Assembly: GCA_963742755.1 (NCBI GenBank)
Contig: CAVUMU010000011.1
Span: forward strand, 256,147 to 320,146
Origin: an uncultured Gemmatimonadales bacterium
GTDB lineage: Bacteria > Gemmatimonadota > Gemmatimonadetes > Gemmatimonadales > GWC2-71-9
Length of the DNA stretch: 64,000 nt
Direction of reading: 5' to 3'
Part shown: piece by piece, positions 1 through 64,000 of the stretch
Numbering within the stretch: position 1 is the stretch's first letter
Layout of the letters: every line of letters begins with the position of its first letter
Position numbers and translations under genes: made by a program
The notes under the pieces: generated by a model
What the model was told of the DNA's origin: nothing
The model's database searches: none
Seen by the model: only the letters and a program-made list of their open reading frames with translations

Positions 1-1627
1 CCTTGTCGAACCTCCTCGTTACAGCATCTGCTTCACCGCTTCGCTTCTGCGCCCGCAGGCTTTGCGCCAATCCGTGTAGCGACCAGCCGTTCTCCGGCCG
101 GCGGACCAGGTCTGCACGAAACGCTTTCTCAGCCTCCCCCGGCCGGCCGGCCTCGAGCAGCACCGCTCCGAGACGCTGACGTAAGGGCAAGTACCACGGT
201 GGTGGCTCGTCGTAGGTCAGCTCATCCTCACCGGCGATTGCCCTCTCCAGATGCTTCACCGCCTCGTCGGTTCGGCCCCGTCTGGCAGCCATCTCGCCCT
301 GCAGGTGATTCTGCGCGATGGCCAGCACTGACTGCACCGAGTTCAAGTTGGCGTACGCATCCGGCGTCGTAGCCTTGGCTATCGCCACCAGCTTATCGCG
401 CTCTGCGGCGGCGGCATCGAGCTTGTTCTGCGCCGTGTAGGCAAGCCCGCGGACATAGTGCCAGATCCCAGTGGTATAGCGCATGTCCCTGGGAGGGGCC
501 GGCTCGCGCAGCACGTCGTCCCACTGGGAAAAGCGGGCCAGGGTAAACAGCACGGTGGGCGAGAAGTACTCCAGCGGAGGCGCCTGCCGTACGGCATCGG
601 CCGGAACGTTCTTCACCACACCTTGGGCGGCCTTGAGTGCGTCCTCGCTCCGGCCCAGCATGTTCAGCGCGTACCACATCATGTGGTAGTTGTGCGGGTA
701 GTACGCCATGGGGTACACGCCGGTGGGTCGCCGCTCGTTGATGTACCGCTCGTCGGCGTGCACCGCGTGGACGTTCCGGTCCGCAGCCGTCTCCCACCGG
801 CCGAGCCGGATGTAGATGTGGGTCGGCATGTGGACCAGATGTCCCGCACCCGGCATCGCCCTGCCCAGCCGCTCGGCGCAGGCGAGCGCCTTGGCGGCCT
901 CATTCGAAGCCTCGATCGCGTGGATGTAGTAATGGCATGCTCCAGGGTGATCCGGGTTCCGCTTCACCACCGGCTCCAGCACCCTGAGTGCCTCCAGGGT
1001 GGAAGGGGCCTTCGGCCGTCCGCCGTTGGTCCAGTAGTTCCAGGGCCGCAGGTCCATCAGCGCTTCACCATGGAGGGCGGCCGCGTCGTCGTCGGCCGGG
1101 AAGCGGCGCGATACCTGACCGATCGCGTTGGCCCAGGCGGTGTCCAGCGGCGCGCGGTTGGCGGCAGGATCCGAGGAATAGCGTCTGGTGAGCGCCTCGA
1201 TGTAGGCCCGCTCTCTGGGAGTAACGCTCGAGGAATGCTTCAGCGCCTTCTGGGCGGCCTCGTAGGCCGGCCGCGCGGCGGCGGTATCCATCGGAAGGTT
1301 GATGTTGGGCCCGAGCGCGTAGCCAATGCCCCAGTAGCACATGGCACAGGTGGAGTCGTGCTTCAACCCTTCCTTGAAGGACTTGACCGCCTCGTCGTGG
1401 TTGAACCCGTACGTCAGCCGGAGCCCCTGATCGAAATACTGCTGGGCGACGGGTGACTTTGTCGTGATCGTATAGTGCAGGGTGCCCAGGTTGTCGTAGA
1501 TCGGGGTGCCCCCAGCCTGAGCGGTGGTAGGCTGGCCCGGTGCGTGCTCGTGATCCTGGGCACGGGCCGCGACGGCCGACGAGACCACACAGATGGCGAA
1601 GGTTGCGCAATAGATCGTGGGCTTCAT
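1..1627 (-). CDS. Secreted TPR-repeat protein, 3' end cut by window edge
   Basis: My own minus-strand translation from ATG 1627 gives MKPTIYCATFAICVVSSAVAARAQDHEHAPG (signal-peptide-like), then helical repeats (FDQGLRLTYGFNHDEAVKSFKEGLKHD...). The frame is open to base 1. It is missing from the ORF track because it runs off the edge; + ORF 458..1456 is its antisense shadow. Confidence 0.8.
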   Translation of the reverse strand, partial: MKPTIYCATFAICVVSSAVAARAQDHEHAPGQPTTAQAGGTPIYDNLGTLHYTITTKSPVAQQYFDQGLRLTYGFNHDEAVKSFKEGLKHDSTCAMCYWGIGYALGPNINLPMDTAAARPAYEAAQKALKHSSSVTPRERAYIEALTRRYSSDPAANRAPLDTAWANAIGQVSRRFPADDDAAALHGEALMDLRPWNYWTNGGRPKAPSTLEALRVLEPVVKRNPDHPGACHYYIHAIEASNEAAKALACAERLGRAMPGAGHLVHMPTHIYIRLGRWETAADRNVHAVHADERYINERRPTGVYPMAYYPHNYHMMWYALNMLGRSEDALKAAQGVVKNVPADAVRQAPPLEYFSPTVLFTLARFSQWDDVLREPAPPRDMRYTTGIWHYVRGLAYTAQNKLDAAAAERDKLVAIAKATTPDAYANLNSVQSVLAIAQNHLQGEMAARRGRTDEAVKHLERAIAGEDELTYDEPPPWYLPLRQRLGAVLLEAGRPGEAEKAFRADLVRRPENGWSLHGLAQSLRAQKRSGEADAVTRRFDK

Positions 1628-1853
1628 GGTCCGGTTCTCCTTGGTGCTGGCATTATCGTGAGGACCTAGCTTACGCCGTATGCGCTACTTCCGCGTCGCC
1701 CAAATGCCCCATGGGAAGACGTGAGACTGGATGGCCGGAACCGGCCAGCCACCTTCCCAAGCCCCCCTCCGCTATCGATCGACCGTTATGCGAGATTGTC
1801 GCGCCGAGCGAAGCGAGAGCCTGTCCCGGGGCGGCGCGAGGGAACCAAGGCCT

Positions 1854-3389
1854 CTAAAGCAACCCACTCCTGGCCGCCTGGGCTACGGCCGCAGCGCGGG
1901 AAGGCAGACCGGTCTTGGTCAAGATGTTCCCAACGTGGCGATGAATGGTGTGCTCACTGAGCCTGAGCCGGACGGCCGACTCCTTATCACTCAGACCCTG
2001 GGCCACCAGCCGGAGGACCTCGATCTCGCGCGGCGTGAGCCGGCCAAGCTTCGCCGCCGCGCCGATGGGTCCGTGAGGCTTGAGATCCAGCTCCTGAAGC
2101 AGGAGCCGCGCGGCCGCGGCGTGGCGGGCGGCCCCCAGCCGCTCGAAGGCGGTTCCCGCCGCCCGAAGCGCGATGGTCGCGGGATCGCGGCGGCTGAGCG
2201 CCAGGAGGGAGTGGGCCAACTGGAGCCGGGACCGGGCCGCCTCGAACGGTGTGCGATTACGCTCGAAGAGGTCGGCGCTCTCCTCCAATCGGGCGCAGGC
2301 TCCCCGATGATCTCCGCCCGCCGCGAGCAGACACCCCTCGGCATGGGCGACGGTGGCCTGAAGCGGCTCGGTGCCTACCGCGGCCGCGATGCTCCGGAGC
2401 TCGTCGAGAGGGACACCCGCCTGCTCCAGTTGGTGTTCCGCGACATGGGCCCGGGCCAAAACGTCCAACCCGGATACCCGCTCGGTCCGGTCAGTGGCCG
2501 GCACCCGCTGGAGATACTCCTCCGCGAGCACGGCTGCGGGGCCCGACTCGCCACGGTCGAGCGCCAGCGTGGCGCGGCCCAGCACGGCGAGATAGTGGCT
2601 CCCGGTCTCGGCCAGCAGCGCATCCGCTTCTTCCCAGCGGCCCTGCCGGCGCCGCAGGTCGGCCAGTCGGATCAATGCGATCGGCACGACCCGGGGCTGT
2701 ACCCGTTCCACGTGCCGGCGCAGCGCCTCGATCTCGCGCTCGGCCTCGGGCCACTCACCCCGGAGCGTGAGCAGGGAGGCGTACTGGATGCGGCAGGCGG
2801 AGAACAGGTGGGTGAACTTCCAGCGGCGGGCGAACTCCCGAACCCGCTCGCACCATTGGGCCGCGCGGTCGTAGTCGTGCACCTGTTCGCAGGCGCGGAT
2901 CAGGTAGCAGCAGGCGGTGCCAATCATGCCGGGGTCGGTGAGCTCGCCGGCGGTGGCGGCTGCGGTGGCCTCGTCCAGGCGGCTCATGCCCTCGGCGACG
3001 TCTCCTTCCGTCACCATCGCCAGGCCCTCGAGGGCCACGCCGAGCATCTCCATGTCGGCCGGTCCCACCGCCCGGGCGATGGTGGAGGCTTCCTGGCTCA
3101 GCCGCCGGGCGGCTACGGGGTCGCGCTGAGCCATCAGGGCGACGTGGGCCTTCTGATAGCAGAGGAGGGCGTGCTCGGGGGAGGGGGGCAGGCCGTCCAG
3201 GAGCCGCTCGGCGCGCTGGATCCAGCCGTTCGCGACGGCGCTTTCGCCCCGGAAATCGGCGTAGTCGTTGGAGAGCCAGATGGCGACGCGAGCCGCGGCC
3301 CGGGCGTCCTCCGCCTGCCGGAACAGGCGGTAGGCGCTCTCTCGGGCATCGATGCCGGTGGCGTAGTCTTCCAGCCACCAGCACGCCAT
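1854..3389 (-). CDS. LuxR/GerE-family HTH regulator with TPR-like N-terminal body
   Basis: 511-aa ORF. The C-terminus LTPREIEVLRLVAQGLSDKESAVRLRLSEHTIHRHVGNILTKTG is a LuxR-type HTH. The frame stays open upstream to 3656 without ATG/GTG/TTG, so the start is uncertain. Confidence 0.8.
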   Translation of the reverse strand: MACWWLEDYATGIDARESAYRLFRQAEDARAAARVAIWLSNDYADFRGESAVANGWIQRAERLLDGLPPSPEHALLCYQKAHVALMAQRDPVAARRLSQEASTIARAVGPADMEMLGVALEGLAMVTEGDVAEGMSRLDEATAAATAGELTDPGMIGTACCYLIRACEQVHDYDRAAQWCERVREFARRWKFTHLFSACRIQYASLLTLRGEWPEAEREIEALRRHVERVQPRVVPIALIRLADLRRRQGRWEEADALLAETGSHYLAVLGRATLALDRGESGPAAVLAEEYLQRVPATDRTERVSGLDVLARAHVAEHQLEQAGVPLDELRSIAAAVGTEPLQATVAHAEGCLLAAGGDHRGACARLEESADLFERNRTPFEAARSRLQLAHSLLALSRRDPATIALRAAGTAFERLGAARHAAAARLLLQELDLKPHGPIGAAAKLGRLTPREIEVLRLVAQGLSDKESAVRLRLSEHTIHRHVGNILTKTGLPSRAAAVAQAARSGLL

Positions 3390-3681
3390 GCCGAGGCCCT
3401 CGAGTGCCTCGGGCGAGTCGGGCGACTCGGCCTCCCGGAGGAAGCTTTCGAAGCAGACGCGCGCCTCCTCCCAGCCTCCCCGGGCGAGGGCGTCCCGGCC
3501 GGCCTGGAGCCGGCCAGCCGTGGAGGAGTCGAGGGTGGTGGGCGTAGCGGATCTCGGTGTTGGGTGAAGCTCTAAGGTAGGGCCGAAGCCCGTCTCGGGC
3601 CACCATGAAGGGGTCAGGACGGAATGTCGCCCTGAGCGCGGCGAAGCGGCTGAAACTCAACGCTTAGAAGTGCATGATTGG

Positions 3682-3710
3682 TTGACGGAGAGGGGGTCCA
3701 CCGGTACTTT
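3682..3710 (+). promoter_or_regulatory. Possible sigma70-like promoter of the tRNA pair
   Basis: TTGACG (3682-3687), 17-nt spacer, TACTTT (3705-3710), about 35 nt before tRNA-Ala. The -10 is weak. Confidence 0.3.
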
Positions 3711-3744
3711 TCCCGTCCTTCATGGCCGATACACTGGCCACCTT

Positions 3745-3817
3745 GGGGCTGTAGCTCAGCTGGGAGAGCGCCTCGTTCGCAATGAGGAGGTCAGGGGTTC
3801 GATCCCCCTCAGCTCCA
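3745..3817 (+). tRNA. tRNA-Ala (anticodon CGC)
   Basis: Hand-folded 73-nt cloverleaf: acceptor GGGGCTG/CAGCTCC with G3:U70, D arm GCTC..GAGC, anticodon arm CCTCG-TTCGCAA-TGAGG, T arm AGGGG-TTCGATC-CCCCT. No encoded CCA. Confidence 0.9.
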
Positions 3818-3827
3818 TGACAAAAAC

Positions 3828-3900
3828 TGCCCCTTGGTGTAACTGGCAACACGCCTGACTCTGGATCAGGAGAGTCCTGGTTCGAGCCCAGGAGGGGCAA
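3828..3900 (+). tRNA. tRNA-Gln (anticodon CTG)
   Basis: Hand-folded 73-nt cloverleaf: acceptor TGCCCCT/AGGGGCA (U1:A72), anticodon arm CCTGA-CTCTGGA-TCAGG, T arm CCTGG-TTCGAGC-CCAGG. Confidence 0.9.
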
Positions 3901-3902
3901 CT

Positions 3903-3933
3903 GGCCGGTGCAACAGCACCGGCCGTTTTTTTT
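3903..3933 (+). terminator. Rho-independent terminator after the tRNA pair
   Basis: 9-bp stem GGCCGGTGC/GCACCGGCC, loop AACA, followed by T8 (3926-3933). Confidence 0.8.
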
Positions 3934-3942
3934 AGGGGCTCG

Positions 3943-3973
3943 GCCTTCGGCTGCGAGCCCAGGAGGGGCAATG
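3943..3973 (+). repeat. 31-bp direct repeat copy 1, resembling the T-arm/3' end of tRNA-Gln
   Basis: GCCTTCGGCTGCGAGCCCAGGAGGGGCAATG is identical to 9672..9702. GCGAGCCCAGGAGGGGCAA matches the tRNA-Gln 3' end TCGAGCCCAGGAGGGGCAA. Confidence 0.85.
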
Positions 3974-4006
3974 GCTCCCGCGAAAGCGGGAGCCATTTTC
4001 TTGTTT
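3971..4006 (+). terminator. Second hairpin plus U-rich tract
   Basis: 11-bp stem ATGGCTCCCGC/GCGGGAGCCAT with GAAA tetraloop, then TTTCTTGTTT. Confidence 0.6.
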
Positions 4007-4058
4007 GGTCTCGCCCTTCGACTGTTCGAGTGAGCGTCCCCCCAGTGGGGTCACTGCT

Positions 4059-6902
4059 TCACGGTGATTCTCTGGTCAGTTCGCCCAAACGCTTGCGGAC
4101 GTCGGCGACCTGCGGCTGGAGCACCGGGTCGGCATCGTGCCACAGCGCCACGAATTTCTGATACGACTCGACAGCACGCCCACGATCGTTTCTCGCCTCG
4201 TAGAGTTCGCCGACGCGCCGCAAAGCCGGGCCGAGACTATGACGGTCGACATAGAGTCGAAAGTTCCAGCTTGATTCAACGTACCGCTCGTACACCGCGA
4301 GCGCCGAGTCGGTGGCGCCGCTACGATCGAGAGATAGGGCCAGCTCGGGTAACCACGTGACGCCGCCATACGTAGCCGCCGCGCGTTGGAATCTCTCGCC
4401 TGCCTCCTCGTATTTCTGCTCGTGGAGCAGGAGAGTGCCGTAGAAACCGTTGCTGAGCATCCGGTAGTGAAGTCCGTTCATCATCCGCTGCCCGTTGGAT
4501 CCTACCGCACGAAGTTCCCCCTCGCCCTCCGAGAACACGGTCTTCGCCCGTTCAGGCTGAGCCGCCAGGGCGTATAGCATGGCCAGCTCTGGGAATGGAC
4601 GGTTGGTGACCTCGATGCCTCTATACCCTGGACTCGCTCGCAGGCTGTCGAGCCGCCGGACGACCCGGCTCCGGTCGAGGCCGTAGTGCAGCTCACTCCT
4701 TGCTTGAAGCAGAGCCCATCGTATTCGAGCCAGCCAGCTTCGATTGGCGTCGGATGGCATGCGGGCTAATCGTTGAGCTTCGCTCAGCCTGCCGCGAGTA
4801 CTCGCGACACTCGCGAGCCAAATAGCAGCCTCAGTCTGACCGGCGCTCCCCTGCGCGAGGTGACCCCGCCGAAAGGCCCGGGAGGCCGAGTCGTAGTCTT
4901 TCCGGGCGCTCGCCATCAAACCAACCTGCACCTCGTAAGCCCCTTTGGTGCCGAATCGTGATCGCCAGCGTGCCAGGGTTGTTTCCACTGCGGCGAAGTT
5001 TCCTAAGGTGACCTGAGCATCGACCAGGTTGGTATATGGCGCTTGCTGATTCGAGTCGGAGCGTATCGCTCGGGCGGCCAGCTCGGCTGCCGTCTCATAA
5101 TCATTCTCATACCAGGTGATCAGGCCGAGATTAGTAAGTGCGATGTTATCGTCGGGGTGGATGGCGAGCAGCGCCTGCCACGCCTGACGAGCCCTGGTGC
5201 GATCGGCCAGGACCCACTCGAAATACTGGGCCTCTGCCCCGTACCGCTCCCGCTCGGTGAGTCGATCACGCAGGGTATAGGCCTTCGTAAGCGCCTCCGC
5301 TTGCCGTGCCGGCTCACGGCCGGTGTTCCAAAGGTCAACCCCCATCGCTCTCCAGGCCATTGCGAAGGCGGTGTCGATGCTTATAGCCCGTTCGTAGAAT
5401 GGGATGGATTCCTCATAGCGCCCGAGATCTGATAAACGAGCGCCCTGCGAGTACCACTTCAGCGCGGCCAGGGACCCGGTGGTGACTGCCTCGAGCGGTG
5501 GTCCGGCGCGCACTCCGCGGAGCGACTCTCCAATGGCGCGACGAAGGTTGCGAGACAATCGGTCGACGGTGGGAATGATCTCCCGCGCGCTAAAGGCCGT
5601 CTCGCGGTGAGCAGCCAACACCTGTCCGCTGTCCGCCCCGATGACCTGGGCGGAGATCATGTACCCATCTCCCAGTCGAGTCACCTCACCGGAAAGCACG
5701 GCCTTCAGTCCCGCACGAAGCGCTACCTCGCGCCCCAGGGACAGCGTTAACCGGGTAGTGTCGGGACGTCCCATCAGCCGCAGGGTCTGAAGCACCCGGT
5801 CAGGACTGGCGAGCCTGACCAACCGCGACTGGGCGAAATCCACGCGGAAGGCCTCGGTAACGGCGCCAGTGAGGGAACTATCACTCGCCCGGTCGACGAA
5901 TTCGCTGAGGACGAGTTGGTCTCGAGGAGCCAAAGCGCCTTCCGCCACCAGTGACCTCTCACCCACAAAGCCCGCCCGTCGAAGCCCGAGGTAACCAGCG
6001 GGCACCAGTAGAGCGGCTGCCAGCAGTGGAACCAGTAAGCGGCGGCGGCGAGTCGGTATCGGTTGCGCACCTGCAGCCAGGCAGTCGGCAAATTCGCTGA
6101 CCGTGGAAAATCGGTCGGCGGCGGCCGTCGCCAGTGCTCGATCTATAGCGGCCACAATGTGAGGTGGCACCCCTCTTCGGACTATGCTCAGGCTGGGTGG
6201 CGGGGCGGCCAGACGCTTGGCGATGATCGCCTGGGGTGTCGGGCCGGTGAACGGCGGTTCGCCGGCGAGCATTTCATACAGGACGCAGCCCAGGCTGTAG
6301 ATGTCCGAGCGCGCGTCGAGATCGGGGGAGCCGGTGGCCTGCTCGGGGCTCATGTAAGCCGGGGTTCCCACGGCGAGTCCGGTTTCCGTTAGGCGTTCTT
6401 CTTCATTGCCCAGTGCCCGCGCGATCCCGAAGTCGGCAACGAGGGTATTCCCATCCTGGGTGAGCAGAAGGTTTTCCGGCTTGATATCGCGGTGAATGAC
6501 TCCATGTTCGTGGGCATAGCGTAGAGCTTGCGCCGCCTCTCGGGTAATCCGCAGTGCCTCCTCCAGCGGGAGCTGATGGTCACGGGTGAGCCGGTCCCGC
6601 AGGCTTTTCCCCTCGACATATGGCATCGTGAACCAGAGCCGCCCGGCAGTTTCGCCCGAGTCATGAACCGACAGGATGTGAGGGTGCTGCAGCCGGGCTG
6701 CCGTCTTGATCTCGCGAAGGAATCGTTCTGGACCAAGGATGGCGGCCAGTGATTGGTGCAAAACCTTGAACGCAACCGGCCGGTCGTGGCGGAGGTCGTG
6801 GGCCAGGTATACGATGGCCATGCCTCCATGCCCGAGCTCGCGCTCGATCACGTAGCGGTCGCGTAGGGCGTCTGCCAGTTGGGAAGCTGTCCCGTGCATC
6901 AT
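4059..6902 (-). CDS. Ser/Thr protein kinase with TM segment and C-terminal TPR-like repeats
   Basis: ORF track 4059..7265. Kinase motifs start just after the internal MM at 6902 (YVIERELGHGGMAIVYLAHD, HRDIKPENLL, DFGIA, MSPEQ). A hydrophobic LLVPLLAAALLVPAGYL is followed by a long helical-repeat tail. GC is visibly lower than in the neighbours. Confidence 0.85.
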   Translation of the reverse strand: MMHGTASQLADALRDRYVIERELGHGGMAIVYLAHDLRHDRPVAFKVLHQSLAAILGPERFLREIKTAARLQHPHILSVHDSGETAGRLWFTMPYVEGKSLRDRLTRDHQLPLEEALRITREAAQALRYAHEHGVIHRDIKPENLLLTQDGNTLVADFGIARALGNEEERLTETGLAVGTPAYMSPEQATGSPDLDARSDIYSLGCVLYEMLAGEPPFTGPTPQAIIAKRLAAPPPSLSIVRRGVPPHIVAAIDRALATAAADRFSTVSEFADCLAAGAQPIPTRRRRLLVPLLAAALLVPAGYLGLRRAGFVGERSLVAEGALAPRDQLVLSEFVDRASDSSLTGAVTEAFRVDFAQSRLVRLASPDRVLQTLRLMGRPDTTRLTLSLGREVALRAGLKAVLSGEVTRLGDGYMISAQVIGADSGQVLAAHRETAFSAREIIPTVDRLSRNLRRAIGESLRGVRAGPPLEAVTTGSLAALKWYSQGARLSDLGRYEESIPFYERAISIDTAFAMAWRAMGVDLWNTGREPARQAEALTKAYTLRDRLTERERYGAEAQYFEWVLADRTRARQAWQALLAIHPDDNIALTNLGLITWYENDYETAAELAARAIRSDSNQQAPYTNLVDAQVTLGNFAAVETTLARWRSRFGTKGAYEVQVGLMASARKDYDSASRAFRRGHLAQGSAGQTEAAIWLASVASTRGRLSEAQRLARMPSDANRSWLARIRWALLQARSELHYGLDRSRVVRRLDSLRASPGYRGIEVTNRPFPELAMLYALAAQPERAKTVFSEGEGELRAVGSNGQRMMNGLHYRMLSNGFYGTLLLHEQKYEEAGERFQRAAATYGGVTWLPELALSLDRSGATDSALAVYERYVESSWNFRLYVDRHSLGPALRRVGELYEARNDRGRAVESYQKFVALWHDADPVLQPQVADVRKRLGELTRESP

Positions 6903-7081
6903 GCCGAGACCTGGAGTGAAGGAACACCTCGAATGTGGGCGGGTAAGGCCTTCCAAGCTAGGTGGGCTCAGGGCCGGCCAATCGCCGCCAGCGTCGAACT
7001 CCGGTAAGCTGGTCCGGTGGCTCAGGCGGGAGGGAGCCGAGACGGCCGGCGCGCACCCCTTGCGCTCGAGTCGCCATGTGT

Positions 7082-7099
7082 ATATGATGATCATAATAT
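7082..7099. promoter_or_regulatory. Imperfect 18-bp palindrome, putative TetR operator O1
   Basis: ATATGATGATCATAATAT overlaps the tetR start codon. It shares the half-site ATATGATG with the perfect palindrome at 7731..7748. Confidence 0.55.
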
Positions 7100-7691
7100 G
7101 AGCACCGCCACCTCGAGACGACCCGCCCCCAGCCGCAAGGAAGCGACCCACGAGCGCATTGTGGAGACCGCCGCCCGTGCCATCCGGCGCAGCGGCTACG
7201 GCGGCGCCGGCGTGGCCGAGATCATGAAGGAGGCCGGGCTCACGCACGGCGGCTTCTACGCTCACTTCGAGTCGCGCGAGGCGATGCTGGCCGAGGCCGC
7301 CGACCGGGCCGGCGCCGACACAGTCGCCTTCCTGACGCGGCTCGCCGCCGCAGCACCGCCCAAGCAGGAGCTCGATGCCATGCTCCGTGCGTATTTATCG
7401 AAGGAACACGTGGAAAGCGCGGAGACCGGGTGCGCTGTCGCCGCACTCGGCTCGGAGATGCCGCGCCAGGCGCCCAAGGTGCGGCGGGCCGCCACCCGCC
7501 GGATCAAGGAGATGATCGATCTGGTCGCCCGCCAGTCCCCCGACTGGGGGCGGCCGGGCGCGCACGAGCGGGCGCTAGTCACCCTGGCAACGGCGCTCGG
7601 CACGTTGGTCCTGGCTCGCGCCGTGGACGACCCCAAGCTCTCCGGCGCGCTGCGCGAGGCGGCGCTGAACCACCTCACCCCAACAGGCTGA
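7098..7691 (+). CDS. TetR/AcrR-family transcriptional regulator
   Basis: MSTATSRRPAPSRKEATHERIVETAARAIRRSGYGGAGVAEIMKEAGLTHGGFYAHFESREAM is a TetR N-terminal HTH. Start taken at the internal ATG 7098 of ORF 7017..7691. Confidence 0.85.
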   Translation: MSTATSRRPAPSRKEATHERIVETAARAIRRSGYGGAGVAEIMKEAGLTHGGFYAHFESREAMLAEAADRAGADTVAFLTRLAAAAPPKQELDAMLRAYLSKEHVESAETGCAVAALGSEMPRQAPKVRRAATRRIKEMIDLVARQSPDWGRPGAHERALVTLATALGTLVLARAVDDPKLSGALREAALNHLTPTG

Positions 7692-7730
7692 TACCCATGC
7701 CCCCAGGCCGAGTTTTGCGGTTTCCTGGAA

Positions 7731-7748
7731 ATATGATGTACATCATAT
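7731..7748. promoter_or_regulatory. Perfect 18-bp palindrome, putative TetR operator O2
   Basis: ATATGATGTACATCATAT lies 41 nt upstream of the SDR start. Confidence 0.6.
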
Positions 7749-7788
7749 AGAAATAGGGCAGTGGACCTCAACGGAAAGCGAGCACGGT

Positions 7789-8616
7789 ATGTCAGGTGAT
7801 CAGGAGCAGCAGACTCGGCCCGTGGCGATCGTGACGGGCGCATCGGGAGGGATCGGCGAGGCGACCGCGCGGGCGCTTCACGCGGCCGGCTATCGGGTGT
7901 TCGGCACCTATCGTCGGCCTCCGGCGACCAGGTCGCCGGGTATCGAGTACCTGGCGTGCGATGTGACCAGTGACGAGTCGGTAAAGACCGCGGTCGGTGA
8001 GGTGCTGTCCAAGACCGGCCGCATCGATCTCCTGGTCAACAACGCAGGGGTGGGATTGGTTGCGGGGGCAGAGGAGTCATCGCTGGAGCAAGCGAAGTCC
8101 CTCTTCGACGTCAACTTGTTCGGCCTGATTCGCATGACCAAGGCGGTGCTTCCAACCATGCGCCGGCAGCGGGCGGGACGGATCGTCAACCTCAGCTCGG
8201 TCATGGGCCTGATCCCGGCGCCGTTTATGGCGTTGTACTCAGCCAGCAAGCACGCGGTGGAAGGCTATTCCGAGTCGCTGGACCATGAGATCAGAGGCTC
8301 GGGGGTCAGAGTGGTGCTGGTCGAGCCCGCCTACACGCGGACTTCTTTCGAGGGCAATGTCTACCAGGCAGACCAGCAGCTCGACGTCTATCAGTCGGCG
8401 CGAACGAACGCGGAGGGAGTCCTGCGGGACGGAATGAAGACTGCCGACACACCGGAGCTGGTTGCGAGCGCTGTAGTGAACGCTTCCACCGAGGCCAACC
8501 CGCGCCGCCGCTACACCGCAGGACGGGCCGCGCGCCAGATCAGCCTGCTTCGGCGCTTCGTTCCCGCGTCTGCGTTTGACAAGAGTCTGCGGAAACAGAT
8601 GCGCTTGCCCGCATGA
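7789..8616 (+). CDS. Short-chain dehydrogenase/reductase (SDR)
   Basis: VAIVTGASGGIGEATA (TGxxxGxG) and YSASKHAVEGY (YxxxK) motifs; 275 aa. Confidence 0.9.
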   Translation: MSGDQEQQTRPVAIVTGASGGIGEATARALHAAGYRVFGTYRRPPATRSPGIEYLACDVTSDESVKTAVGEVLSKTGRIDLLVNNAGVGLVAGAEESSLEQAKSLFDVNLFGLIRMTKAVLPTMRRQRAGRIVNLSSVMGLIPAPFMALYSASKHAVEGYSESLDHEIRGSGVRVVLVEPAYTRTSFEGNVYQADQQLDVYQSARTNAEGVLRDGMKTADTPELVASAVVNASTEANPRRRYTAGRAARQISLLRRFVPASAFDKSLRKQMRLPA

Positions 8617-8725
8617 ACCAGATCGACGGAGAGAACGGGTCAGTTTGAACTTTGAAAAGGGGTATCCCGCACTGTAGGTTGGGGAGGGCGGGGGTTTGCG
8701 ACGATTACCTGTGAGGAGGCTGCTA

Positions 8726-9220
8726 ATGTTCACCAAAATCCAAAGTCGTGCCCTTGTGGTGCTGAGCTTGGGGCTCATATCCATCGGCAACTTGCTGAAC
8801 GGTCAGAGTGTGGCTCCGGCCGATAAGCCTAGTCAAGATGATAAGATCCAACTGTCCTATCACGTGAAGGCCATCAAGCGGGACAGCGCGGGACAGTACA
8901 CGATGTCGGGTACGGTGAGTGGCGAGCGCCAGGGCCGGGCGACCCTGGTGTTCGGCTTCGACGAGGGGTCGTCCGGGGAAGCCGGCAAGGCACTGATTCA
9001 TTCGTACTGGGTAGTCACAGCGGTGCCGGCTTCAGAATCCTTCAAAGCAAAGTTGAGTGGAACCGTCGAGGTGGTCTCGGGTCAGACCCACCTGGTGGGC
9101 AAGATCACCGAAGGCGCCAACAAGGGGCGTCGGGTCGAGACCACCAGCCGGGTGCTCGACTTCGGACCCTACGGCTCGCTCAGTGACATCGACGGCAACA
9201 TGACTATTGACGCGAAGTAA
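8726..9220 (+). CDS. Secreted hypothetical protein
   Basis: GAGGAGG sits 6 nt before ATG 8726. MFTKIQSRALVVLSLGLISIGNLLNGQS is signal-like. No family recognised. GC is clearly lower than the surroundings (about 57% by eye). Confidence 0.6.
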   Translation: MFTKIQSRALVVLSLGLISIGNLLNGQSVAPADKPSQDDKIQLSYHVKAIKRDSAGQYTMSGTVSGERQGRATLVFGFDEGSSGEAGKALIHSYWVVTAVPASESFKAKLSGTVEVVSGQTHLVGKITEGANKGRRVETTSRVLDFGPYGSLSDIDGNMTIDAK

Positions 9221-9518
9221 GGGCGGGATGGCGCCCGTGTTGGTCAGATCCGAGCAGCGATTTACGGCAGCGTACGCCGCTGCAGCGCGCTGCGGCTGCA
9301 GTCAGCCGCGCTCTGACCGACGAAGGCTTGATGAGTCGGGAGTACTTCGAGGAGGCTGAGGCGGGGGCTTCGCTCGTCGCCGTGCTCGCGCCTGAGCCAC
9401 AACTCCTCAGCGAGGCCCGGCAGATCCTCGCAGCCCACGGGGCACGTCACATGAGGTTCTACGACGACAAGTGCATCACCGACCTCACCTGAGATGAGGC
9501 CGGCGCTGCTTCGTATGC

Positions 9519-9627
9519 TTGCTGGAGCTGATCATGGTTCCTCGTAGCGAGGGCCCTTCTGCCGGGTGCCCTGAAGCTGCCGAGATGCAGCATCAACGCC
9601 AGCAAACTCCAGCATCGTGTGCCACGA
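9519..9627 (+). repeat. AAACTCCAGCA repeat family, unit A
   Basis: TTGCTGGAGCTGATCATGGTTCCTCGTAGC ... GCAGCATCAACGCCAGCAAACTCCAGCATCGTGTGCCACGA; compare units B and C. Confidence 0.6.
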
Positions 9628-9633
9628 ACTCGC

Positions 9634-9668
9634 GTCTGGATCAGCCGCGTCCTGGTTGACCCCAGAAG
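9634..9668 (+). repeat. Degenerate tRNA-Gln 3'-half copy
   Basis: GTCTGGATCAGCCGCGTCCTGGTTGACCCCAGAAGG versus tRNA CTCTGGATCAGGAGAGTCCTGGTTCGAGCCCAGGAGG. Confidence 0.6.
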
Positions 9669-9671
9669 GTC

Positions 9672-9702
9672 GCCTTCGGCTGCGAGCCCAGGAGGGGCAA
9701 TG
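9672..9702 (+). repeat. 31-bp direct repeat copy 2
   Basis: Identical to 3943..3973. Followed by a weak hairpin and T6 (9724-9729). Confidence 0.85.
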
Positions 9703-9867
9703 CCGAGAGCGGAAGCCCCCGGCTTTTTTCATGGGCATCCGCCTCCCCGCTCCTCTCGTCCTGCCTGCAACAGGCAAGGATGTCGATTTCACGCACCCCC
9801 GTTCGATGTCTTGGTGGAGGGAGCGGCGAATGACCCTCCCCCACAACCTGCGATAGATGGAGGCCTT

Positions 9868-10284
9868 ATGCGCGTCATGGTGATCGTGAAGGCTACGAAG
9901 GAGGCCGAGGAGCAGAACACCCCCCTCGGGATGGAAGGCGCCGCCGAGATGTTCAAGGCGATGGAGAAGTACAACGAGGAACTGGTGAAGGCCGGGATCA
10001 TGCTCTCCGGCGACGGGCTCAAGCCGAGCAAGTTCGGGAAGCGGATCCACTTCAGCGGCGCCAAGCGGTCGGTGACCGACGGCCCCTTTGCCGAGACCAA
10101 GGAACTGGTGGCGGGCTACTGGGTCTGGCAGGTGCGATCGATGGAGGAGGCGGTCGAGTGGGCCAAGCGGTGCCCGAACCCGATGCCGGGGCCGAGCGAT
10201 CTCGAGATCCGTCCCTTCTGGGAGCCGGAGGACTTCGACCCCGAGATCGTGGCACAGGTGAACGCCTCCGCGAGAAGATCGTGA
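9868..10284 (+). CDS. YciI-family (DGPF-motif) protein
   Basis: GGAGG sits 7 nt before ATG 9868. MRVMVIVKATKEAEE...VTDGPFAETKELVAGYWVWQV is typical of the YCII/DGPF family. Confidence 0.85.
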   Translation: MRVMVIVKATKEAEEQNTPLGMEGAAEMFKAMEKYNEELVKAGIMLSGDGLKPSKFGKRIHFSGAKRSVTDGPFAETKELVAGYWVWQVRSMEEAVEWAKRCPNPMPGPSDLEIRPFWEPEDFDPEIVAQVNASARRS

Positions 10285-10376
10285 ATGGGGGGAGTGAGCC
10301 TTACAACCTGTTGCACGGCGAGAATCCCATGGGTGCCGCTCTTCTGGCCTCCTTAACCTGACGATGGGGACGTTGG

Positions 10377-10469
10377 GCGCATTTGAGCGAGTGAAGTACG
10401 GCAAAGTCCAGCATGAAACCAACAAACTCCAGCAGGCAAGTTGCTGGAATTCGAAAGGTTCTCGTAGCC
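10377..10469 (+). repeat. AAACTCCAGCA repeat family, unit B
   Basis: GGCGCATTTGAGCGAGTGAAGTACGGCAAAGT...CAACAAACTCCAGCAGGCAAGTTGCTGGAATTCGAAAGGTTCTCGTAGCC. Contains the hairpin TCCAGCA/TGCTGGA. Confidence 0.6.
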
Positions 10470-10503
10470 CCGCACCGCTAGAGGCGGAAATCCGCTGAGG
10501 CGA

Positions 10504-11841
10504 TCAGCGTCTGAAGAACTCTCGGTGCAGCCGCAGGAGCAGGGGAATCGAAAGGAGCACCGAGACCAGGTTGGGGATGGCCATCAGTCCATTGAGGGTG
10601 TCGGCGATATCCCACACCAGGTGAAGGGACCCCACGGCGCCGAGGTAGATGAACACCAGCCACACCAGCCGGTAGGGCAATGCCGCCCGGCTGCCGAAGA
10701 GGTACACGATACCGGTCTCCCCATAGTAGCTCCACCCGATGATCGTGGAGAACGCGAAGAGCACCAGGCCGGTGGTCACCAGGATGTCGCCCCACACACC
10801 GGGAAGGCCGGTCTCGAAGGCGCGGCCGGTAAGTGCGGCGCCGGTCTCGCCGGTCTCCCAGGCGCCGGTCACCAGGATCACCAGTCCTGTCGTGGTGCAG
10901 ATGAGGAGGGTGTCCACGAACACTTCGAAGATGCCGTACATCCCCTGACGGACCGGATGGTCGGTGTTCGCCGCGGCGTGCACCAGCGGGGCGCTGCCCA
11001 GACCGGCCTCGTTGGAGAAGAGCCCCCGGGCGATGCCGTAGCGCAGGGCCAGCATGACCGTGCCACCGGCGAAGCCACCCGTCGCTGCGGTTCCACTGAA
11101 TGCTCCATCCACGACAAGCCCAAGTGCGTGCGGGATCTGGCCGGCGTGCATGACCAAAACCACCAGCCCGCCAGTGAGGTACACGAGGGCCATGAACGGC
11201 ACCAGGATTTCGGCGAACGCGGCAATGCGGCGGATACCACCCAGGATTACGGCGCCGGCCAGCACCACCATCGCGAGGCCCACCAGCGGCGGTGCGAATC
11301 CGAACGATGCCTGGAGGCTCTGGGCCACCGAGTTCGCCTGTACCATGTTGCCGATGCCAAAGGCGGCGAGAGCGGTGAGCAGCGCGAAGATTCCACCCAG
11401 CCAGGGGAGCCCCAGCCGCCGCAGGGTGTACATGGCGCCGCCGCGCATGACGCCGGACGCGTCCCTTTCCCGGTAGTGGAGCGCCACGACGATCTCGGAG
11501 TACTTCGTCGCCATTCCCAGAAGGCCAGAGACCCAGAGCCAGAAGAGCGCACCGGGTCCACCCAACGAAATCGCGGTCGCGACGCCGGCAATGTTGCCGA
11601 CGCCCACGGTCGAGGCGAGCGCCGTTGCCACTGCCTGGAACGGGGTGACACTACCCTCCCCGGCACCGGGACGTCTGAGTTTTCCCAGCACCTCGGCCAG
11701 GGAGGTGCCGAGACGGCGGAACTGCACCGCACCCGTGAGTATCGTGAGCAAGACCCCGGTACCCACCAGCAACGCCAGCATCGGAGGACCCCAGACGATG
11801 CTGTTGAGCCAGGCATTCGCGCGCGTGAGGAAGTCGATCAT
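10504..11841 (-). CDS. Alanine/glycine:cation symporter (AGCS family)
   Basis: 445-aa polytopic protein. MIDFLTRANAWLNSIVWGPPMLALLVGTGVLLTI...FQAVATALASTVGVGNIAGVATAI is typical of sodium:alanine symporters. Confidence 0.9.
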   Translation of the reverse strand: MIDFLTRANAWLNSIVWGPPMLALLVGTGVLLTILTGAVQFRRLGTSLAEVLGKLRRPGAGEGSVTPFQAVATALASTVGVGNIAGVATAISLGGPGALFWLWVSGLLGMATKYSEIVVALHYRERDASGVMRGGAMYTLRRLGLPWLGGIFALLTALAAFGIGNMVQANSVAQSLQASFGFAPPLVGLAMVVLAGAVILGGIRRIAAFAEILVPFMALVYLTGGLVVLVMHAGQIPHALGLVVDGAFSGTAATGGFAGGTVMLALRYGIARGLFSNEAGLGSAPLVHAAANTDHPVRQGMYGIFEVFVDTLLICTTTGLVILVTGAWETGETGAALTGRAFETGLPGVWGDILVTTGLVLFAFSTIIGWSYYGETGIVYLFGSRAALPYRLVWLVFIYLGAVGSLHLVWDIADTLNGLMAIPNLVSVLLSIPLLLRLHREFFRR

Positions 11842-11883
11842 GTGGGTTCAGGACCCCAATTGAGTCGTAGCCAACTTCACAGA

Positions 11884-11908
11884 GCACCCTCGATCATCGA
11901 GGACGTGC
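11884..11908 (-). promoter_or_regulatory. Strong hairpin/palindrome in the symporter leader
   Basis: GCAC-CCTCGATCATCGAGG-ACGTGC has a perfect 15-nt palindromic core. It lies about 45 nt upstream of the start at 11841. Confidence 0.45.
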
Positions 11909-11990
11909 CCGGCCGCCACTGCTGACGGCACTACTTATGGGCTGGTGTGTGTGTCGAGTTGATCCAGTCAGATCAAACGGGTGCCTACCC

Positions 11991-12097
11991 GCGACATTTG
12001 CGCGAGTAAAGTACGTCAAAGTAGGTGGTGGAAGCCAGCAAACTCCAGCATCGGGTGACACGATCACGAGCAAAGGGTTGCAAGCGGCTGGAATTTG
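11991..12097 (+). repeat. AAACTCCAGCA repeat family, unit C
   Basis: GCGACATTTGCGCGAGTAAAGTACGTCAAAGT...GCCAGCAAACTCCAGCATCGGGTGACACGA...CAAGCGGCTGGAATTTGG aligns with units A and B. Confidence 0.6.
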
Positions 12098-12107
12098 GGT
12101 GCCAGGG

Positions 12108-12150
12108 CGGCCCCTCTGGATCAGGGGTGGCCCCAAGCCCGCCTGCGGCT
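12108..12150 (+). repeat. tRNA-Gln-like fragment
   Basis: CCCCTCTGGATCAGGGG shares the 12-mer CTCTGGATCAGG with the tRNA-Gln anticodon arm. It is followed by GCCTGCGGCTCGAG, which resembles the start of the 31-bp repeat. Confidence 0.4.
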
Positions 12151-12198
12151 CGAGTAAATGGCGACAAATTGTTGGAGTTTAGGCGATTACAACGGACC

Positions 12199-12265
12199 CT
12201 CTGGATCGGGAGAGTCCTGATACGGCGCAGGGAGGGGCAATGGCCGGCGCAACCGCCCCGGCCAT
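12199..12265 (+). repeat. Diverged copy of the tRNA-Gln 3' half plus its terminator hairpin
   Basis: CTCTGGATCGGGAGAGTCCTGATACGGCGCAGGGAGGGGCAATGGCCGGCGCAACCGCCCCGGCC versus 3859..3924 CTCTGGATCAGGAGAGTCCTGGTTCGAGCCCAGGAGGGGCAACTGGCCGGTGCAACAGCACCGGCC. Confidence 0.65.
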
Positions 12266-12390
12266 CGTTGTTGGTGAACTCGCCCTGCCGCTCCGAGCCC
12301 AGCAGACCGCCGGCCGGCTAGTCCCCCTCGCGGCTGACAGCCCATCGGTCCTGTTAATCTTAGAGTCCATCACCATCGAGGTCGGGCCAC

Positions 12391-12891
12391 ATGTTAGTCA
12401 GGATCACTCGCTCTCCACCTAAGCGGTGGCAGTGGATGGCACTCGCCATCGCCATTTTGAGTCTTGACTACCTGAGCGGTCCCTTCATTCAATTTCCCAT
12501 CCTGTTCGTCATTCCGGTGATCTTGGCTACCTGGGTCGATGGCCGAACCTGGGGGATTGCAGCAGGGGTCGGTCTCCCGCTGGCGCGGCTCGCCTTCACG
12601 ACTCAGTGGGGCGCTCCGTCCTCTCTGCCGCTAGCGATCCTCGATCAGCTCGTCGATGTCATGGTTTTGGTAGGGTTTGCCCTCGCGACGCATCGTTTCA
12701 TCCTCCAGGAGCGGGAGGTCCGGGTGCTCGAGGGCTTGCTTCCGATCTGCGGATTTTGCAAGCGGATAAGGACCGAGGAGCAAACCTGGCAACAGCTCGA
12801 GCAGTTCATCACCAGCAAGTCAGAGGCCCGGTTCAGCCACACCGTCTGTCCCGAGTGTGGCCGCCGGCACTACGGCGAATATTCGGAGTGA
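12391..12891 (+). CDS. Small membrane protein with C-terminal CxxC-N29-CxxC zinc-ribbon-like tail
   Basis: 166 aa with about 3 hydrophobic helices, then LPICGFCKRIRTEEQTWQQLEQFITSKSEARFSHTVCPECGRRHY. Confidence 0.75.
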   Translation: MLVRITRSPPKRWQWMALAIAILSLDYLSGPFIQFPILFVIPVILATWVDGRTWGIAAGVGLPLARLAFTTQWGAPSSLPLAILDQLVDVMVLVGFALATHRFILQEREVRVLEGLLPICGFCKRIRTEEQTWQQLEQFITSKSEARFSHTVCPECGRRHYGEYSE

Positions 12892-12926
12892 TCGCTCGCC
12901 CCAACGAGGGCGGAGCGGGAGGAGCA

Positions 12927-13910
12927 TTACCCGGCGTGAGACGCCTCCTCAGCCATAGGCGTCCGCGAAGTCCGTCCTGCTCGCCGGCCAGTCGGTCTCA
13001 CCACGAGCACCGGGACCTCTGCGGCACGCACCAGCTTATCGGCAACGCTCCCGACCACCAGCCGGTGCAGGCCGCCTCGACCGTGAGTCGCCACGGCTAC
13101 CAGGCTGGTGCGTCCGGGGCGCGCGAGATCCAGCAGCGTTCCGGCGACTCCGGCACCGAGCACCTCCACCCCGGAAGCCTTTACTCCTGACTCCCGCAGG
13201 CGCTCCGCGACGTCCCGGACATAGTCCCGCGCCGATTCGCGCTGGATTCTGGTCATCTGGTCAGAGTAGCCAGTGGGGAAGGGAAGCGGCGGGTCACTCG
13301 CCAGTGGGACAGGGAGGACGACCTGCAGCAGGGAAATTTCCGCATCCCACAACCGGGCGAGGGCAGCCGCAGGCTCGAGGACTGCTTCGGCCAGCGGCGA
13401 CCCATCCAGCGGTACCAATATTTCGCTCAGGCCCACAGAGGATTCGGCTGGCGCGGTCTCGCTTGACCGGACTACCAGGATCGGGACCTCCGACATTCGG
13501 ATAAGCTGATCGGTAATGCTCCCGAGCCATGCGCGGCGGATTCCCCCCCGCCCGTGAGTGGTCATGACCACGAGATCGGCCCCGAGTTCACGGATGTAGG
13601 TCGTGAGAGTCCGAGCCAGCGGCATCCGCCGCAGCACCGCAGAGGAAACCGACCGCCCAAGTCGCTCGCGAAGGCGAGCGGTGACTGACTTCAGGTAGTC
13701 GCGATCAGCCTTCTGCCTGGCAAGCTCAACCTTGGTGTAAGCCGGCCCCGATTCCATCAGCAACAGTGGCTCATGAATGAGCACGAGCTTGAGTTTGCAC
13801 CGAGCCCGCTCGGCGATCGCCTGGGCAATTGGGATGGCTTGCTCGGCTAGCGGTGAGCCGTCGAGCGGCACCAGAATCGACTGAAAGCCTCCAGGGCTTG
13901 AGCGGCTCAT
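12927..13910 (-). CDS. Universal stress protein, tandem USP domains
   Basis: 327 aa with two USP units (ILVPLDGSPLAE...VMTTHGRGGIRRAWLGSITDQL and ILVPLDGSPLAE...VATHGRGGLHRLVVGSVADKL). ATGA overlap with the upstream gene. Confidence 0.9.
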   Translation of the reverse strand: MSRSSPGGFQSILVPLDGSPLAEQAIPIAQAIAERARCKLKLVLIHEPLLLMESGPAYTKVELARQKADRDYLKSVTARLRERLGRSVSSAVLRRMPLARTLTTYIRELGADLVVMTTHGRGGIRRAWLGSITDQLIRMSEVPILVVRSSETAPAESSVGLSEILVPLDGSPLAEAVLEPAAALARLWDAEISLLQVVLPVPLASDPPLPFPTGYSDQMTRIQRESARDYVRDVAERLRESGVKASGVEVLGAGVAGTLLDLARPGRTSLVAVATHGRGGLHRLVVGSVADKLVRAAEVPVLVVRPTGRRAGRTSRTPMAEEASHAG

Positions 13911-14146
13911 GCGTTCCTCCCCGAATGAGATGTCCTGGCCCCGGTTTCACCCCCCGACGAGGTGTTCCGGTGGCCTTTGATCCAGGCATAGACCGGGCAG
14001 AATCCCGTCAGCCCACAGCCTAGAGGGATGAGTCCGAGCAGCGTCAGATAGCTCCACGGCGGCTCGAGCGCGCCGTACAAACCGAGAATCATCACCCCGA
14101 TGATCAGGTGCACGGCCCGCTCGACCCAGCCAGCGTTGCGTCGCAT
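13907..14146 (-). CDS. DUF2892/YgaP-like small membrane protein
   Basis: 79 aa. ERAVHLIIGVMILGLYGA...LLGLIPLGCGLTGFCPVYAWI is typical of the two-TM DUF2892 family. Confidence 0.7.
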   Translation of the reverse strand: MRRNAGWVERAVHLIIGVMILGLYGALEPPWSYLTLLGLIPLGCGLTGFCPVYAWIKGHRNTSSGGETGARTSHSGRNA

Positions 14147-14172
14147 ACGACCTCCCGAGTCTTGGTTGGCGG

Positions 14173-15036
14173 TCAGAGTGGTATGGTCAAGACAGCACAG
14201 GGGGAGGCGTGCGCGATTCGTCGGGCGGTGCTCCCGGCCTCGAGCACACCCGGCGCGCCACCGCGGTGATACCCGATGGCCAGGACATCGGCCCCGCTCT
14301 CTTGCGCCTGCGCCACCACTCGCTCCAGAACGTTACCCCGCTGGATTGCCAGGGGAGCGTCCGGGAAACCTTCCCGCGCCAGTATCTCGCGCACTTGAAG
14401 TTGGAGGGATGCGCTCCGTGTCACCGGCAGCGTGGAAACGATCTGCAAGGGCTCGTCACCGGGTCGCTGTTCGACCGTGATCGCTTCGACAGTACCCCCG
14501 ACATGCCGGGCGAAATCGCAGGACTGGTTCAGCACGTTAATACCGCGGTCGGAGCCGTCCAGCGCCACGAGTACCCTCCTGATCTCGCCTGATCCCGGTG
14601 GTACGAACAGACAGGGGGACCGGGTCCTCCGCGCCACCGCGTCGGCGGTATCGCCCAGCAGGAGTCGCGTCATCGAGGAATGGCGCTTGCGTCCGAGCAC
14701 CAGCAGATCGGTCTCGGCCTGCTCGGCAAAGCGGCAGATCTCGATGCCGGGGACCCCGCAGGCGGTAGCGAGCTCGGCGGCCCGACCCGCATCCGATAAG
14801 AGGACGTCGGGTTCGAGCCACCGGCGCAGATTCGTCAGCGCTACCTCGTCCTCGCCACCGTTCGGATAGGCCATGCCCTGGCTGACGGCCACCAGACGGC
14901 GGCTGGTCTCTACCGCGGTTACCCGCAGGATCGTGACCCGGGCCGACGCCTGCGACGCCAGATCCAGGGCGGTCCTGACTGCCTGGCGGCCGGCATCTGA
15001 CTGGTCGGCTGCGACCAGAATGTGCCGCAGTAACAT
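14173..15036 (-). CDS. Universal stress protein, tandem USP domains
   Basis: 287 aa: ILVAADQSDAGRQAV...LLVLGRKRHSSMTRLLLGDTADAV and VLVALDGSDRG...VLAIGYHRGGAPGVLEAGSTARRI. Confidence 0.9.
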   Translation of the reverse strand: MLLRHILVAADQSDAGRQAVRTALDLASQASARVTILRVTAVETSRRLVAVSQGMAYPNGGEDEVALTNLRRWLEPDVLLSDAGRAAELATACGVPGIEICRFAEQAETDLLVLGRKRHSSMTRLLLGDTADAVARRTRSPCLFVPPGSGEIRRVLVALDGSDRGINVLNQSCDFARHVGGTVEAITVEQRPGDEPLQIVSTLPVTRSASLQLQVREILAREGFPDAPLAIQRGNVLERVVAQAQESGADVLAIGYHRGGAPGVLEAGSTARRIAHASPCAVLTIPL

Positions 15037-15085
15037 TTCCCCCTCCTGTTCCCTTGCTTGGTGATGCAGGGTACGGCGGGGGCCA

Positions 15086-15101
15086 TGAAGAAAGGGTGAA
15101 G
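15086..15101 (-). promoter_or_regulatory. CTTCA-N6-CTTCA direct-repeat site A (upstream of USP 15036; divergent from the kinase)
   Basis: Plus strand TGAAGaaagggTGAAG. Gene sense ggCTTCACcctttCTTCATgg. 49 nt from the ATG. Confidence 0.6.
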
Positions 15102-15158
15102 CCGGCAGGAATATTTTCCGGATTTGGGGCGGCCGAACTTTCGCTGTAGCTTACGAGG

Positions 15159-16397
15159 GTGTCCCCTACCTCCATTCCCCGTCCGGTACCTCCCCGGGTG
15201 CGGCTGGAGCGGCTCGTGGTAGCCGCCTCATCGCTGATCACTGAGGTGTCCCTCGAAGGGGTGCTCGAGCGGGTGGTCGAGGTGGCGGCCGAGGTCATCG
15301 GCGCCCGATACGCAGCCATCGGTGTGCTGGCACCCGATGGGCGGCTCCTGGAAAGCTTTACCACGCACGGCATCGATGCCGAGCATCGTGCGCTCATCGG
15401 AGATCTTCCCCGGGGCCACGGCATTCTGGGACTCGTCATCCGCGCGGCCAGACCGATTCGTCTGCCCGATCTCACCCAACACCCCGACTCCTACGGCTTC
15501 CCGCCGCACCATCCTCCCATGCACTCGTTCCTGGGGGTTCCGATCGTCGGGAAGCGCGGCATCTTCGGGAATCTCTATCTCACCGAGAAGCTGGGCGGCG
15601 AGGCATTCACCGAGGATGACGAGCACATCGCTATTCTGCTGGCCGCCAACACGGCCGCCGCGGTAGAGAATGCCCGCTTGCATGAGGAGAGCGCTCAGCT
15701 GCTGGAGGAAGTGCAGCAGCTCCATCGCAACCGGGAACGCTTCTTCGCCATGGTGAACCACGAGTTGCGGAACGCCCTGGCCGCGGTCCAGGGTTGGTCG
15801 GAAATGATGGTTCGGAAGAAGGACCCCGCAACCGTACCCAAGGCGGCGTTCGAGGTGTTCGACTCGGCGAAACAGGCGGTTGGGCTGATCAACGACTTGC
15901 TCGATCTGAGCCGGCTCGACGAAGACCGCCTTCGACCCGTCATCCGTGCCCACGAAGCGGGCTCCATGGCCCGGCGGGCCCTAGCCCGGGTTACCCCCGC
16001 GGCCGTGGCGAAGGGGGTCAAACTACAATTGGATGTCGCCTCTGATCTCCCCAGCTGCAAGACCGACGCGAGCAGGGTCGAGCAGATCCTGCTCAACTTG
16101 CTGGGCAACGCCATGAATCACGCGCCGGAAGGTAGCACCATCGTTCTCGAGGTCACCGCCCGTGATTCGATGGTGGTCTACACCCTGGAGGACCAGGGAC
16201 CGGGGATCGCGGAGAGTGAAATCGAGCGGGTCTTCGACATCTATGTCACCAAGGACCCGGACGATACCCGTGGCATGGGACTTGGGCTCCCGCTCTCCCG
16301 CCGCCTGGCCCAGCTCCTCGGCGGAGAGCTTCGGGCGGTTGCCCGCCCCGGCCAGGGCGGCTGCTTCATTCTGGAGCTGCCTGGCTCGTGGACGTGA
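15159..16397 (+). CDS. Cytoplasmic GAF-domain sensor histidine kinase
   Basis: GAF region (GHGILGLVIRAARPIRLPDLTQHPDSYGFPPHHPPMHSFLGVPI...GNLYLTEK), H-box FFAMVNHELRNAL, and ATPase N/G boxes (LLNLLGNAMNH, DQGPGI, GMGLGL). No TM segment. GTG start; an alternative GTG lies near 15198. Confidence 0.9.
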   Translation: MSPTSIPRPVPPRVRLERLVVAASSLITEVSLEGVLERVVEVAAEVIGARYAAIGVLAPDGRLLESFTTHGIDAEHRALIGDLPRGHGILGLVIRAARPIRLPDLTQHPDSYGFPPHHPPMHSFLGVPIVGKRGIFGNLYLTEKLGGEAFTEDDEHIAILLAANTAAAVENARLHEESAQLLEEVQQLHRNRERFFAMVNHELRNALAAVQGWSEMMVRKKDPATVPKAAFEVFDSAKQAVGLINDLLDLSRLDEDRLRPVIRAHEAGSMARRALARVTPAAVAKGVKLQLDVASDLPSCKTDASRVEQILLNLLGNAMNHAPEGSTIVLEVTARDSMVVYTLEDQGPGIAESEIERVFDIYVTKDPDDTRGMGLGLPLSRRLAQLLGGELRAVARPGQGGCFILELPGSWT

Positions 16398-16455
16398 AGA
16401 AACCTTCATTGAGGCTTCCCACGGTTCTCACCGATCCGGTGGGAGATTCCCCAGG

Positions 16456-17157
16456 GTGAAAATCCTTGTGGTGGAGGACGACCGGAAGGTCGCCGGGTTC
16501 ATCGAGCAGGGCCTGAAAGAAGAGGGCTACGTGGTGGACGTGGCCGCGGATGGCGACGAGGCGACGCTGCTGGCCCATGTCTACGACTACGACATCATCC
16601 TGCTGGATGTCGTGCTGCCGAAGAAGAATGGTTTCCAGATCGCCACCGAGCTCCGTCGCGAGGGGCGGACCACTCCGATCTTGATGCTGACCTCCCGGGA
16701 CGCGGTCGAGGATGTCGTGCGCGGACTCGACTCGGGCGCGGACGACTACCTGGCAAAGCCGTTTCCCTTCGACGAGCTCCTCGCCCGGATCCGCGCGCTG
16801 CATCGCCGGGGAGGCGCCGAGCGGCTGGAGGTGCTCCGCTATCCACCGATCGCACTCGACCGGCTCCGGCACGTGGCTACGGTCAACGACAAGCGGCTGG
16901 ATCTCACCCCCAAGGAGTTTCAGCTGCTCGAGTATTTCCTGCTTCATCCCGAAGAGGTCGTCCGGCGCACCACGCTCCTGGAGAAGGTATGGGACATGCA
17001 CTTCGATCCGGAGAGCAACGTAGTGGACGTGCATGTGGGCAATCTGCGCCGGAAGCTGACCGAGGGAGCCCAGGAGCAGCTCCTGACCACGGTGCGGGGG
17101 GTGGGGTTCAGCCTCCGCCGCGGCGGGGAAGCCGCAGAGATATTGCCCGCCATCTAG
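16456..17157 (+). CDS. OmpR/PhoB-family response regulator
   Basis: GTG start. VKILVVEDDRKVAGFI...DIILLDVVLPKKNGF...LMLTSRD...DDYLAKPF is the receiver domain. The C-terminal winged helix is LTPKEFQLLEYFLLHPEEVVRRTTLLEKVWD...TVRGVGFSL. Confidence 0.9.
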   Translation: MKILVVEDDRKVAGFIEQGLKEEGYVVDVAADGDEATLLAHVYDYDIILLDVVLPKKNGFQIATELRREGRTTPILMLTSRDAVEDVVRGLDSGADDYLAKPFPFDELLARIRALHRRGGAERLEVLRYPPIALDRLRHVATVNDKRLDLTPKEFQLLEYFLLHPEEVVRRTTLLEKVWDMHFDPESNVVDVHVGNLRRKLTEGAQEQLLTTVRGVGFSLRRGGEAAEILPAI

Positions 17158-17168
17158 CCGCCAGCCGG

Positions 17169-19004
17169 TTGGGCCGGTTCTACCTTCTCCCGGCCGGCGC
17201 TCTCCTTTTCATTCTGACGGGGTTGGTCCTTCATCTCACAGGGCGGCCCGTTGCGGCAGCCCTGCTCTGGAGCGCGGGGCTCGCGATCACCGGGGCGCCG
17301 GTCGTATGGCAGACCCTCCGCGGCATGGCCGGGGGCCGTTTCGCTGCAGACCTGGTGGCGATGCTGGCTATCGTCACCGCCCTCATTCTGCGGGAGCCGC
17401 TTGCCGGGCTCATAGTGGTGCTCATGCAGACCGGCGGCGAGGCACTTGAGCGGTATGCCCAGGGGCGAGCCTCGGAGGCGGTTCGAGACCTGGAAGCGGC
17501 GGCGCCGCGAGTGGCTCATCGCGTAGTGGATGGCGCGGTGGAGGATGTGCCGGCGGAGACCGTGCGGGTCGGCGACAACCTCCTGCTGCGGCCGGGGGAG
17601 CTGTTGGCCTGCGACGCCGTGGTGCTGGAGGGCCGATCCCATGTAGATGCGGCGCGAATCACGGGAGAGCCCGTGCCGGTGAGCGCTTATCCCGGGATAA
17701 CACTGCTCAGCGGCAGTCTCAACCTCGAGGGTCCCCTCACCGTCCGCGCGACGGCCCCCGCCAGCGAGAGCCAGTACGCCCGTATCGTGGAGCTGGTCCG
17801 CAGCGCTCAGGGGAGCAAGTCGCCCCTCCAGCGGCTGGCCGACCGCTACGCCGTCTGGTTCACCCCCATCACCATCGCCGTCTCCGCGGCGACTTATCTC
17901 CTCTCCGGCGACGCCACCCGCGTGCTCGCCGTGCTGGTCGTGGCGACTCCATGCCCTCTTATCCTCGCGACGCCCGTGGCGGTAGTCGGCGGCATCAATC
18001 GCGCGGCGCGCCACGGAATCATTTTCCGCCACGGCACCGCGCTCGAGCAGCTCGGCCGGGTGGCAGTGGCCATCTTCGACAAAACCGGAACACTCACGAT
18101 AGGGCGGCCCGAGGTCGCCCGGGTGCTGACGGTTGCAGAATTCACCGAGGGCGAGATGCTCCGCCTCGCCGGCAGCGTGGAGCATGGGTCCGGCCATCTG
18201 CTCGCTCGAACGCTGGTTCAGTATACGGTCGAGCGCGGAATCGTTCTCCCTCCAGGGGTGCACATCACCGAGGCGCCAGGCCAGGGGGTGAGTGGTGAGG
18301 TGGAAGGTCACTCCGTGACGGTGGGTGGCTGGTCGTTCGTGGTGGGTCGCCATCCCGAGGCCGAGCCAACGCTCCGCGGCTTGCGGGCCCAGACGCAAGG
18401 CGCGGAGCTCAGGGCCTATGTGGCGGTGGATGGACTGGGCGCCGGGTTGATCGAATATGCCGACCGCCTGCGTCCGGAGCTGGCCGGCTTCATTCCGGAG
18501 CTGCGCCGGCTGGGCGTCTCACGGATTGTCCTGCTCTCCGGCGACGATCAGGCTAACGCCACGGCTGTGGGGAACGCGGTCGGGATTGACGAGGTGCAGG
18601 GTGACCTGCTGCCCGGGGCAAAAGTCGCCTACGTGCAGCGGCTGATGAAGGAAGGACAGCGGGTGCTGATGGTGGGCGACGGCACCAACGACGCGCCGGC
18701 ACTCAGCACAGCGACGGTGGGTATCGCGCTCGCCGCCGGTGGAGGCGGAATCACCGCCGAGGCCGCGGATGCGGTGATCCTGGCCGATGACCCGACTCGA
18801 GTCGCCGAGGCCATCAAGATCAGTCGCCGCACCCTCGGAATTGCCCGGCAGAGCATCTGGGCCGGGCTGGGGCTGAGCGGATCTGCCATGGTGGTGGCGA
18901 GCCTCGGCTATATCCCCCCTGTCGCGGGTGCCCTCCTCCAGGAGGCTATTGACGTCGCCGTGATCCTCAATGCCCTGCGCGCCGCCTTCCCCGGGCGGGA
19001 GTGA
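17169..19004 (+). CDS. P1B-type heavy-metal ATPase with PCP transmembrane motif and no N-terminal metal-binding domain
   Basis: VVATPCPLILATP, DKTGTLT and GDGTNDAPAL motifs. The start is uncertain; TTG 17169 is the first plausible start after the regulator stop, and the first ATG is about 17326. Confidence 0.8.
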   Translation: MGRFYLLPAGALLFILTGLVLHLTGRPVAAALLWSAGLAITGAPVVWQTLRGMAGGRFAADLVAMLAIVTALILREPLAGLIVVLMQTGGEALERYAQGRASEAVRDLEAAAPRVAHRVVDGAVEDVPAETVRVGDNLLLRPGELLACDAVVLEGRSHVDAARITGEPVPVSAYPGITLLSGSLNLEGPLTVRATAPASESQYARIVELVRSAQGSKSPLQRLADRYAVWFTPITIAVSAATYLLSGDATRVLAVLVVATPCPLILATPVAVVGGINRAARHGIIFRHGTALEQLGRVAVAIFDKTGTLTIGRPEVARVLTVAEFTEGEMLRLAGSVEHGSGHLLARTLVQYTVERGIVLPPGVHITEAPGQGVSGEVEGHSVTVGGWSFVVGRHPEAEPTLRGLRAQTQGAELRAYVAVDGLGAGLIEYADRLRPELAGFIPELRRLGVSRIVLLSGDDQANATAVGNAVGIDEVQGDLLPGAKVAYVQRLMKEGQRVLMVGDGTNDAPALSTATVGIALAAGGGGITAEAADAVILADDPTRVAEAIKISRRTLGIARQSIWAGLGLSGSAMVVASLGYIPPVAGALLQEAIDVAVILNALRAAFPGRE

Positions 19005-19030
19005 CAACGGGAAAGAGAGATTCCGGCACC

Positions 19031-19046
19031 CTTCAGGATGTCTTCA
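19031..19046 (+). promoter_or_regulatory. CTTCA-N6-CTTCA direct-repeat site F (upstream of the HAD/otsB-GH65 operon)
   Basis: ccCTTCAGgatgtCTTCATgg, 55 nt before ATG 19102. Confidence 0.6.
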
Positions 19047-19101
19047 TGGACCGGGTGCAACCTTACCGCGCATGCGCATGGCACCGACAGGGGGGATAGC
19101 T

Positions 19102-20740
19102 ATGCATGGGGAGTCGCCACTCGAGGTGCTCGGCAAGCGCTTTGCTGAGGGCGGGCTGACCACCGAGGACTACGAGGAGCGCGGCTCGAAGCTCGGCTTC
19201 GAGGCCGCCGTGTTCGATCTGGATGGCGTGCTGACGCTCACGGCGAGCCTCCACTCGGCCTCGTGGACAGCGCTTTTCGACGACTACCTGCGCGTCCGCG
19301 CCGAGCGCACCGGCCAGCCTTTCCACCCCTTCACGGAAGCGGACTACCGGGCCTACGTCGACGGCCGGCCGCGGTACGACGGCGTGCGCACGTTCCTCGC
19401 AGCCCGGGGGATCACCCTGCCCGACGGCGAGCCCTCCGACCCGCCGGAGCGGGAGACCGTCTGCGGGCTGGGGAACCGCAAGAACGCGCTCTTCCTGGCT
19501 CGCGTCGCGGAGGAGGAGGTGCCGGCCGATCCGGCGGCGGTCGGACTGGTGCGGGAGCTGCGCGCGAGCGGTGTCCGCGTCGGCCTGGCCTCTTCCAGCA
19601 AGAATACCGGACCGATTCTAAGGCGTGCCGGGCTCGACGGCCTCTTCGACGCCGTGGTCGACGGCGTTACCGGAGATCGTCTCGGACTCGACGGGAAGCC
19701 GGCGCCGGCCATCTTCCTCGAGTGTTTAAGACGCCTGGGAGCCCACGACCCCGCCCGGGCCGTGGTTGTGGAGGACGCAGACTCCGGGGTGGAGGCCGGA
19801 AGCCGCGGCGGCTTCGGCCTCGTGCTCGGGGTGGACCGCGGCGGGCGCGGTATCGCCCTGCGGGAGCACGGCGCCGACTGGGTCGTACGCGATTTCAAGG
19901 CCATCACGGCTGAACGGCTGGGGCAGTACTTCGCCAACCGGATCCACGCCCGCCCGAACGCGATCGCCCATTGGCCGGACCTCGAGGGAGAGCTGGGCCG
20001 CCGCAGGCCGGCGATCTTCCTCGACTACGACGGCACCCTCACTCCCATCGTGAGCCGTCCGGAACTGGCGGTCCTGGACGAGGGAATGCGGGCCGCCCTT
20101 CGCGACGTCGCGCACCCCTGGCCAACCACGATCGTGAGCGGACGCGGCCGAGACGACGTGGCGGAACTGGTCGGCCTCAGCGAGCTCAATTACGCGGGGA
20201 GCCACGGGTTCGACATCTCGGGGCCTCAGCCCCCGGGTCTGCGGCTCGAAGTCGCTCCAGAAGTGGTGCCGGTGCTGGACGGGGGCTTTCGCCGAGCTGC
20301 GCGACGGGACCGCGGAGATCCCGGGCGCGCTGGTCGAGAACAAGCGGTTCTCGCTCGCGGTGCACTATCGCCTGGTTCCTCCGGAGCGGGTGGCGGAGCT
20401 CGAGCGGATCGTGGACCAGGCGCTCGCGCACCGGCCGCAGCTCCGGAAGGCACTCGGCAAAAAGGTCTTCGAGCTTCGGCCCGCCATCGAGTGGGACAAA
20501 GGCAAGGCGGTGCTCTGGCTGCTGGAGACGCTGGATCTCGCCGGTCCGGAGGTCGCCCCGGTGTACGTCGGCGATGACGTCACCGACGAGGATGCATTCC
20601 AGGCGCTTGCTGACCGCGGGATCGGCATTCTGGTGGCCGAGCTGCCGCGGCCGACGGCCGCGCGCTACACCGTGCAGGACGTCACCGAGGTGGAGGAGCT
20701 GCTCCGCCGCCTCGCCGGCCTCGCCGGCGCTCCCCGATGA
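19102..20740 (+). pseudogene. Beta-phosphoglucomutase-like HAD / trehalose-6-phosphate phosphatase fusion, frame broken at the G5 run 20281-20285
   Basis: Frame 1 has AVFDLDGVLTLT...KPAPAIFLE...VVEDADSGVEAG (HAD-IA), then IFLDYDGTLTPIV...SGRGRDDV...YAGSHGFDI (TPP). After ..PVLDG the homology continues in frame 2 (ORF 20360..20740 and upstream): [30 protein letters not shown]...[13 protein letters not shown]. Removing one G restores LDGAFAELRDG. Confidence 0.75.
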
Positions 20741-23217
20741 GCGCCACGCTCGCAACGACTCGGGTGCAGGCGGACGGCGCCGCGACGGGCGCTGTGCCCG
20801 CGATCGATCCCTGGGTGCTGCGCTATACGGGCTTCAATCCCCAGCAGGAAGGCCTCCGCGAGGCGCTCTGCGCCCTCGGTAATGGATTGTTCCTGACCCG
20901 CGGCGCGGCCACCGAGGCGAGCGCTGACGACGTGCACTATCCGGGCACCTACGCCGCCGGTGGCTACAACGAGTTGGCCAGCGAAGTCGCCGGCCGCACC
21001 GTCGTCAATGAAGACCTGGTCAACTTTCCCAATTGGCTCCGGCTCACGTTCCGGCCCGAGGAGGGCGAGTGGCTCGAGCTAGGGAACGTGGAGCTCCTGT
21101 CCTACCGGCAGGAGCTGAACCTGCGGGAGGGGATGTTGGCGAGGCACTTCCGCTGCCGGGACGGCCAGGGCCGGGAGACGACGGTCGCCGAGCGACGCCT
21201 GGTACACATGCAAACGCCCCACCTGGCCGCGATCGACTATCGCATCACGCCGGAGAATTGGGGCGGGGCCATCCGGATCCGGTCCGAGCTCGATGGATCG
21301 GTGATCAACGCGGGGGTGCGGCGGTACCGCCAGCTCGCCAGCCGCCATCTCGAGGTGCCCGCGCGGGGCGCCGTGGCGCCCGAGGGTGTCTACCTCCTGG
21401 CGCGCACGACGCAGTCCCGGATCGAGGTGGCGCAGGCCGCGCGCACCCGCCTCTACCGCGGCGCGGAGCGGCTCGATGGAGAGCGGCTGGTGGTGCAGGA
21501 GCAGCCGGATCGGATCGGGGAGGAGCTGCGCGCGAGCATCACCGCCGGGGAAACGCTCCGGGTGGAAAAGGTTGTCGGGCTGTACCGATCCCGCGACCGC
21601 GGGATCGGCGACCCTGCCCAGGAGGCGCGGCTCGCCATCGGACGCGCGCCGGGCTTCGACGAGCTGGTCGCCGGGCACCGACTGGCCTGGCAGGCACTCT
21701 GGCAGCGCTTCGATATCGAGATCGGCGGGCCCAGTGCCCAGGGTGGAGTGCTGGCCACGGAGCAGCTGATTCTCCGGCTCCACATTTATCAGCTGCTCCA
21801 GACCGTCTCGCCGCACACGGTCGGTCTCGACGTCGGCGTACCGGCGCGCGGCCTCCATGGCGAGGCCTACCGGGGGCACATCTTCTGGGACGAGCTGTTC
21901 ATTCTGCCCTTCTACGAGCTCCGGGTGCCGTCCATCACCCGCTCCCTCCTGCTCTACCGCTACTATCGGCTCGACGCCGCGCGGGAGCTCGCGCGCGCGG
22001 CCGGCTACGCCGGGGCGATGTACCCCTGGCAGAGCAGCAGCGGTGGCCGAGAGGCTACCCAGGAGCTGCATCTCAACCCGCTCTCGGGTCGGTGGGAGCC
22101 AGACTACAGCCGGCTCCAGCGGCATGTGAACGCCGCCATCGTCTTCAACGTCTGGAGTTACTGGCGAGCAACCGGCGACCGGGCATTCCTGAGGGACTAC
22201 GGGGCGGAGATGCTGCTGGAGATTGCCCGCTTCTGGTCCAGCATCGCGTCGTGGAACGAGGCGCGCGACCGGTACGAGATCACGGGTGTCATGGGACCCG
22301 ACGAGTACCACGAACGATATCCGGAATCCCCCTCCGGCGGACTCAGGAACAACGGGTACACCAACGTGATGGCGGCCTGGTGTCTGCTCCGTGCACTTGA
22401 CACGCTGGAGGAGGTCGGACGCGCGCGCCGCGCCGAGCTGCTGGCGATGCTCGGCATTCAGGAGCACGAGCTGGAACGCTGGGGAGAGATCAGCCGGAAG
22501 ATGTTTGTGCCGTTCATCGACGGTGGCGTGATCGAGCAGTTCGAGGGGTATGACGACCTGGAGGCGCTCGACTGGGAGGGGTACCGCGAGCGGTATGGGA
22601 ACATCGGGCGGCTGGACCGGATCCTGCGGGCGGAGGGCGATTCGCCGGACCGGTACCAGGTCTCGAAACAGGCGGACGCAACGATGCTCTTCTTCCTGTT
22701 CGATGAAGACGAGCTGCATCGGCTGTTCGGGCAACTCGGCTATGCCTTCGACGGAGATACGCTCCGGCGGAATCTGGAGTACTACATCCCCCGGACCAGC
22801 CACGGCTCTACCCTCAGCAAAGTCGTGTTTGCTTCGGTCACTCACCACCTCGACCGCGAGGCCGGGTGCCGGCTCTTCCTGGACGCACTCCGCAGCGACG
22901 TGAACGACGTACAGGTCGGAACGACCTCCGAGGGGATCCACCTGGGCGCCATGGGCGGCACGGTCGGCATCGTGCTGGGCCGCTACGCCGGCCTGATCCT
23001 CGAGCCGCACGGCGTCCGCTTCGATCCAGAGCTGCCCCGGATCTTTAGGGAGTTGCGCTTCCGGGTGCACTGGCGCGGCCGTTGGCTGGATGTGCACTTC
23101 ACCGAAGAGCGCCTCCGGCTGACGGCGGATGGGGACCGGGTAGAGCCGGTACCGGTCATCGTCCGCGGCCGGCGGGTTTCCGTGCCGCCGGGAGGAACCG
23201 TCGACGTGCCGCTCTGA
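20737..23217 (+). CDS. Glycoside hydrolase family 65 (trehalose/maltose/kojibiose phosphorylase-like)
   Basis: 826 aa. GNGLFLTRGA, HGEAYRGHIFWDELFILPFY, MYPWQSSSGGREATQ and QVSKQADATMLFFL are typical GH65 blocks. ATGA overlap with the preceding gene. Confidence 0.9.
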   Translation: MSATLATTRVQADGAATGAVPAIDPWVLRYTGFNPQQEGLREALCALGNGLFLTRGAATEASADDVHYPGTYAAGGYNELASEVAGRTVVNEDLVNFPNWLRLTFRPEEGEWLELGNVELLSYRQELNLREGMLARHFRCRDGQGRETTVAERRLVHMQTPHLAAIDYRITPENWGGAIRIRSELDGSVINAGVRRYRQLASRHLEVPARGAVAPEGVYLLARTTQSRIEVAQAARTRLYRGAERLDGERLVVQEQPDRIGEELRASITAGETLRVEKVVGLYRSRDRGIGDPAQEARLAIGRAPGFDELVAGHRLAWQALWQRFDIEIGGPSAQGGVLATEQLILRLHIYQLLQTVSPHTVGLDVGVPARGLHGEAYRGHIFWDELFILPFYELRVPSITRSLLLYRYYRLDAARELARAAGYAGAMYPWQSSSGGREATQELHLNPLSGRWEPDYSRLQRHVNAAIVFNVWSYWRATGDRAFLRDYGAEMLLEIARFWSSIASWNEARDRYEITGVMGPDEYHERYPESPSGGLRNNGYTNVMAAWCLLRALDTLEEVGRARRAELLAMLGIQEHELERWGEISRKMFVPFIDGGVIEQFEGYDDLEALDWEGYRERYGNIGRLDRILRAEGDSPDRYQVSKQADATMLFFLFDEDELHRLFGQLGYAFDGDTLRRNLEYYIPRTSHGSTLSKVVFASVTHHLDREAGCRLFLDALRSDVNDVQVGTTSEGIHLGAMGGTVGIVLGRYAGLILEPHGVRFDPELPRIFRELRFRVHWRGRWLDVHFTEERLRLTADGDRVEPVPVIVRGRRVSVPPGGTVDVPL

Positions 23218-23229
23218 CCCGGCGAAGAA

Positions 23230-23256
23230 CTTCCTCCCGACTTCACGATCGCTTCA
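23230..23256 (+). promoter_or_regulatory. Triple 11-bp-phased repeat site G (upstream of the CBS gene at 23328)
   Basis: aaCTTCCtcccgaCTTCAcgatcgCTTCAtcg, preceded by an inverted GAAG. Confidence 0.6.
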
Positions 23257-23327
23257 TCGTTTGGCGCCCACATTACAGTCTGGGCTGCGCCACGAGAGCA
23301 TCGGTGTTCTTCAAGCAGGAGGCTGAT

Positions 23328-23765
23328 ATGTCAGTGAGCAGGATCTGTAGCCGGGTTGTCGCGACGGCGTCCGGCGGCGAGACCATCAGGACGGCGGCGC
23401 GCCGCATGGCCGAGCACGACGTCGGAACTCTGGTAGTTGTGGAGAATGGAGCGCCCCGGAGGGCTACCGGGATCGTCACCGACCGGGACCTAGCCGTTCG
23501 CTGCATCGCCGGCGGCTTGGATCCGGAGGGGGTGGCCCTGTTCGAGGTGATGACCGCTCCAGTTCACAGTGTGGACGAGCACACCCCGATAGAGGACGCG
23601 GTCGCAAAAATGGCGCGGGTTGGAACCCGCCGCCTGGTCGTCACGGGGGAGGACCAGAGCTTCGTCGGGCTTCTGAGTATGGACGACGTCCTAGGCGTGG
23701 CAATGGAGGAGGCCGGCGCGATCGGCCAGCTCCTCGAGCAGCAAAAGCCCCGTATTCCGGCATAG
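23328..23765 (+). CDS. CBS-pair domain protein
   Basis: AGGAGG sits 6 nt before the ATG. There are two CBS units (TIRTAARRMAEHDVGTLVVVE...GIVTDRDL and PIEDAVAKMARVGTRRLVVTGE...GLLSMDDVL). Confidence 0.85.
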   Translation: MSVSRICSRVVATASGGETIRTAARRMAEHDVGTLVVVENGAPRRATGIVTDRDLAVRCIAGGLDPEGVALFEVMTAPVHSVDEHTPIEDAVAKMARVGTRRLVVTGEDQSFVGLLSMDDVLGVAMEEAGAIGQLLEQQKPRIPA

Positions 23766-23781
23766 CGGCTCGGGTGAATCC

Positions 23782-24042
23782 ATGAGACGCCCGGTGAGCA
23801 AATCGGTAGAGGCCGACTTCATATCCCGCGAGCACCTCGTCCGTCTGCTGATCCAGCAGATCGAGCGAACCTTCGCCGCCGACGGCCGCGAACAGGCCCT
23901 GCAGCAGGTCGCCGACATGTTGCGTGGGCTGGACGAGGCCCCGCTCCGCGCCCTGGTGTATCGGCAGGGCTTACAGAGCGAGGACGAGATCATTGAGCCA
24001 GAGGCGGATCCTGCCAAGGCTGAAGGATCCGAGCAGGGGTGA
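23782..24042 (+). CDS. Small hypothetical protein
   Basis: 86-aa ORF starting 16 nt after the CBS stop. High GC3 is consistent with coding. No family recognised. Confidence 0.4.
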   Translation: MRRPVSKSVEADFISREHLVRLLIQQIERTFAADGREQALQQVADMLRGLDEAPLRALVYRQGLQSEDEIIEPEADPAKAEGSEQG

Positions 24043-24112
24043 CTTCCGATTAGGGTGATCGAGCGATCGTGATCTGGACGGCTTTAAGCGGATCAACCAC
24101 GCCTGTCTCCGG

Positions 24113-25030
24113 TCACTCCTCTTCCCTCCGGGTCGGTACCACGAGCACCGGGCAGGACGCGCCTCGAATGACTTTGTCGGCAACACTGCCGAGCAGCATC
24201 CGCTCCGCCCCCCGCGCCCCGTGGGTGCCTACCGCCAGCAGATCAGCCCCGCTTGCCTCGGCGAAGCGAAGGATTTCCTCTCCGACCCCGCGAGCAGAGA
24301 TCATCTGCGTGGCCACGCGCAGACCCCGGCTCCGCATTCGGGCGGCCACGCGTTCGAGGTAGCTCCGGGCGGAGTTCTCCTGCAGCTCCCGCCAGTGGGG
24401 GCGCAACTTGGCGGGATGCATGGCCATCTGGGTGATCGGCGCCACCGGAGGCTCCACCACCTGGACCAGGGTGAACTCCGGGTTCGGGCTCAAGGAACCC
24501 AGCTCGATGACAGGATCCAGCACCCGCTCGGCCTCACTCAATCCGTCCAGCGCCACCACGATATGCCGAAACTCGGTCGGTGGCGGCCCCTGCCTGGGGC
24601 GCAGCAGCAGGATCGGCACCTTGACCCGCCGGAGCAGCTGGTCCGCGACGCTCCCCAGCCAGAAGCGGTTGATGCCACTGCGCCCATGCGTCGTCATCAC
24701 GATCAGGCCGATCCGCTTAGCGCGGACATGGTCGGCCAGGGCCTGGGCTGGAGAACCATCGAGCAGGGCACAGCTTACCTCCAGTCCCTGCGTGGTCCCG
24801 AGCGCCTCGGCGGTGCCCTCGAGGCACTCGGCTGACTGCGCTCGGAACTGCTGCTCGAGCTCGGGATCGATCAGGGGCTCTTCCCCGGTGGCGGAAAACG
24901 CGGGCACCTGCTGGATAACCGTTGCCAGATGAAGTCGGGCTCCGCTCCGGTGCGCCACAGCTTCCGCAACCGGAAGAGCCTGCTCGGCTATGCTGGAGCC
25001 ATCGAGCGGCACAAGGATGGTGGCTGTCAT
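24113..25030 (-). CDS. Universal stress protein, tandem USP domains
   Basis: 305 aa: ILVPLDGSSIAEQAL...IVMTTHGRSGINRFWLGSVADQL and IVVALDGLSEAE...LLAVGTHGARGAERMLLGSVADKV. Confidence 0.9.
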   Translation of the reverse strand: MTATILVPLDGSSIAEQALPVAEAVAHRSGARLHLATVIQQVPAFSATGEEPLIDPELEQQFRAQSAECLEGTAEALGTTQGLEVSCALLDGSPAQALADHVRAKRIGLIVMTTHGRSGINRFWLGSVADQLLRRVKVPILLLRPRQGPPPTEFRHIVVALDGLSEAERVLDPVIELGSLSPNPEFTLVQVVEPPVAPITQMAMHPAKLRPHWRELQENSARSYLERVAARMRSRGLRVATQMISARGVGEEILRFAEASGADLLAVGTHGARGAERMLLGSVADKVIRGASCPVLVVPTRREEE

Positions 25031-25070
25031 CGGAATCTCCTTTTCCCCTCAAAGGATCACGAGAGAGGGG

Positions 25071-25086
25071 TGAAGCCACCGTGAAC
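25071..25086 (-). promoter_or_regulatory. Direct-repeat site B (upstream of USP 25030)
   Basis: Plus strand TGAAGccaccgTGAAC. Gene sense gGTTCAcggtggCTTCAccc. 41 nt from the ATG. Confidence 0.55.
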
Positions 25087-25101
25087 CGACGGCCAAGAAA
25101 T

Positions 25102-25128
25102 CTTCACTATGCCCTCACACCGCCTTTC
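25102..25128 (+). promoter_or_regulatory. Triple 11-bp-phased repeat site H (upstream of ppsA)
   Basis: CTTCActatgcCCTCAcaccgcCTTTC. More degenerate than the other sites. About 180 nt before ATG 25308. Confidence 0.4.
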
Positions 25129-25307
25129 GTCATCTGCGGCCAGTTTCTCATTTACGGCACTAACTCTGCGCTTTGTCCGCGGACCGGAGGCGGCCATGTC
25201 CGGCCAGTGGGAGGTGCTCCTTGACCCTGGGGGACCACATGGCACGACAACAGAAACGGCCACCGGCACTGGTCGGCCTGCTGGACCCGAGACCAGAGAC
25301 GACTGGG

Positions 25308-27707
25308 ATGCGGACCGATGCGGCCTATGCAATTCCGCTCGCGGACCTCTCACTGGATAGCCTCAGCCAGGCAGGAGGCAAGAACGCCTCGCTCGGTGAA
25401 CTGCTCCGCGCCCTGGTTCCGAAAGGAATCCAGGTGCCGGACGGGTTCGTCCTGACCGCCGACGCCTTCCGGCTGCATCTTGCGGAGGCAGGTCTCGATT
25501 CGGAAATCTACGAGGAGCTCGACGCGCTGGACCTGAACGATGTCGGTGCGCTGGCGACCACCGCTCGCCGGATCCGGGAGCGGGTGGCCGCGGCACCGTT
25601 GCCGGCGGCGGTGAGCAGACAACTCACCGCCGCGTACCGTGATCTATCCCGAAAGTATGGAGACGATGCGACCGATGTCGCGGTCCGCTCCAGTGCCACC
25701 GCGGAAGACCTGCCCAGTGCGTCCTTTGCCGGACAGCAGGAGACTTACCTCAACGTCCGCGGCCTGGGCGGGCTGGACGAATCGGTGCGCCGCTGTCTGG
25801 CCTCGCTCTTTACCGACCGGGCCATCGTCTACCGGGCCCACCACGGCTTCCGGCATCGGGATGTCGCGCTCTCGGTCGGGGTTCAGAAGATGGTCCGGAG
25901 CGACCTCGGTTCGGCGGGGGTCATCTTCACCCTCGACCCCGAGAGCGGATTCCGTGAGGTCGTGGTCATCAGCGGGGCGTGGGGACTGGGCGAGACCGTG
26001 GTCCAGGGCCGGGTGCGGCCGGACGAGTTCTGGGTCCACAAACCCACCCTGACCGCCGGCTTCCGGCCGATTCTTCGGCGCGAAGTGGGAGAGAAGAGCG
26101 TCAAACTGGTGTATGCTGAGGGCGGGACTAAGGCAGTGAAGGAGATGCGGGTTTCGGCAGGGGATCGGTCCCGGCCGATCCTGGAGGACGAGGACATCCT
26201 CACGCTGGCGCGCTGGGCGGTGCTGATCGAAGAGCACTACTCTGGCCGGGCCGGGCGGGCCATGCCGATGGATCTGGAGTGGGCCAGGGATGGGCGGACG
26301 GGACAGCTCTTCATTCTTCAGGCCCGCCCGGAAACGGTTCACTCCCAGGCGGCCGCTCAGCCGGTAATCGAGCTTTACCGGAAGAAAGGCGCTGGTACGC
26401 TGTTGCTGACCGGCCGGAGCGTGGGCAACAAGGTTGCGGTCGGCCGGGTTCGGGTGATCGTCTCGCCCGAGGAGTTGCCGAGCTTTCAGGCCGGCGAAGT
26501 ACTGGTTGCCCCGATGACCGACCCCGACTGGCAACCGGTGCTCGCCCAGGCCGCCGGGGTGGTCACCGACGAGGGAGGACGCACCTGTCACGCCGCGATC
26601 GTGTCTCGTGAGCTCGGGATCCCCTGCGTGGTGGGTACCGGCAGTGCCACCCGCACACTGGTGGACGGCCAGGAGGTCACCGTCTCCTGCGCTGAGGGCG
26701 ACGATGGACGGATCTACGAGGGGCGGGTCGACTTCGAGCGGGAGATCATCGACCCCGGCACGCTCCCGGTTCCGCGGGTGCCGCTCATGCTGAACCTGGG
26801 TAACCCGGAACGCGCATTCCACCTCGCGCAGCTACCGAGCGCGGGGGTGGGCCTGGTGCGCATCGAGTTCATGGTCTCCTCCTGGATCGGCGTTCACCCG
26901 ATGGCGCTTCTGCATCCGGAGCGGATCGCCGATCCGGGAGTCCGGGCCGCGATCCGGGCACGGGTGGCGGGCGCCGCCTCACCGGCGGAATATTTCGTCG
27001 GGCGGCTGGCCAGCGGGATCGCCATCATCGCGGCGGCATTTTATCCCCGGCCCGTGCTGGTCCGGTTCTCCGATTTCAAGACCAACGAGTACGCCGGTCT
27101 GCTCGGCGGAACGGGATTCGAGCCGGTCGAAGCCAACCCGATGCTGGGCTTCCGCGGCGCCTCGCGGTACTACGATGATCGGTACCGGGAGGCCTTCGCG
27201 CTCGAGTGCGCGGCGATCCGGCGGGTCCGGGAGGAGATGGGGCTGGTGAATCTCAAGGTCATGATCCCCTTCTGCCGCACGCTGAGCGAGGGGCGGAAGG
27301 TTCTTCAGGAGCTCGCCCGGAACGGGCTGGTGCGGGGAGAGAACGGGCTCGAAGTGTGGGTGATGTGCGAGATCCCGAACAACGTCATCCTGGCAAAGGA
27401 GTTCAGCGCGCTTTTCGACGGCTTCTCCATCGGGTCGAACGACCTCACCCAGCTGGCGCTTGGTGTCGATCGCGACTCCGAGCTGCTGGCGCCGCTGTTC
27501 AGCGAGCACGATCCGGGGATCAAGCGGCTGATCGAGATGACCATCGAGGCGGCTCACAAAGAGGGACGCAAAGTGGGAATCTGTGGCCAGGCACCCAGCG
27601 ACTCTCCCGAGTTCGCCGACTACCTCGCCGGCCTCGGGCTCGACTCGATCTCGCTGAGTCCCGACGCGCTGGGGACCGTGGCCGTGCGGCTGGCCGTGCC
27701 GGCATGA
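25308..27707 (+). CDS. ppsA: Phosphoenolpyruvate synthase
   Basis: GGKNASLGEL lies 22 aa after ATG 25308. VAVRSSATAEDLPSASFAGQQETYLN, GGRTCHAAIVSRELGIPCVVG and IGSNDLTQL are also present. An alternative start is at 25239. Confidence 0.9.
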   Translation: MRTDAAYAIPLADLSLDSLSQAGGKNASLGELLRALVPKGIQVPDGFVLTADAFRLHLAEAGLDSEIYEELDALDLNDVGALATTARRIRERVAAAPLPAAVSRQLTAAYRDLSRKYGDDATDVAVRSSATAEDLPSASFAGQQETYLNVRGLGGLDESVRRCLASLFTDRAIVYRAHHGFRHRDVALSVGVQKMVRSDLGSAGVIFTLDPESGFREVVVISGAWGLGETVVQGRVRPDEFWVHKPTLTAGFRPILRREVGEKSVKLVYAEGGTKAVKEMRVSAGDRSRPILEDEDILTLARWAVLIEEHYSGRAGRAMPMDLEWARDGRTGQLFILQARPETVHSQAAAQPVIELYRKKGAGTLLLTGRSVGNKVAVGRVRVIVSPEELPSFQAGEVLVAPMTDPDWQPVLAQAAGVVTDEGGRTCHAAIVSRELGIPCVVGTGSATRTLVDGQEVTVSCAEGDDGRIYEGRVDFEREIIDPGTLPVPRVPLMLNLGNPERAFHLAQLPSAGVGLVRIEFMVSSWIGVHPMALLHPERIADPGVRAAIRARVAGAASPAEYFVGRLASGIAIIAAAFYPRPVLVRFSDFKTNEYAGLLGGTGFEPVEANPMLGFRGASRYYDDRYREAFALECAAIRRVREEMGLVNLKVMIPFCRTLSEGRKVLQELARNGLVRGENGLEVWVMCEIPNNVILAKEFSALFDGFSIGSNDLTQLALGVDRDSELLAPLFSEHDPGIKRLIEMTIEAAHKEGRKVGICGQAPSDSPEFADYLAGLGLDSISLSPDALGTVAVRLAVPA

Positions 27708-27734
27708 GATGACCCCTCGCTCCCCCTCGCAGCC

Positions 27735-30431
27735 TTGGTGATGCACCGGGACGCTCCGCAGACCACCGGAGTCGCCCCGGCGTCCGTCTCGCCAGGCCCT
27801 TGGCATTGCCGCACGATCGAAGAACTCGCCGCCGACCTCCGGACCCGGCTGCCGGGGGGACTGGATCGGGCGGAAGCCGCGCGCCGGCTTGCCAGCCTCG
27901 GCCCGAACCTGCTCACCGAAGGCCCCCGCCGCGGCCCGGCTCGCATCCTCCTGGAGCAATTCACCGACCTGATGGTCCTGGTGCTGATCGGCGCCGCCGT
28001 CGTGGCCGGCCTGGTGGGGGAGCCGCAGGATACCATCGCGATCGTCGCCATCGTCCTCCTCAACGGCACCCTGGGCTTCATCCAGGAGTACCGGGCCGAG
28101 CGCGCGGTCGCGGCGCTCAAGGCACTCGCGGCACCCCACGCGCAGGTCCGGCGGGAGGAAACCGTCACCACCGTGGCCGGCGCCGAGCTGGTCCCCGGTG
28201 ACGTGGTCCTCCTCGAGACCGGGAATCTGGTCCCTGCCGACCTGCGGCTGATCGAGGTGGCGGACCTCCGCATCGAGGAAGCCGCGCTCACCGGCGAATC
28301 GCAACCGGTAGAGAAGAACCTCGAGACGCTGGCCGACCCCGAGCTTCCGATCGGCGACCGCCGCAACCTGGCCTACAAGGGCACCATCGTGGCCCACGGC
28401 CGGGCGGTCGGCCTCGTGGTTGGCACGGGGATGCGCACCGAGCTCGGCCGGATCGCCAGCCTGCTCCACGAAGAGGAGGAGCTCAAGACCCCGCTCCAGC
28501 GCCGCCTCGCCCGGTTTGCTCAACGGCTGGCGGTCGCGGTGTTGCTGCTGTGCGGAATCATTTTCGGGGCCGGTCTCCTCCGGGGTGAGGAACCGGTACT
28601 GATGCTGCTCACAGCGCTCTCGCTGGCCGTGGCGGCCATCCCCGAGGCACTGCCCGCCGTCGTCACGGTCTCCCTGGCCCTCGGCGCCCGGCGTCTGGTC
28701 GCCCGCCAAGCCCTGGTCCGGCGGCTGCCCGCCGTCGAGACGCTGGGCTCGGTCACGTACGTCTGCTCCGACAAGACCGGTACCCTGACGCAGAACCGGA
28801 TGGAAGTCGGCGCGCTGCGTGCTCCCGAAGATGCCTCGGGCCACGGTGGGTTCCCGGTTCCCTCCGGGCGCGCGTCCGAGCTGCTCCATCTGGCGTTGGG
28901 GCTGAGCCACGACGCAGAGAGCGGCGCCGACGGCGTGCTCCACGGCGACCCAACGGAGACCGCTTTGCTGCACGCCGCGCAGGCGGCCGGGTTTACCAAG
29001 GCCGGTCTCGAAGCCCGTTTCCCTCGGGTGGGCGAGATCCCGTTCTCCTCCGATCGCGGCCGGATGACCACGCTGCACCGGGATGGACCAGAGGTCCTGG
29101 TGTTCACCAAAGGCGCTCCCGAGCGGGTGGTGCCGCTCTGCACCGGCCGCCTGGTGGGGGACCGGGTGGTACCGTCCGCCGACGCATCGGTCGTCCAGGC
29201 GGTGGAGGCGATGGCGGCGGAAGGGCTCCGCGTGCTGGCCGTGGCCAGCCGGCGGCTTCCAGCCCTCCCATCCGACCCGGCTGCCGAAGCGGTCGAGACT
29301 GACCTCACGCTCATCGGCCTGGTGGGTTTGCGCGATCCCCCCCGTCCCGAGGCGAAAGCGGCGGTGGGCCTCTGCGCCTCGGCCGGGATCACCGTGGTCA
29401 TGATCACGGGCGACCACCCGGCGACCGCCCGGGCAATCGCGCGGGAACTGGGGATCCTCCGCTCCGCCGACGGGCGCGTGGTGACCGGACCCGAGCTCGC
29501 CCGTTTCCCCGCCGATACGCTGGCAGAGATCGTGAGAGATGTCCGGGTATATGCCCGCACCGCGCCGGAGCAGAAGATCCGCATCGTCAAGGCGCTCCAG
29601 GCCGGCGGCGAGTTCGTGGCCATGACCGGCGACGGCGTCAACGACGCACCCGCCCTCCGTCGGGCGGACATCGGTGTGGCGATGGGGCGGGCGGGAACCG
29701 ACGTCGCCCGCGAGGCGGCGCACATGGTGCTGCTGGACGACAACTTCGCCACCATCGTGGCGGCCGTGCGCGAAGGGCGGCGGATCTTCGACAACATCCG
29801 GAAGTTCATCCGCTACGCCCTGGCCTGCAATTCCGCCGAGATCTGGACCCTCTTCCTGGCGCCCTTCCTCGGCCTGCCCATTCCCCTGCTGCCGATCCAC
29901 ATCCTGTGGATCAATTTGGTGACTGATGGCCTGCCCGGTGTGGCCCTGGCCGTAGAGCCCGAGGAACGGGGGGTCATGGACCGGCCGCCCCGCCGCCCGG
30001 AGGAGAGCCTCTTCGCGCAGGGGCTGTGGCAGCATGTCGTCTGGGTCGGCCTCCTGATGGGTGGGGTGACTCTCGCCACCCTCGGATGGTCTTACCATAC
30101 CGGCACGGCCCATTGGCAAAGCATGACGTTTACGGTGCTGGCGCTCTCCCAGCTCGGCCACGTCCTCGCCATTCGCTCGGAGCGCGACTCCATCTTTCGC
30201 ATCGGCTTCCTCTCGAATCTCCCGCTGCTCGGCGCGGTCCTGCTGACTCTCGGCCTGCAGCTTGCCACGCTGTACGTCCCGGCGCTCAACCCGATCTTCA
30301 AGACCGAGCCTCTGACGGCGGACGAGCTGGGGCTGTGCCTGGCCCTCTCGACGGTGGTCTTCTTCGCCGTGGAAGCGGAGAAGTGGATGACCCGGCGCCA
30401 GTGGATCTACCGGGAAGGGGTCGCGACGTGA
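27735..30431 (+). CDS. P2-type (SERCA/CtpF-like) cation-transporting ATPase
   Basis: TGESQPVEK, CSDKTGTLTQNRM, MITGDHPATA and TGDGVNDAPAL motifs with 10-TM-type topology. TTG 27735, GTG 27738 and ATG 27741 are all possible starts. Confidence 0.9.
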   Translation: MVMHRDAPQTTGVAPASVSPGPWHCRTIEELAADLRTRLPGGLDRAEAARRLASLGPNLLTEGPRRGPARILLEQFTDLMVLVLIGAAVVAGLVGEPQDTIAIVAIVLLNGTLGFIQEYRAERAVAALKALAAPHAQVRREETVTTVAGAELVPGDVVLLETGNLVPADLRLIEVADLRIEEAALTGESQPVEKNLETLADPELPIGDRRNLAYKGTIVAHGRAVGLVVGTGMRTELGRIASLLHEEEELKTPLQRRLARFAQRLAVAVLLLCGIIFGAGLLRGEEPVLMLLTALSLAVAAIPEALPAVVTVSLALGARRLVARQALVRRLPAVETLGSVTYVCSDKTGTLTQNRMEVGALRAPEDASGHGGFPVPSGRASELLHLALGLSHDAESGADGVLHGDPTETALLHAAQAAGFTKAGLEARFPRVGEIPFSSDRGRMTTLHRDGPEVLVFTKGAPERVVPLCTGRLVGDRVVPSADASVVQAVEAMAAEGLRVLAVASRRLPALPSDPAAEAVETDLTLIGLVGLRDPPRPEAKAAVGLCASAGITVVMITGDHPATARAIARELGILRSADGRVVTGPELARFPADTLAEIVRDVRVYARTAPEQKIRIVKALQAGGEFVAMTGDGVNDAPALRRADIGVAMGRAGTDVAREAAHMVLLDDNFATIVAAVREGRRIFDNIRKFIRYALACNSAEIWTLFLAPFLGLPIPLLPIHILWINLVTDGLPGVALAVEPEERGVMDRPPRRPEESLFAQGLWQHVVWVGLLMGGVTLATLGWSYHTGTAHWQSMTFTVLALSQLGHVLAIRSERDSIFRIGFLSNLPLLGAVLLTLGLQLATLYVPALNPIFKTEPLTADELGLCLALSTVVFFAVEAEKWMTRRQWIYREGVAT

Positions 30432-31429
30432 CCGCCGCCGTCCTGGTTTTCCTGGCGAGCGCCGCGGCGGTGGTGGCCGCGGGGACGCAGCTGACCCGTG
30501 CCGCCGATGCGATCGCCGAAGGCACCGGCATGGGGAGACTCTGGATCGGCGTGGTGCTGCTGGCCAGCGCCACGTCGCTACCGGAGCTCGCCACCGATAT
30601 TGCGGCCGTGCGCCTGGGCGCGCCCGACCTGGCAGCGGGCGATCTGTTCGGCTCCAGCATGGCCAACATGCTGATTCTGGCGCTGGTCGGCCTGATGCCC
30701 CCGCGGGACCGCATTTTCCAGCAAGTGGCCCTCGATCATGCGCTCTCCGCGTGTCTGGCGATCGTGCTGACTGCCCTTGCCGCGGTGCTCATCCTTTCTC
30801 CGAGCGGACTGACGCTGCTGGGAATGGGGCCGGAGCCGCTCATTCTGGTCGTAGTCTTCGTGGCCGGTACTCTCGCGGTGCATCGACAGGGACATCAGGC
30901 GACCTCCTCTCCGGCGAGCACCGGAGAGCCGCCGGTGGTATCGGGCGCGCAGCCGGTGCGTCGCGCCGCGCTTCGATTCGGTCTCGCCGCCCTCGTGATC
31001 CTCGCCGTCGCCCCGGTCTTCGCCGGCTCGGCCCAACGCATCGCCGAGCTCAGCGGCCTGGGCCAGACCTTCATCGGCACCCTGCTGGTCGGCCTATCCA
31101 CCTCGCTCCCGGAGTTGGTCACCTGCATCGCCGCGGTCCGGATCGGGGCGTTCGACCTGGCGGTCGGAAACCTGTTCGGATCCAACGCCTTCAATATGCT
31201 GATCTTCCTGCCGATGGAGCTGGCCCACCGCGGAGGACCGCTCTTTCCGCAGCTCGATCGGAGTCACGCCATCACGGCCTTCTTCGCCGTCATCCTCATG
31301 AGCTTGGGGCTGGCCGCGATCGTCTACCGCGCCAAGCGGCGCATAGCTTTGATCGAACCGGGAAGCGTGGTGATGGTGATCTGCTATGTCCTGGCCGTAT
31401 GGACGCTGTACGGACACTACAGGAGATGA
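30428..31429 (+). CDS. Ca2+/Na+ antiporter (CaCA family, YrbG-like)
   Basis: GTGA overlap with the ATPase stop. Two alpha-repeats are present: ATSLPELATDIAAVRLGAPDLAAGDLFGSSMANML and STSLPELVTCIAAVRIGAFDLAVGNLFGSNAFNML. Confidence 0.85.
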   Translation: MTAAVLVFLASAAAVVAAGTQLTRAADAIAEGTGMGRLWIGVVLLASATSLPELATDIAAVRLGAPDLAAGDLFGSSMANMLILALVGLMPPRDRIFQQVALDHALSACLAIVLTALAAVLILSPSGLTLLGMGPEPLILVVVFVAGTLAVHRQGHQATSSPASTGEPPVVSGAQPVRRAALRFGLAALVILAVAPVFAGSAQRIAELSGLGQTFIGTLLVGLSTSLPELVTCIAAVRIGAFDLAVGNLFGSNAFNMLIFLPMELAHRGGPLFPQLDRSHAITAFFAVILMSLGLAAIVYRAKRRIALIEPGSVVMVICYVLAVWTLYGHYRR

Positions 31430-31431
31430 GC

Positions 31432-32451
31432 ATGCGTCTCGCGGTCTTCGACACCCACGACTATGACCGCGACGCGCTGCTCGCGGCAAACCAGGATGTC
31501 GGCCATGAGTTGGTGTTCTTCCAGCCCCGCCTGGATCGACACACCGCCGTGCTCGCGCAGAGGTTTCCCGCCGTGTGCTCATTCGTCAGCGACCGGCTCG
31601 ACGCCGACGCCCTGACCGTGCTCAAGGCGGGCGGGACCCGTCTCGTGGCGCTCCGTTCGGCGGGATTCAATCACGTCGACCTCGAGGCGTCGGCCCGGCT
31701 CGGCCTGACGGTCGTCCGGGTGCCGGAGTATTCACCGCACGCGGTGGCCGAGCATGCCTTCGCGCTGCTGCTGGCCCTGGTCCGGAAGATCCCGCGCGCG
31801 GTCTCGAGGGTCCGGGAGGCCAACTTCTCTCTCGAGGGGCTGGTAGGCTTCGATCTGAACGGCAAGACGTTTGGCGTCGTGGGAACCGGCAGAATCGGTG
31901 CGGCTGCGGCGCGCATTGCGGCGGGGTTCGGCTGCCGGGTGCTGGGCCACGACTTGCGAACCGATCCGGCTCTCGCGGCGGCCACCGGCCTCTCGTACGT
32001 CGCGCTGGACGAGCTCTGGCAGCAGGCGGACATCGTCTCGCTGCATGTGCCGCTGGCCCCGGCGACCCGCCACCTCGTCGACGCCGCGGCATTCGCCCGG
32101 ATGAAGCCCGAGGTCATCCTGATCAACACCGGCCGGGGCGCCCTGGTCGACAGCCGGGCCCTGATTCAAGCGCTCAAAGCGGAGCGCATCGGGGGAGCGG
32201 CGCTGGACGTGTACGAGGAGGAGGAAGGGCTCTTCTTCCGCGATCTCTCCAACGAAGTGTTGCAGGACGACGTGCTGGCGCGGCTGCTGACCTTTCCCAA
32301 CGTCCTGATTACCGCCCATCAGGGCTTTCTCACCCGGGAGGCGCTGGCCGCGATCGCCGAAACCACCCTGGCGAGCCTGAGCGCGTTCGAGGGGGGACAG
32401 CCGCTCCTCAATGAAGTCCGCGCCGCGGACGTGCTCCGGACGAAGGGCTGA
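31432..32451 (+). CDS. D-isomer-specific 2-hydroxyacid (D-lactate-type) dehydrogenase
   Basis: AGGAGA sits 6 nt before the ATG. GVVGTGRIGAAAARIAAGFG is a Rossmann motif. Also SLHVPLAPATRHL, LINTGRGALVD and ITAHQGFLT. Confidence 0.85.
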   Translation: MRLAVFDTHDYDRDALLAANQDVGHELVFFQPRLDRHTAVLAQRFPAVCSFVSDRLDADALTVLKAGGTRLVALRSAGFNHVDLEASARLGLTVVRVPEYSPHAVAEHAFALLLALVRKIPRAVSRVREANFSLEGLVGFDLNGKTFGVVGTGRIGAAAARIAAGFGCRVLGHDLRTDPALAAATGLSYVALDELWQQADIVSLHVPLAPATRHLVDAAAFARMKPEVILINTGRGALVDSRALIQALKAERIGGAALDVYEEEEGLFFRDLSNEVLQDDVLARLLTFPNVLITAHQGFLTREALAAIAETTLASLSAFEGGQPLLNEVRAADVLRTKG

Positions 32452-32520
32452 TCCCTCTTCCCTATCCCCTCGGTGGCCCGTAACCGCGTCGCCATACCGT
32501 CAGAATTGGCCTGCCGTGAG

Positions 32521-33282
32521 CTACAACGGCTCCGCTACTGGCGGACCCGGTACCTCCGGTGGGCCGCCGCGATGCAGCCGACGAAGGGCCCAAATGCTGA
32601 GGAGAACCCCGGCAAGTCCAAGAGCTACGAGGGGCACGATCCGCCGCTCCAGAAAGCTGGCACCGAGGTATACCGCGCCCGCGGCGTACGGAATCTCGGC
32701 CACGGCCAGCGCGGCCACGAAGATCGCGAACCGGCAGCGCACCAATCCGAAGACGTAGCTGGCGAGATCAGACGGGACCGCGAGCTGGATCATCAGGATG
32801 AGGGCGAGTGACTTGCCCGAGCGAGCCCAGCCCTCGTACCGCGCCAGCGCTCCGGGGCGTACCAGCCGGTGCACTACGGGCCGGCCGAGGTAGCGGCCGA
32901 TAGCGTACCCCGCCAGCCCTCCCAGGAACCAGCCGGTCCAGAGCAGCAGAAAACACACCACCGGGCCCCACACATAAAGGGCGACCGGTACCAGCATCGC
33001 GCTGGAGACGAAGGCGAGCATGGCCGACAGGCCCGCCAACAAGACGAAGATTGCCATCCCCCACCCCTCCCGCTGCCGGATCACCGATTCGGCCTGTTCG
33101 AACAGCGAAAGCAGCCAGTGATGGATCGGGGGAGCGAGCGTGAGCGAGGTAGCGAGCAGCAGGAAAAGGATGAGGGCCACTACCCGCCTGTTTCCCACTA
33201 CCGGCGATGGAATCCCGGTCTGGGAGCCGATCGCCCCTTCACGCATCCACTGCGGTTCAGTCATCCGCGCGCTCGGCGTCAT
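32521..33282 (-). CDS. DedA/TVP38-TMEM64 family membrane protein
   Basis: GWFLGGLAGYAIGRYLGRPVV...VPSDLASYVFGLVRCRFAIFV. The start may be an internal Met (33264 or 33246). Confidence 0.75.
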   Translation of the reverse strand: MTPSARMTEPQWMREGAIGSQTGIPSPVVGNRRVVALILFLLLATSLTLAPPIHHWLLSLFEQAESVIRQREGWGMAIFVLLAGLSAMLAFVSSAMLVPVALYVWGPVVCFLLLWTGWFLGGLAGYAIGRYLGRPVVHRLVRPGALARYEGWARSGKSLALILMIQLAVPSDLASYVFGLVRCRFAIFVAALAVAEIPYAAGAVYLGASFLERRIVPLVALGLAGVLLSIWALRRLHRGGPPEVPGPPVAEPL

Positions 33283-33751
33283 GGGTGCCGGTCTCGGCCG
33301 TCACGTCCTGGCCACTCCGGATTTCCGAGTGCCGGATCTGGCCACCGAGGTTCGCCGTCCACGCCATCACACCGACCACCAGCAGACCCAGAAGCAGCAG
33401 GCCTCGGCCGTACCACTCGCCCGCGGTCCGGCCACGCCTGAGGCGAGCCAGCCCGAGCAGCGCCGCAAGCCCCAGGAGCACCGTTCCCAGCGTGGCGATC
33501 AGTGCCATGTCCTCGTGCCGCTCAACCAGAGGCTCCGAGAAGCCGGCTAGCTTCTCCACCAGCTCCTCGGCGGGCTCGCCGGTGAAATAGACAGCCACGG
33601 CCACGACAGCCAGCACCACCAGCAGCACATAAGACACGCGCGTAAGCTCAAGGCTGCGCCGCAGCCTCGCCGCCACCAGGAGCAGGAAAGCGAACAGAAG
33701 CCCGATGACGGGCAGGTGACTGATTGCGAGATGAATGTGGGCCCAGCTCAT
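33257..33751 (-). CDS. Integral membrane protein, family not recognised
   Basis: 164 aa with four hydrophobic helices (HLPVIGLLFAFLLLVAA, YVLLVVLAVVAVAVYF, ...). Confidence 0.6.
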   Translation of the reverse strand: MSWAHIHLAISHLPVIGLLFAFLLLVAARLRRSLELTRVSYVLLVVLAVVAVAVYFTGEPAEELVEKLAGFSEPLVERHEDMALIATLGTVLLGLAALLGLARLRRGRTAGEWYGRGLLLLGLLVVGVMAWTANLGGQIRHSEIRSGQDVTAETGTHDAERADD

Positions 33752-33773
33752 GATTGCCTCCGGAGGCTGCGGG

Positions 33774-34589
33774 CTAAAGGTCGCTGCTCGAGAACCGGCG
33801 TCCGGCGAGTATCAGCGGGACTACAGTCCATCCGATCAGGCCGGCCGTCAGTATCCAGGCCCCCGACCTGCCCAGTACCGCCCGGAGCGCGGCTCCCGTA
33901 GGACCCGCGACCACGTCGGCATGGAAGAGGCTCAGGCCCAGCGCCCGGGCGCTGTCGGTCGGGCTGGCCAGCAGCAGAGTGGACAGCCAGGGACCGGCCT
34001 TGCCGGGTGGCAGCACTGCGAGCGCGCCGATGGCCAGCAGGTCCACGCCGATGACCAGAACGAACCACAGAGCCACCGCCACGCCGACGGCCTTGATCCG
34101 GGTACGCACCGCGACTCCGATCCAGAGACCCAGCGCCAGGGTCGCGGCGAGAACGAGCAGCGCCACACCGATCAGCCTGAGGTAGCGCCAGCCATCCGCC
34201 GTTCCGGCGAAAAGTCCGATCACGACGCCGGCCGCACCCAGTCCCACGAGCAGGGCCGCGCCAAGCGTCACGAGGGAGGCGAGCCAGCGGCTGAGGACGA
34301 TGCCGGCCCGCCGAACGGGGAGCGAGACCGTGAACTCCAGCTCATGGCAGTCGGCGCCTGCGATCGCGCCGGTAATGAGGGCCAGGATCGGCACCACCCA
34401 CACCACGAGCTCCAACAGGCTCACCGACGTCCGGGCGAACCCCTGCACCACGAGCACGCCGCCGGCTGACAAACCCACCAGTGCCACGGTGACGCTGGCG
34501 AGACCGAACCCGGCGGCCAACACGGGGGCGGTGCGGCCGCGAAGTGCGGCCCTGAGCTCGAAGCGGCAGAGCGACAGGGTGTGACTCAC
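33774..34589 (-). CDS. ABC-2 type transporter permease (NosY-like)
   Basis: 271 aa with 6 predicted TM helices. MSHTLSLCRFELRAALRGRTAPVLAAGFGL is typical of NosY/ABC-2 permeases. ATGA-style overlap with the ATPase remnant upstream. Confidence 0.7.
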   Translation of the reverse strand: MSHTLSLCRFELRAALRGRTAPVLAAGFGLASVTVALVGLSAGGVLVVQGFARTSVSLLELVVWVVPILALITGAIAGADCHELEFTVSLPVRRAGIVLSRWLASLVTLGAALLVGLGAAGVVIGLFAGTADGWRYLRLIGVALLVLAATLALGLWIGVAVRTRIKAVGVAVALWFVLVIGVDLLAIGALAVLPPGKAGPWLSTLLLASPTDSARALGLSLFHADVVAGPTGAALRAVLGRSGAWILTAGLIGWTVVPLILAGRRFSSSDL

Positions 34590-35110
34590 GCGGCGTCATC
34601 CCGCAACAGGCCGAGATGCGTTCGGGCCGACTCGCGTCCCCGGTTGACGAGAATCCGGTAGATCCGTTCGATCGGCGGTTCCAGCAGCTCGAGGTCGCAG
34701 GCCACTCCGGCTGCCTCCGCCAGGTCGGGCAGGCGGCCTTGGGCCACTACGCGTCCCTGCACCATGACCACGATACGGTCGGCCAGCAGCGCGACATCGT
34801 GAAGGAGGCAGTCGAGCTTTGGAGAACATATGACCCGGCACCGCCAGCCGGCATGAAGCCAGCGTGAAGAATTCTTGTTGTGGAGATCCTGCAGCTCCAG
34901 CGGAAGGGCCGCCCGAGGTTCGCGTCGGTGGTGGCGACCCTGGTTTCAGTGCGGAGGATCGAGTGGAGGTTGCCCAGCGGCTCGAACCGGCGGACTCCTC
35001 GGCCGGGACGATCCGCCCAGAGCGACGAGTAGCGGCCTTCGACGAGTACCGGCCTTCACTGAGAGATGAAGAAACGGTGAAGCGGGCCGCAAGCTCTGTT
35101 GAGAGCCCGG
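34586..35110 (-). pseudogene. Decayed ABC-transporter ATPase
   Basis: Only the C-terminal third reads cleanly: EPRAALPLELQDL...LLHDVALLADRIVVMVQGRVVAQGRLPDLAE. Upstream, the Walker A and signature regions appear only as scattered similarity across three frames, interrupted by stops. Confidence 0.45.
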
Positions 35111-35202
35111 CCCGCTCCGTCGATTCAGTTGCGATCAGGCAGTGCTAGTAGTGCGGAGATTGCTTTCCGTCCGCTGGGGCATCGTCCAGCGAAACGATCT
35201 TG

Positions 35203-36573
35203 CTACCGCGCGGCCACCCGCCAGATTCGGTCTCCGGCATCGTCCGCCACCAGGAGCGCACCATCGCGGGCGGCGGCCAGACCCACCGGCCGGCCCCACA
35301 CTTCGGCGCCGCTCGAGTCGGCAATGAAGCCGGTCAGGAACTCCTCCAGCCGCCCGGTGGGCTGTCCCCCATCGAAGGGAACGAAGCCCACCCGGTAGCC
35401 CACGAAGCTGCTCCGGTTCCACGATCCGTGCTGGCCGATGAACGCGCCGGTGCGGAAACGGTCCGGGAAGCTGAGGCCGTCGCCGAAAGTGAGTCCCAGG
35501 GTGGCGGTGTGGGCGCCGACCGCGAAGTCGGGCGCGATGGCCTGCTTCACCAGGTCGGGCCGCTCGCCCTTGCGCCGGGGATCCACGTTCGAACCCCAGT
35601 ACGCAAAGGGCCAGCCGTAGAACGCCCCCTGCTTGACGCTGGTGAGATAGTCCGGTACCAGCTCGTCGCCCAGCTCATCGCGCTCGTTGACAACCGTCCA
35701 GAGCGCGCCGGTTTGCGGGTGCCAGTCCATACCGTTCGGATTGCGCAGCCCGGCGGCGAAGACTTGCATCCCGCTTCCGTCCGGATTGATCTCCAGGATG
35801 GCGGCGCGGCGGGGATCCTTCCGGTCGATCTTTTCGTCGTCCACGTTGGTAGCAGACCCGACCGAGACGTAGAGCTTGGAGCCGTCGGGACTGGCGATGA
35901 CGTTTCGGGTCCAGTGGTTGTTGTATCCCCCGGCCGGGAGATCCAAAATCTTCTTCCCGGCACCGGTCACGCTTGCCTTGGCCGAGTCGTAGGGAAACCG
36001 CATCAGCGCGTCGGTGTTGGCCACGTAAAACCACTTACCCAGCGCCAGCATGCCGAACGGCTGGTTCAACCCATCGAGAAACGTCTCCCGGGTCTCGGCC
36101 CGGCCATCGCCATCCTGGTCGCGGAGCCGGGAGATCCGGTTAGCCGAGGGGCCGAAGTACCCCGACTGCTCCAGCAACTTCCGCAGCTGGGGAGGCACCC
36201 GAGCCGTGCCTTGAGTGCGCGCCTCGGCCACCAGGACATCGCCGTTCGGTAACACGTAGAGCCAGCGGGGATACTCGAGGCTGTCGGCGAACAGGGTCAC
36301 CTGAAATCCGCTCGGCGCGGTGGGTTGCCGGCCCTCGTTCCAGCCGATGATCTTGGGAAAGTTGACGGCCGAAGGGGTTGCCTTGGGTTGGGCCAGCTCG
36401 GGGTCGGATCCAATGTCCGGGCCGCCAACCTGACGCAGTTCGACTTCCCCGCGCTCGGTGCTCCCCGCCGCGCCGACGTCCTCGCCCCCCTTGGGCTGGC
36501 CCGGTTGGCAGGAAGCGACCGCCAGAGCGGAGGCGGCGAGAATGGCTATAGTCTTCTTCACGGTCCCTTCCAA
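35203..36573 (-). CDS. PQQ-dependent sugar (sorbosone/aldose) dehydrogenase, lipoprotein
   Basis: The lipobox is LAVASC. The beta-propeller body has NHWTRNV, GLRNPNGMDWHPQTGALW, NERDELGDE, PDYLT, GWP, GQHGSWNR and DGALLVADD. Confidence 0.85.
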   Translation of the reverse strand: MEGTVKKTIAILAASALAVASCQPGQPKGGEDVGAAGSTERGEVELRQVGGPDIGSDPELAQPKATPSAVNFPKIIGWNEGRQPTAPSGFQVTLFADSLEYPRWLYVLPNGDVLVAEARTQGTARVPPQLRKLLEQSGYFGPSANRISRLRDQDGDGRAETRETFLDGLNQPFGMLALGKWFYVANTDALMRFPYDSAKASVTGAGKKILDLPAGGYNNHWTRNVIASPDGSKLYVSVGSATNVDDEKIDRKDPRRAAILEINPDGSGMQVFAAGLRNPNGMDWHPQTGALWTVVNERDELGDELVPDYLTSVKQGAFYGWPFAYWGSNVDPRRKGERPDLVKQAIAPDFAVGAHTATLGLTFGDGLSFPDRFRTGAFIGQHGSWNRSSFVGYRVGFVPFDGGQPTGRLEEFLTGFIADSSGAEVWGRPVGLAAARDGALLVADDAGDRIWRVAAR

Positions 36574-36597
36574 TCGTGTGTGTTGATTCCAGTATAA

Positions 36598-36888
36598 CCA
36601 CCCGGCTATGCCGCCGCTTCGGGCTCGATCTTTAATGGACCGGAGGTTTGGTCCTTCCGACGTCGCACCCGGGCCGTCTGCCGGTCAACGCCGGAGTTGT
36701 GGGCCGAACGCGCGGTCGGGGCGACAAGGGTCGAAACCTACCTGGCAGGGTTGGGCGAGGCGGGGCTGGCGGATCTGGAGGTGCTGAGCCGGCTCGACTA
36801 CTTCGCTGGCAGCTCCAGCCCGGAGACCCGCGCGGTGGCGGGCTCGTTCGGAGCCCATGCCGTCGTGCTTCGGGGATGGAAGCGGTGA
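36598..36888 (+). pseudogene. Possible C-terminal remnant of a methyltransferase-like gene
   Basis: ORF 36697..36888 (..TRVETYLAGLGEAGLADLEVLSRLDYFAGS..AHAVVLRGWKR) resembles SAM-methyltransferase tails. There is no N-terminal part or canonical start. Confidence 0.25.
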
Positions 36889-38740
36889 TCAGCCGCCGTT
36901 GGCCATGAGGAAATGCATCTCCAGCGCGTTGGCGACGGCGTAGTTCGCGTGATTGTTGTTGAACATGATGTGGATCCGCCGGGCGTCGCCCTCGATCCGC
37001 TCCAGCAGCCGCCGCCATGCTTCCAGCTCATCCTGCTCGTAGAGATACCGGTAGCGCTCGGTGACCACCTCGTTTCGCGCTTCCCAGGTGGACTGCCGCC
37101 GTCCGTGCAGCCTTATCATCGCCAGGTCGGGATTGGTCACCCTCAGCCTGGCCGGCAGGCTGCTCTCCATGCCCGGGGGTGCATCTACCGCCACATAGCT
37201 GAAGCCCAGGTCGCTCAGCAATCGAAATGTGCGCGGCGCGATCCGGGTCGACAGCCAGTCGCGATGCCGGAGCTCGACCGATGCCGGCCAGTCACCCAGC
37301 CGAGCCCGCGCCTCGGCCAACCAGCGGGCGCTCTCCCGGGTAGGTTTGAACCAGCGGGGAAACTGGAGCATGATCGCGCCCAGCTTGCCCGCTTCTTTCA
37401 GCGGCCTCAGAGCCGCGAGAAAGCGACGCCATACCTCGTCGATGGCCGCTCGGGAAAAGTGTCGGGTGTACACGTTAGGGGCCGAGCGAAGCGGGCGGGG
37501 AAGGTCCTTCCTGAGCCAGTTTGGCAGCCGCATGGGCTGAGTGGGATGCCCCGTCATCAACCCGTGCGCCTTGATGTCGAATTTGAAGTGCGGCGGCGTC
37601 CGCTCCACCCAGAGCCGGGCGGTGTGCTCCGAGGGCAGGGTGTAGTAGGTGGAATCCACCTCGACCAGCGGCAAGCGGCTGGCGTAATAGCGAAGCCTAT
37701 CCTCTGCGGTGGTCGCCCCCGGCGGGTAGAACACGCCTGGCGCCAGCAGCGAGGGATCGGTCCAGCCCGCCACCCCGATGGAGATGGCGCTGCCGCGCCG
37801 ATCGATTACCGATGCCGTGTTTCCCCTCACTGCCTCAGCCCGCCGCCGAGCTTCACGCCACCCTGGGTCGTGGACCGGGTGCCAGCACGTCTCATCCGGT
37901 GATTTTGGAGATGTCGCGGGTTCGATTGCGTCGAGCTCGGCGGGCAGGGGAGCGGGCGACCGGTGCGCTTGGGCCAACATCGCCGCTACCCGGTGGGGCG
38001 CCTCTCGGGCCAGCGGAGCGATGAGCCGCGCCTCGGGAAGGTTGCGCCAGTAACGAGCCGGCATCTCGGTCCGCATCATGGTGCGATTGAGCCGGGCGGG
38101 ATTGAACGTCGCGGCATAGTAGGTCCGCCACAGGTCTTCCAGCCCGTCCGCTGTCGCGGGAACCTGATGGCGCGCGATGCCGGTTGCCAGGTTCAGGGTG
38201 TTTCCGTCCCATCGGGCGCAGCCTTCGGGGGTCAGGATGGCCCAGCGCATCGAGCGGAAGCGATTCACGAAGAACGGCGCGGTGCGCTCCACCACCCGGT
38301 GCGCCGGTTCGAACCAGGCGACGTACTCCGGATCTTCTCCATCCCCCTTGGGAGCAGCCCGAAACCGGACGAAGGCTTTCATCTTGTGGCTGGCCCGGCG
38401 CACCGCCCGGTGCATCTGGCTCAGCTCATGGACCAGCATATCCGACGCCACCTGCAACAAGTACGGCTCCTCGTGCGTCAGCCGCCACAATAGCTGGTAC
38501 AGGAGCGACCAGCGAGAGCCGTCACGGTGGCAGGCCACGCTGGGCGGCCAAGTGGAGAAAACGGCGGGGGACCCGGTGCCGCGCGGTAGTGTCACCCTGC
38601 TCGTCAATCAGTTTTCCCAGGAGGCCCGTCGCTCCACCATCCTCATGCCAGGTGACCTCCTCCGGCGCAAGATTCTGAGCCAGACAGTTTCGGGCCGCGG
38701 CGCGCCACCGGGCGAGAGCCTCCGGCACCTGACCGACCAT
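36889..38740 (-). pseudogene. DUF4130-like (partner of the DNA-repair radical SAM) fused to DUF72, frame broken near 38539
   Basis: The N-terminus is in ORF 38522..38845 from ATG 38740 (MVGQVPEALARWRAAARNCLAQNLAPEEVTWHED...RVPRRFLHLAAQ). It continues in ORF 36889..38607 (VACHRDGSRWSLLYQLLWRLTHEEPYLL...KAFVRF...WFEP...FNPARLN). The DUF72 part follows (IGVAGWTDP...FYP...LRYYASRLPLVEVDSTYYTLP...LQFPRWF...ELRHRDW...HIMFNNNHANYAVANA). Deleting 1 nt gives LAAQVACHRD. Confidence 0.7.
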
Positions 38741-38744
38741 AGGG

Positions 38745-40019
38745 CTACAGCTCGCCATTAAAGGCAGACACCGCGGCGGAGGACCAGAGGTCGAGCTGGG
38801 CCCGCCCGCGCAGCCGCTGCTCCAGGCTGGGCGAGTCGGGGCCACCCGGCCCAGGAGTGTAGTCCGCGGTCATGACGAAGGGCCTCGCTCGCGACAATGC
38901 CACCCGCAGCCGGGCCAGATCCTCTATCCGCAAGCTCCGCCACCGCCGCGCGGCCAGGATTCGCTTGACGCTGCGCACCCCGATACCCGGAATCCGGAGC
39001 AGCTCTTCTTTGGTTCCGGTGTTGACGTCCACCGGAAATTGTCCCCTATTGCGCAGCGCCCATGCCAGCTTGGGGTCGAGCTCCAGCTCCAGGTTGGGGG
39101 CCTGGGCGGTGATAAGCTCCGCCACCCCGAAGCCGTAGAAGCGCATCAGCCAGTCGGCCTGATAAAGCCGGTGCTCCCGAAGCAATGGCGGCGCGGCGAG
39201 CGGTAGCACGCAGGACGCGTCGGGAATGGGACTGAACGCCGAGTAGTACACCCGCCTCAGGCGCTGTTCGGCGTAAAGCGTGGCGGAGGTCTCGAGCAGC
39301 ACTGCGTCGGTGGCATCGGTGGCCCCGACGATCATCTGGGTGGCCTGTCCTGCGGGAGAAAAGGCGAGCGGCTTGCGCGAGTAGGAGGAGCGCTCGAGCC
39401 GGGCCCGGTCTTCCTGGGCCTCCAGGATCCCTTCCCGGATGGTGTTCATGCCCCGAGTGATCTGGACCAGCTCCTTCTCTGGAGCCAGCGCGTCGAGATC
39501 CTGCTGCCGGGGCAGCTCCACGTTGATGCTGAGCCGGTCGGCCCAGCGGCCCGCCTCGCGGATCAGCTCCGGCGCGGCGTTGGGGATGGTCTTGAGGTGG
39601 ATGTATCCGGCGAAGCCATGGTCGCGGCGGAGCGTACGCGTCACCGTCACCAGCTGCTCCATGGTGTAATCGGGACTTCGGATGATGCCGGAGCTGAGGA
39701 AAAGCCCTTCTATATAGTTGCGGCGGTAGAAATCGAGGGTCAGGCGAACTACTTCGTCGGGGGTGAACCGGGCTCGCCGAACTCCGCTGGACCGGCGGTT
39801 GATGCAGTAGCCGCAGTCGTAGATGCAGTAGTTGGTGAGCAGAATCTTGAGCAGCGAGACGCAGCGGCCGTCGGGGGTATAGCTGTGACAGATTCCGCTG
39901 CCTTCGGTCGATCCGATTCCGCTACCCGTGGCCCGGCGGCCTTTGGCGCCGCTGCTGGCGCAGGAGGCATCGTACTTGGCCGCGTCGGCCAGGACTGCCA
40001 GTTTGTCGGAAAGCTCCAT
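38745..40019 (-). CDS. Radical SAM protein of the putative DNA modification/repair class
   Basis: The CX3CX2C cluster motif is LTNYCIYDCGYCINR. The N-terminus is DAAKYDASCASSG. The C-terminal helix-hairpin-helix is GTKEELLRIPGIGVRSVKRILAARR. Confidence 0.85.
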   Translation of the reverse strand: MELSDKLAVLADAAKYDASCASSGAKGRRATGSGIGSTEGSGICHSYTPDGRCVSLLKILLTNYCIYDCGYCINRRSSGVRRARFTPDEVVRLTLDFYRRNYIEGLFLSSGIIRSPDYTMEQLVTVTRTLRRDHGFAGYIHLKTIPNAAPELIREAGRWADRLSINVELPRQQDLDALAPEKELVQITRGMNTIREGILEAQEDRARLERSSYSRKPLAFSPAGQATQMIVGATDATDAVLLETSATLYAEQRLRRVYYSAFSPIPDASCVLPLAAPPLLREHRLYQADWLMRFYGFGVAELITAQAPNLELELDPKLAWALRNRGQFPVDVNTGTKEELLRIPGIGVRSVKRILAARRWRSLRIEDLARLRVALSRARPFVMTADYTPGPGGPDSPSLEQRLRGRAQLDLWSSAAVSAFNGEL

Positions 40020-40845
40020 ACCCGAACATAACCCGAATCAGCAGGGCGACGCAAACGCGATCGCACCGGCCACGGCCGCACCCGGTTCGACCGCTGCACA
40101 GGCTTCCCGGAGCAATGCCGCAACCCTGCGGGGGCGGCTGGCGATTCCGGTCCCCGGAGCGGGTCATGAGTGACTTCGCACGCTCGAACTGCAGGGTGAG
40201 GTGCTGCACGAACCACGGTGCGGCCAGCCGTCCGGCCTCTTCCAGCGTGCCGGGCTCCTCGAAGAGATGGCTCGCTCCCGGGATCTCGACCAACCGTGCC
40301 AGGCAGGTGAGCTGGACCAGGGCCATCTGGTTGAACCCAAGCACGATCGGATCACGGCTCCCGACCAGCAGCAGGGTGGGAGCGCGAACCCGGCGCAGCG
40401 CGTTGCCGGCCAAGTCCGGCCTTCCGCCGCGTGACACCACCGCAGCAATGTGGAGCGGGGATACCGCCGCGGCTTTCAGCGCAGCGGCCGCCCCGGTGCT
40501 GGCTCCGAAGTAACCGAAGCGAAGCCCGGCGGCCTCGGGCTGCCGACCAAGCCACCCCCTCGCCGCGAGTAGTCGCTCGCTCAGAAGTTCGATATCGAAC
40601 ACGTTGGTGCGGTCGGCGGCTTCCGCCTCGGTGAGCAGATCGAACAGCAGGGTGCCCAGCTCCGCGGCACGGAGCTGCCTCGCGACGGCGACGTTCCGCG
40701 GGCTCAGCCGGCTGCTCCCGCTGCCATGGACGAGGAGCACCAGACCCGAGGGATGGCTGGGGAGGGCAAGGCTGGCCTGCATGCGAGCCGAGCCCGCCGT
40801 GATTACTACATCCCGCTGAGTCGGCCGGCTGGTGGTTTCCGTCAT
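39922..40845 (-). CDS. Dienelactone-hydrolase-like alpha/beta hydrolase with an aberrant C-terminal tail
   Basis: LVLLVHGSGSSRLSPRN, YFGASTGAAAAL (nucleophile elbow) and IPGASHLFEEPG. After WFVQHL, about 95 Arg/Gly/Cys-rich residues run 98 nt into the next gene. ATGA overlap with the PRTase gene. Confidence 0.7.
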   Translation of the reverse strand: MTETTSRPTQRDVVITAGSARMQASLALPSHPSGLVLLVHGSGSSRLSPRNVAVARQLRAAELGTLLFDLLTEAEAADRTNVFDIELLSERLLAARGWLGRQPEAAGLRFGYFGASTGAAAALKAAAVSPLHIAAVVSRGGRPDLAGNALRRVRAPTLLLVGSRDPIVLGFNQMALVQLTCLARLVEIPGASHLFEEPGTLEEAGRLAAPWFVQHLTLQFERAKSLMTRSGDRNRQPPPQGCGIAPGSLCSGRTGCGRGRCDRVCVALLIRVMFGYGAFRQTGSPGRRGQVRCLLRQQRRQRPPGHG

Positions 40846-41489
40846 GCGGATACCCTCCTGGACCCGGTCGAGCGGAGGCACTGGATGACCTCCGCGTCTG
40901 TGGTAGGGGAGAAGTTGCGATACCAATTGCCGACCGCGCCGAAGTGCAGCGGGCAATCCAGGCAGACCACCGCATCGGCGACCCGTTCCAGTTCCGCCGC
41001 ACCTTCAGCCGAGCAGACCGGGGCGGCAAAGACGATCTGCTTCGGATGGCGCCTACGGACGGACTCGACCGCGGCTTGAGCGGTGGCGCCGGCGGCCAGG
41101 CCGTCGTCCACCAGGATGACGGTCCGCCCCTTTACCTCGATTGGGGGGCGGTTGCCCCGATACGCCCGTTCACGCCGGGCCATTTCGTCGGCCTCGCGGA
41201 CGATGACTCGCGCCAGATAATCCTGTGAGATTCCCAGGCCGGCTACCAGCTCCTGGCGAAGCAACGTCGCTCCGGGCGCCATCGCACCGATGGCAAACTC
41301 CTCGGTGCCGGGCGCACCGAGCTTTCGAACCAACTGCACATCGAGCGGTGCGTCCAGCGCTCGCGCGACCTCATGGCCGACCACGACTCCACCCCGGGCA
41401 AGGCCGAGGACGATGGGGTTCTTCCCCCGATATTGCTCCAACGCCTGAGCCAGCCTCTTGCCCGCGTGGTGACGATCGTCAAAGAGCAT
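40842..41489 (-). CDS. Phosphoribosyltransferase-domain protein
   Basis: GGAGG sits 5 nt before ATG 41489. MLFDDRHHAGKRLAQAL...IVLGLARGGVVVGHEVA and the PRPP loop VILVDDGLAAGATA are present. Confidence 0.85.
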   Translation of the reverse strand: MLFDDRHHAGKRLAQALEQYRGKNPIVLGLARGGVVVGHEVARALDAPLDVQLVRKLGAPGTEEFAIGAMAPGATLLRQELVAGLGISQDYLARVIVREADEMARRERAYRGNRPPIEVKGRTVILVDDGLAAGATAQAAVESVRRRHPKQIVFAAPVCSAEGAAELERVADAVVCLDCPLHFGAVGNWYRNFSPTTDAEVIQCLRSTGSRRVSA

Positions 41490-41545
41490 GGCAACCTCCA
41501 AGTGAAATCCTCTCCTAAGGTGAGCCGGTAGTGATAAAGCGGGGA

Positions 41546-41561
41546 TGAATCCGGGGTGAAA
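41546..41561 (-). promoter_or_regulatory. Direct-repeat site D (upstream of the PRTase operon)
   Basis: Plus strand TGAATccggggTGAAA. Gene sense gTTTCAccccggATTCAtc. 57 nt from the ATG. A second weaker 11-bp pair, TGAGC/TGATA, is at 41521/41532. Confidence 0.45.
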
Positions 41562-41590
41562 CCCGATTTCCCCGGGGGGGCTGAAGAATT

Positions 41591-41606
41591 CTTCACGACA
41601 ACTTCA
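41591..41606 (+). promoter_or_regulatory. CTTCA-N6-CTTCA direct-repeat site E (upstream of the DUF302 operon)
   Basis: CTTCAcgacaaCTTCA. The first unit is also the right arm of the perfect 14-bp palindrome TGAAGAATTCTTCA (41582-41595). 60 nt before ATG 41667. Confidence 0.6.
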
Positions 41607-41666
41607 GCGACGATCCACCTTCGCCCCAGTAGCTTCGGCTTGACTCACACCTGCGGGAGAGTAGCC

Positions 41667-42095
41667 ATGCTGCAACACGCAACCCGATACGGCATCAGTA
41701 CCACCGTGGCCCTGCCATTCGAACCCGCTCTGGCCCGAACCCGCGAGGCCCTCGCGAACGAGGGGTTCGGGGTGCTCACCGAGATCGACGTGACCGCCAC
41801 CCTGCGGAAGAAGCTGGACGTCGAGTTTCGGCCCTACATCATCCTCGGTGCCTGCAACCCGCCCCTGGCCCATCGCGCCCTCCAGGCCGAGCTGGACATC
41901 GGGCTCCTGCTGCCCTGCAACGTCGTGGTTTACGCCACCGACGATCCGGCCCGCACGGTGGTCGCGGCGCTCGACCCGGTCGAGGCCCTGAGTCTGAGCG
42001 GCACGGAGGCCATGCGACCGATCGCGGCAGAAGTCCGAGGCCGGCTGGAGCGGGTGGTGGCGAGCGTCGAAGGCCATGAAGGAGAGTCAGCATGA
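41667..42095 (+). CDS. DUF302-domain protein
   Basis: [68 protein letters not shown] is typical DUF302. ATGA overlap with the next gene. Confidence 0.8.
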
Positions 42096-42358
42096 GCAAC
42101 CAGCGCCGCATCCACGCTGAGGAGGCCAGACAAGTCGGCTCCGCCCTGGGCATCGATTGGACGGTCATCGAGCTGGAACAATTCCGGCGGGGTCTAGAGG
42201 TGGAACTGGAGCACGGGGCCCGGGATCCGGAGACCAATGTGACCAATGACGACCTCGGTCTCACGGGGAAGATCGCCTGGGCGCATCTCAAGGAGTTCCC
42301 GGACTACTACACCCGGCTGGACCGGCTCGAGGCCGAGGCGGACGGCGTTCGCCCGTAG
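42092..42358 (+). CDS. Small conserved hypothetical protein
   Basis: 88 aa, translationally coupled to the DUF302 gene. Has the LEVELEHG...TNVTNDD motif. Family name not recalled with certainty. Confidence 0.6.
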
Positions 42359-42825
42359 CTCTCGATTTCGGCGACCAGCCGGGCCCCTTCTTCTGGAAGC
42401 CGGTCCCGCGGGACGTGCTCGGCGGCGAGCTCGATATGTGAGCACCATTGCCGCAGCATCTGGAGAAACTCGCGGCTGGCCAGCGCAACCGCGGCCGCGG
42501 TCCCGCGGCGGCGCCCAACCAGGTCCAGGGCTTGTCCCAGTTGCGCTATGCGCTCACCCTCCACGGAGAGCTTCTCGGCCGTCTCAGCCGGGAGAAATGG
42601 CCGCATCTCCTTCACCAATGCACGCTCCCGGTCGAATGGCCCCTGAAACTGGTCAGCGAGGTATCGCACCCCGGTCCAGCGCTCCCAGAATCCAGCCGCT
42701 CCTGTGGTGGAAGGAGAGAGAAATAGAGTCGTCTCGCGGAGCCAGATCTCGTGGGCGGCCTTGAGCGTCCGCGCCAGGGATTGATCCTCGGCGGTCTCAG
42801 GTAGTTCCAGGGGACTCGGAGTCAT
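42307..42825 (-). CDS. Hypothetical helical protein
   Basis: GAGG sits 8 nt before ATG 42825. 172 aa, predicted all-helical. Its 3' end overlaps the convergent gene by 52 nt. Confidence 0.5.
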   Translation of the reverse strand: MTPSPLELPETAEDQSLARTLKAAHEIWLRETTLFLSPSTTGAAGFWERWTGVRYLADQFQGPFDRERALVKEMRPFLPAETAEKLSVEGERIAQLGQALDLVGRRRGTAAAVALASREFLQMLRQWCSHIELAAEHVPRDRLPEEGARLVAEIESYGRTPSASASSRSSRV

Positions 42826-42957
42826 GTTTAACCTCGAGTGATTATTGGTTCCATCTTGGGTCGGCGTCTTCGTGGTACGACCCAAGGTAGGCTGCCTGGC
42901 CTGAGTCAGACATGAGGGACGCAGGAAGGTTTCTTCACGCCGCCGGGTGTTCTGCCA

Positions 42958-44040
42958 CTAGCTCCGAGGAGCCGGAGGCTCCTGAAGGAGGCGGAGCGCC
43001 TCTTCGGCGATCCCAGCCTCCTCATCGGTCCGGATCGCGTACACGCGGAGTGGGGAGCCAGTGGCAGAAATACGCTCGTCACCGCGCGCGTTCCGGGTGG
43101 GGTCGAGCCGGAGACCCGCCCACTCAAGAGATCGGCATATCCGCTCCCTGATCGCGGGCGCGTTTTCGCCTATCCCACCAGTGAAGACCAGAGCCTGGGT
43201 CTCGCCCTCGAGCGCGGCCAGGTAAGCTCCGACATATTTCACCGCGCGATAGCAGAAGAGCTCCACCGCCTGCCGGGCTTCCGAGTCGGTTCGCGACAAC
43301 AGCTCTCGCATGTCGGCCGTACCGGCCAGCCCCTTCAACCCTGCCTCGTAGTGCAACAGGTGGCCCAGTCTCTCCCCGTCCCACCCCTGCTCCAGCAGAT
43401 GGAGCAGCACGCCGGGATCGACGTCTCCGGCTCTCGTCCCCATGATCAGCCCTTCGAGAGGGGAATACCCCATCGAGGTGTCGACCGGCTGGCCCCGCCG
43501 GATCGCCGCGGCCGAACACCCGCTGCCCAGATGCAGGCTTACGAATGTCGGCTCCGGTTCCCCGTTCAGGGCCGCCAGACGCTTCATCACAAAGCGATGG
43601 GACCAGCCGTGAAATCCATAACGCCGCACGCCGGACATCGGTGGCAGAGCATAGCGCCGGGCCAGGGGCGGAAGATCGGCGAAAAAGGCGGTATCGAAGG
43701 CGGCCACAAGGGGAACGCCCAGGGCCCTGGTGATCTCGAGCGCGCGCAGTGCCGGAGCGTTATGCAAGGGAGCCAGTGGTGTGAGCTCGGTCAGGGCCCG
43801 GAGAACGTCCTCATCGACGCGAACGACCGCAGCGAAGCGATCGCCTCCGTGTACCACACGGTGAGCCACCGCGTTCGGCCTTGCCGGGAGTGCAGTCAGC
43901 ACCCGGGCAATGAGAGACTCCTCCTCCCCGGGTGTCAGGCCGACCGATGCGGCAGCGAGCAGGCTGAGCTCATGATCCTGCGCCTGATAGAGCTTGTACT
44001 TGAGACTGGTGCTTCCGCAGTTGATCACCAGGAGCCGCAT
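42958..44040 (-). CDS. ackA: Acetate/propionate kinase
   Basis: MRLLVINCGSTSLKYKLY, HRVVHGG, APLHNP, RYGFHGWSH, LHLGSGCS, DTSMGYSPLEGLIMGTRAGDVDPG and FTGGIGENA. Compact at 360 aa. Confidence 0.85.
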   Translation of the reverse strand: MRLLVINCGSTSLKYKLYQAQDHELSLLAAASVGLTPGEEESLIARVLTALPARPNAVAHRVVHGGDRFAAVVRVDEDVLRALTELTPLAPLHNAPALRALEITRALGVPLVAAFDTAFFADLPPLARRYALPPMSGVRRYGFHGWSHRFVMKRLAALNGEPEPTFVSLHLGSGCSAAAIRRGQPVDTSMGYSPLEGLIMGTRAGDVDPGVLLHLLEQGWDGERLGHLLHYEAGLKGLAGTADMRELLSRTDSEARQAVELFCYRAVKYVGAYLAALEGETQALVFTGGIGENAPAIRERICRSLEWAGLRLDPTRNARGDERISATGSPLRVYAIRTDEEAGIAEEALRLLQEPPAPRS

Positions 44041-44282
44041 GTCGTCCTCCGGTCACCCGCAACGCCATGAATCAGCATGGTCCTTCCTTCACAGTTCTTC
44101 CATTTCCCGCGCGATCCTACGTTCACTCTTACCAGAGTAAGCGGTGACCAGCTTGGCCAGGTGACGGGATGTGGGAGTTAGAGTGGAGTCTGTTAACGAG
44201 CGTCGGGAGCACATTGCAGGCAGCGTTACCGGGGCTGCCGGGTGAGACGCGCGGCGGTCCGATGACGCGAGCAGGCGGGTCC

Positions 44283-45296
44283 CTAAGCCAGCAGGACCTG
44301 GTCCACCGATCGCCTGGGCGTGTGCCGCTTTTCGGGACACATCGCGTAACCAATCCGGAGGAACTGCTGCGGCACCCATCCACTCGCCGGAATAACCCGC
44401 CCCAGCTCCGCCCGCAGAGATGGGATCTCCAGCGCTTGGCTCATCGGCTGCAGGGCGAGACCTATGCCGGTGGCATGCAGCCACAGGCGCTCCAGAGCCT
44501 GGCCGGTGCGGATCTGAGAAACTCGGTCATCGGTCCGAGTGCTGATCAGGCCGACCAACGGGGCGCTCGACAAAAGGGCGGCGTTCCGTCTCCCGATTAC
44601 TCGACCCAGATTCAATCGTGTCAGCAGGAAGCCAGTCAGCCGCGACGGAAGGCGAGGGGTCCCGAAAACTCCTTGTCTCACCCAGTGCCCCAGTTCGTTC
44701 CGGAACGCCGGGTCTGCGAATTCCATTTCATCGGCATGCAGATTCAGCTCGACCACTCGGAACCGGATCGCTGGATCGTCTAGCAGATCCACTCGCAGTC
44801 CGGGGGCGGTGCAGCGGTCCAGGAGATGTTGCCGCACTTCGCTCGCCACCGGCTCGTCGCGGTAGAGTCCATGGTGGGTACGCCGAGCCGTAATCGCGCC
44901 GAGAGCAAGCCCGCTCCGGTCAGGCGGTGCCTGGGCACCATCCGGATGGAAGGTGACAGTTGCCGCGAGCTCCTCATTCGTGGATTGGGGGAAGTAACTG
45001 ACCTCCGCACGGAACCCGAACTGCTCACCTGCGAGAAGCATATTCTCCAGCGCGCAGCCCAGGCTGATGTAGAGCTCCCGCCGCCCCCGGTCCGCCACCT
45101 GCTGCCACCGAGTCAGGTCGGCGAATACGCCGATTGTGTTCTCGCCGATCGAAAACCGCCACGGCTGGGTGTTCTTGGTCGAGGGCGCCAGCACCGCATA
45201 GCGGAGCAGAAACTCGAGCTGCTTCTGCATGGGGAATATCGCAGGGAATTGGTGGGGCGAGACCTCCCAGGGTGAAGGCGTGCTCAATGTGGTCAT
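44283..45296 (-). CDS. Acg-family nitroreductase-fold protein
   Basis: 337 aa, double nitroreductase-like fold. LEFLLRYAVLAPSTKNTQPWRF...LGCALENMLLA...GQALERLWLHATGIGLALQPMSQ resembles Acg/Rv3131-type proteins. Confidence 0.8.
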   Translation of the reverse strand: MTTLSTPSPWEVSPHQFPAIFPMQKQLEFLLRYAVLAPSTKNTQPWRFSIGENTIGVFADLTRWQQVADRGRRELYISLGCALENMLLAGEQFGFRAEVSYFPQSTNEELAATVTFHPDGAQAPPDRSGLALGAITARRTHHGLYRDEPVASEVRQHLLDRCTAPGLRVDLLDDPAIRFRVVELNLHADEMEFADPAFRNELGHWVRQGVFGTPRLPSRLTGFLLTRLNLGRVIGRRNAALLSSAPLVGLISTRTDDRVSQIRTGQALERLWLHATGIGLALQPMSQALEIPSLRAELGRVIPASGWVPQQFLRIGYAMCPEKRHTPRRSVDQVLLA

Positions 45297-45301
45297 GTCG
45301 C

Positions 45302-45703
45302 CTACAGCCGGCCGGTTGCTACCGCACGCACGATGTCCGTCGTGGAGATCACGCCGACCATCCGGTCCCCGTCCACGACGAACAGCCGATGAACGTCGCC
45401 GTAGAGCATTTCCTGAGCGGCTTGCTTGACCGTCGCATCCGGCGCGATGATCATGGGCCGAGGGGTCATGAGGTCCCGCACGAAGGTTCCCTCGAACAGC
45501 GTTGCCCGCGCCGCCTGATCTTCAGCCTCCTCCTCCGCCGCCAGGATGTCGGTCGTGGAAATCACCCCGACCAGGCGGCCGCCCTGATCCACGACCCCCA
45601 ATCCCGAGACATGGGACTCGGCCAGGCTGACCACGGCATCGTTCACGACGGCATCAAGGGGCACGGTTTGCACATCGGTTTGCATCAGCTCGGATATTTT
45701 CAT
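45302..45703 (-). CDS. CBS-pair domain protein
   Basis: 133 aa with two CBS units (VVNDAVVSLAESHVSGLGVVDQGGRLVGVISTTDIL and TVKQAAQEMLYGDVHRLFVVDGDRMVGVISTTDIV). Confidence 0.9.
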   Translation of the reverse strand: MKISELMQTDVQTVPLDAVVNDAVVSLAESHVSGLGVVDQGGRLVGVISTTDILAAEEEAEDQAARATLFEGTFVRDLMTPRPMIIAPDATVKQAAQEMLYGDVHRLFVVDGDRMVGVISTTDIVRAVATGRL

Positions 45704-45750
45704 GGTGACTTCCTTTCGAATCGAGATCTCTCAATCTGCGAGCCCGAGGC

Positions 45751-45777
45751 TGAATCCACGGTGAAGCCGGTATGAAG
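45751..45777 (-). promoter_or_regulatory. Triple 11-bp-phased repeat site C (upstream of the CBS-acg operon)
   Basis: Plus strand TGAATccacggTGAAGccggtaTGAAG. Gene sense CTTCAtaccggCTTCAccgtggATTCA. 48 nt from the ATG. Confidence 0.6.
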
Positions 45778-45797
45778 GCTTCTTTCCCATTGGGAAC

Positions 45798-45824
45798 CTT
45801 CCACCCCGCTTCATGCTTCTTTCA
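45798..45824 (+). promoter_or_regulatory. Triple 11-bp-phased repeat site I (upstream of secreted-protein gene 45951)
   Basis: CTTCCaccccgCTTCAtgcttcTTTCA, about 125 nt before the ATG. Confidence 0.45.
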
Positions 45825-45950
45825 TGCCCGCCGGATGAGATTGCCTTTGAAGACCGGCTCGGGATCGGCCCGAGCTTACTCGCTTCCGACCTGGAGGACC
45901 CGGGAGGATGCCGGGGTATCAGGATCAATGAGGCACAGGAGGATTTCCAT

Positions 45951-46499
45951 ATGACACGCTCGATCCTTATTAGTCTGGCCGGCTCTCTGGCCATCGCGTC
46001 GGCAGTTTCGGCTCAACAGCCGGGCCGGCAAGCTGGCGATTCGGCGAGGGCGATGCGGGACCAGCCAATGGCCCGCGCGACGATGATGGCCAGGATGGAC
46101 TCAGCGGAGACCCGGCTGGACCGGATGGTGAGCGACATGAATCGGGCCACCGGGGCCAGAAAAATCCAGGCGATGTCGGCAGTCATCAACGAGTTGGTTG
46201 CTCAGCGCAAGCAGATGCGTGGGCACATGCAAGGAATGATGAACGCTGGTGGGATGATGGAACATGGAGCCAAGCGGACCCAGAGTCCGGCGATGCGGGA
46301 GGACATGCTGCCACCGGCCGCCGATACCGCTCGAGCTCAGGCAGCCATACCCGACACCGCCGGCCGGGCCGAACACCGGGAAACACCTCCGGAGCAGGCA
46401 GCCATGCCCGACACCACGGCGCAGCATCCGGATATGGGTCCCGCGCCGGCCAGGGCCGACACTGCGGAGCGTTCCCAGCCCGCCGACAGCGCCAAGTAA
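45951..46499 (+). CDS. Secreted Met/His-rich protein
   Basis: AGGAGG sits before ATG 45951. MTRSILISLAGSLAIASAVSAQQ is signal-like. The Met-rich core is RATMMARMDS...RKQMRGHMQGMMNAGGMMEHG. The tail repeats QAA(I/M)PDT. Confidence 0.65.
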   Translation: MTRSILISLAGSLAIASAVSAQQPGRQAGDSARAMRDQPMARATMMARMDSAETRLDRMVSDMNRATGARKIQAMSAVINELVAQRKQMRGHMQGMMNAGGMMEHGAKRTQSPAMREDMLPPAADTARAQAAIPDTAGRAEHRETPPEQAAMPDTTAQHPDMGPAPARADTAERSQPADSAK

Positions 46500-46525
46500 G
46501 GAGGCGGGGTCTGAACCCGCGGCTG

Positions 46526-46846
46526 GTGATCCTGGCAACCGTCGTGGTGGGGGTCGCGGCTTGGGTGAGCTACCGCACCAGCAGCGAGGTCTCGCGCGAC
46601 TCCCAAGTGGTCGATCCGGCGGGCGAGGTCAAGGGACGGGCGCTTATCGTCTTTCACCCTGGCCTGAGTGACTTTCCCGATAGTGTCACCATGGCGTTCG
46701 CGCGGGGTCTTTCCAGCCAGGGTTGGCAGGTGGAGCTGGCGACCGCCTCGGCCCGGGCCCCGAGCCCGGTAGACCGGTACGACCTCCTCGCGGTGGCGTA
46801 CCAAGCGGGACGCCGGATCGCTGCTCCGAGTAGCGCTGCCAAGTAG
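46526..46846 (+). pseudogene. Probable truncated membrane-anchored flavodoxin-like gene
   Basis: A TM anchor is followed by GRALIVFHPGLSDFPDSVTMAFARGL...DRYDLLAV. The frame ends about halfway through the expected fold. Confidence 0.35.
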
Positions 46847-46856
46847 CTGCTCGGCT

Positions 46857-47153
46857 TTGCGTATCGCCGCGGCACTCCCGCTGTGGATCGCGATCCAGGA
46901 AGGCCGGCTCCAACTGGTACTGGCGCTGCTTGGATTCGCCGCCGTTACCGATCTGGTGGACGGCCCCCTGGCCCGCCGGCTCGGCGCGGTGACCGGGTGG
47001 GGTGCCTACCTCGACGTGACCGCTGATTTCCTGGTGCTCATGATCGCCTTCGCCGGTTTTGTCCACCTCGATATCTATCCGGCCTGGCTCCTGGTTCTCC
47101 TGGCCGCCATGTTCGCCCAGTTCCTGCTGACGTCCCGCTTCAGGGGAGCTTGA
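46857..47153 (+). pseudogene. Truncated CDP-alcohol phosphatidyltransferase
   Basis: The signature D-x2-DG-x2-AR-x8-G-x3-D-x3-D is present (TDLVDGPLARRLGAVTGWGAYLDVTAD). Only about 98 codons remain, there is no clear start, and the 3' end runs into the convergent USP gene. Confidence 0.45.
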
Positions 47154-48048
47154 ACGAAACCCGGGCGGGCCTCGCCACCAGGACATCGCACGCCGCCGCC
47201 TGGAGGACCCACTCGGCCACACTGCCGAGCAAGGCGTGCGAGAGACCGCATCGGCCGTGGGTGCCGACCGCGATCAGGTCTGCCCGACGCCGATCGGCCT
47301 GGGCAATAATGACCGCCCGGGGATCGCCGTGCACGACCACCCCACGCCAGCGGACACGGTCTTCGCCCAGCGACGATCGAAGTTTCATGAGAGCAGCGGC
47401 GGCTGCCTGCCTGGAATCCCTCCGGAGACCGGCCATATCTCCGGGCGGGATGGAGGGCGTGATCAAACCCTCGAAGGGCAGCCGGTACGCGTGGAGCAGG
47501 GTCGCGGCCTTCACCTCGGGCCCGAGAACGCGCAACCCGGTGGTCACGACTGATCGGGAGGTGTCCTCGAGATCTACGGCGAGCACCGGCTGGCGATAGT
47601 TCCGCGTGGCCGCGCGGCTCACGACCAGGACGGGCAGGTCTCCCGCCCGGATCACCCGGTCGGCGGTCGAGCCGATGAACATGTCTCTCACCGGCCGCCG
47701 GCTATGGCGCCCGAGCACAATCAGATCGGCCCCGGCGGACCTCGCCTGCCGGACGATTTCGACGTAGGCTTGCCCCCGGAACAAGGCGGACGCGACCCGG
47801 ATGTGGCCCCGGCCGCGAGCTGAAGGCGAATGGGAGAGGGCGGTCACCGCGCTCTCGAGCTGCCGGCGTGCGGCCTGCGCGGCGCGGGAGAGCGTCTTCC
47901 TGGGAAGTTGGCCGGGCAGCACGTGCGCGATGGATATTTTGCCGCCGTCGACCAGAGGCAGACGTCCTGCCCGCGCGACGGCCCGAGCCGCACCAGGGGA
48001 GAAATCTGTCGCCACGAAGATATGCCGGAAGGGCGCCGGTGTGCTCAT
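47140..48048 (-). CDS. Universal stress protein, tandem USP domains
   Basis: 302 aa: IFVATDFSPGAARAV...LIVLGRHSRRPVRDMFIGSTADRV and VLAVDLEDTS...LIAVGTHGRCGLSHALLGSVAEWV. ATGA overlap with nhaA. Confidence 0.9.
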   Translation of the reverse strand: MSTPAPFRHIFVATDFSPGAARAVARAGRLPLVDGGKISIAHVLPGQLPRKTLSRAAQAARRQLESAVTALSHSPSARGRGHIRVASALFRGQAYVEIVRQARSAGADLIVLGRHSRRPVRDMFIGSTADRVIRAGDLPVLVVSRAATRNYRQPVLAVDLEDTSRSVVTTGLRVLGPEVKAATLLHAYRLPFEGLITPSIPPGDMAGLRRDSRQAAAAALMKLRSSLGEDRVRWRGVVVHGDPRAVIIAQADRRRADLIAVGTHGRCGLSHALLGSVAEWVLQAAACDVLVARPARVSFKLP

Positions 48049-49433
48049 GCCCCGCTACCGGTGGACGAGCGGGTCGGCAGGATCATCCGGCCAAGCCCGT
48101 AAGCCAGCACCGCCGCCACACCGGACCCGATCAGGATGCCGACCTTGGCTGTCTCCAGGTTTGCTCCGCCCGGGAAGGCGAGCTGAGCGATGAAGATCGA
48201 CATCGTGAAGCCGATCCCTGCCACCACCCCGACGATACCAACCTGAGGCCAGGTAATGCCACTCGGCAACGCCGCTACTCCCAGCCGGGTCGCCAGCCAC
48301 GAGACTCCCAGAATGCCGACCGGCTTTCCCAGCACCAGTCCGACGGCCACGCCGAGCAATACCAGCAGCGGCTCCCCGCTGAACGAGGCGTCGCCGAGAG
48401 CCACGCCGGCGTTCGCCAGCGCGAAGAGCGGCATGACGCCATACGCCACCCAGCCATGGAGCGCATGCTCGATGCGTTCGACCGGAGACACGGCCTCGCG
48501 TCGCGCCTCGTCCAGGTACTCCAGGTGCGGCAGGATGGCCCGCTCATCCTCGCCCTCCTGACGCTCTCGGACCGCGGCGACGCTGGCGCCGGCGCGGTCG
48601 ATGAACGCCTGGGGGCCAAACCAGGCCCGCACCGGAGTCATCATTCCCACCGCCACGCCGGCCAGCGTGGGGTGGATGCCGGCGGCATAGGCCCCGGCCC
48701 AGACGACGGCGCCAGGAAGCACGTAGGCCCACGGGCTTCGTACGCCGAGCAACTGCATCGCGAGTATCGCCATGACACCTGCGCCCAGGGTGAGAAAGCC
48801 CAGGGGCTCGAGGCCGGACGAATAAAAGATCGCGATCACCAGGATAGCCCCGACGTCATCGATGACCGCCAGGGCGAGCAGCAGGATACGGAGTGGCGGT
48901 GGGACCCGCTTTCCCAGCAGGGTCAGCACCCCGACCGCGAACGCGATGTCCGTCGCCATCGGGATGCCCCAGCCGCTCACGCTGTCGCGGCCCCAGTTGA
49001 GCGCCAGGAAGCTCGCCGCCGGGACCAGCATCCCTCCCAGGGCCGCTGCGAGCGGGAGCGCGGCTCGGCGCAGCTGGCTCAGCTCCCCGCGGTGCATCTC
49101 GCGACGGATCTCGAGCCCGACGACGAAGAAGAAGATCGTCATCACCCCGTCGTTGATCCAGAAATGCAGGTCGCGCTCGAAGGAGAACGGCCCGAGGCGC
49201 AGGCCCAGCGGCAGGTGCCAGAGGGCGACGTAGCTTTCGGACCAGGGAGAGTTGGCCCAGATCAGGGCGATGGCGGCGGCGGCGAGGAGGAGAATCCCGC
49301 TGGCCGCTTCGATGGCAAGGAAGCTCTCTACTGGAGCCAGGGCCCGCCGAGCCAGCTGACGGGCGGGCCGCCAGCTACCGGGAGGGGCGCCGGGGGAACC
49401 GGAGGGGGAAGTCTCGTCAGCCTGATCGGCCAT
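48045..49433 (-). CDS. nhaA: Na+/H+ antiporter NhaA
   Basis: FLAIEAASGILLLAAAAIALIWANS, HFWINDGVMTIFFFVVGLEIRRE and GWGIPMATDIAFAVGVL are NhaA hallmarks. Confidence 0.9.
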   Translation of the reverse strand: MADQADETSPSGSPGAPPGSWRPARQLARRALAPVESFLAIEAASGILLLAAAAIALIWANSPWSESYVALWHLPLGLRLGPFSFERDLHFWINDGVMTIFFFVVGLEIRREMHRGELSQLRRAALPLAAALGGMLVPAASFLALNWGRDSVSGWGIPMATDIAFAVGVLTLLGKRVPPPLRILLLALAVIDDVGAILVIAIFYSSGLEPLGFLTLGAGVMAILAMQLLGVRSPWAYVLPGAVVWAGAYAAGIHPTLAGVAVGMMTPVRAWFGPQAFIDRAGASVAAVRERQEGEDERAILPHLEYLDEARREAVSPVERIEHALHGWVAYGVMPLFALANAGVALGDASFSGEPLLVLLGVAVGLVLGKPVGILGVSWLATRLGVAALPSGITWPQVGIVGVVAGIGFTMSIFIAQLAFPGGANLETAKVGILIGSGVAAVLAYGLGRMILPTRSSTGSGA

Positions 49434-49515
49434 GATACCCTACGCGCGACCCGATGAATGAGAGGCTGGCGGCCGACCAAGCCGTGAGCTGCTGGGACGG
49501 TCACCGCACCGTGTG

Positions 49516-49532
49516 CTTTCCGCGGCGGAAAG
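49516..49532. promoter_or_regulatory. Perfect 17-bp palindrome in the nhaA/kef divergent region
   Basis: CTTTCCGCgGCGGAAAG has 8-bp arms. It lies 44 nt before the kef-like start and 83 nt before the nhaA start. Confidence 0.45.
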
Positions 49533-49575
49533 TATCGGATCTTCCTTACCTTCGCCACTCGGGCTCGAGGTTCCC

Positions 49576-51285
49576 ATGAACGGCTCCGCTCAGCTCCAAG
49601 ACGTCCTCATCATCCTGGTAGCCGCGGTCGCGGTGGTGACCTTGTTCCGTCGCCTTCGTGCCAGCACCGTGCTGGGGTATCTCGCCGCCGGAGCGCTCAT
49701 CGGCCCACACGGTCTGGATCTGCTGCACGACGTGGGAGCAACTGCCGTCCTGGCCCAGCTGGGGGTGGTGTTCCTCTTGTTCTCGATCGGGTTGGAGCTG
49801 TCCATCGAGCGGCTACTGGCGCTCCGCCGTTTGGTGTTCGGGCTTGGCGGGGCTCAGGTGGGGCTGACTGCGCTCGCGCTGTGGGGAATCCTGCGCGCGC
49901 TGGGGGTGGAGAGCGGCGCGGCGCTGCTGCTGGGCGCCGGACTGGCGCTCTCGTCCACCGCGGTGGTCCTCCAGATGCTGGTCCAGCGCCGCGAGCTCGG
50001 CAGCCCCCACGGCCGGGTCGCCTTCGCCGTGCTCCTCTTCCAGGACCTCGCCGTCATTCCGCTTCTGACCCTGGTACCGCTGCTGGGCCGCCCGGGCACG
50101 GGGATTCTGCCGGCGCTCGGGACCGCCTTCGCGAAGGCGGTCCTGGCGCTGATCGTTATCCTGGCCCTGGGCCGTCTCGCACTCCGCCCCGCGCTTCGGC
50201 TGGTGGCCAGGGACGGTACGCCCGAGCTCTTCACCGGCATCGTGTTGCTGGTAGTCCTGGGGGTCGGCTGGGTGACCGAGCAGGCAGGCCTCTCCATGGC
50301 ACTCGGCGCCTTCCTCGCCGGGCTGCTCCTGGCCGAGACCGAGTATCGCCCGCAGGTAGAGGGTGACATCCAGCCGTTCCGGGGAATCCTGCTTGCTCTC
50401 TTCTTCATGACGGTCGGCATGGGGCTGGACCTCGATCTGCTCCGCGACAGGTTCCCGGTCTTGCTCGGCCTACTCCTGGTGCTGTTGCTCGTGAAGTCGA
50501 GCGTGCTGGCCGCGTTGAGCCGGCTACTGGGCCTGCCGATGGCTGTGGGCGCGGCGGTCGGGATCATGCTGGCACAGGGAGGTGAGTTCGGCTTCGTCCT
50601 CTTCTCCCTCGCGCAGCAGGCCGACGTCATTTCAGCCGATACCGCGCAGGTGGCCCTGCTTGTCATCGGCCTGAGCATGGCCATTACGCCCGGGCTCCTG
50701 GCCTCGAGCCGGGTCGTGCTCCGGCGCCTGGAGCAGCGCCCGGCGGCTTCGCGCGGTCCTCGGCTGGAGTCTGCCGACGCGATCGCCAATCACGTCATCA
50801 TCGCCGGCTTCGGCCGGGTGGGCCAGACGCTCGGCCTCCTGCTGGAATCGAGGTTCATCCCCTACCTCGCCCTGGACGTGAACCCAGAGCTGGTGGCCGA
50901 AGCGCGGCGGCGCGGACGTCCGGTCTTCTTCGGCGACGCCAGCCGGGCCGATGTGCTCAAGGCGGCCGGGGTGGAGCGGGCCCAGCTGGCGGTCAGTACT
51001 CTGGACGACCCCGTGCTGGCCGGCCGGGCCGTGCAAGGGCTCCGCCGGTTGATGCCGGCGCTGCCGATTCTGGCGCGGGGACGCGACGCGGGGGATTGCG
51101 AGAAGCTGGTGCGGGCGGGGGCCACGGCGGCGGTGCCCGAGATCGTGGAGGGGAGTTTGCGGCTCGGTGGAGTCCTACTGCGGCAGCTCGGTGTGTCGGG
51201 CGACAGTGTAGACCAGCTGCTCCAGCAGGTCCGGCGGGAGGCGTATGCGCCCCTGGAGGAGATCACGGGCGAAGCGCGGGAGTGA
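49576..51285 (+). CDS. CPA2 monovalent cation:proton antiporter with TrkA-N domain (KefB/KefC-like)
   Basis: TVLGYLAAGALIGPHGL, LLFSIGLELS, and the C-terminal Rossmann motif HVIIAGFGRVGQTLG. Confidence 0.85.
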   Translation: MNGSAQLQDVLIILVAAVAVVTLFRRLRASTVLGYLAAGALIGPHGLDLLHDVGATAVLAQLGVVFLLFSIGLELSIERLLALRRLVFGLGGAQVGLTALALWGILRALGVESGAALLLGAGLALSSTAVVLQMLVQRRELGSPHGRVAFAVLLFQDLAVIPLLTLVPLLGRPGTGILPALGTAFAKAVLALIVILALGRLALRPALRLVARDGTPELFTGIVLLVVLGVGWVTEQAGLSMALGAFLAGLLLAETEYRPQVEGDIQPFRGILLALFFMTVGMGLDLDLLRDRFPVLLGLLLVLLLVKSSVLAALSRLLGLPMAVGAAVGIMLAQGGEFGFVLFSLAQQADVISADTAQVALLVIGLSMAITPGLLASSRVVLRRLEQRPAASRGPRLESADAIANHVIIAGFGRVGQTLGLLLESRFIPYLALDVNPELVAEARRRGRPVFFGDASRADVLKAAGVERAQLAVSTLDDPVLAGRAVQGLRRLMPALPILARGRDAGDCEKLVRAGATAAVPEIVEGSLRLGGVLLRQLGVSGDSVDQLLQQVRREAYAPLEEITGEARE

Positions 51286-51461
51286 CACCACTACTTCGCA
51301 GGCGCGATCACGGCCGGATTCGCGGGAGCAGCCCCTTCAGCCGCGCGGTCCAGAGCGGGGCGACCAGCACTATCACCAGTACGGCCGACCCGACCCCTTC
51401 CGGTCACTCAGCACGGTCATCCGTGGCCTGGAATGCCAGCTGCTTCGCCGTGGCTAACCGC

Positions 51462-51959
51462 TTAGTCCCCCACCCGGAACATGATGCCGACCGTAAGGGG
51501 CAGCTGTTGGATCGTATTGCCCTCGGCAAAAATGGCATGAAAGCGGGCCTCCGCGAACGCCCGGGCCGGCGAGTCCCCCAGTCCCAACGGAAAAGTCGCA
51601 CCGGCGCCGGCGTTAATGCCGAGGTCGCTGCCGCCATCGGCGTAAATGCCCGCGCCGCCGATCACGTACGGCCGGATCCGGGCCTCGGAAGAGGTGCTGA
51701 AGTTGTACAGGGCGTTTGCGGTACCGATGAAGATGTCTTCCCCACCGGCAAACTGCAGCATGCCATCGATCCGGAAGCCGACCGGGTTACCCTCCTCGCG
51801 GCTGAACCGAAGCGTACCCATCACGTGGAAATCCACCCCACCCCCATCCTCGAGTAAGAACGTAGGGCCGATCCCCGCTCCCAGGACTTGCCCGCTCAGG
51901 GGGCAAGGTGATCCGGCAAGCACGGTCGCCACGAGTGCTCCGACTACCAAACGCCTCAT
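51462..51959 (-). CDS. Outer-membrane beta-barrel (OmpW/porin-like) protein
   Basis: GGAGG sits 7 nt before ATG 51959. The signal peptide is MRRLVVGALVATVLAG. Alternating beta-strand pattern ending in ...LTVGIMFRVGD. Confidence 0.7.
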   Translation of the reverse strand: MRRLVVGALVATVLAGSPCPLSGQVLGAGIGPTFLLEDGGGVDFHVMGTLRFSREEGNPVGFRIDGMLQFAGGEDIFIGTANALYNFSTSSEARIRPYVIGGAGIYADGGSDLGINAGAGATFPLGLGDSPARAFAEARFHAIFAEGNTIQQLPLTVGIMFRVGD

Positions 51960-52159
51960 AACGGGACCTCCAAAATTTGTGTGAGTCACTTGCGAAGTGA
52001 GTAAAACATTGGCCCGCTCATTCGGGGCAGAGCTGCATGCTCATGGCGGAGTGCTCTATCGGCTGGCCTTCGCAATCGGAATGACCCTACTACGGGCCTC
52101 CATTCAGACATTACGCTGGAAACCCGCCTGCCTCAAGGCCCGCTCCAGAGCCGGTTCGG

Positions 52160-52468
52160 GCGGTTGGGATGGACCTGGACTGCTGCGGTGTTGCTGCTGA
52201 CCACTGGTGGGAGGTGGTTGCCGCCCAGGCGTCGGCGATCGGCCTCCTGGCGTGATGGCCGAGCCTGGGGCTTGCAGCAGCGGTCGTCCTCCCGATAGCG
52301 CGGCTTGCGTTCACGGCTCATTGGGGTGCGCCGTCCTCTCTGGCATTGGCGATCCTCGATCAGCTCCTCGATGTCCTGATTCTCGGAGGGTTCGCGCTCG
52401 CGGCTTGTTGTTGCCGGTTTCGCCCGGGGTTGCCAGACGCGAAGCGGTCCGGCAAGTTGGGGCGATGA
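52160..52468 (+). pseudogene. Decayed paralogue of the membrane part of gene 12391..12891
   Basis: 52304-52408 is about 80% identical in DNA to 12591-12695 (AFTAHWGAPSSLALAILDQLLDVLILGGFALA versus AFTTQWGAPSSLPLAILDQLVDVMVLVGFALA). It has indels and an in-frame stop at 52253, no start, and no CxxC tail. Its stop overlaps the ATG of the next gene. Confidence 0.5.
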
Positions 52469-53667
52469 GCCCACACACCGCGCAATCGGCGAGTGGACCC
52501 ACATCGGGTCGGCCGAATTTCCGGCACATCGCCCTGCTCACCGGGGCGGCGATGATGATCGTGGTCGGCGGCGCCTTCCTCCGGCCCCAGTCGAAGCCGA
52601 TAGCGGCGGTGCAGACCAACGAGCTCGCCACGCTGCAGGATCGCTCCCGAGAGAGGTCGCTGCGCGAAATCGCGGACTACGTCGGCGAACGCGCGGCCTT
52701 GCTGGCGGCGTCCGTCGTGTACCTCCCGGGTGCCGGAGCGAGTGGCGTGGTCGTCGGGCCGGACTCCGTGTTCGGCGTCGCTGCCAGTCCCCACACGCCT
52801 GAGTTCCTGCTGGTTCACCCGGTCGCCGGCGACACTGTCCAGCCTGCCGCGCATGCCGCGAACGTGACCACCCTCTCGCCCCGCTGGGCCCTCGTCATCG
52901 CGCGGGCTCCGGATGGTCACCCGCTCTGGCTGGCTGGCATGACCGGGAGCGTGGTGCCGGTCCGGTGTGGGGAATTGGCGATCCGCGAGCTTGCCTTCGG
53001 CGCCCCAGTGCCCGAGGCGTTCGCTGGCGGCGGCCTCTTCGATCTCGACGGCAACCTGCTGGCGCTGGCCACGCCCTGCGCGGGCCATATCGCGCTGGTG
53101 CCGATGAGTGATATCGCTGCGGCGCTCGAGCGACAGGCCACGCCGGAGTTCCGGTTGTGGGCACGGTACGGGTTCCGCGTGGCGCCGGCAGCGTCGATTC
53201 AACCGGCTCTACCGGGCGGGGCCTCGGGGCTGGTGGTAGTGGAAACCCTGGTCGGCGGGCCGGCCGATCGGGTCGGTCTGTGGCCGGGAGACCAGATCGC
53301 GGCCACCCAGAACGGCCCGGTCACCGGATTGCCCGATCTGGAATCTCTGGCGGACGCGTCCCGGACCGGGCGGCTCGAGGTGCGCCGCAGGCGGGGCAGC
53401 GTGGTGCTCACGCTGGTTCACGACTCCGTCGGTCGTGGTCGCGCCGAGGTGGTGGCCGGCCGGCCGGCCGGTGCCCTCGTTCTGCGGCACGTCGGCGCCG
53501 GATCGCGCGCCGAGCGGGCCGGGTTGCGGGCCGGCGACACCATCCTCCAGATAGGCCGTAGCCGCCGGCCCAGCGCCGCGGCGGTGGATCGCGCCCTGAC
53601 CGCCGGCGGCGCGCTGTTTCTGGTGTACGAGCGTGAGGGTCACCGGCACGGTGTCGTGCTCCGGTGA
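52465..53667 (+). CDS. HtrA-like protein with two PDZ domains and a degenerate protease core
   Basis: It has a TM anchor. FAGGGLFDLDGNLLALAT aligns to the HtrA motif GNSGGPLVNLNGEVIGI with Ser replaced by Gly. The PDZ units are GLVVVETLVGGPADRVGLWPGDQI and ALVLRHVGAGSRAERAGLRAGDTIL. Confidence 0.7.
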   Translation: MSPHTAQSASGPTSGRPNFRHIALLTGAAMMIVVGGAFLRPQSKPIAAVQTNELATLQDRSRERSLREIADYVGERAALLAASVVYLPGAGASGVVVGPDSVFGVAASPHTPEFLLVHPVAGDTVQPAAHAANVTTLSPRWALVIARAPDGHPLWLAGMTGSVVPVRCGELAIRELAFGAPVPEAFAGGGLFDLDGNLLALATPCAGHIALVPMSDIAAALERQATPEFRLWARYGFRVAPAASIQPALPGGASGLVVVETLVGGPADRVGLWPGDQIAATQNGPVTGLPDLESLADASRTGRLEVRRRRGSVVLTLVHDSVGRGRAEVVAGRPAGALVLRHVGAGSRAERAGLRAGDTILQIGRSRRPSAAAVDRALTAGGALFLVYEREGHRHGVVLR

Positions 53668-53671
53668 CCGC

Positions 53672-54880
53672 ATGAACGAGCTCGCCTCTCTCGGCGTCAT
53701 CCTCCTCTTCGCCCTGCTCGCGGGGCACGTCGTGAAGTTCCTCCGGGTGCCCGAGGTCACGGGCTATCTGCTCGCTGGCGTGCTGCTCGGGCCTGCGGGC
53801 GCGGCCCTGGTCTCGCACCAGGCCCTGGAGAGTCTCAAGGTATTCAGTGAGGTCGCGCTGGGGCTCATCCTGTTCTCGATCGGCTCGGTGTTCGAGGCCA
53901 CGCGATTCCGCCGCATCGGCCGGGGGGTCGCAGTGCTCACCGTGACAGAGTCGCTGCTCGCGGCGACGCTGGTCACGGTGGGGCTGCTGATCGTGGGGCA
54001 GCCGCTGACCGTCGCGCTGTTGTTGGGGGTGATCGCCATGGAGACGGCGGCCGCCTCGACGCTGATGGTCATGCGAGAATTCAACGCGGAGGGTCCCCTC
54101 ACCGAGGTGCTCGGCGGCGTTATCGCGCTCAACAATATCTTGTGTTTGACCGGATTCCTCATCGTGGCCGCGGGGCTGGACCTGGCCCGCCAGGCGGCCC
54201 AGAGCGGGGTGGGCTGGGAGGTGCTTTACCTGACCCTCTATCCTCTCGTCTGGCAGCTCGTCGGCTCGGCCGCGCTCGGCTTTATGGTGGGCGTGCTGCT
54301 GGCGGGGTGGGCGTCGAAGGTCTCCGAGCACGGGGAGATGCTCATTCTGCTGGTGGGCGCCATCCTGCTGGCGGTCGGCGCAGCACAGGTGCTCGACCTC
54401 TCACCGCTCCTGACCACGCTCGCGGTGGGCGCGACGATGGTCAATCTCTCGAGTGAGAGCCGGCGCCTGTTCAGCGCGCTGTCCCAGACCGACCCTCCTC
54501 TCTACGCGATCTTCTTCGTCATCGCGGGCGCGGACCTCAACCTGAGCCTGCTGCCCTCGCTGGGCATGATCGGGCTGATCTACGTGGTCTGCCGCACAGG
54601 CGGAAAGCTGGTGGGAGCGTTCGTGGGCGCGCGGCAGGCGGGACTGGAGCCGGTAGTGCGGGACAACCTGGGGCTCGCCGCGCTGTCGCAGGCCGGCCTC
54701 GCGATCGGCCTGCTGCTCACCGTGAACCGCCGGTTCCCCGAGCTGGCACCGGTGGTGACGACCGTCGTGTTGGCGGCCGTCACTGTTTTCGAGCTGATCG
54801 GCCCGATCAGCGCCCGGTATGCGCTGACGCGGGCGGGGGAGACGCGTCCCGTTACGCCGGCGACCGGGCTCCTGGACTGA
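53672..54880 (+). CDS. Cation:proton antiporter (CPA2, membrane domain only)
   Basis: MNELASLGVILLFALLAGHVVKFLRVPEVTGYLLAGVLLGPAG; 402 aa, polytopic. Confidence 0.85.
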   Translation: MNELASLGVILLFALLAGHVVKFLRVPEVTGYLLAGVLLGPAGAALVSHQALESLKVFSEVALGLILFSIGSVFEATRFRRIGRGVAVLTVTESLLAATLVTVGLLIVGQPLTVALLLGVIAMETAAASTLMVMREFNAEGPLTEVLGGVIALNNILCLTGFLIVAAGLDLARQAAQSGVGWEVLYLTLYPLVWQLVGSAALGFMVGVLLAGWASKVSEHGEMLILLVGAILLAVGAAQVLDLSPLLTTLAVGATMVNLSSESRRLFSALSQTDPPLYAIFFVIAGADLNLSLLPSLGMIGLIYVVCRTGGKLVGAFVGARQAGLEPVVRDNLGLAALSQAGLAIGLLLTVNRRFPELAPVVTTVVLAAVTVFELIGPISARYALTRAGETRPVTPATGLLD

Positions 54881-56252
54881 TCCCCGGGCCGGACTCTCTC
54901 TCGAAGCCCAACGCCGCGCGCGCCCGGGCGGCAAGTCGATCCAGACGCTCCCGGTCGTGCGCCGGGGCCACGGTCCGTTCACCGGCCTCCTCGATCAGCG
55001 CGATCTGGTCCTGCAGGACCTCGCGCCGCATGGCCGAGCGAGTTATCTCGCCCACCACCTTGAGCATCTCGAGCTGGCGGGCGAGGACGCTCACGTTCCC
55101 CTCGGCGTGTTGCCGCACCTCGTCGAAGGCATCAAGCACCAGACTCTCGAACGTCGGGCCAGGAGCCACCACGCGCAGGACGCCGTCGACAGAGCGGTAG
55201 GGCGTTGCCATCCGGCGGCTGCACATGCGCACGAGAATGGCGCCGAGGTAATCCACGCAAGTGGAAGCCGTGGTCATGTCGTTGATGCCCGGGGACAGTG
55301 CCTTCAGTGCGATATCCACCAGCTGGCGCATCCCGAAACGGACGTCCTGGTCGATCGTCCGGTAGCGGCTGATGGTGAACCGACCGGCCACTGCGGCCGC
55401 GGCCGGACTCTCACCCTCATGCTCCGGGGATCGCTGGCTGCCGGGATGCGGCGCGATCGAGGCGACCGGCAGGCCCGCGATCACGAAGTCGCCGATCTCC
55501 TGTTTCAGATGGATGATCAGGTCGTACTCGCAGGCCACTTCCATCAGTCCCTTCGCGTCCACCCGCTGGATGTACCCGGTCGAACGCGCGGCCACGTGGC
55601 GCCAGCGGTCCGCCGGTACGGCGGCCACCAGGGCCGCCTGTTCGGCCGGGGCGGCCTCCTCGCCCAGCTCCTCCGGAAACACTCGGTCCGCGGCCTCGAG
55701 CGTATCCCGCATGATCCGCGCGATGATCTCGGAGGCCTGTAGGGTAGTCGAAATGTGGTGCACGAAAAAGATCAGCACCGCGATTCCGAGGATGGCTAGC
55801 AGCACGCCGAGCAACACCGCCAGCGACGGGACGAAGGTGAGGCCGTCGCCGCCCCGGATGGTTCGCAGGACCACGAGGCAATACGCGAAGACTCCGACGA
55901 AGATCCCGAGCACCACCTGGTTGGCGCGGTCCCGCATGAAGTTGCGGAGGATGCGCGGGGTGTACTGGCTGGACGCCTGCGTCACGGCGACCATGGTGAT
56001 CGAAAAGGTCACGCCTGCTACGGTGATCATCGAGCCGGCGATGGCCGCAAGCATGCTCCGCGCGCCGTCGGCGCTGGTCCCGAAGACACGGGGCCAGCGG
56101 GCCAGCGCCTCCGCATCGACCAGGGTGGAGAGCTCGACCATCCCGATGGCCAGCAGGATGGCTGCGAGCACGATGACGCTGGGGACGAACCATAACCCAT
56201 CGACGAGTCGCGCCCAGGCGGCGCGTAGATCGGCGAGGCGGAGCGCGTTCAA
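54852..56252 (-). CDS. DUF2254-family membrane protein
   Basis: 466 aa. The N-terminal TM bundle (LWFVPSVIVLAAILLAIGMVEL ...) and the soluble C-terminal half match the DUF2254 architecture. Confidence 0.7.
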   Translation of the reverse strand: MNALRLADLRAAWARLVDGLWFVPSVIVLAAILLAIGMVELSTLVDAEALARWPRVFGTSADGARSMLAAIAGSMITVAGVTFSITMVAVTQASSQYTPRILRNFMRDRANQVVLGIFVGVFAYCLVVLRTIRGGDGLTFVPSLAVLLGVLLAILGIAVLIFFVHHISTTLQASEIIARIMRDTLEAADRVFPEELGEEAAPAEQAALVAAVPADRWRHVAARSTGYIQRVDAKGLMEVACEYDLIIHLKQEIGDFVIAGLPVASIAPHPGSQRSPEHEGESPAAAAVAGRFTISRYRTIDQDVRFGMRQLVDIALKALSPGINDMTTASTCVDYLGAILVRMCSRRMATPYRSVDGVLRVVAPGPTFESLVLDAFDEVRQHAEGNVSVLARQLEMLKVVGEITRSAMRREVLQDQIALIEEAGERTVAPAHDRERLDRLAARARAALGFERESGPGISPGARSPA

Positions 56253-56381
56253 GCGAGAACACCCGCCGCCGTCGTGACCAACCCCTGCCAGCCCTCAAAG
56301 CTTCGCATGACCCGTGACTCGCTCCCCCTGGAAAGCGCAGAATAGGCGTCCGCTCGACCATGGGCCGGGCGGAACGTCGGC

Positions 56382-57107
56382 TCACAGCATCAGGTGGGCG
56401 AGTTCCTTGCCCCGCGGGGGACCCGTTGCCGCCCCGAGTGGCTCCACGGTGAGCGCCGCCCCGAGTACGGCGCCGCCGGCCTCCGGCATTCCGGTGGTGA
56501 ACATCTTGGACCCCGCGCCGGCAAGGATCGCCGAGCCGCGCACCATTCCGTCCGCGCAGATGAACCAGAACTGGTAGCCGGTGCCAGGGGGAGCAGGCGG
56601 GAGGCCGTGGACCACCACGCTCCAACGGTGCGTGGTCTCGTCGGCAAAGATGACGAGGCCGCCGCGGCGGTCTCCCACTGCCACGCTGGTTTGGAGTATG
56701 CGTCCAGCACGGCGGATGACAGACAGGGTGTCCTCTAGTGCTGCCGCCCGGGCCTGTAGTGCGGTGACCTCGGTCTCCAGCGTCAGCGCCCGCTGGCGTC
56801 CGGCGGCCCACCCACCAAAGGCGAGCAACACGGACGCGGCTAACGTAACCGGCAGGAGCCATCGGGGTCCAGAGGCCTTGGTGCCGTCGAGGACGGACTG
56901 AATGATGCGCCGCCGCAGCCCGGGACGTGGAGCGGTCGGGGGCAAGCTCATGGGCAGCCACGCCAGCTCAGTCTCGATCCGGGAGACCTCACGCCGGCAA
57001 TCCTCGCAGTTGGCGAGGTGGGCGTCGAACGTGGCGATGTCATCGCCATCCAGGATGCGGATGGCGTACTCCACCCGATGCTGGACAAACCAATCGTGCG
57101 CTTTCAC
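56382..57107 (-). CDS. Anti-sigma factor (zf-HC2 plus RskA-like extracytoplasmic domain)
   Basis: HLANCEDCRREV is an H-x3-C-x2-C motif. A single TM (WLLPVTLAASVLLAFGGWAA) follows. The C-terminus is YQFWFI...ALTVEP. GTGA overlap with the sigma gene. Confidence 0.85.
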   Translation of the reverse strand: MKAHDWFVQHRVEYAIRILDGDDIATFDAHLANCEDCRREVSRIETELAWLPMSLPPTAPRPGLRRRIIQSVLDGTKASGPRWLLPVTLAASVLLAFGGWAAGRQRALTLETEVTALQARAAALEDTLSVIRRAGRILQTSVAVGDRRGGLVIFADETTHRWSVVVHGLPPAPPGTGYQFWFICADGMVRGSAILAGAGSKMFTTGMPEAGGAVLGAALTVEPLGAATGPPRGKELAHLML

Positions 57108-57745
57108 AGAACCCAGTCCTTGAGGCCGGCCAACGCCGTACGCAGCCGATCAAAGGCGAGGCGGAGGCGGGTCTTGACTGTGCCGAGTGGAATCCCGAGC
57201 CGGGCGGAGATTTCGGACTGGGTGAGCCCTTCGAAGTAGGCCAGCTGCACCACCGTCCGCTGCTCAGCCGGTAGCGCCTCGAACGCCGCGTGCACCTGGG
57301 CGTGCACCTGCCAGCCGGGATGTCCCGCCTCGTCCGGCTCCACTGGAGGGACGCTCTGCCGCCCCCATTCCAGCGCCGCCGCGAAGACCTTCCGCTCACT
57401 CCGACGCCGGCCCCGCAACCGGTCGATAGCCCGGTGCCGGGCGACGCGGAGCAGATACGGCATCAGGCCCGCATCACCTCCCGTCATGGGCGTGACGTTC
57501 TCCCAGAGGATGCGAAACGTGTGCATCACGACCTCCTCCGCTTCGTCCCGGTCCTGCAGCATGGCCTGAGCGACGCTCAGGAGCCACGGGGTCGCCAACT
57601 CGACCAACTCCACCAGCGCCTGCTCATCGCGGGCGACGAGCCGCTGCCGGATTGAAGCCGCTTGCTCCGCAAACAGGCCGCTGCTCCGTCCTGGGTTGGA
57701 CGACCGGTGGCGGGGACTGCCGCCCGAGCCTCCCGGCTCAGGCAC
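57104..57745 (-). CDS. ECF (sigma-70 family) RNA polymerase sigma factor
   Basis: Region 2 is PYLLRVARHRAIDRLR. Region 4 is LPAEQRTVVQLAYFEGLTQSEISARLGIPLGTVKTRLRLA. Confidence 0.9.
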   Translation of the reverse strand: MPEPGGSGGSPRHRSSNPGRSSGLFAEQAASIRQRLVARDEQALVELVELATPWLLSVAQAMLQDRDEAEEVVMHTFRILWENVTPMTGGDAGLMPYLLRVARHRAIDRLRGRRRSERKVFAAALEWGRQSVPPVEPDEAGHPGWQVHAQVHAAFEALPAEQRTVVQLAYFEGLTQSEISARLGIPLGTVKTRLRLAFDRLRTALAGLKDWVL

Positions 57746-57772
57746 TCTCAGTCGGCATGAACGTAAACACTG

Positions 57773-58123
57773 CTACTCCTGAAGATCGACCGGGAACGTT
57801 ACTGACCGGCACACCGTCTCATCGGCCCGGCAGAAGCTGACTCGCAGCGCGCCCTGTATGGGTACGCCTGGCGGACGGACCTCCCAGGGCGGCTCCAAAA
57901 AGTAGCTCGAGTCCACGGAGACACGCCCTCGCGTCAGGCGGATGACCCCACCGGCAGCAAGCTCGATCGCGGGGGGCACCCGGGCATTGATGCGCAGGTC
58001 ATGCGCTGGGACGGCGGCCAGGATCGGCTCACCGGTGAGCCAACCCGCCTCCAACCGCACCGAAGGCCCCGGCCCTGACGCACACGCTGCGGTGGCGACG
58101 AGGCTCGCAAGGAGCACGCGCAT
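57773..58123 (-). CDS. Predicted lipoprotein
   Basis: Internal ATG 58123. MRVLLASLVATAAC is lipobox-like. 116 aa; no family recognised. Confidence 0.5.
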   Translation of the reverse strand: MRVLLASLVATAACASGPGPSVRLEAGWLTGEPILAAVPAHDLRINARVPPAIELAAGGVIRLTRGRVSVDSSYFLEPPWEVRPPGVPIQGALRVSFCRADETVCRSVTFPVDLQE

Positions 58124-58133
58124 AACAGCCTCT

Positions 58134-58715
58134 CTACTCGGCAAGCAGGGCTCGAATGCGCTGCTCCCAAGCCCGGTAGGTGGGGTCACCGACGTGAAAC
58201 TCTCCGGCACCCTCATACCGGACCCGGCCGCGCTTATCGATCAGCACGAAGCTCGGCCAGTAGCGGATGGCGTAGCGATCCCAAGTTCGGCGGTCATTGT
58301 CCTGGGCATTGGGATACAGGATCCGGTATTGGGCAAGCGCCTTGGCGACATTGCCCTTATCGTGCTCGCCGGCGTAGGGCGGAAACTCGGGGGTGTGGAT
58401 CCCGATGAGGGTAAGCCCCTCGGGGCGGTACCGGCTGTCGAACTGCACCAGCGACGGAACGGTCCGGGTGCAGTTACCGCAGGTGAACACCCAGAAGTTG
58501 AGCAGGACCACGCGTCCTCGGAGGTGGTCGAGCCGCAGCGGAGCCTCTGCGTTGAGCCAGCGGGTGTTGTCCCAGGCCGGTGCGGGGCGAGGGACGCCAG
58601 CGGCCGTGGTCGCGCGGACCAGTTGTGCGTGGGCAACGCTCGCGCCCGGCAGGGAGACGGAGATGATCCAGGCAAGGGCCGAGCAGAGGGTGTGCCCCCG
58701 CGCCGTCGTCCTCAT
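58134..58715 (-). CDS. Thioredoxin-fold redoxin (TlpA/DipZ-like)
   Basis: Signal peptide, then VVLLNFWVFTCGNCTRTVP (CxxC). ATGA overlap with the upstream membrane-protein gene. Confidence 0.8.
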   Translation of the reverse strand: MRTTARGHTLCSALAWIISVSLPGASVAHAQLVRATTAAGVPRPAPAWDNTRWLNAEAPLRLDHLRGRVVLLNFWVFTCGNCTRTVPSLVQFDSRYRPEGLTLIGIHTPEFPPYAGEHDKGNVAKALAQYRILYPNAQDNDRRTWDRYAIRYWPSFVLIDKRGRVRYEGAGEFHVGDPTYRAWEQRIRALLAE

Positions 58716-59182
58716 GCGGGAACCCGCACCAGCCCCGATCGGCGCAGCCGCCCGTAGGACACTCCCAGAATGCCGCCGTAGATCAGGTGGCCAACCAGGC
58801 TCCCCAGGGCCACCGGCCACATCGGCGGCATCCGGAGCGCAGCGAACGCGGGCATACCGAGCAGGAGCGGCATCAGGATGAGCCCGCCGAGCACCCACCA
58901 CACCAGACCCCATACCGCTCCCCAGGTGGCCCCGCTGCCGGAGCTCGCTTCTGCTCTGGCACCGAACAACCACCCGAAGAGCCCACCGATGATGGCGCTG
59001 TTGAAGAGGTGGTAGATCCAGCCGACCACCAGGCTCTCGGAGCGGACCACCATCGCGACCATGGCCATCATCGGCATCTGCCCACCGTCTGGGGTGGGCG
59101 CCTTCATCATCTGCATCATGATCCCAAACGCCACTCCGGCCAGCAGGCCCGCGAGTGCGCCGGCAATCGCTCTGTTCTGCAT
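58712..59182 (-). CDS. Integral membrane protein, Gly/Met-rich
   Basis: 156 aa with 4 predicted TM helices. First gene of a co-directional run ending with the sigma/anti-sigma pair. Confidence 0.6.
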   Translation of the reverse strand: MQNRAIAGALAGLLAGVAFGIMMQMMKAPTPDGGQMPMMAMVAMVVRSESLVVGWIYHLFNSAIIGGLFGWLFGARAEASSGSGATWGAVWGLVWWVLGGLILMPLLLGMPAFAALRMPPMWPVALGSLVGHLIYGGILGVSYGRLRRSGLVRVPA

Positions 59183-59286
59183 AGGGGTTTTCTCCTCTGT
59201 AGGCCTAAGCCAGGGTGCTCAATCCAGAACGCTCTGAACCCAGCGGTGGATCTCCCCCTCCCAGGCTGGTGCGCCAAAACGCGGCC

Positions 59287-59964
59287 TCATCGAAAGGTTG
59301 CGATGGCTCCCAGCGGCTTCCGCCGCAGGTTGGGCACCTCTGCCCCCGGCGCCGGATACCCGGTCACCACCAGCATTACCGCTCGCTCGTTGGGCGGCCG
59401 CTCCAGCACCTCGCCGAGAAACCCCATGGGATTCGGCGTGTGGGTCAACGAGGCGAGTCCTGCGTGGTGCAGTGCGGCGAGGAGCAGTCCAGTCGCTATT
59501 CCGACCGACTCCATGACGTAGTAATGGGTGCGTCGCTTACCCTCTGCCGTGAGCCCATAGCGCTGGGCGAAGACCGCGATCAGAACGGGTGCGGTCTCGA
59601 GATAGGGCTTGTGGGCATCGGTGCCCAGTGGGGCCAACGCGTCGAGCCACTCCTGTGGTGCATGAGCATAGAACTCCCGCTCGGCCACCTCCGCCGCCTC
59701 CCGGACCCGGCGCTTGAGGCCGGGATCACTCACCACGACGAAGTGCCAGGGCTGCAAGTGCGCCCCACTCGGGGCAGTACTGGCGGCCTCCAGGCACGCC
59801 TCTATCACACCCTTTGGCACCGGCCGGTCGCTGAACTGTCGTACGGTGCGGCGGCGGGCCAGGTCGGCGGCGAAGGCACGGCTGCGCTCCACCATCTCTG
59901 CGGGAGGGTACTCGCGATAGCTGGTGAGCGGCTCGAACACCGCTCCGGGCGGGGGTTCCCGCAT
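59287..59964 (-). CDS. Nitroreductase-family flavoprotein (iodotyrosine-deiodinase-like subgroup)
   Basis: [28 protein letters not shown] and [25 protein letters not shown]. Confidence 0.85.
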
Positions 59965-60047
59965 GAGTCACTCGGTATCTTGGGAAGTGCTTTCGATTGG
60001 GGCCATAGGACTGAAAGGTATGCCGGCAGGCGCCGATGGGTCTGTGA

Positions 60048-60287
60048 GTGAGTCATGGAACGGCTTCCTCGCTAGCCCCTCGTCAACACCTCGTCGAGCA
60101 AACGCACGATGTCGGACCACCCCTCCCGATGCGCCTCGAGGACGACGTCGTCTACCACACCTATTCCACCTATGCGCGTGGAGTGGACGGCCTCTGGGGC
60201 ATGTACCAGTGGCTCGACCGCGCCCCCAGGGGGCGCAACGAGAGCAGCATCTGGTGGCGCCGTCACGACGAATACAAGCAGCGCTGA
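60048..60287 (+). pseudogene. C-terminal remnant of a DUF899 thioredoxin-like gene
   Basis: VYHTYSTYARGVDGLWGMYQWLDRAPRGRNE...WWRRHDEY matches the conserved DUF899 C-terminus as I recall it. The roughly 150 N-terminal codons are absent. Confidence 0.45.
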
Positions 60288-60293
60288 CTTGAA

Positions 60294-60314
60294 ATACATA
60301 GAAGTACAATGTAT
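60294..60314. promoter_or_regulatory. AT-rich inverted repeat, putative PadR operator/promoter
   Basis: ATACATagaagtacaATGTAT lies in the only AT-rich stretch nearby, 42 nt before padR. Confidence 0.45.
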
Positions 60315-60355
60315 AGTAGAATTAGGTACTCACACCGGGCTGGGCCTGGGAGACC

Positions 60356-60730
60356 ATGGACATCAACAAAGACCTTGTGGCCGCCACCGCCACCCCGTTG
60401 GTTCTCGCCCTTCTGGCCGAGGGGGACTCGTACGGCTACGCTATCCTCAAGCGGGTGAGCGAGCTTTCCGGCGGGGAGCTGCAATGGACCGACGGAATGC
60501 TCTACCCAGTGCTCCACCGTCTCGAGCGGCAGGGCCACATCAAGGGCAAGTGGGGAACATCTGAGACGGGCCGGAAGCGCAAGTACTATCACCTCACGGC
60601 ACGGGGGCGGGCGCAGCTCGCGGAGCAGTGTCAGCAGTGGCAGATGGCGGACGCGGCGCTGCGCAACATCTGGCCCTCGGTCTCGCGTTTGAAGCGGGCG
60701 GCAGTCTCGCCGCTGCCGTCCTGTGGCTGA
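60356..60730 (+). CDS. PadR-family transcriptional regulator
   Basis: LVLALLAEGDSYGYAILKRVSELSGGELQWTDGMLYPVLHRLERQGHIKGKW. Confidence 0.9.
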   Translation: MDINKDLVAATATPLVLALLAEGDSYGYAILKRVSELSGGELQWTDGMLYPVLHRLERQGHIKGKWGTSETGRKRKYYHLTARGRAQLAEQCQQWQMADAALRNIWPSVSRLKRAAVSPLPSCG

Positions 60731-62105
60731 GCCCGCGACGGAGGCCGGATCGAGCGACTCGCTCGAGGGGCAGATCGAGCAGTGGCGGAGCTATCTGCGC
60801 CGTCGGCAGGCGGTCCGGCCGGTGGATGTGGAGGAGCTGGAAGATCACCTGCGCGGCGAGGTCGCTGCGCTGCGCGGCACCGGCCTCTCGGAGAACGAGG
60901 CATTCCTCGTAGCGGTGAAGCGGATGGGTGCGCTGGACGCGATCTCGAACGAGTTCGCCCGGGAGCACTCGGAGCGGCTGTGGAAGCAGCTGGTCATGTC
61001 CTCCACCGGCACAACCGGGTCGGCGGACGAGTCGCGGATCGAGATGATCGTCGTCTTCGCGCTCGCCGTCGTCGCGGCGCTGGCGGTAAAGGTGCCGGAG
61101 CTGTTCGGACTGGAGTGGGGCGGGGAGGACATGCCGTTCTACCTGCGGAACTTCAGCCTCTTCGTCCTCCCCCTCCTTACCGGTTACTTCGTCTGGAAGC
61201 GGCGGCTGAGTATGCGTACCTGGGCGGGGCTGGCCCTGGTGTTTGCGGCGGCGGTCGTTTTTGCCAATGTCTATCCATTCGACACCGGCAGCGACACGGC
61301 GGTGCTTACCGGGTTGCACCTGCCGATCGCGCTGTGGCTGCCTGTGGGGATCGCCTACGCAGGGGGGCGTTGGGGGGAGAGCACCGGGCGCATGGATTTC
61401 GTCCGCTTCTCCGGCGAGCTGTTCATCTATTACACGCTGATCGCGTTGGGCGGCGGAGTTCTCGTCGCCTTTACCATGGGGATGTTTGAGGCGATCGGAA
61501 TCCAGGTGGAGCCAGTGGTCGAGCAGTGGCTGCCGTGCGCGGTGCTCGGCGCGGTGATGGTCGGTTCCTGGCTGGTTGAGGCGAAGCAGAGCGTGATCGA
61601 GAACATGGCCCCGGTGCTGACACGGCTCTTCACCCCCCTGTTCGCTTTCGTGCTCCTCGCCTTCCTGGCTACGATGGCCTGGACCGGCCGCGGGATCGAC
61701 CTCGAGCGCAATGCGCTGATCGCCTTTGACCTGCTGCTGGTGCTGGTGCTGGCCCTGCTGCTCTACTCCATCTCCGCGCGAGACCCACAGGCGCCGCCCG
61801 GCGCCTTCGACCTGCTGCTGGTACTGCTCCTCGTCAGCGCGCTCGTCGCCGACGCCTTCGCCCTGGCGGCGATCGGGGCGCGCATCTCGGAGTTCGGCTT
61901 CACCCCCAACCGGGTGGCCGCCCTCGGCGAGAATCTGGTCCTGCTGGGGAACTTGGGGTGGTCGGCCGTGCTCTACGTCCGCTTTCTGCGCGGCCGCGGC
62001 CCCTTTGCCAGCCTCGAACGCTGGCAGACGGCCTACCTGCCAGCATACTCCGTCTGGGCCGCGATCGTCGTCGTGGTCTTTCCCCCGGTGTTCGGGTTCG
62101 ATTGA
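60723..62105 (+). CDS. PadR-associated polytopic membrane protein (DUF4153-like)
   Basis: GTG start overlapping the padR stop. The N-terminal soluble helix pair (IEQWRSYLRRRQ...LEDHLRGEV...EAFLVAVKRMG) is followed by about 10 TM helices. Confidence 0.75.
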   Translation: MAEPATEAGSSDSLEGQIEQWRSYLRRRQAVRPVDVEELEDHLRGEVAALRGTGLSENEAFLVAVKRMGALDAISNEFAREHSERLWKQLVMSSTGTTGSADESRIEMIVVFALAVVAALAVKVPELFGLEWGGEDMPFYLRNFSLFVLPLLTGYFVWKRRLSMRTWAGLALVFAAAVVFANVYPFDTGSDTAVLTGLHLPIALWLPVGIAYAGGRWGESTGRMDFVRFSGELFIYYTLIALGGGVLVAFTMGMFEAIGIQVEPVVEQWLPCAVLGAVMVGSWLVEAKQSVIENMAPVLTRLFTPLFAFVLLAFLATMAWTGRGIDLERNALIAFDLLLVLVLALLLYSISARDPQAPPGAFDLLLVLLLVSALVADAFALAAIGARISEFGFTPNRVAALGENLVLLGNLGWSAVLYVRFLRGRGPFASLERWQTAYLPAYSVWAAIVVVVFPPVFGFD

Positions 62106-62265
62106 GGGAGCGAGGTCCCCCAATGGCGCGTTTGTGGCCGTGGGTGGGGCAGTAGGCGACGGTAGTCTGCTGGCGCGGTTCGGTGGCGTTGGCCGAAGAG
62201 CTGTGCCTCATCGGAAGGGCGGGGCAAGCCGTGGCGTGACCAGTACACCTGCTATCCTTCCCAGC

Positions 62266-63549
62266 ATGCCTAAGCCAGCCAAGAGCTCATCCAAAGATAG
62301 AAGCGGCGACCACGAGCTTCTCATGGTGGGGGGCCGGGAGGTCCCCATCTCCAACCCAGAGAAGGTTCTCTTTCCCGAACCGGGATACACCAAGCTCGAC
62401 CTCGCCCGCTACTATCTCGCCGTGGCCGACGGCGCGCTGCGTGGTGCCGGCGGCCGGCCCAACATGCTGGTGCGCTATCCCAACGGCATTGCCGAAGAAT
62501 TTTTCTATCAGAAGCGTGCCCCCGCTTCACGCCCGCCCTGGATCGAGGTGGTGTCACTCCGCTTCCCCTCGGGGCGCAGCGCCGACGAGGTGGTGCCACG
62601 CGACCCGGCGGCATTGGTGTGGCTCGCCAACCTGGCCTGCCTGGAGCTGCATCCCCACCCGGTCCGCGCCGATGATCTCGAGCATCCCGACGAGCTCAGG
62701 GTGGATCTCGATCCGGTGCCTGGCGTAACCTGGGCGCAGGTGCGCGAGGTGGCCCATGTGGCCGACGCGACGCTGCGAGACTTCGGGCTGGTCGGCTGGC
62801 CGAAGACCTCGGGCTCCCGCGGGATGCATCTGAATGTTCGGCTGGAGCGTCGTTGGAGATTCGACGAGGTGCGCCGAGCGGCGCTGGCGCTGGCGCGGGA
62901 AGTCGAGCGTCGGGCGCCAGCCATCGCCACGAGCAAATGGTGGAAAGAGGAACGGCACGGGGTGTTCGTGGACTACAACCAGAACGCCAAGGACCGCACC
63001 GTGGCCTCCGCGTATTCAGTGCGGCCCAGGCCCCACGCGCCGGTTTCGGCGCCGCTCAGCTGGGACGAGGTGGACGACAGCGAGCCGGGCGACTTCACCC
63101 TGGCGACGATGCCGGCCCGCTTCGCCAGCATCGGGGACCGCCACGAGGGGATCGACCGGCATCCCGGATCGCTCGATGGCCTCCTCGAACTGTCTGCCCG
63201 GCATCAGCACGACGGGCTCGGCGACGCGCCCTGGCCGCCACACTACAAGAAACAGCGGGGTGAGCCGGCCCGGGTCCAGCCCTCCAAGGCCCGCGCCGCC
63301 AAGCACCCCCTGATCGAGATCGGACGAGCCCAGCGCAAAGCGGACGCGCTGGCCGGATTCGAGCGATGGAAGGCTCGCCACCCGGACGCCGCGGCACACC
63401 TCCGGCCTGCCGACGTGCTGGTCGATTCCATGCGGGGGCGCTCATCCACCTGGACCCGGGTTCGCGTCAACCTGGAGCAGGTGCCGCCGGCAGTGCGGCC
63501 GGCTCAGGAGCCACTGGATCCGGACGAAAAGACCTTCTCCAAGTCGTAG
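62266..63549 (+). CDS. LigD-type primase-polymerase (PolDom) with C-terminal extension
   Basis: VPISNPEKVLFPEPGYTKLDLARYY, LELHPHP, ELRVDLDP, GWPKTSGSRGMHL and VFVDYNQNAKDRTVASAYSVRP. Confidence 0.85.
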   Translation: MPKPAKSSSKDRSGDHELLMVGGREVPISNPEKVLFPEPGYTKLDLARYYLAVADGALRGAGGRPNMLVRYPNGIAEEFFYQKRAPASRPPWIEVVSLRFPSGRSADEVVPRDPAALVWLANLACLELHPHPVRADDLEHPDELRVDLDPVPGVTWAQVREVAHVADATLRDFGLVGWPKTSGSRGMHLNVRLERRWRFDEVRRAALALAREVERRAPAIATSKWWKEERHGVFVDYNQNAKDRTVASAYSVRPRPHAPVSAPLSWDEVDDSEPGDFTLATMPARFASIGDRHEGIDRHPGSLDGLLELSARHQHDGLGDAPWPPHYKKQRGEPARVQPSKARAAKHPLIEIGRAQRKADALAGFERWKARHPDAAAHLRPADVLVDSMRGRSSTWTRVRVNLEQVPPAVRPAQEPLDPDEKTFSKS

Positions 63550-64000
63550 GAGGGGGTGACCTCGAGCTGGTCGTAGCGGCAATCGGCCGGCTGCTTGTCC
63601 GGCCGCCAGCGCAGGAAGGTCGTGGCATGGCGGAACCGGTCGCCCTGCAAGTGATCGTACTTCACCTCGCACACCCGCTCGATCCGGAGCGGCTCCCATG
63701 ACAGATCCTTGCCGGCGCTCCAGCGGCTCTGCGCGCCGGGCATCCGGTTGAGCTCGCCCGCGCCGGCCTGGGCCCACTCCCGCCAGGGATGGGCCTCCAT
63801 GGCGTTCTTCCTCAGCGGCTCGAGCTCTTTGACCAGCTCCTTTCGTTTAGCCATGGTGAAGGACGACGTTACCCCGACGTGATGCAGCACCCCCCGGTCG
63901 TCGTAGAGTCCGAGCAGTAGAGAGCCCACCGCATCCTTCCCGCTCTTGTGCCGGCGAAACCCGGCCACGACGCACTCGGCCGTCCGCGCATGCTTCACCT
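63504..64000 (-). CDS. ATP-dependent DNA ligase, C-terminal OB-fold part (5' end outside the window)
   Basis: ECVVAGFRRHKSG..VGSLLLGLYDD.GVLHHVGVTSSFT ... RFRHATTFLRWRPDK. The frame is open to the window edge. Its 3' end overlaps the convergent PolDom gene by 46 nt. Confidence 0.8.
   Translation of the reverse strand, partial: VKHARTAECVVAGFRRHKSGKDAVGSLLLGLYDDRGVLHHVGVTSSFTMAKRKELVKELEPLRKNAMEAHPWREWAQAGAGELNRMPGAQSRWSAGKDLSWEPLRIERVCEVKYDHLQGDRFRHATTFLRWRPDKQPADCRYDQLEVTPSYDLEKVFSSGSSGS

What the first reader, a model, noticed from the sequence alone, without database searches (positions are those of the whole stretch)
12927..48048. 35-kb cluster mirroring the mycobacterial DosR dormancy regulon, but with an OmpR-type rather than NarL-type regulator
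Seen in sequence:
- Four tandem-domain USPs and a GAF sensor kinase.
- A HAD/beta-PGM + trehalose phosphatase coupled to GH65.
- A P2-type cation ATPase.
- An Acg-type nitroreductase and two CBS-pair proteins.
- A phosphoribosyltransferase followed by a dienelactone hydrolase.
- Fermentative or energy-sparing enzymes (PEP synthase, D-2-hydroxyacid dehydrogenase, acetate kinase).

From my recollection of the M. tuberculosis DosR regulon, these correspond to Rv1996/Rv2005c/Rv2623/Rv2624c/Rv3134c (USPs), DevS/DosT (GAF kinases), Rv2006 otsB1 (a HAD-TPP-GH65 fusion), Rv1997 ctpF, Rv2032 acg/Rv3127/Rv3131, Rv2626c hrp1, and Rv0571c (PRTase + hydrolase in one protein).

Here the set is physically contiguous. 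Its only two-component regulator is OmpR-family, not the NarL-family DosR. That would mean a dormancy-type gene set has been recruited under a different regulator class.
Basis: partly seen in the sequence, partly recalled or inferred. Interest (0 to 1): 0.7.

Follow-up and report, generated by a model that had tools for sequence, protein, structure and literature searches.

The report
Haem-sensor stress regulon of Gemmatimonadota
A soil bacterium of the phylum Gemmatimonadota carries a ~33-kb block of stress-survival genes resembling the tuberculosis "dormancy" set, apparently controlled by a DosT-type haem (oxygen/NO) sensor kinase paired with a different class of DNA-binding regulator, through a repeated TGAAG box in front of about ten of its operons.

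Summary
The window (67% GC, Gemmatimonadales) encodes four tandem USPs, two CBS-pair proteins, an Acg-family nitroreductase, HAD/beta-PGM-trehalose phosphatase + GH65, a P2 and a P1B ATPase, PEP synthase, D-2-hydroxyacid dehydrogenase, acetate kinase, PRTase + alpha/beta-hydrolase, and one two-component pair.

New evidence supports the interpretation:
- The kinase's single GAF domain matches the haem GAF-A of DosT (E=1e-44) and keeps the proximal His, distal Tyr and DosT-type gate Gly. Its transmitter is HisKA and its partner is OmpR-type.
- There are no DosR boxes.
- An 11-bp-period direct repeat, TGAAG-N6-TGAAG(-N6-GAAg), occurs 17 times (1.75 expected). All 21 top PWM hits are intergenic and lie between 15085 and 45825.
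- The box is conserved beside the kinase-regulator pair in 80 other Gemmatimonadota loci. It sits exactly 12 bp upstream of a TAnnnT -10 element.

Most likely a haem-based O2/NO sensor phosphorylates an OmpR-type activator that switches on a hypoxia-survival regulon.

Caveats:
- The 35-kb contiguity is not conserved elsewhere.
- Most gene matches to M. tuberculosis are at family level only.
- Haem binding, DNA binding and induction are inferred.
- Precedents exist in the Streptomyces OsdKR cluster and the Burkholderia lxa locus.

Verdict: a new variant of a known kind.

The parts
12927..13910 (-). Tandem-domain universal stress protein (USP1). Last gene of the USP2-YgaP-USP1 operon.
   Evidence: Pfam Usp E=6e-49, two stretches. 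4-nt overlap with the upstream gene.
13907..14146 (-). Small YgaP-like transmembrane protein.
   Evidence: Pfam PF11127 E=2e-12. Homologue beside the kinase in 20 of 81 loci.
14173..15036 (-). Tandem-domain USP2, divergent from the kinase. The most conserved predicted target.
   Evidence: Pfam Usp E=9e-37. Homologue in 54 of 81 loci. Conserved box-N12-TAnnnT promoter.
15085..15124 (+). Triple direct repeat TGAAG-N6-TGAAG-N6-GGAAT. On the USP2 strand it is followed, 12 bp on, by the -10-like TACCCT.
   Evidence: Best PWM score in the window, 29.9. Conserved in 31 anchored loci.
15159..16397 (+). Soluble sensor kinase: one DosT-type haem GAF (nt 15252-15692), HisKA (15732-15923), HATPase (16065-16382). 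Key residues: Gly55, His118, Tyr140, His201.
   Evidence: Pfam. PDB 2VZW E=1.2e-44 with residue alignment. Residue numbering.
16392..16431 (-). Box in the 58-bp kinase-regulator gap. On the + strand it reads TGAAG-N4-CTTCA-N6-CTTCC.
   Evidence: PWM 21.1. A minus-oriented site just after the kinase recurs in many loci.
16456..17157 (+). OmpR/PhoB-family response regulator (receiver + winged helix).
   Evidence: Pfam Response_reg E=4e-29 and Trans_reg_C E=4e-26. Best PDB hits are DrrD, PrrA, BasR and MtrA. Present in 75 of 81 loci at a median 85% identity.
17154..19004 (+). P1B-type heavy-metal ATPase without an N-terminal metal-binding domain. Carries a TPCP transmembrane motif and overlaps the regulator stop codon.
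   Evidence: NCBIfam TIGR01525 503 bits against a cut-off of 346. Motif at aa 265-268. Present in 43 of 81 loci.
19008..19047 (-). Box upstream of the HAD-trehalose phosphatase/GH65 operon.
   Evidence: PWM 28.0. Exact TGAAG-N6-TGAAG.
19102..20740 (+). beta-Phosphoglucomutase-family HAD + trehalose-phosphatase gene. The reading frame is broken by one base in the G5 run at 20282-20286.
   Evidence: Pfam and NCBIfam. Frame analysis.
20737..23217 (+). GH65 glycoside hydrolase/phosphorylase. Its start overlaps the preceding gene.
   Evidence: Pfam GH65 N, middle and C domains, E=4e-130.
23218..23257 (-). Triple box upstream of CBS1.
   Evidence: PWM 27.8 and 11.1.
23328..23765 (+). CBS-pair protein 1. 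The 86-aa ORF at 23782-24042 lies downstream.
   Evidence: Pfam CBS E=3e-21, two stretches.
24113..25030 (-). Tandem-domain USP3, divergent from PEP synthase.
   Evidence: Pfam Usp E=7e-55.
25059..25118 (.). Two oppositely oriented boxes, one facing USP3 and one facing PEP synthase.
   Evidence: PWM 20.4 (+) and 18.3 (-).
25173..27707 (+). PEP synthase (pyruvate, water dikinase). The start lies between 25173 and 25308.
   Evidence: NCBIfam NF005057 1091 bits against a cut-off of 598.
27735..30431 (+). P2A-type (Ca-type) cation ATPase.
   Evidence: Pfam Cation_ATPase_N and Cation_ATPase_C. TIGR01522 695 bits, below the equivalog cut-off.
30428..31429 (+). Na+/Ca2+ exchanger-family protein. Its start overlaps the ATPase stop.
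   Evidence: Pfam Na_Ca_ex E=2e-35. Start codon.
31426..32451 (+). D-isomer-specific 2-hydroxyacid dehydrogenase. Its start overlaps the preceding stop.
   Evidence: Pfam 2-Hacid_dh_C E=8e-56. Start codon.
34842..35105 (+). Two strong boxes (34853-34881 and 35066-35094) in a 430-bp gene-free stretch upstream of the remnant ORF, ABC2, DUF2231 and DedA genes (32521-34771, minus strand).
   Evidence: PWM 28.0 and 27.6. No convincing ORF and no Rfam match.
39922..41501 (-). PRTase (40842-41501) and alpha/beta-hydrolase (39922-40845) with overlapping stop and start codons.
   Evidence: Pfam Pribosyltran E=2e-19. The DLH match is weak, E=0.003. Start codons.
41534..41618 (.). Box cluster between PRTase and DUF302. 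TGAAT-N6-TGAAA faces PRTase. TGAAG-N4-CTTCA-N6-CTTCA-N23-TAGCTT faces DUF302.
   Evidence: PWM 24.3, 16.0, 12.5 and 12.3. Geometry.
41667..42358 (+). DUF302 and DUF5661 proteins.
   Evidence: Pfam E=4e-25 and 6e-21.
42307..42940 (-). Conserved hypothetical protein of 192 aa (42307-42885), with a box (TGAAG-N4-CTTCC) at 42912-42940.
   Evidence: PWM 18.0. Homologues are box-preceded in 6 other loci.
42958..44040 (-). Acetate/propionate kinase with an intact N-terminus. A weak box lies at 44075-44103.
   Evidence: TIGR00016 305 bits against a cut-off of 293. N-terminus MRLLVINCGSTSLKY. PWM 13.6.
44283..45296 (-). Acg-family FMN-binding nitroreductase, 5 bp downstream of CBS2.
   Evidence: NF047509 256 bits against a cut-off of 199. 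PDB 2YMV E=1.3e-20.
45302..45703 (-). CBS-pair protein 2.
   Evidence: Pfam CBS E=5e-26.
45750..45825 (.). Two oppositely oriented triple boxes, one facing CBS2-Acg and one facing the secreted Met-rich ORF at 45951-46499.
   Evidence: PWM 21.8 and 21.1 (+), 25.8 (-).
47140..48048 (-). Tandem-domain USP4. It overlaps the end of NhaA (48045-49433) and has no box, so membership of the regulon is doubtful.
   Evidence: Pfam. No PWM hit of 12 or more in 49434-49512.

Best explanation
This is a hypoxia/NO-type stress-survival regulon of a Gemmatimonadales bacterium. It is governed by a two-component system that joins a DosT-type haem GAF sensor to a HisKA kinase and an OmpR/PhoB-type regulator.

Proposed mechanism:
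1. The soluble kinase (15159-16397) binds haem through His118. Tyr140 contacts the distal ligand. The gate residue is Gly55, as in the O2-binding DosT. Loss of O2, or binding of NO/CO, switches on autophosphorylation at His201.
2. The phosphoryl group passes to the regulator (16456-17157).
3. The regulator binds two or three head-to-tail TGAAG repeats spaced 11 bp apart.
4. Read on the strand of the target gene, the site is CTTCA-N6-CTTCA followed after exactly 12 bp by a TAnnnT -10 element. The site therefore takes the place of a -35 element, and the regulator acts as a PhoB-like class II activator.

Predicted targets in the window:
- USP2-YgaP-USP1.
- The regulator itself with the P1B ATPase.
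- HAD-trehalose phosphatase-GH65.
- CBS1.
- USP3.
- PEP synthase-P2 ATPase-Na/Ca exchanger-2-hydroxyacid dehydrogenase.
- PRTase-hydrolase.
- DUF302-DUF5661.
- The 192-aa ORF.
- CBS2-Acg, perhaps with acetate kinase.
- A secreted Met-rich protein.
- Probably the ABC2-DUF2231-DedA operon.

Shown: the domain architectures, the residue conservation, the motif with its enrichment, periodicity, orientation and distance to the -10, and its conservation in relatives.

Inferred: haem binding, the ligand, that this regulator binds the box, that it activates, and the physiological outcome.
For: Sensor:
- The GAF domain matches DosT GAF-A (2VZW) at E=1.2e-44 and DevS at E~2e-37.
- Query G55, H118 and Y140 align with DosT Gly85, His147 and Tyr169. 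The roles of these residues are described in PMC4082495.
- In an alignment of 74 representatives with this GAF type, the His is invariant and the Tyr is at least 90% conserved.

Output module:
- The kinase has HisKA with H-box NHELRN, and the regulator has Trans_reg_C.

Motif in the window:
- TGAAG-N6-TGAAG with up to 1 mismatch gives 17 hits against 1.75 expected. None of 100 shuffles reaches 17.
- Exact TGAAG pairs peak only at a gap of 6: 7 observed against about 0.03 expected.
- PWM scores of 12 or more give 21 hits against 1.4 expected. All are intergenic and lie between 15085 and 45825.

Motif in relatives:
- 243 hits against 26 expected in 82 loci, 1.13 Mb.
- Three repeats plus a -10 element are conserved at the USP|kinase promoter in 31 loci whose kinases are as little as ~60% identical.

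Geometry:
- TAnnnT lies exactly 12 bp downstream of CTTCA-N6-CTTCA in 66 of 218 sites and at 22/23 bp in 26 more. No other distance has more than 4, and the control orientation has no more than 7.
- The result holds without the conserved USP|kinase sites: 42 and 26 of 187.

Orientation:
- Among sites with a single candidate target, 41 fit the rule and 13 do not.

Box-preceded genes in relatives fit an O2/NO theme:
- USPs, CBS proteins, Acg, Hsp20, and clade II nosZ in 9 of 11 loci that carry nosZ.

Other:
- No DosR boxes and no other regulator of a two-component system in the window.
- A USP was induced at 10% O2 in Gemmatimonas phototrophica (PMC11406998).
- OmpR-family regulators that use 11-bp-spaced direct repeats to control oxygen-related regulons are established, for example ArcA (PMC3798270, PMC4173790).
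Against: - There is no experimental datum for this organism. Haem binding, phosphotransfer and DNA binding are all inferred from homology and position.
- DosT haem-contact residue Tyr98 is Thr here, and some other contact residues differ.
- This GAF type is fused to many output modules, so ligand and sign of the response may differ from DosT.
- The box could belong to another regulator encoded elsewhere in the genome. Only 64 kb of a contig of at least 390 kb was seen.
- Several window sites have only an xAnnnT or no clear -10 at 12 bp.
- One strong site (35066-35094) has no visible target.
- The site at 36544 is probably a ribosome-binding site plus start codon by chance.
- A site overlapping -35 could in principle repress.
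- The 35-kb contiguity is absent in relatives.
Confidence: 0.7

Rival explanations
1. The box is real, but another transcription factor encoded outside the window binds it, such as a different OmpR-family regulator. The GAF kinase/regulator pair would then be just one more target of that factor, not the master regulator.
For: Only 64 kb of the genome is visible. Nothing in the sequence ties the recognition helix to TGAAG. Related locus L002 carries a Crp-family gene nearby. Two inverted TGAAG-N4-CTTCA arrangements also occur.
Against: The box is conserved on both sides of the kinase and in the fixed 58-bp kinase-regulator gap in most of 80 loci. That is the usual signature of autoregulation. 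Direct repeats with an 11-bp period fit winged-helix OmpR/PhoB regulators, not Crp/Fnr dimers. No other candidate regulator is conserved next to the boxes.
Confidence: 0.15
2. The kinase senses something other than a diatomic gas, such as redox state, a small metabolite, or no haem at all. The regulon would then be a general stationary-phase or osmotic/ionic stress response rather than a hypoxia/NO response.
For: The cluster and its flank are rich in ion transporters: two P-type ATPases, a Na/Ca exchanger, NhaA and a Kef-type exchanger. Trehalose-related enzymes fit osmotic stress. Haem-contact Tyr98 of DosT is not conserved. DevS itself is debated as a redox sensor (PMC4082495).
Against: About half of the aligned residues are identical to DosT GAF-A, with the axial His, distal Tyr and gate Gly conserved. 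Box-preceded nosZ, Acg, USPs and Hsp20 in relatives point to O2/NO. NhaA, the Kef-type exchanger and USP4 lack the box.
Confidence: 0.15
3. The regulator represses. The boxes overlap the -35 region so as to block RNA polymerase, and the genes are expressed when the regulator is unphosphorylated.
For: The site covers about -51 to -25 relative to the -10. ArcA, an OmpR-family oxygen-related regulator with the same repeat architecture, acts mainly as a repressor (PMC3798270, PMC4173790).
Against: No -35-like hexamer is conserved at these promoters. The distance to the -10 is fixed to the base pair. That is typical of activator-dependent promoters such as PhoB pho boxes, by established knowledge. 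A repressor has no need for exact phasing and orientation.
Confidence: 0.15
4. There is no regulon. The cluster is a chance neighbourhood of common stress genes, and the TGAAG repeats are a compositional or assembly artefact.
For: USPs, CBS pairs and P-type ATPases are common. The cluster contains gene remnants and an apparent frameshift. Its contiguity is not conserved.
Against: Tenfold or greater enrichment over shuffles, a single sharp spacing peak, exclusively intergenic placement, fixed distance to a -10, and conservation in 80 independent genomes.
Confidence: 0.02

Closest known systems
Mycobacterium tuberculosis DosS(DevS)/DosT-DosR(DevR) system and its ~48-gene dormancy regulon
   Same: The sensor is a soluble kinase with a haem-type GAF domain homologous to GAF-A, with the axial His, distal Tyr and DosT-type Gly conserved. 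The target set shares families: tandem USPs, Acg-family nitroreductase, CBS-pair protein and P2 ATPase. By recollection it also shares HAD-TPP-GH65 and PRTase + hydrolase. Hsp20 and ferredoxin occur in relatives.
   Different: One GAF instead of GAF-A + GAF-B. HisKA instead of HisKA_3. An OmpR/PhoB winged-helix regulator instead of NarL/LuxR. Direct repeats with an 11-bp period instead of the palindromic DosR box, which is absent. A different phylum. USP and CBS proteins are not specific orthologues.
Streptomyces coelicolor OsdK/OsdR and the SCO0167-SCO0219 region (PMC5069765)
   Same: A physically contiguous cluster around the two-component genes, with many USPs, a nitroreductase and a divergent USP | pyruvate-phosphate-dikinase pair (here USP3 | PEP synthase). 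The regulator's box sits in front of most operons and of its own gene.
   Different: OsdR is a DevR orthologue (NarL type) that binds a DevR-like GC-rich palindrome. The organism is an actinobacterium, and nar genes are included.
Burkholderia cenocepacia low-oxygen-activated (lxa) locus (PMC3721108)
   Same: A non-actinobacterial, contiguous 50-gene locus with six USPs, nitroreductase, cation ATPase, acetate kinase and alpha-crystallin. A shared promoter motif occurs at 17 intergenic points. Its authors explicitly compared it with the DosR regulon. It is a precedent for a DosR-like gene set under another regulator class.
   Different: The lxa motif is an Anr/FNR-like inverted repeat, TGA-N6-TCA, and the candidate regulators are Crp/Fnr proteins. 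No DosT-type haem GAF sensor is reported there.
OmpR/PhoB-family oxygen/redox regulators using tandem direct repeats: E. coli ArcB/ArcA (PMC3798270, PMC4173790); PhoB-type class II activation
   Same: A winged-helix regulator. Two or three, or more, direct repeats with 11-bp spacing. The site overlaps or replaces the -35 at a fixed distance from the -10. Control of an oxygen-related regulon.
   Different: The input is a haem GAF, not quinone-sensing ArcB or PhoR. The half-site sequence is TGAAG. ArcA is mainly a repressor.

Membership tests
DosS/DosT-type haem sensor kinases | GAF-A-type domain with the proximal His ligand (DosT His147 / DosS His149) and the distal Tyr (Tyr169 / Tyr171) | tested here: met
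   E=1.2e-44 to 2VZW. H118 and Y140 align with His147 and Tyr169, and Gly55 aligns with DosT Gly85. Residue roles from PMC4082495.
DosS/DosT-type haem sensor kinases | Tandem GAF-A + GAF-B followed by a HisKA_3 dimerisation/phosphoacceptor domain | tested here: not met
   A single GAF, then HisKA (PF00512) with H-box NHELRN. Among 74 representatives with this GAF type, 32 carry HisKA_3 and 20 carry HisKA.
DosS/DosT-type haem sensor kinases | Haem bound, and kinase activity gated by O2/NO/CO | not testable with these tools
   Needs a spectroscopic and autophosphorylation assay.
DosR/DevR regulon (regulatory definition) | NarL/LuxR-family response regulator (GerE helix-turn-helix) | tested here: not met
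   The regulator has Trans_reg_C, and its best PDB hits are DrrD, PrrA, BasR and MtrA. No receiver-GerE protein is encoded in the window.
DosR/DevR regulon (regulatory definition) | Palindromic DosR box (core GGGAC-N4-GTCCC) upstream of the targets | tested here: not met
   5 hits at up to 1 mismatch against 6.2 expected. None sits in a cluster promoter.
DosR/DevR regulon (gene content) | Tandem USPs, Acg-family nitroreductase, CBS-pair protein, P2 ATPase, otsB1-like HAD-TPP-GH65, Rv0571c-like PRTase + hydrolase | tested here: inconclusive
   All families are present. Acg passes the NCBIfam Rv3131/Acg model. USP and CBS proteins are generic: Rv2623 is only a 1e-10 hit and Hrp1 is not found. 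The domain make-up of Rv2006, Rv0571c and CtpF was recalled, not compared here.
DosR/DevR regulon (physiology) | Co-induction by hypoxia, NO or CO, and a role in non-replicating survival | not testable with these tools
   The only indirect hint is that a USP is induced at 10% O2 in G. phototrophica (PMC11406998).
OmpR/PhoB-family two-component system | HisKA kinase plus a receiver/winged-helix regulator encoded together | tested here: met
   The pair is conserved with a 58-bp gap in the related loci L001 and L002, and the regulator is present in 75 of 81 loci.
OmpR/PhoB-family two-component system | Target sites are tandem direct repeats with a period of about one helical turn, phased with the promoter | tested here: met
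   11-bp period. Three repeats. A fixed 12-bp distance to TAnnnT.
OmpR/PhoB-family two-component system | This regulator binds these repeats | not testable with these tools
   Inferred from conserved boxes at its own locus.
Acg-family FMN-binding nitroreductase | Passes the curated family model, with a full-length two-lobed nitroreductase fold | tested here: met
   NF047509 256 bits against a cut-off of 199, aa 30-335 of 337. PDB 2YMV aligned over aa 31-335.
lxa-type low-oxygen locus (Burkholderia) | Anr/FNR-type regulator and an inverted-repeat TGA-N6-TCA motif | tested here: not met
   No Crp/Fnr-family protein is encoded in the window. The shared element is a direct repeat. The TGA-N6-TCA pattern itself was not scanned.

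The most novel reading that the evidence does not exclude
Gemmatimonadota, abundant soil bacteria and N2O consumers, use a phylum-wide, so far undescribed oxygen/NO switch. A DosT-type haem GAF is fused to a HisKA kinase and signals to an OmpR-type activator through a TGAAG direct-repeat box. This switch controls both a DosR-like survival gene set and, in many species, the clade II nitrous-oxide reductase gene. The 'dormancy regulon' would then be a modular gene set that unrelated phyla have independently placed under at least three regulator classes (NarL, Fnr/Anr, OmpR). The DosS/DosT sensor domain would be an old, mobile module rather than an actinobacterial speciality.
Probability: 0.5. 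Interest if true: 0.75.

Novelty: new variant of a known kind. Interest (0 to 1): 0.65.

Why it matters
- It extends the DosS/DosT haem-sensor paradigm outside Actinomycetota. The same sensor domain can be wired to a different output class with a different DNA code while ending at a very similar set of survival genes. That informs how stress regulons are assembled and rewired.
- It gives a concrete, testable regulon for a poorly studied but abundant soil phylum: a kinase, a regulator, a 27-bp box with fixed promoter geometry, and about ten operons.
- In relatives the same box precedes clade II nosZ. The system is therefore a candidate for the unknown oxygen control of N2O reduction in Gemmatimonadota, a process relevant to greenhouse-gas budgets.
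- The box and its geometry can be used at once to predict regulon members in hundreds of metagenome-assembled genomes.

Tried and rejected
- **DosR box.** A scan for GGGAC-N4-GTCCC found nothing above chance, so I rejected control by a DevR-like regulator through the mycobacterial motif.
- **Gene calls for the window's own contig.** Look-ups with the kinase and CBS2 proteins found nothing on record, so I set gene starts by hand.
- **Rfam.** A scan of the window found only two tRNAs. No riboswitch or sRNA explains the gene-free stretch 34772-35202.
- **CBS2 as an Hrp1 (Rv2626c) orthologue.** Not supported. Only generic CBS-pair hits were found.
- **USPs as Rv2623 orthologues.** Only a weak, non-best hit.
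- **Multicopper oxidase as NirK.** The 355-aa box-preceded multicopper oxidase in relatives looked like NirK, but it scores 88 bits against a cut-off of 296. Rejected.
- **Site at 36544-36572.** It is made of the GSDH ribosome-binding site plus GTG-AAG-AAG codons, so I treated it as chance. The site at 45686-45714 is likewise the CBS2 RBS and ATG.
- **Acetate kinase as N-terminally truncated.** Rejected. The canonical N-terminus is present.
- **Literature.** Searches for a described DosT-like GAF/OmpR system or a Gemmatimonadota oxygen sensor found none in the held library.

Full report
**What is in the sequence**

The window is about 67% G+C throughout. I called genes from the codon-position GC pattern and scanned them with Pfam and NCBIfam. 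Every item in the finding is present:
- four USPs with two Usp domains each;
- a GAF-HisKA-HATPase kinase (15159-16397), followed after 58 bp by an OmpR-type regulator (16456-17157);
- a beta-PGM-family HAD/trehalose phosphatase gene whose end overlaps a GH65 gene;
- a P2A-type ATPase;
- an Acg-family nitroreductase (NF047509, 256 bits against a cut-off of 199; its only PDB hit is Acg 2YMV);
- two CBS-pair proteins;
- a PRTase whose stop overlaps the start of an alpha/beta-hydrolase (the dienelactone-hydrolase match is weak);
- PEP synthase, a D-2-hydroxyacid dehydrogenase and an acetate kinase.

No other two-component protein and no NarL-type regulator is encoded in the 64 kb.

**Origin**

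The kinase has hundreds of homologues at 80-86% identity. Those that carry a name are from Gemmatimonadales MAGs. A scan of one genome per species returned 80 loci, all Gemmatimonadota, with kinases 60-85% identical. At least 442 stretches encode relatives. This is therefore a phylum-typical system, not an actinobacterial one.

**The sensor**

The single GAF domain matches the crystallised haem GAF-A domains of DosT (2VZW, E=1.2e-44) and DevS (E~2e-37), with about half of the aligned residues identical to DosT. In the residue alignment:
- DosT His147, the proximal haem ligand, aligns with His118;
- DosT Tyr169, the distal ligand contact, aligns with Tyr140;
- DosT Gly85 (Glu87 in DevS) aligns with Gly55.

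The roles of these residues are taken from PMC4082495. Some other contact residues differ, for example DosT Tyr98 is Thr here.

The transmitter differs from DosS/DosT. It is HisKA, with H-box NHELRN and His201, not HisKA_3, and there is no second GAF.

An exhaustive search with the GAF domain found 1669 cluster representatives at E<=1e-30. Among 74 of the shorter top hits, 32 carry HisKA_3, 20 carry HisKA, and a few carry HWE or GGDEF outputs. The His is invariant and the Tyr nearly so. HisKA versions also occur in Actinomycetota, for example Euzebya rosea. The haem GAF is thus a mobile module. The literature searches found no description of the HisKA/OmpR wiring.

**The cis-element**

The mycobacterial DosR box is absent. 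I aligned the divergent USP|kinase promoter with two related contigs. This exposed TGAAGAAAGGGTGAAG, a direct repeat with an 11-bp period.

In the window:
- TGAAG-N6-TGAAG with up to 1 mismatch occurs 17 times against 1.75 expected, and none of 100 shuffles reaches 17.
- Exact half-site pairs show one sharp peak at a gap of 6: 7 observed against about 0.03 expected.
- A PWM built from 239 sites in the related loci shows a third, weaker repeat.
- Scanning the window with that PWM gives 21 hits at a score of 12 or more, against 1.4 expected. All are intergenic and all lie between 15085 and 45825.
- The other 29 kb of the window has none.

In 82 loci (1.13 Mb) there are 243 hits against 26 expected. 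One site upstream of the kinase and one in the kinase-regulator gap recur in most loci.

**Promoter geometry**

I anchored 31 loci on the box. Read on the USP strand, the conserved pattern is three repeats (CTTCg-N6-TTCA-N6-CTTCA), a 12-bp spacer and TAnnnT.

Over all 218 sites, TAnnnT lies exactly 12 bp downstream in 66 and at 22/23 bp (one repeat further) in 26. No other distance has more than 4, and the opposite orientation has no more than 7. Without the conserved USP|kinase sites the figures are 42 and 26 of 187. Where only one flanking gene is a candidate target, the orientation rule holds 41 times against 13.

A site covering about -51 to -25, with no conserved -35 hexamer and base-exact phasing, is the architecture of activator-dependent promoters of the PhoB type. 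Tandem 11-bp repeats are also used by ArcA, the OmpR-family oxygen-related regulator of E. coli (PMC3798270, PMC4173790).

**Predicted regulon in the window**

These assignments use the operon structure from overlapping or closely spaced genes:
- USP2-YgaP-USP1
- the regulator with the P1B ATPase
- HAD-TPP-GH65
- CBS1 (with an 86-aa ORF)
- USP3
- PEP synthase-P2 ATPase-Na/Ca exchanger-2-hydroxyacid dehydrogenase
- PRTase-hydrolase, possibly continuing into the radical-SAM and DUF4130/DUF72 DNA-repair-like genes
- DUF302-DUF5661
- a conserved 192-aa ORF
- CBS2-Acg, perhaps with acetate kinase behind a weak site
- a secreted Met-rich ORF
- probably the ABC2-DUF2231-DedA operon

NhaA-USP4 and GSDH have no credible box.

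**Relatives**

Only USP | kinase-regulator-P1B ATPase is a conserved neighbourhood: regulator 75 of 81 loci, USP2 54, ATPase 43, Acg 11. The trehalose genes, PEP synthase and acetate kinase are found next to the kinase in 0-1 loci. The long contiguous arrangement is therefore particular to this genome.

The window also contains gene remnants and an apparent frameshift, which suggests mosaic assembly.

Box-preceded genes elsewhere are mostly USPs (64), the regulator (26), homologues of the 192-aa ORF (6), CBS proteins (5) and Acg (2). Others are Hsp20, GroEL, a two-domain multicopper oxidase, PQQ dehydrogenases, a PAS-GGDEF-EAL protein and an AMP/thymidine phosphorylase. Clade II nosZ lies 2-4 kb from the kinase in 11 loci, with a correctly oriented strong box in 9 of them. 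The window itself has no nosZ.

**Interpretation**

The most likely reading is a haem-based O2/NO sensor that phosphorylates an OmpR-type activator, which switches on a hypoxia-type survival regulon.
- Shown: the architectures, the residue conservation and the cis-element statistics.
- Inferred: haem binding, the ligand, the identity of the box-binding protein, activation, and physiology.

Rival readings are that another factor binds the box, that the signal is not a gas, or that the regulator represses. None is excluded, and each is less well supported.

**Comparison with known systems**

Functionally the system resembles DosRST on the input side and in its target gene families. It fails the membership tests for the transmitter, the regulator class and the DNA motif. 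It is therefore not a DosRST orthologue but a rewired relative.

The idea of a contiguous DosR-like cluster is not new. Streptomyces OsdKR has one with a DevR-type regulator and motif (PMC5069765). The Burkholderia lxa locus has one under an Anr/Fnr-like motif (PMC3721108). What is new is a third wiring: the DosT-type sensor retained, an OmpR-type output, a defined box and promoter geometry, another phylum, and a link to nosZ.

I rate it a new variant of a known kind, interest 0.65.

Noticed in passing
window 20282-20286: The HAD/trehalose-phosphatase gene changes reading frame inside a GGGGG run. Removing or adding one G restores a continuous phosphatase sequence (…VLDGAFAELRDG…). This is either a real pseudogene-making mutation or a homopolymer error of a long-read assembly.
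   Followed up: partly
window 34586-34771 (-) and 36697-36888 (+): Two short ORFs with coding-like composition. By eye, the first (61 aa) resembles the C-terminal end of an ABC-transporter ATPase, and the second (63 aa) the end of a methyltransferase-like gene. Neither has a Pfam hit, and the rest of each gene is missing. They may be scars of rearrangement inside the cluster.
   Followed up: partly
window 34772-35202: A 430-bp stretch without a convincing ORF or Rfam match carries two of the five best boxes. The one at 35066-35094 has no visible target gene in the expected direction. It may point to an unannotated small gene or sRNA.
   Followed up: partly
window 17154-19004: The P1B ATPase that is conserved directly downstream of the regulator (43 of 81 loci) lacks an N-terminal metal-binding domain. 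It has the transmembrane motif TPCP instead of CPC. From memory this is the signature of the little-studied P1B-5 (Ni/Fe-type) group, some members of which carry an O2-binding hemerythrin domain. None is present here.
   Followed up: partly
L010:6117-8282, L016:4283-6425, L028:6-2135 and eight further loci: Clade II (Sec-dependent) nitrous-oxide reductase nosZ sits 2-4 kb from the GAF kinase in 11 of 81 Gemmatimonadales loci. In 9 of them it is preceded by a correctly oriented TGAAG direct-repeat box. The system may control N2O reduction in these species.
   Followed up: yes
L002:14066-16415: In a related genome the kinase-regulator-ATPase core is followed by Hsp20 (box-preceded), a CBS-pair protein and a baeRF (eRF1-like) protein, with a ferredoxin and a Crp-family gene upstream. 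From memory these are further parallels to DosR-regulon members (hspX, fdxA, Rv2629).
   Followed up: no
window 56382-57745 (-): An ECF sigma factor and an RskA-type anti-sigma factor pair. A thioredoxin-fold/AhpC-TSA protein (58134-58973) and a classical nitroreductase (59287-59964) lie nearby. None carries a TGAAG box.
   Followed up: no
window 1854-7265 (-), 3744-3901 (+): A MalT-like LuxR-TPR regulator without a receiver domain and a 1068-aa Ser/Thr kinase with TPR repeats flank tRNA-Ala(CGC) and tRNA-Gln(CTG). No integrase or other sign of an island boundary was seen.
   Followed up: no
window 15140-15160 and the corresponding positions in 31 loci: A -10-like element (TAGCTT, TAGAAT, TACTAT) lies only about 7-12 nt upstream of the kinase start codon in many loci. 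This suggests a leaderless or very short-leader kinase mRNA from a promoter separate from the box-dependent USP promoter.
   Followed up: no
window 45951-46499 (+): A box-preceded ORF with a signal peptide and a Met/His-rich, low-complexity mature part. It has no family match and may be a periplasmic metal-binding protein.
   Followed up: no

Follow-up and report, generated by a model that had tools for sequence, protein, structure and literature searches.

Many of the intergenic regions in the DNA analysed here, a stretch of 64,000 nucleotides from an uncultured Gemmatimonadales bacterium (the window), carry CTTCA repeats placed 11 bp apart. This arrangement raises the question of whether the repeats are the operator of a regulon and, if so, which regulator reads them and in answer to which signal. 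We found no publication on this operator or regulon.

Phased repeats upstream of the genes of the window

The exact pair CTTCA-N6-CTTCA is found seven times in the window (at 15086, 34854, 35067 and 45762 on the minus strand, and at 19031, 23241 and 41591 on the plus strand), against 0.05 expected, and none of 100 dinucleotide shuffles held more than one. The original prediction, which set the chance expectation at less than one such pair, was right in this respect; the five exact sites that it counted are all present, but those at 34854 and 35067 had escaped it. When one mismatch is allowed, the matches rise to 17 (1.64 expected). The spacing is equally distinctive: among CTTCA pairs lying 5-40 bp apart in the window, seven have a spacing of 11, while each other spacing occurs once or never. 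The 11-bp-phased CTTCA repeats are thus real, and they are conserved.

A scoring matrix derived only from 80 related Gemmatimonadales loci of other genomes finds 12 sites of at least 16 bits in the window, where 0.26 would be expected. All nine sites proposed at the outset (A to I) lie where they had been placed and read as described, and the weaker ones among them are recognized by this foreign-genome matrix (B, 25.2 bits; D, 25.5; H, 17.3; I, 31.9). The statement that the sites are all intergenic and directed toward the downstream gene holds for these nine; the further sites are intergenic too, and only the additional pair at 35067 has no obvious gene. Two more sites (16395-16448 and 42884-42937) had also been missed, as had the -10 element, the inverted unit and the third direct unit. 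The predicted promoters and their presumed target genes are as follows.

Promoter A, 15068..15112, minus strand: ATTCC 15108-15112, CTTCA 15097-15101, CTTCA 15086-15090; -10 TACCCT 15068-15073, 31 nt ahead of the start codon at 15036; 33.6 bits
Operon of promoter A, 12927..15036, minus strand: tandem USP 14173-15036, YgaP-like membrane protein 13907-14146, second tandem USP 12927-13910 (Pfam; synteny conserved in related loci)
Promoter F, 19020..19064, plus strand: ATTCC 19020, CTTCA 19031, CTTCA 19042; -10 AACCTT 19059-19064; 27.8 bits
Targets of promoter F, plus strand: HAD/trehalose-phosphatase ~19102-20577, GH65 20737-23217
Promoter G, 23230..23274, plus strand: CTTCC 23230, CTTCA 23241, CTTCA 23252; -10 CACATT 23269-23274; 32.0 bits
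Target of promoter G, plus strand: CBS-pair protein 23328-23765
Promoter B, 25053..25097, minus strand: CTTGG 25093, GTTCA 25082, CTTCA 25071; -10 GATCCT 25053-25058
Target of promoter B, minus strand: tandem USP 24113-25030
Promoter H, 25102..25146, plus strand: CTTCA 25102, CCTCA 25113, CTTTC 25124; 17.3 and 13.7 bits, the register being ambiguous by one unit
Targets of promoter H, plus strand: ppsA ~25239-27707, P2-type cation ATPase 27735-30431, Na/Ca exchanger ~30425-31429 and, last, D-2-hydroxyacid (lactate) dehydrogenase ~31423-32451
Extra site, 34825..34869, minus strand: CTTCA 34865, CTTCA 34854, CTGGC 34843; -10 TATGTT 34825-34830; 16.6 and 17.2 bits
Downstream of this extra site, minus strand: 5'-truncated ABC-ATPase remnant, ABC-2 permease 33774-34589, DUF2231, VTT-domain protein
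Orphan exact pair, 35067..35093, minus strand: CTTGC 35089, CTTCA 35078, CTTCA 35067; 20.0 bits; no -10 found at the expected distance
Promoter D, 41517..41561, minus strand: TTTCA 41557, ATTCA 41546, CTTTA 41535; -10 CACCTT 41517-41522
Targets of promoter D, minus strand: phosphoribosyltransferase (PRTase) 40842-41501, alpha/beta hydrolase weakly matching DLH 39922-40848
Promoter E, 41582..41635, plus strand: inverted TGAAG 41582-41586; CTTCA 41591, CTTCA 41602, ATCCA 41613; -10 TAGCTT 41630-41635; 21.8 bits
Targets of promoter E, plus strand: DUF302 41664-42095, DUF5661 42092-42358
Extra site, 42884..42937, minus strand: inverted TGAAG 42933-42937; CTTCC 42924, CCTCA 42913, ACTCA 42902; -10 TACCTT 42884-42889; 15.4 bits
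Target of this second extra site, minus strand: helical protein without annotation (173 aa), 42307-42828
Promoter C, 45733..45777, minus strand: CTTCA 45773, CTTCA 45762, ATTCA 45751; -10 CAGATT 45733-45738; 25.9 bits
Targets of promoter C, minus strand: CBS-pair protein 45302-45703, Acg-family FMN oxidoreductase 44283-45296 (NCBIfam NF047509 at 256 bits, cut-off 199; PDB match 2ymv)
Promoter I, 45798..45842, plus strand: CTTCC 45798, CTTCA 45809, TTTCA 45820; -10 GAGATT 45837-45842
Target of promoter I, plus strand: Met-rich secreted protein ~45948-46499, with a leader of ~105 nt

The complete element and its conservation in relatives

The scan covered the window and, in the relatives, which are uncultured MAGs throughout, the surroundings of the regulator gene over at most 20 kb. 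In these 1.09 Mb of related loci, 66 CTTCA pairs have a spacing of 11 and 23 a spacing of 22, with 0-10 pairs at each other spacing. Across the 73 exact sites of these loci a third unit is seen at -11, together with an A at +29 (56/73) and a T at +33 (57/73). With the matrix, 217 sites in the 80 loci score 16 bits or higher, where about five would be expected, and the A and the T of a TAnnnT placed 12 nt past the last CTTCA are found in 200 and 202 of them, respectively. In 71 of the 217 sites an inverted TGAAG precedes the first direct unit by exactly 4 nt, with no other offset exceeding 12, at a position that falls outside the scoring matrix. The full element is TGAAG-N4-CTTCr-N6-CTTCA-N6-CTTCA-N12-TAnnnT. 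The distance from the -10 to the downstream ORF start has a median of 27 nt in the 217 sites, and an ORF starts 5-60 nt after the -10 in 81% of them, against 45% of random positions. No conserved -35-like hexamer was found at 16-19 bp, as judged by the E. coli model, from which the housekeeping promoters of this phylum may differ. That motif, 11/22-bp phasing and fixed distance to the -10 are all conserved in 80 loci supports the proposal of a local-regulon operator.

The genes that follow the sites in relatives extend the list obtained from the window. Sites are followed by homologues of the 173-aa helical protein in 18 related loci, and by a PpsA orthologue in locus L039. Clade II nosZ, the N2O reductase gene (TIGR04246 at 929 bits for the relatives' NosZ), is preceded by sites at seven of nine nosZ promoters, two-domain multicopper oxidases are among the targets in 12 related loci, and Hsp20 is also a target. 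An unbiased scan of metagenomes by motif found an OmpR-family regulator gene on about 19 of 53 high-GC contigs, 4 to 6 of which are true orthologous loci; USP, Hsp20 and the family of the helical protein recur downstream of the sites in these contigs.

The adjacent two-component system

Next to promoter A, on the opposite strand, lie the genes of a two-component system.

Cytoplasmic sensor histidine kinase, 15159..16397, plus strand: one GAF, HisKA, HATPase_c (Pfam); start in the database gene call, 15216
Candidate autoregulatory promoter, 16395..16448, plus strand: inverted TGAAG 16395-16399, overlapping the kinase stop codon; CTTCA 16404, CTTCC 16415, TCTCA 16426; -10 GAGATT 16443-16448, 7 nt ahead of GTG 16456
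OmpR/PhoB-family response regulator, proposed binder of the repeats, 16456..17157, plus strand: receiver (Response_reg) and Trans_reg_C winged helix (Pfam)
P1B-type heavy-metal P-type ATPase, 17154..19004, plus strand: NCBIfam TIGR01525 at 502.8 bits, cut-off 346; exact start not fixed

Comparison of the related loci supports the view that the repeats are binding sites of this adjacent OmpR-family regulator, as the original prediction had suggested by inference. The sites are densest at distances of up to 2 kb from the regulator gene. A site is present in 32 of 32 kinase-upstream regions, at the position orthologous to promoter A, and the regions upstream of the regulator reach at least 12 bits in 48 of 78 cases, against 1.2% of random regions. 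In 77 distinct regions upstream of the regulator, the conservation footprint covers the -10 and the repeat units and nothing else, and residues 150-201 of the regulator, which belong to its DNA-binding domain, are invariant in 80 orthologues. As only about 7 nt separate the end of the -10 from the start codon, a leaderless, autoregulated transcript is implied. The P1B ATPase lies directly downstream of the regulator, in a gene order conserved in related loci, and probably forms one operon with it. The closest solved structures of the regulator are DrrD, PrrA and BasR/PmrA. It reaches no NCBIfam equivalog cut-off: the best match, the heavy-metal (CopR/CusR) subfamily TIGR01387, scores 234.9 bits (cut-off 279.2), and the PhoB equivalog TIGR02154 scores 197 bits (cut-off 296).

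The kinase, which precedes the regulator directly in 73 of the 80 loci, is most likely a haem-type oxygen/NO sensor, judging by homology. Its GAF domain (residues 30-170) is a close homologue of the GAF-A by which DosT/DosS of M. tuberculosis bind haem, and shares about 55% identity with that of DosT (PDB 2vzw, E 2.4e-44; DevS structures 2w3d/2y79, ~1e-36), and both the proximal His118 and the distal Tyr140 are invariant in 68 kinase orthologues. HisKA (PF00512, residues 192-255) and then HATPase_c follow the GAF directly, and there is therefore no stretch for a periplasmic sensor domain (Pfam).

Comparison with known regulatory systems

At the PHO boxes of E. coli, about 10 nt lie between the end of the proximal core and the -10, without a -35, and this is also the arrangement found here. 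PHO boxes consist of direct repeat units of 11 nt, with GTTCACC in S. coelicolor, and share with the present element the tandem direct units, the 11-nt period and a conserved 5-7-nt core with a variable remainder (PMC4415409). The CTTCAyc core is close to the Streptomyces GTTCACC, and the cognate regulator is in both cases a winged-helix protein. As in systems of the PHO-box type, where the tandem period is 10-11 bp, the units here repeat every 11 bp, the array covers or replaces the -35, and the regulator is encoded with a kinase and has a site at its own promoter. In contrast, the regulator described here is no PhoB equivalog, phosphate genes are absent from its targets, an additional inverted TGAAG-N4 stands ahead of the array, and the kinase is of the haem-GAF type rather than a PhoR.

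The second resemblance is to DosS/DosT-DosR, whose GAF-A, with its haem histidine and distal tyrosine, is the homologue of the input domain. In DosS, two GAF domains are combined with a dimerisation domain of the HisKA_3 type, whereas the kinase here has a single GAF followed by HisKA (PF00512) instead of the order GAF-GAF-HisKA_3-HATPase. The targets also recall the DosR regulon (list in PMC3177182), with tandem USPs, an Acg-family nitroreductase, a CBS protein, a P-type cation ATPase (of the CtpF type in the DosR regulon), trehalose-phosphatase (OtsB)/GH65, a PRTase with a hydrolase, and Hsp20, a match at the level of protein families and not of orthology; the USP and CBS proteins of the window are not specifically closest to those of M. 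tuberculosis. The two systems further share tandem sites in helical phase, divergent promoters and, as predicted here, autoregulation. The partner regulator, however, is of the OmpR family, whereas DosR is of the NarL/LuxR family (in the window, a GerE domain occurs only in the protein at 1854-3389, which is MalT-like and not a receiver), and the operator is made of CTTCA direct repeats instead of the palindromic Dev/DosR box. Searched with up to two mismatches, the palindrome GGGACT..AGTCCC occurs three times in the window (4.19 expected), never at a promoter. The systems also differ in phylum, Gemmatimonadota here and Actinomycetota there, and in the presence of nosZ in the regulon of the relatives.

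The PmrA box, YTTAAK, is a direct repeat with an 11-bp period, and BasR/PmrA is among the closest solved structures of the regulator, as CusR/CopR is its closest NCBIfam subfamily. Both kinds of box differ from the present element in core sequence and in that inverted and direct units are combined here in one array, and both systems rely on a periplasmic metal sensor, in contrast to the cytoplasmic haem-type sensor found here.

Alternative explanations

The repeats could be a real operator and yet be bound by another OmpR/PhoB-family regulator encoded elsewhere, either a paralogue or the phosphate regulator PhoB/PhoP. Site B, which reads GTTCAC-N5-CTTCAC, and the likeness of CTTCAyc to the 11-nt GTTCACC units of S. 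coelicolor (PMC4415409) speak for such a binder, several MAGs have the system, regulator included, in duplicate, and metagenome contigs connect near-identical sites with a more distant set of OmpR-family regulators (42-47% identity); one specificity can thus be common to similar regulators, and a paralogue may play a part. We nevertheless regard a different binder as unlikely, given that no pst, pho or ugp gene follows any of the 217 + 12 sites, that the regulator stays below the PhoB cut-off with no PhoB found in the window, and that the site is kept at the regulator's own promoter and beside its kinase in essentially every locus. A copper or heavy-metal circuit of the CopRS/CusRS type, with the repeats as a variant of the copper box, appears still less probable. 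The CusR box TGACAANNTTGTCA is an inverted repeat with a centre-to-centre distance of 9 bp, and TGAAG-N4-CTTCA has the same half-site geometry; JGI calls the orthologues of the regulator CusR, in line with its best NCBIfam match, a P1B ATPase follows it in all loci, and the Met-rich secreted protein, the two-domain multicopper oxidases and the copper enzyme NosZ are among the targets. Against this, the TIGR01387 score falls short of the cut-off, the sole input domain of the kinase is a cytoplasmic GAF with an invariant haem ligand, and most targets are non-metal genes (USPs, CBS proteins, Acg, PpsA, lactate dehydrogenase, Hsp20).

The direction of control is a separate matter. The units occupy positions from about -51 to -25, which overlap the region bound by the polymerase, and OmpR-family proteins can repress from such positions, so the regulator might occlude the -35/spacer and release its genes on dephosphorylation. 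Such repression is improbable in our opinion: a conserved -10 goes without a conserved -35-like hexamer, the register between repeats and -10 is fixed in more than 200 promoters, and the geometry equals that of PhoB-activated promoters. Moreover, autoregulated leaderless two-component promoters are typically positive loops, as in Rv3134c-devRS of the DevR regulon (PMC3177182). Least credible of all is that the repeats are no protein operator, being either a relic of duplicated paralogue promoters, as the many paralogous USPs among the targets could suggest, or part of an alternative-sigma promoter, for which the ECF sigma/anti-sigma pair at 56382-57745 would be a candidate. The motif is found in front of 15 or more unrelated gene families, the pentamers are conserved and the spacers between them are not, neither strong unit is at -35 distance from the -10, and a three- to four-fold 11-bp periodicity with an inverted unit is no trait of sigma promoters. 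Taken as a whole, the explanation that we favor, and consider likely, is that a two-component regulon, with a haem-GAF kinase and an OmpR-family activator, has these repeats as its operator.

A model for the regulon

The reading first given to these repeats was not wrong; it lacked the haem GAF of the DosT/DosS type, the leaderless autoregulatory promoter, the inverted half-site and the nosZ targets. We propose that in a regulated promoter a single inverted unit would be followed by at most three direct units, spaced by one turn of the helix, with the -10 TAnnnT exactly 12 nt downstream of the array and no -35. The kinase (15159-16397) would sense through its DosT/DosS-type haem GAF, the signal being, by analogy, the loss of O2 or the binding of NO or CO. 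Phosphorylated regulator (16456-17157) may then occupy the direct units, at about -51, -40 and -29, in a head-to-tail row and bring in RNA polymerase by class II activation, in the manner of PhoB at PHO boxes. The regulator would also activate its own expression from the leaderless internal promoter.

The main output would be the induction of a dormancy- or fermentation-like island, comprising the USPs, the CBS proteins, the Acg nitroreductase, the PpsA-ATPase-exchanger-lactate dehydrogenase operon, trehalose-phosphatase/GH65, the PRTase-hydrolase pair, DUF302 and the unknown helical protein, to which clade II nosZ, Hsp20 and the two-domain multicopper oxidase may be added in related genomes. 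Most likely, then, as far as can be read from the DNA, the repeats are the binding sites by which a haem-type O2/NO kinase and its OmpR-family partner would switch on a stress and dormancy island in soil Gemmatimonadales.

Results

Phased repeats in the window

In the window, with a base composition of about 67% G+C, CTTCA-N6-CTTCA occurs 7 times against 0.05 expected, and none of 100 shuffles contains more than one copy; the original prediction of a candidate operator had put the chance expectation at well under one exact pair. With one mismatch permitted, there are 17 matches against 1.64 expected, and among CTTCA pairs lying 5–40 bp apart the spacing of 11 is represented by 7 pairs, all other spacings being found once or never. 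Each of the nine sites (A to I) proposed in that prediction is present as listed, including its exact pairs, although two further exact pairs, at 34854-34869 and 35067-35082 (both on the minus strand), had been missed.

Since iterative refinement of a weight matrix drifted by one repeat unit and continued to grow, it was abandoned in favor of a fixed 45-nt matrix built from related loci only, with the window excluded. This matrix gives 12 window matches at ≥16 bits (0.26 expected) and 9 at ≥18 bits (0.07 expected), and all those at ≥16 bits fall within the 15–46 kb part of the window, referred to here as the island. As had been claimed for the repeats, the matrix matches are all intergenic and oriented like the next gene. 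Applied to the window, this matrix also brings up sites that are absent from the earlier list:

16404/16415: before the regulator gene
42902-42928: before orf 42307-42828
34843/34854
35067

A 14.9-bit match at 3707-3722 (plus strand), upstream of tRNA-Ala, does not line up with the likely -10 of the tRNA gene (TACACT) and was treated as chance; the tRNA-Ala(CGC) and tRNA-Gln(CTG) genes lie at 3744-3818 and 3828-3901.

Gene map of the window, based on Pfam and NCBIfam scans

12927-15036, minus: tandem USP, YgaP-like protein, tandem USP
15159-16397, plus: GAF-HisKA-HATPase kinase
16456-17157, plus: OmpR-family regulator
about 17154-19004, plus: P1B-type ATPase
19102-20577, plus: HAD/trehalose phosphatase
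20737-23217, plus: GH65
23328-23765, plus: CBS protein
24113-25030, minus: tandem USP
25239-32451, plus: ppsA, P2-type cation ATPase, Na/Ca exchanger, D-lactate-type dehydrogenase
39922-41501, minus: alpha/beta hydrolase and PRTase
41664-42358, plus: DUF302 and DUF5661
42307-42828, minus: unannotated protein
42958-44040, minus: acetate kinase
44283-45296, minus: Acg-family FMN oxidoreductase
45302-45703, minus: CBS protein
45948-46499, plus: Met-rich secreted protein

The regulator at 16456-17157 had been described as the only OmpR-type regulator in the window, and this holds among the ORFs scanned; the further regulators, namely a MalT-like LuxR protein, an ECF sigma/anti-sigma pair and a PadR protein, are all outside the island. 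An ABC-transporter ATPase remnant of about 70 C-terminal residues (…LLHDVALLADRIVVMVQGRVVAQG…; 34596-34841, minus strand) is followed immediately by an ABC-2 permease that is intact. The place of the missing part of the ATPase gene (34842-35202) is taken by a CTTCA-type promoter, and an exact repeat pair at 35067-35093 has neither a -10 nor a gene; the region 34596-35202 looks like a rearrangement or deletion scar. The permease (33774-34589) was considered as the NosY of a decayed nos cluster, an idea dropped for want of NCBIfam support. Just outside the island, a tandem USP in line with NhaA (47140-48048, minus strand) and a classical nitroreductase (59287-59964, minus strand) have no CTTCA site, and thus the regulon excludes some genes of these classes. 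At the right window edge (61726-63998), a LigD primase-polymerase domain protein and a DNA ligase C-terminal fragment, of the non-homologous end-joining type, have no relation to the regulon.

Architecture of the element in relatives

Regulator homologues, 83–92% identical, are found by the thousand in Gemmatimonadales metagenome bins, and 80 genome loci around regulator orthologues (1.09 Mb in total) served as the sample of relatives. CTTCA pairs in these loci are spaced by 11 in 66 cases and by 22 in 23, with 0–10 pairs at other spacings. In the 73 aligned exact sites, a weaker third unit (cTTCs) precedes the pair by 11 bp, each core is followed by a pyrimidine, and a -10-like TAnnnT stands 12 nt past the last core (A in 56 and T in 57 of the 73), which places the two strong cores at about -40 and -29. 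No conserved -35-like hexamer, judged against the E. coli model, was found 16–19 bp from the -10 in the aligned relatives' sites.

The related loci hold 217 sites at ≥16 bits, 64 of them being the exact-pair sites used to build the matrix, against about 5 in shuffled sequence. In 71 of the 217, an inverted unit, TGAAG, whose position is outside the matrix, precedes the first direct unit with exactly 4 nt between them, while any other offset is found in at most 12. Taken with the matrix-aligned units and the -10, this offset gives the full element TGAAG-N4-CTTCr-N6-CTTCA-N6-CTTCA-N12-TAnnnT. From the -10 of the relatives' sites to the start of the downstream ORF the median distance is 27 nt, and a start falls 5–60 nt after the -10 in 81% of them, compared with 45% of random positions. 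Relative to the -10, and without a -35, the cores share the geometry of PhoB-dependent promoters, for which the E. coli distances were used in the comparison; the PHO box is as defined in PMC4415409.

Link to the two-component genes

In 73 of the 80 loci, the GAF kinase gene immediately precedes that of the regulator, and every examinable kinase-upstream region (32 of 32) has a site of ≥16 bits aimed at the divergent USP operon. Site density in the related loci reaches its maximum, 0.98 per kb, 1–2 kb upstream of the regulator gene, and is ≤0.14 per kb farther upstream and 0.09–0.39 per kb downstream. When 77 distinct regions upstream of the regulator were aligned at the start codon, information content was restricted to tgAAG, cTTCA, cTTcc, gTTCA and tAGATT, with the spacers free to vary and the -10 ending 6–7 nt before the start codon. 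Given this distance, the regulator mRNA would be leaderless and autoregulated. The corresponding promoter in the window (plus strand) consists of:

16395: TGAAG, overlapping the kinase stop
16404: CTTCA
16415: CTTCC
16426: TCTCA
16443-16448: GAGATT
16456: GTG start

Ahead of this start, GGGAGATT at 16440-16448 may have a dual role: to the internal leaderless promoter it would supply the -10 (GAGATT), and to read-through transcripts from the kinase gene a Shine-Dalgarno sequence (GGGAG). Residues 150-201 of the regulator DNA-binding domain are invariant in the 80 orthologues. In some cases, a single MAG carries two copies of the regulator locus, 86–89% identical to the query (L012/L019, L029/L064, L021/L025 and L013/L042), which suggests that a genome can hold paralogous systems, perhaps in the manner of DosS and DosT.

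An unbiased metagenome scan for the motif plus -10 yielded 120 contigs, 53 of them with ≥60% G+C, in which the downstream ORFs include 7 tandem USPs, 3 Hsp20 and 2 members of the family of orf 42307-42828. Four of these 53 carry the kinase, the regulator or both as true orthologues, flanking synteny is found in 2 more, and about 19 have an OmpR-family regulator gene of some kind on the same short contig. Among the latter regulators is a distant OmpR-family set, 42–47% identical and accompanied by a non-GAF kinase (L086, L095, L103, L117, L141, L195; L128, L129, L160, L186), whose sites read TGAAG-N4-ATTCA-N6-CTTCA-N6-CTTCA upstream of membrane-fusion (HlyD/CzcB-like) efflux genes, or precede an ORF of about 195 aa and no known identity that starts 6–10 nt after the -10. 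As distant regulators accompany nearly the same sites, specificity would be a property of the family branch and not necessarily of one protein; from these sequences, the operator type seems common to a wider OmpR-family branch.

The sensor kinase

The chemistry of DosT-type sensors is well understood in M. tuberculosis. The full-length GAF domain of the kinase matches the haem-binding GAF-A of DosT (2vzw, E 2.4e-44) and DevS/DosS (about 1e-36), and the counterparts, in the alignment, of the proximal haem histidine (His118, in HHPPM) and of the distal tyrosine (Tyr140, in NLYLTEK) are invariant in 68 orthologues. Unlike the DosRST kinases, which have two GAF domains, the Gemmatimonadales kinase has one, its dimerization domain is HisKA (PF00512), and its partner belongs to the OmpR rather than the NarL family. 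A search of the window for the DosR palindrome (DosR-box) found none.

Proposed targets of the regulon

The window targets comprise USPs, CBS proteins, Acg, a CtpF-like ATPase, trehalose-phosphatase with GH65, PRTase with hydrolase, PpsA, lactate dehydrogenase and DUF302. The DevR regulon as listed in PMC3177182 has many members of the same protein classes (Rv1996, Rv2005c, Rv2623, Rv2626c, Rv2032, Rv3131, ctpF, otsB and Rv0571c). M. tuberculosis does not specifically provide the nearest relatives of the window USP and CBS proteins, and a clear match at the family level is seen for Acg only.

ORFs immediately downstream of sites in the related loci

USP: 76 sites
Regulator itself: 24 sites
Helical family of orf 42307-42828: 18 sites
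Two-domain multicopper oxidase: 12 sites
Clade II (Sec-type) NosZ: 8-9 sites
CBS protein: 8 sites
BON-domain protein: 4 sites
Kelch-repeat protein: 4 sites
Acg: 3 sites
Hsp20: 2 sites

NosZ scores 929 bits against TIGR04246, and 7 of 9 nosZ promoters contain TGAAG-N4-nTTCAC-N5/6-nTTCAC in register with a cAnnnT -10. NirK was considered as the identity of the 355-aa multicopper oxidases whose genes follow sites; these reach 84 bits against a cut-off of 296 and are named here two-domain multicopper oxidases only. Divergent from clade II nosZ there is a gene for an Rrf2-family regulator with three Cys (PF02082, 98 bits; L020:7119-7514, plus strand), in an equivalent position in L021, L033, L035 and L043, and the region separating the two genes contains an AT-rich palindrome that is conserved (TTAATCATAT..TCATGAT). 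With this regulator and palindrome, nosZ may be under dual control. In the case of G. aurantiaca, N2O reduction is reported to become faster once O2 is depleted (PMC10100939).

The family of orf 42307-42828 (about 160 aa) is among the commonest regulon members, occurring at L014, L016, L017, L021, L023, L028, L029, L035, L040, L043, L045, L076, L077; L089, L102, with two copies in several genomes. Its members share a GRRRG motif as well as Trp and His residues that are invariant, and they match nothing in Pfam or NCBIfam. A hemerythrin-like identity was rejected: AlphaFold predicts a confident helical bundle (pLDDT 85), but the fold search gave generic helical bundles at E >0.3, with no match of the model to solved structures.

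Discussion

What the analysis shows is the element with its conservation and geometry, its link to the two-component genes and the homology of the sensor; binding by the regulator, the sign of regulation, haem binding by the kinase and the nature of the signal are inferred. By analogy with DosT/DosS, the kinase haem in its deoxy or NO/CO-bound form would lead to phosphorylation of the regulator, which would then dimerize and oligomerize on the phased units and bring polymerase to promoters without a -35. The predicted outcome is the induction of the island, of the regulator's own synthesis and, where present, of nosZ.

Rival readings were weighed as well. The sites might be bound by another OmpR-family protein or by PhoB; the signal might be copper or another metal instead of a haem ligand; the regulator might repress rather than activate; or the repeats might be a relic that is not an operator at all. 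None of these rivals accounts for the conserved autoregulatory footprint and the haem-type sensor jointly as well as the operator of a two-component regulon does.

A two-component regulon with phased direct repeats is an ordinary class. What appears to be new is a DosT-type sensor wired, in Gemmatimonadales, to an OmpR-type output with its own operator, DosR-like targets and nosZ. Our literature searches found no publication joining Gemmatimonas, nosZ and a response regulator, none naming both DosR and Gemmatimonad*, and nothing relevant on the motif or on such a system in Gemmatimonadota. It is tentatively proposed, as a possibility we rate slightly short of even, that Gemmatimonadales have put together, independently of Actinobacteria, a DosR-like hypoxia/NO survival regulon, in which a DosT-type haem GAF sensor feeds another kind of transmitter and a regulator of the OmpR family that has an operator of its own, and that this switch directly controls clade II nosZ.

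Gemmatimonadota are abundant in soils and almost uncultured; to our knowledge, they have essentially no characterized transcription factors, and we know of few well-characterized regulators of clade II nosZ. The proposed operator is precise and testable, and with it come a candidate sensor and a defined regulon of at least 12 promoters within a 31-kb island. With an identical sensor module and identical survival-gene classes joined via a different regulator family, the system is a clean example of rewired regulation. Its link to clade II nosZ suggests a way for Gemmatimonadota to turn on N2O consumption at oxygen exhaustion and, if the tentative proposal above is true, this switch would fill the place of the missing oxygen/NO regulator of N2O reduction for a phylum that ranks among the most abundant in soil.

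Follow-up and report, generated by a model that had tools for sequence, protein, structure and literature searches.

What does a DUF72 domain do in a gene fused to a partner of a putative DNA repair enzyme? DUF72 is a large and widespread family, found in E. coli and B. subtilis and represented by three crystal structures; to our knowledge it has no assigned function and has stayed unexplained for more than 20 years. The DNA analysed here (the window, 64 kb from an uncultured Gemmatimonadales bacterium) carries a radical-SAM gene of the TIGR03916 family, followed by a gene which joins DUF4130 (TIGR03915) to DUF72, and we know of no biochemical activity established for TIGR03916, DUF4130 or DUF72. 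Our preferred reading, to which we give a probability of roughly 70%, is that the two genes form an SOS-inducible repair module of a soil Gemmatimonadota bacterium, in which DUF72 would have a lesion-processing role.

Domain composition of the two genes

The radical-SAM protein matches TIGR03916 at 562.2 bits (cut-off 343.5), with residues 3-406 covering profile positions 1-398 of 415. A preliminary description of the locus had named this family from the CX3CX2C motif (CIYDCGYC) and a C-terminal helix-hairpin-helix (LLRIPGIGVRSVKRIL), both of which are read in the translation, and the gene is assigned to TIGR03916 (Table 1). Pfam matches are weak, each falling slightly under its gathering score (Radical_SAM, 29.3 bits; HHH_3, E = 2.8e-4). 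In related loci, the product of the gene located 5' of every fusion gene is 63-79% identical to this protein.

Table 1. Positions of the operon, its domains and its putative control elements in the window
Feature	Position	Strand	Evidence or remark
Radical-SAM/HhH gene, TIGR03916	38745..40019	minus	424 aa; HMM and motif evidence
Fusion gene TIGR03915(DUF4130)::DUF72	36889..38740	minus	616 aa after removal of one base
DUF4130/TIGR03915 domain	38029..38719	minus	residues 8-237 of the repaired protein
Linker of ~100 aa, variable, mostly of low confidence	37729..38028	minus	AF2 pLDDT 50-75 over residues 200-290
DUF72 TIM-barrel domain	36913..37728	minus	PF01904, PDB sequence matches, Foldseek
Frame break, one extra C in a CCC run	38542..38544	minus	alignment to 16 relatives and short-read contigs
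Putative LexA (SOS) box, direct repeat TTCGGGTTATGTTCGG (TTCGG-N6-TTCGG)	40022..40037	minus	conservation and motif scans
Putative sigma-70-type promoter	40025..40054	minus	-35-like TTGCGT 40054..40049, 18-nt spacer, -10-like TATGTT 40030..40025

The fusion gene starts with an ATG 4 nt past the radical-SAM stop codon. As assembled, it is interrupted by a frame break (see below); its ORF 36889..38607 matches TIGR03915 (1.7e-54), DUF4130 (PF13566, 7e-39, 133.6 bits) and DUF72 (PF01904, 3.7e-56, 191 bits, cut-off 25.3, profile positions 1-215 of 217). The repaired protein scores 203.3 bits against TIGR03915 (cut-off 112.25, profile positions 6-243). Profile searches thus assign both halves: the fusion of DUF4130 to a complete DUF72, as first described, is real, and both family assignments hold. 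The fusion protein has no match to the UDG-fold profiles PF03167, TIGR03914 and TIGR00758 after DUF4130.

In the AF2 model, residues 1-190 have a pLDDT of ~85-97. The linker ends in a conserved segment, HDPG..AR.RA, which also forms the N-terminus of stand-alone DUF72 proteins of the same subfamily, HDPG being almost invariant in fusion and stand-alone proteins alike. The DUF72 domain matches the sequences of 1VPY/1ZTV (4e-32) and 1VPQ (3e-22) in the PDB, and Foldseek aligns it to the same crystal structures with target-normalised TM-scores of 0.80-0.85 and E-values of 1e-21. It shares its fold and a full-length PF01904 match with E. coli YecE, T. maritima TM1631 (1VPQ) and E. faecalis EF0366 (1VPY/1ZTV), and it keeps the charged residues conserved in the family (E360, D362, K390, Q459, E489, R491, D519, H545, N594 and N595). 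However, the crystallised members are stand-alone proteins, whereas here DUF72 forms the C-terminus of a DUF4130 protein whose control is putatively of the SOS type, and its subfamily differs from them by the extra N-terminal HDPG segment and a ~50-aa insertion after strand 3.

Conservation of the operon in Gemmatimonadales

The preliminary description considered the fusion unusual, a view which database relatives do not bear out: it is present in every one of the 120 best 90%-identity clusters and in 25 species-level Gemmatimonadales genomes, in which it nearly always lies directly 3' of the radical-SAM gene. Relatives of the fusion protein at 50-67% identity are full length and all have both PF13566 and PF01904. 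In ~23 Gemmatimonadales loci for which upstream DNA is available, the gene directly 5' of the fusion gene is the radical-SAM gene. The DUF72 fusion is thus the standard form in Gemmatimonadales and no oddity of one genome. Its NCBI name is no more than the generic "TIGR03915 family putative DNA repair protein". There are two exceptions, one locus (L035) lacking the DUF72 part and another (L018) lacking the radical-SAM gene, and neither component is therefore strictly obligatory.

ORF clustering of 27 loci returned the two genes and antisense shadow ORFs, with no conserved third operon gene, and the genes flanking the operon vary between related loci. As previously noted, PRTase and DLH-like genes precede the operon on its strand, but we do not count them as components of the system: none of the 80 related loci has a homologue of either. 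We regard them as unrelated neighbours, the operon having its own putative promoter and operator.

DUF72 at the position of a UdgX-type domain

In the 150 nearest representatives of DUF4130, domains were sought by a motif test and a local DUF72 HMM, and 10 of the proteins were scanned with Pfam. By the motif test, 49 of the 150 are UDG-like; ~60 are short stand-alone proteins and eight have DUF72. All five proteins of ~480-580 aa scanned with Pfam have a UDG domain. The control protein P0125 reaches 312.9 bits against TIGR03914, in agreement with the earlier proposal that the usual partner of DUF4130 is a family-4/UdgX-type UDG domain. A UdgX-type glycosylase domain sits at the position of DUF72 in most other lineages. 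The domain normally fused to DUF4130 is named "UdgX family" (TIGR03914) by NCBI, UdgX of M. smegmatis being a family-4-like UDG which cross-links to the abasic site; DUF72 holds the same lesion-handling position, but the two are unrelated in sequence and fold.

A second type of fusion (P0216, P0150 and P0160) carries a DUF72 only 28-31% identical to that of the window, so that two different DUF72 subfamilies are found at one position. The P0216 fusion is again located 3' of a radical-SAM gene (66% identical) and is associated with the same TTCGG-N6-TTCGG box as the operon of the window.

A conserved direct repeat shared with SOS genes

In the window, 2 nt separate the end of this box from the start codon of the radical-SAM gene, and there is no other perfect match to TTCGG-N6-TTCGG. 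The exact motif occurs 5' of the radical-SAM gene (or, in L018, of the fusion gene) in 23 related loci and in L201, and 24 of its 25 occurrences in 921 kb are at the operon-upstream position. None of 25 operon sites departs from the repeat, and conservation extends to inner positions T8, A9 and T10, which the search left free.

In metagenome contigs, the motif is found just 5' of recA (545 bits), lexA (twice), imuA, an imuB-like polymerase gene and dnaE2 (twice), and the same 16-mer also precedes SplB-like (Rv2578c/PA0069-type) radical-SAM genes. Of the 80 loci returned by the scan, ~69 were chance matches or unrelated, mostly in low-GC DNA. Since it precedes these genes, TTCGG-N6-TTCGG is very probably a LexA (SOS) box. 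No lexA or recA was found in the window or in related loci, and the SOS link therefore rests on the metagenome scan. Direct-repeat LexA motifs with an 11-bp period are on record, for example GTTC-N7-GTTC (PMC8565304); we found no published description of TTCGG-N6-TTCGG as a LexA box. The new element is this perfectly conserved repeat, which overlaps the putative promoter of the operon.

The -10-like hexamer lies inside the putative SOS box. The same layout (TTGCnn, ~17 nt, TAnnTT, then a start codon 1-3 nt past the box) recurs in 14 related loci. A strict sigma-70 consensus scan detected no promoter, and we infer it from this conservation across loci. As the ATG is only 5 nt downstream of the -10, the transcript is probably leaderless.

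Proposed function of the module

The operon is best read as a Gemmatimonadota variant of a known SOS-regulated repair operon, the radical-SAM/UDG operon (TIGR03916 with TIGR03915-TIGR03914; COG4277-COG1573), which is under SOS control in Bacteroidetes, Verrucomicrobia and Alphaproteobacteria (PMC8565304). Both have the same radical-SAM/HhH enzyme, a DUF4130 partner, a tight two-gene layout and an operator common to SOS genes. In contrast, the operon of the window has a DUF72 TIM barrel instead of the UdgX-type domain, and its operator, TTCGG-N6-TTCGG, is different. SplB-like enzymes (spore photoproduct lyase and relatives, COG1533, Rv2578c/PA0069 families) are also radical-SAM enzymes acting on DNA damage, and members on three metagenome contigs (L092, L128 and L129) have the same box, but their radical-SAM family is another one, and neither DUF4130 nor DUF72 accompanies them.

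Under our reading, LexA would bind the direct repeat over the -10 and the start site and keep the operon off until DNA damage triggers LexA cleavage. Derepression would then yield the radical-SAM/HhH enzyme together with the DUF4130 protein as its obligate partner. The likely part of DUF4130 is to dock onto that enzyme and to help hold single-stranded nucleic acid; an AF3 model predicts a DUF4130/radical-SAM complex with an ipSAE of 0.80 (bioRxiv 10.64898/2026.08.19.745780). In Gemmatimonadales, the flexible linker would carry the DUF72 barrel to the place taken by the UdgX-type UDG-like domain in most bacteria. There, DUF72 may perform a hydrolytic step on the same presumed lesion, either cutting the strand or excising the damaged residue, following or accompanying the radical chemistry.

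A nuclease role for DUF72 is already predicted in print (PMC3828134, PMC11791011): the family was proposed to be a DNA-lesion endonuclease (PMC3828134), and its genes are enriched near damage-inducible polB2 operons (PMC11791011). Both predictions likened DUF72 to endonuclease IV and UVDE. Neither enzyme is among the top 50 Foldseek PDB matches of our whole-protein and domain-only models, and a profile search of PDB sequences recovered no similarity to them, so that we do not claim membership in these families. Apart from DUF72 structures, these searches gave weak matches to generic TIM barrels, some of which (E-values of 1e-3 to 1e-2, TM-scores of at most 0.5) are other xylose-isomerase-like barrels, namely epimerases, rhamnose isomerase and MbnB, and the conserved DUF72 residues show no sign of a His-rich trinuclear metal motif.

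The idea, put forward at the outset, that DUF72 acts on DNA together with the radical-SAM enzyme is strengthened by the conserved operon structure, the second fusion type and the SOS box. Together, the conserved fusion, the two DUF72 subfamilies at the UdgX position and the operator common to SOS genes tie DUF72 to the processing of DNA damage, and form the strongest link by context that the family has yet had to DNA repair. The more specific proposal, that DUF72 (YecE/YunF/TM1631) is a lesion-processing enzyme which replaces the UdgX-type glycosylase and acts on the substrate or product of TIGR03916, is tentative, and we place it somewhat below even odds.

Alternatively, the module may modify DNA or RNA bases or clean up damaged nucleotides, DUF72 being a small-molecule or nucleotide hydrolase which shares only the regulation. 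Aravind and colleagues proposed a role in thymine modification and mutagenesis, and the characterised proteins which Foldseek places closest in fold to DUF72 are sugar epimerases, sugar isomerases and glycosidases. Stand-alone DUF72 genes also lack a repair context: in 54 loci encoding proteins ~50% identical to the domain of the window, SOS boxes did not exceed the background and no repair genes lay nearby, the only synteny being lineage-specific. However, the operon shares its operator with recA, lexA and imuA-imuB-dnaE2, the domain which DUF72 replaces is, as seen in other lineages, related to DNA glycosylases, and the radical-SAM enzyme has an HhH DNA-binding motif, all of which make this alternative unlikely.

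The radical-SAM/DUF4130 pair recurs in SOS regulons, and if DUF72 does process lesions in this module, the Gemmatimonadota fusions would be a "Rosetta stone" assigning DUF72 to DNA repair. TTCGG-N6-TTCGG would then serve as a LexA box in Gemmatimonadota and in certain other lineages, and the motif opens the Gemmatimonadota SOS regulon to comparative analysis.

Integrity of the fusion gene

The frame break splits the fusion gene into ORFs 38522..38845 and 36889..38607 and brings a premature TGA (38531..38529) into frame. Relatives read LAxSVACHRD where the window has ttg gcc gcc C agc gtg, which places the extra C in the run at 38544..38542; the preliminary description had rightly put a 1-nt break near 38539. 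Short-read contigs of very low depth from two soil samples (X3 and X4) differ from the assembly by one missing base (placed at 38546) and by a G>T substitution at 38552, two differences within 7 bases which jointly restore the frame as RRFLQLAPSVACHRD. Overlapping and neighbouring short-read contigs are otherwise identical to the window, except for one substitution in one X2 contig. Most likely, the break thus stems from a consensus error or from a private variant, and it is probably an assembly error, since the otherwise identical contigs of two soil samples lack that base. We reject programmed frameshifting because the frame is continuous in relatives and short reads.

The frameshift could also be real and the fusion gene a true pseudogene, in a module decaying in this organism. 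In favour of this are the break and the TGA of the assembly, and an adjacent DLH-like ORF has an odd tail of ~100 aa, which might mean more damage in the region. The four short-read runs do not cover that tail or the promoter region. Yet two independent samples restore the frame exactly at the break site, and two differences within 7 nt of otherwise identical DNA are typical of a local consensus error. Furthermore, both halves of the protein are 50-67% identical to relatives and bear no further lesion, and the operator matches its motif exactly. We therefore hold decay of the gene to be distinctly improbable.

Finally, a role in anti-phage defence or in a mobile element, rather than in housekeeping repair, is very improbable: genomic position does differ among relatives and some defence systems include radical-SAM enzymes, but neither protein has a PADLOC match, no integrase or other mobile-element gene is conserved nearby, and the operon is under putative SOS-type control and vertically conserved across Gemmatimonadales at 46-79% identity.

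Organization and distribution of the fusion operon

The fusion gene starts with an ATG at 38740, four bases past the stop codon of the radical-SAM gene, and its frame remains open for about 70 codons before a TGA is met. The ORF that continues it matched TIGR03915 (185 bits), Pfam DUF4130 (7e-39) and DUF72 (3.7e-56; complete domain, profile positions 1-215 of 217), and the 616-aa protein repaired by removal of one base matched TIGR03915 with 203 bits (profile positions 6-243). The two domains named in the preliminary description, DUF4130 and DUF72, were thus correctly assigned. The fusion had also been presented there as unusual, while it proves to be typical of an order. A search with the repaired protein yielded 2709 matches at E <= 1e-10, and both PF13566 and PF01904 are found in all 120 matches listed (90%-identity clusters, 50-67% identical). 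Moreover, the fusion occurs in 25 Gemmatimonadales/Gemmatimonadota MAGs (contigs, one genome per species). Its database entries carry generic names only, where any is given ('TIGR03915 family putative DNA repair protein [Gemmatimonadaceae/Gemmatimonadales]' or 'probable DNA metabolism protein').

In loci with upstream DNA, a radical-SAM gene 63-79% identical to that of the window lies directly 5' of the fusion gene, except in L018 (4757-6629), a locus without radical-SAM gene in which the probable SOS box described below lies directly 5' of the fusion gene. As flanking genes differ and the related loci show neither a conserved third gene nor any equivalent of the window's PRTase and DLH-like genes, the conserved unit consists of the radical-SAM gene and the fusion gene. 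A natural variant, L035, encodes a 276-aa stand-alone DUF4130 protein without DUF72. In this locus (1167-3268), as in L006 and L010 of the same sub-clade, the operon directly follows nusG; rplK-rplA-rplJ-rplL come after the stand-alone DUF4130 gene of L035.

Features of the operon (window positions) and genes found 3' of the TTCGG-N6-TTCGG motif in metagenome loci (L-numbers)
Feature	Location	Strand	Evidence
Radical-SAM ORF, 424 aa	38745..40019	-	CIYDCGYC and helix-hairpin-helix LLRIPGIGVRSVKRIL in translation
Continuation of fusion gene in +1 frame (ORF)	36889..38607	-	TIGR03915, DUF4130 and DUF72 matches
Box TTCGGGTTATGTTCGG	40022..40037	-	2 nt between box end and radical-SAM ATG
recA	L123		TIGR02012, 545 bits
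lexA	L131		TIGR00498, 177 bits
lexA	L108		TIGR00498, 171 bits, residues 2-198
imuA	L112		weak match
imuB-like Y-family polymerase	L083		Pol IV-family models, under their cut-offs
dnaE2-type polymerase	L135, L134		error-prone polymerase model
SplB-like radical-SAM (Rv2578c/PA0069 type)	L092, L128, L129		NF038135, NF033668, under cut-offs
TIGR03916-like radical-SAM	L109		284 bits, under cut-off

The frame break

The frame break reported in the preliminary description is present in the window sequence, and is probably an artefact. An alignment of 16 relatives gives '...LAxSVACHRD...' at the junction, for which the window sequence is 'ttg gcc gcc C agc gtg', with one C too many in the run 38544..38542. 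Near-identical DNA was available, at very low depth, in four soil-metagenome runs from one study. The two contigs covering the break (X3, 38347-38591; X4, 38511-38662) show only two differences from the window, located 7 nt apart (one base absent, placed at 38546, and 38552 G>T), and give the intact frame 'RRFLQLAPSVACHRD'. No further difference is listed in overlapping and neighbouring contigs, except one substitution in one X2 contig. Because these two differences are clustered in otherwise identical DNA, the break is probably a local consensus error of the assembly. A strain-private mutation could also account for it, and a real pseudogene is a less likely reading of the window sequence, against the short-read contigs that restore the frame.

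A shared operator and its probable regulon

Aligning the DNA 5' of radical-SAM start codons revealed a feature overlooked in the preliminary description, namely an operator with the invariant direct repeat TTCGG-N6-TTCGG. The box of the operon is the sole perfect match in the 64-kb window. Over 921 kb (window and related loci), 24 of the 25 exact repeats are found at this position, with a chance expectation of about 2 estimated from base composition. Inner positions, although left free in the search, are also kept (T8 in 25/25 sites, A9 and T10 in 21/25 each). The repeat brackets a -10-like TAnnTT, with TTGCnn about 17 nt further upstream, and the start codon lies 1-3 nt past the box in 14 loci; in L201, TTCGGCGTTTCTTCGG stands between TTGCAT and TATCCT. 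This arrangement suggests a leaderless transcript, with an operator covering the -10 element and the start site, a layout that we infer, since a strict consensus scan found no promoter.

Scanning metagenome contigs for TTCGGNTTATNTTCGG returned 80 loci, most of them chance matches in low-GC DNA. In 11 loci the motif is located just 5' of the genes tabulated here, and nine of these are high-GC (0.60-0.71; L131 and L108 are lower). Such a gene set, with lexA among its members, is the signature of a LexA regulon, and TTCGG-N6-TTCGG is very probably a LexA (SOS) box. LexA boxes built as direct repeats with this 11-bp period have been described (for example GTTC-N7-GTTC in Alphaproteobacteria), and SOS regulation of the UDG/radical-SAM operon (COG1573-COG4277) was reported for Bacteroidetes, Verrucomicrobia and Alphaproteobacteria (PMC8565304, PMC9578287). 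Our literature search found no description of a Gemmatimonadota LexA motif, and the putative box is apparently undescribed so far.

Several minor features were seen around these sites. In L108, the motif is on the minus strand (locus positions 2997-3012) and a 621-aa ORF, in which the LexA protein is joined to a C-terminal DNA/RNA-methyltransferase-like region, begins 15 nt later; it is preceded by TTGACT-TTCGGTTTATTTTCGG-GTATAGT. In L013, the SOS box and the radical-SAM start codon are separated by inserted tandem arrays of opposite orientation (GAGCTATG... / ...CTCATAGC; about 130 nt, 4574-4723), which resemble a small repeat element or a leader insertion able to form a hairpin. A relative of the box with two mismatches, TTCGGGTTCCGTGCGG (window 45005-45020, minus strand), is within chance (0.53 matches expected). 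Finally, the fold encoded by the DLH-like ORF (39922-40956, minus strand) would normally end at '...APWFVQHL', but about 100 aa rich in R, G and C follow (39922-40220). This tail covers the SOS box as well as the first 98 nt of overlap with the radical-SAM gene; either a further indel has removed a stop codon, or the ORF is over-extended.

Partners of DUF4130

Searched against 1.84 billion proteins, the DUF4130 half gave 1849 representatives (50%-identity clusters). Among the best 150 of these, about 60 are short stand-alone DUF4130 proteins (by length), 49 of about 480 aa were flagged as UDG-like (motif test), eight are DUF72 fusions (local DUF72 HMM) and 33 are unclassified (several of about 480 aa, with UDG in two of three sampled). 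A UDG domain (PF03167) is present in each of the five DUF4130 proteins of about 480-580 aa submitted to Pfam, and one of the five, P0125 (Caulobacter), matched TIGR03914, 'UdgX family uracil-DNA binding protein', with 313 bits.

Three of the DUF72 fusions (P0150, P0160 and P0216) have DUF4130 halves 44-53% identical to that of the window and DUF72 domains only 28-31% identical, so that two DUF72 subfamilies occupy the same position. Identity to the DUF72 half of the window's protein is higher, about 50%, in stand-alone DUF72 proteins from Gemmatimonadaceae and Chloroflexota. The P0216 gene lies directly 3' of a radical-SAM gene 66% identical to the window's. The two subfamilies result either from two independent fusions or from one fusion followed by domain replacement, and as 'Rosetta-stone' evidence they weigh more than one fusion alone would. 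In L201, which carries such a second-type fusion, a 107-aa ORF ('MRYPTTPDGRYFVVRNRLWRC...', 4372-4695) lies just 5' of the SOS box and radical-SAM gene.

Structure and possible function

AlphaFold2 models were confident for the whole protein (pLDDT 85) and the DUF72 domain alone (pLDDT 87, pTM 0.88), with a low-confidence inter-domain linker. Using Foldseek, the DUF72 half matched the DUF72 crystal structures 1ZTV, 1VPY and 1VPQ (E 1e-18 to 1e-21; TM-scores 0.80-0.85, normalised to target), and then only weakly other TIM barrels, several of the xylose-isomerase-like superfamily; endonuclease IV and UVDE are absent from the top 50 matches. A PDB profile search with this half returned DUF72 entries only, and Foldseek found no PDB neighbour for the DUF4130 half. 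Published work on both families is computational only: the DUF72 protein Tm1631 was predicted to be an endonuclease-IV-like, DNA-lesion-binding enzyme (PMC3828134, PMC4939058); DUF72 genes, called UVDE-like, are enriched near damage-inducible polB2 operons (PMC11791011); DUF4130 was tied to SplB-like radical-SAM enzymes, UDG and SOS networks (PMC3765255), and predicted to bind nucleic acid as a RecJ/DHH-like module without catalytic activity, its AF3-predicted complex with the radical-SAM enzyme being confident (bioRxiv 10.64898/2026.08.19.745780). No paper linking DUF72 to radical-SAM enzymes was found in our literature search.

The locus is probably the form taken in Gemmatimonadota by an SOS repair module that is known but biochemically uncharacterised, and is defined here by the identity, order and conservation of its genes and by their common operator. 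It keeps the radical-SAM/HhH enzyme, the DUF4130 adaptor and, very probably, LexA-type control; DUF72 replaces the UdgX-type lesion-handling domain. In the simplest mechanistic reading, the radical-SAM/DUF4130 complex would engage a lesion, on which DUF72 would perform the hydrolytic step (incision or excision); we infer LexA binding, the complex, its substrate and its chemistry. The observation in the preliminary description stands, and its interpretation is supported in part. Specialists of SOS networks would not be surprised by such a module; for DUF72, it offers a concrete, testable functional lead. A less likely reading is that the module modifies nucleic acids or cleans up nucleotides rather than acting in repair, and a general claim that DUF72 means repair is weakened by the stand-alone paralogues, which share about 50% identity with the DUF72 domain of the window and have neither box nor repair-gene neighbours. 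A defence function receives no support from PADLOC.

Degenerate box-like sequences (TTCTGGTATTGTTCCG and TTCGCGTATTGTTCCG, two mismatches each) were observed in the Gemmatimonadota loci L065 and L068, 34 nt 5' of stand-alone DUF72 genes; at this promoter-like distance, they could represent weak operators or could have arisen by chance.
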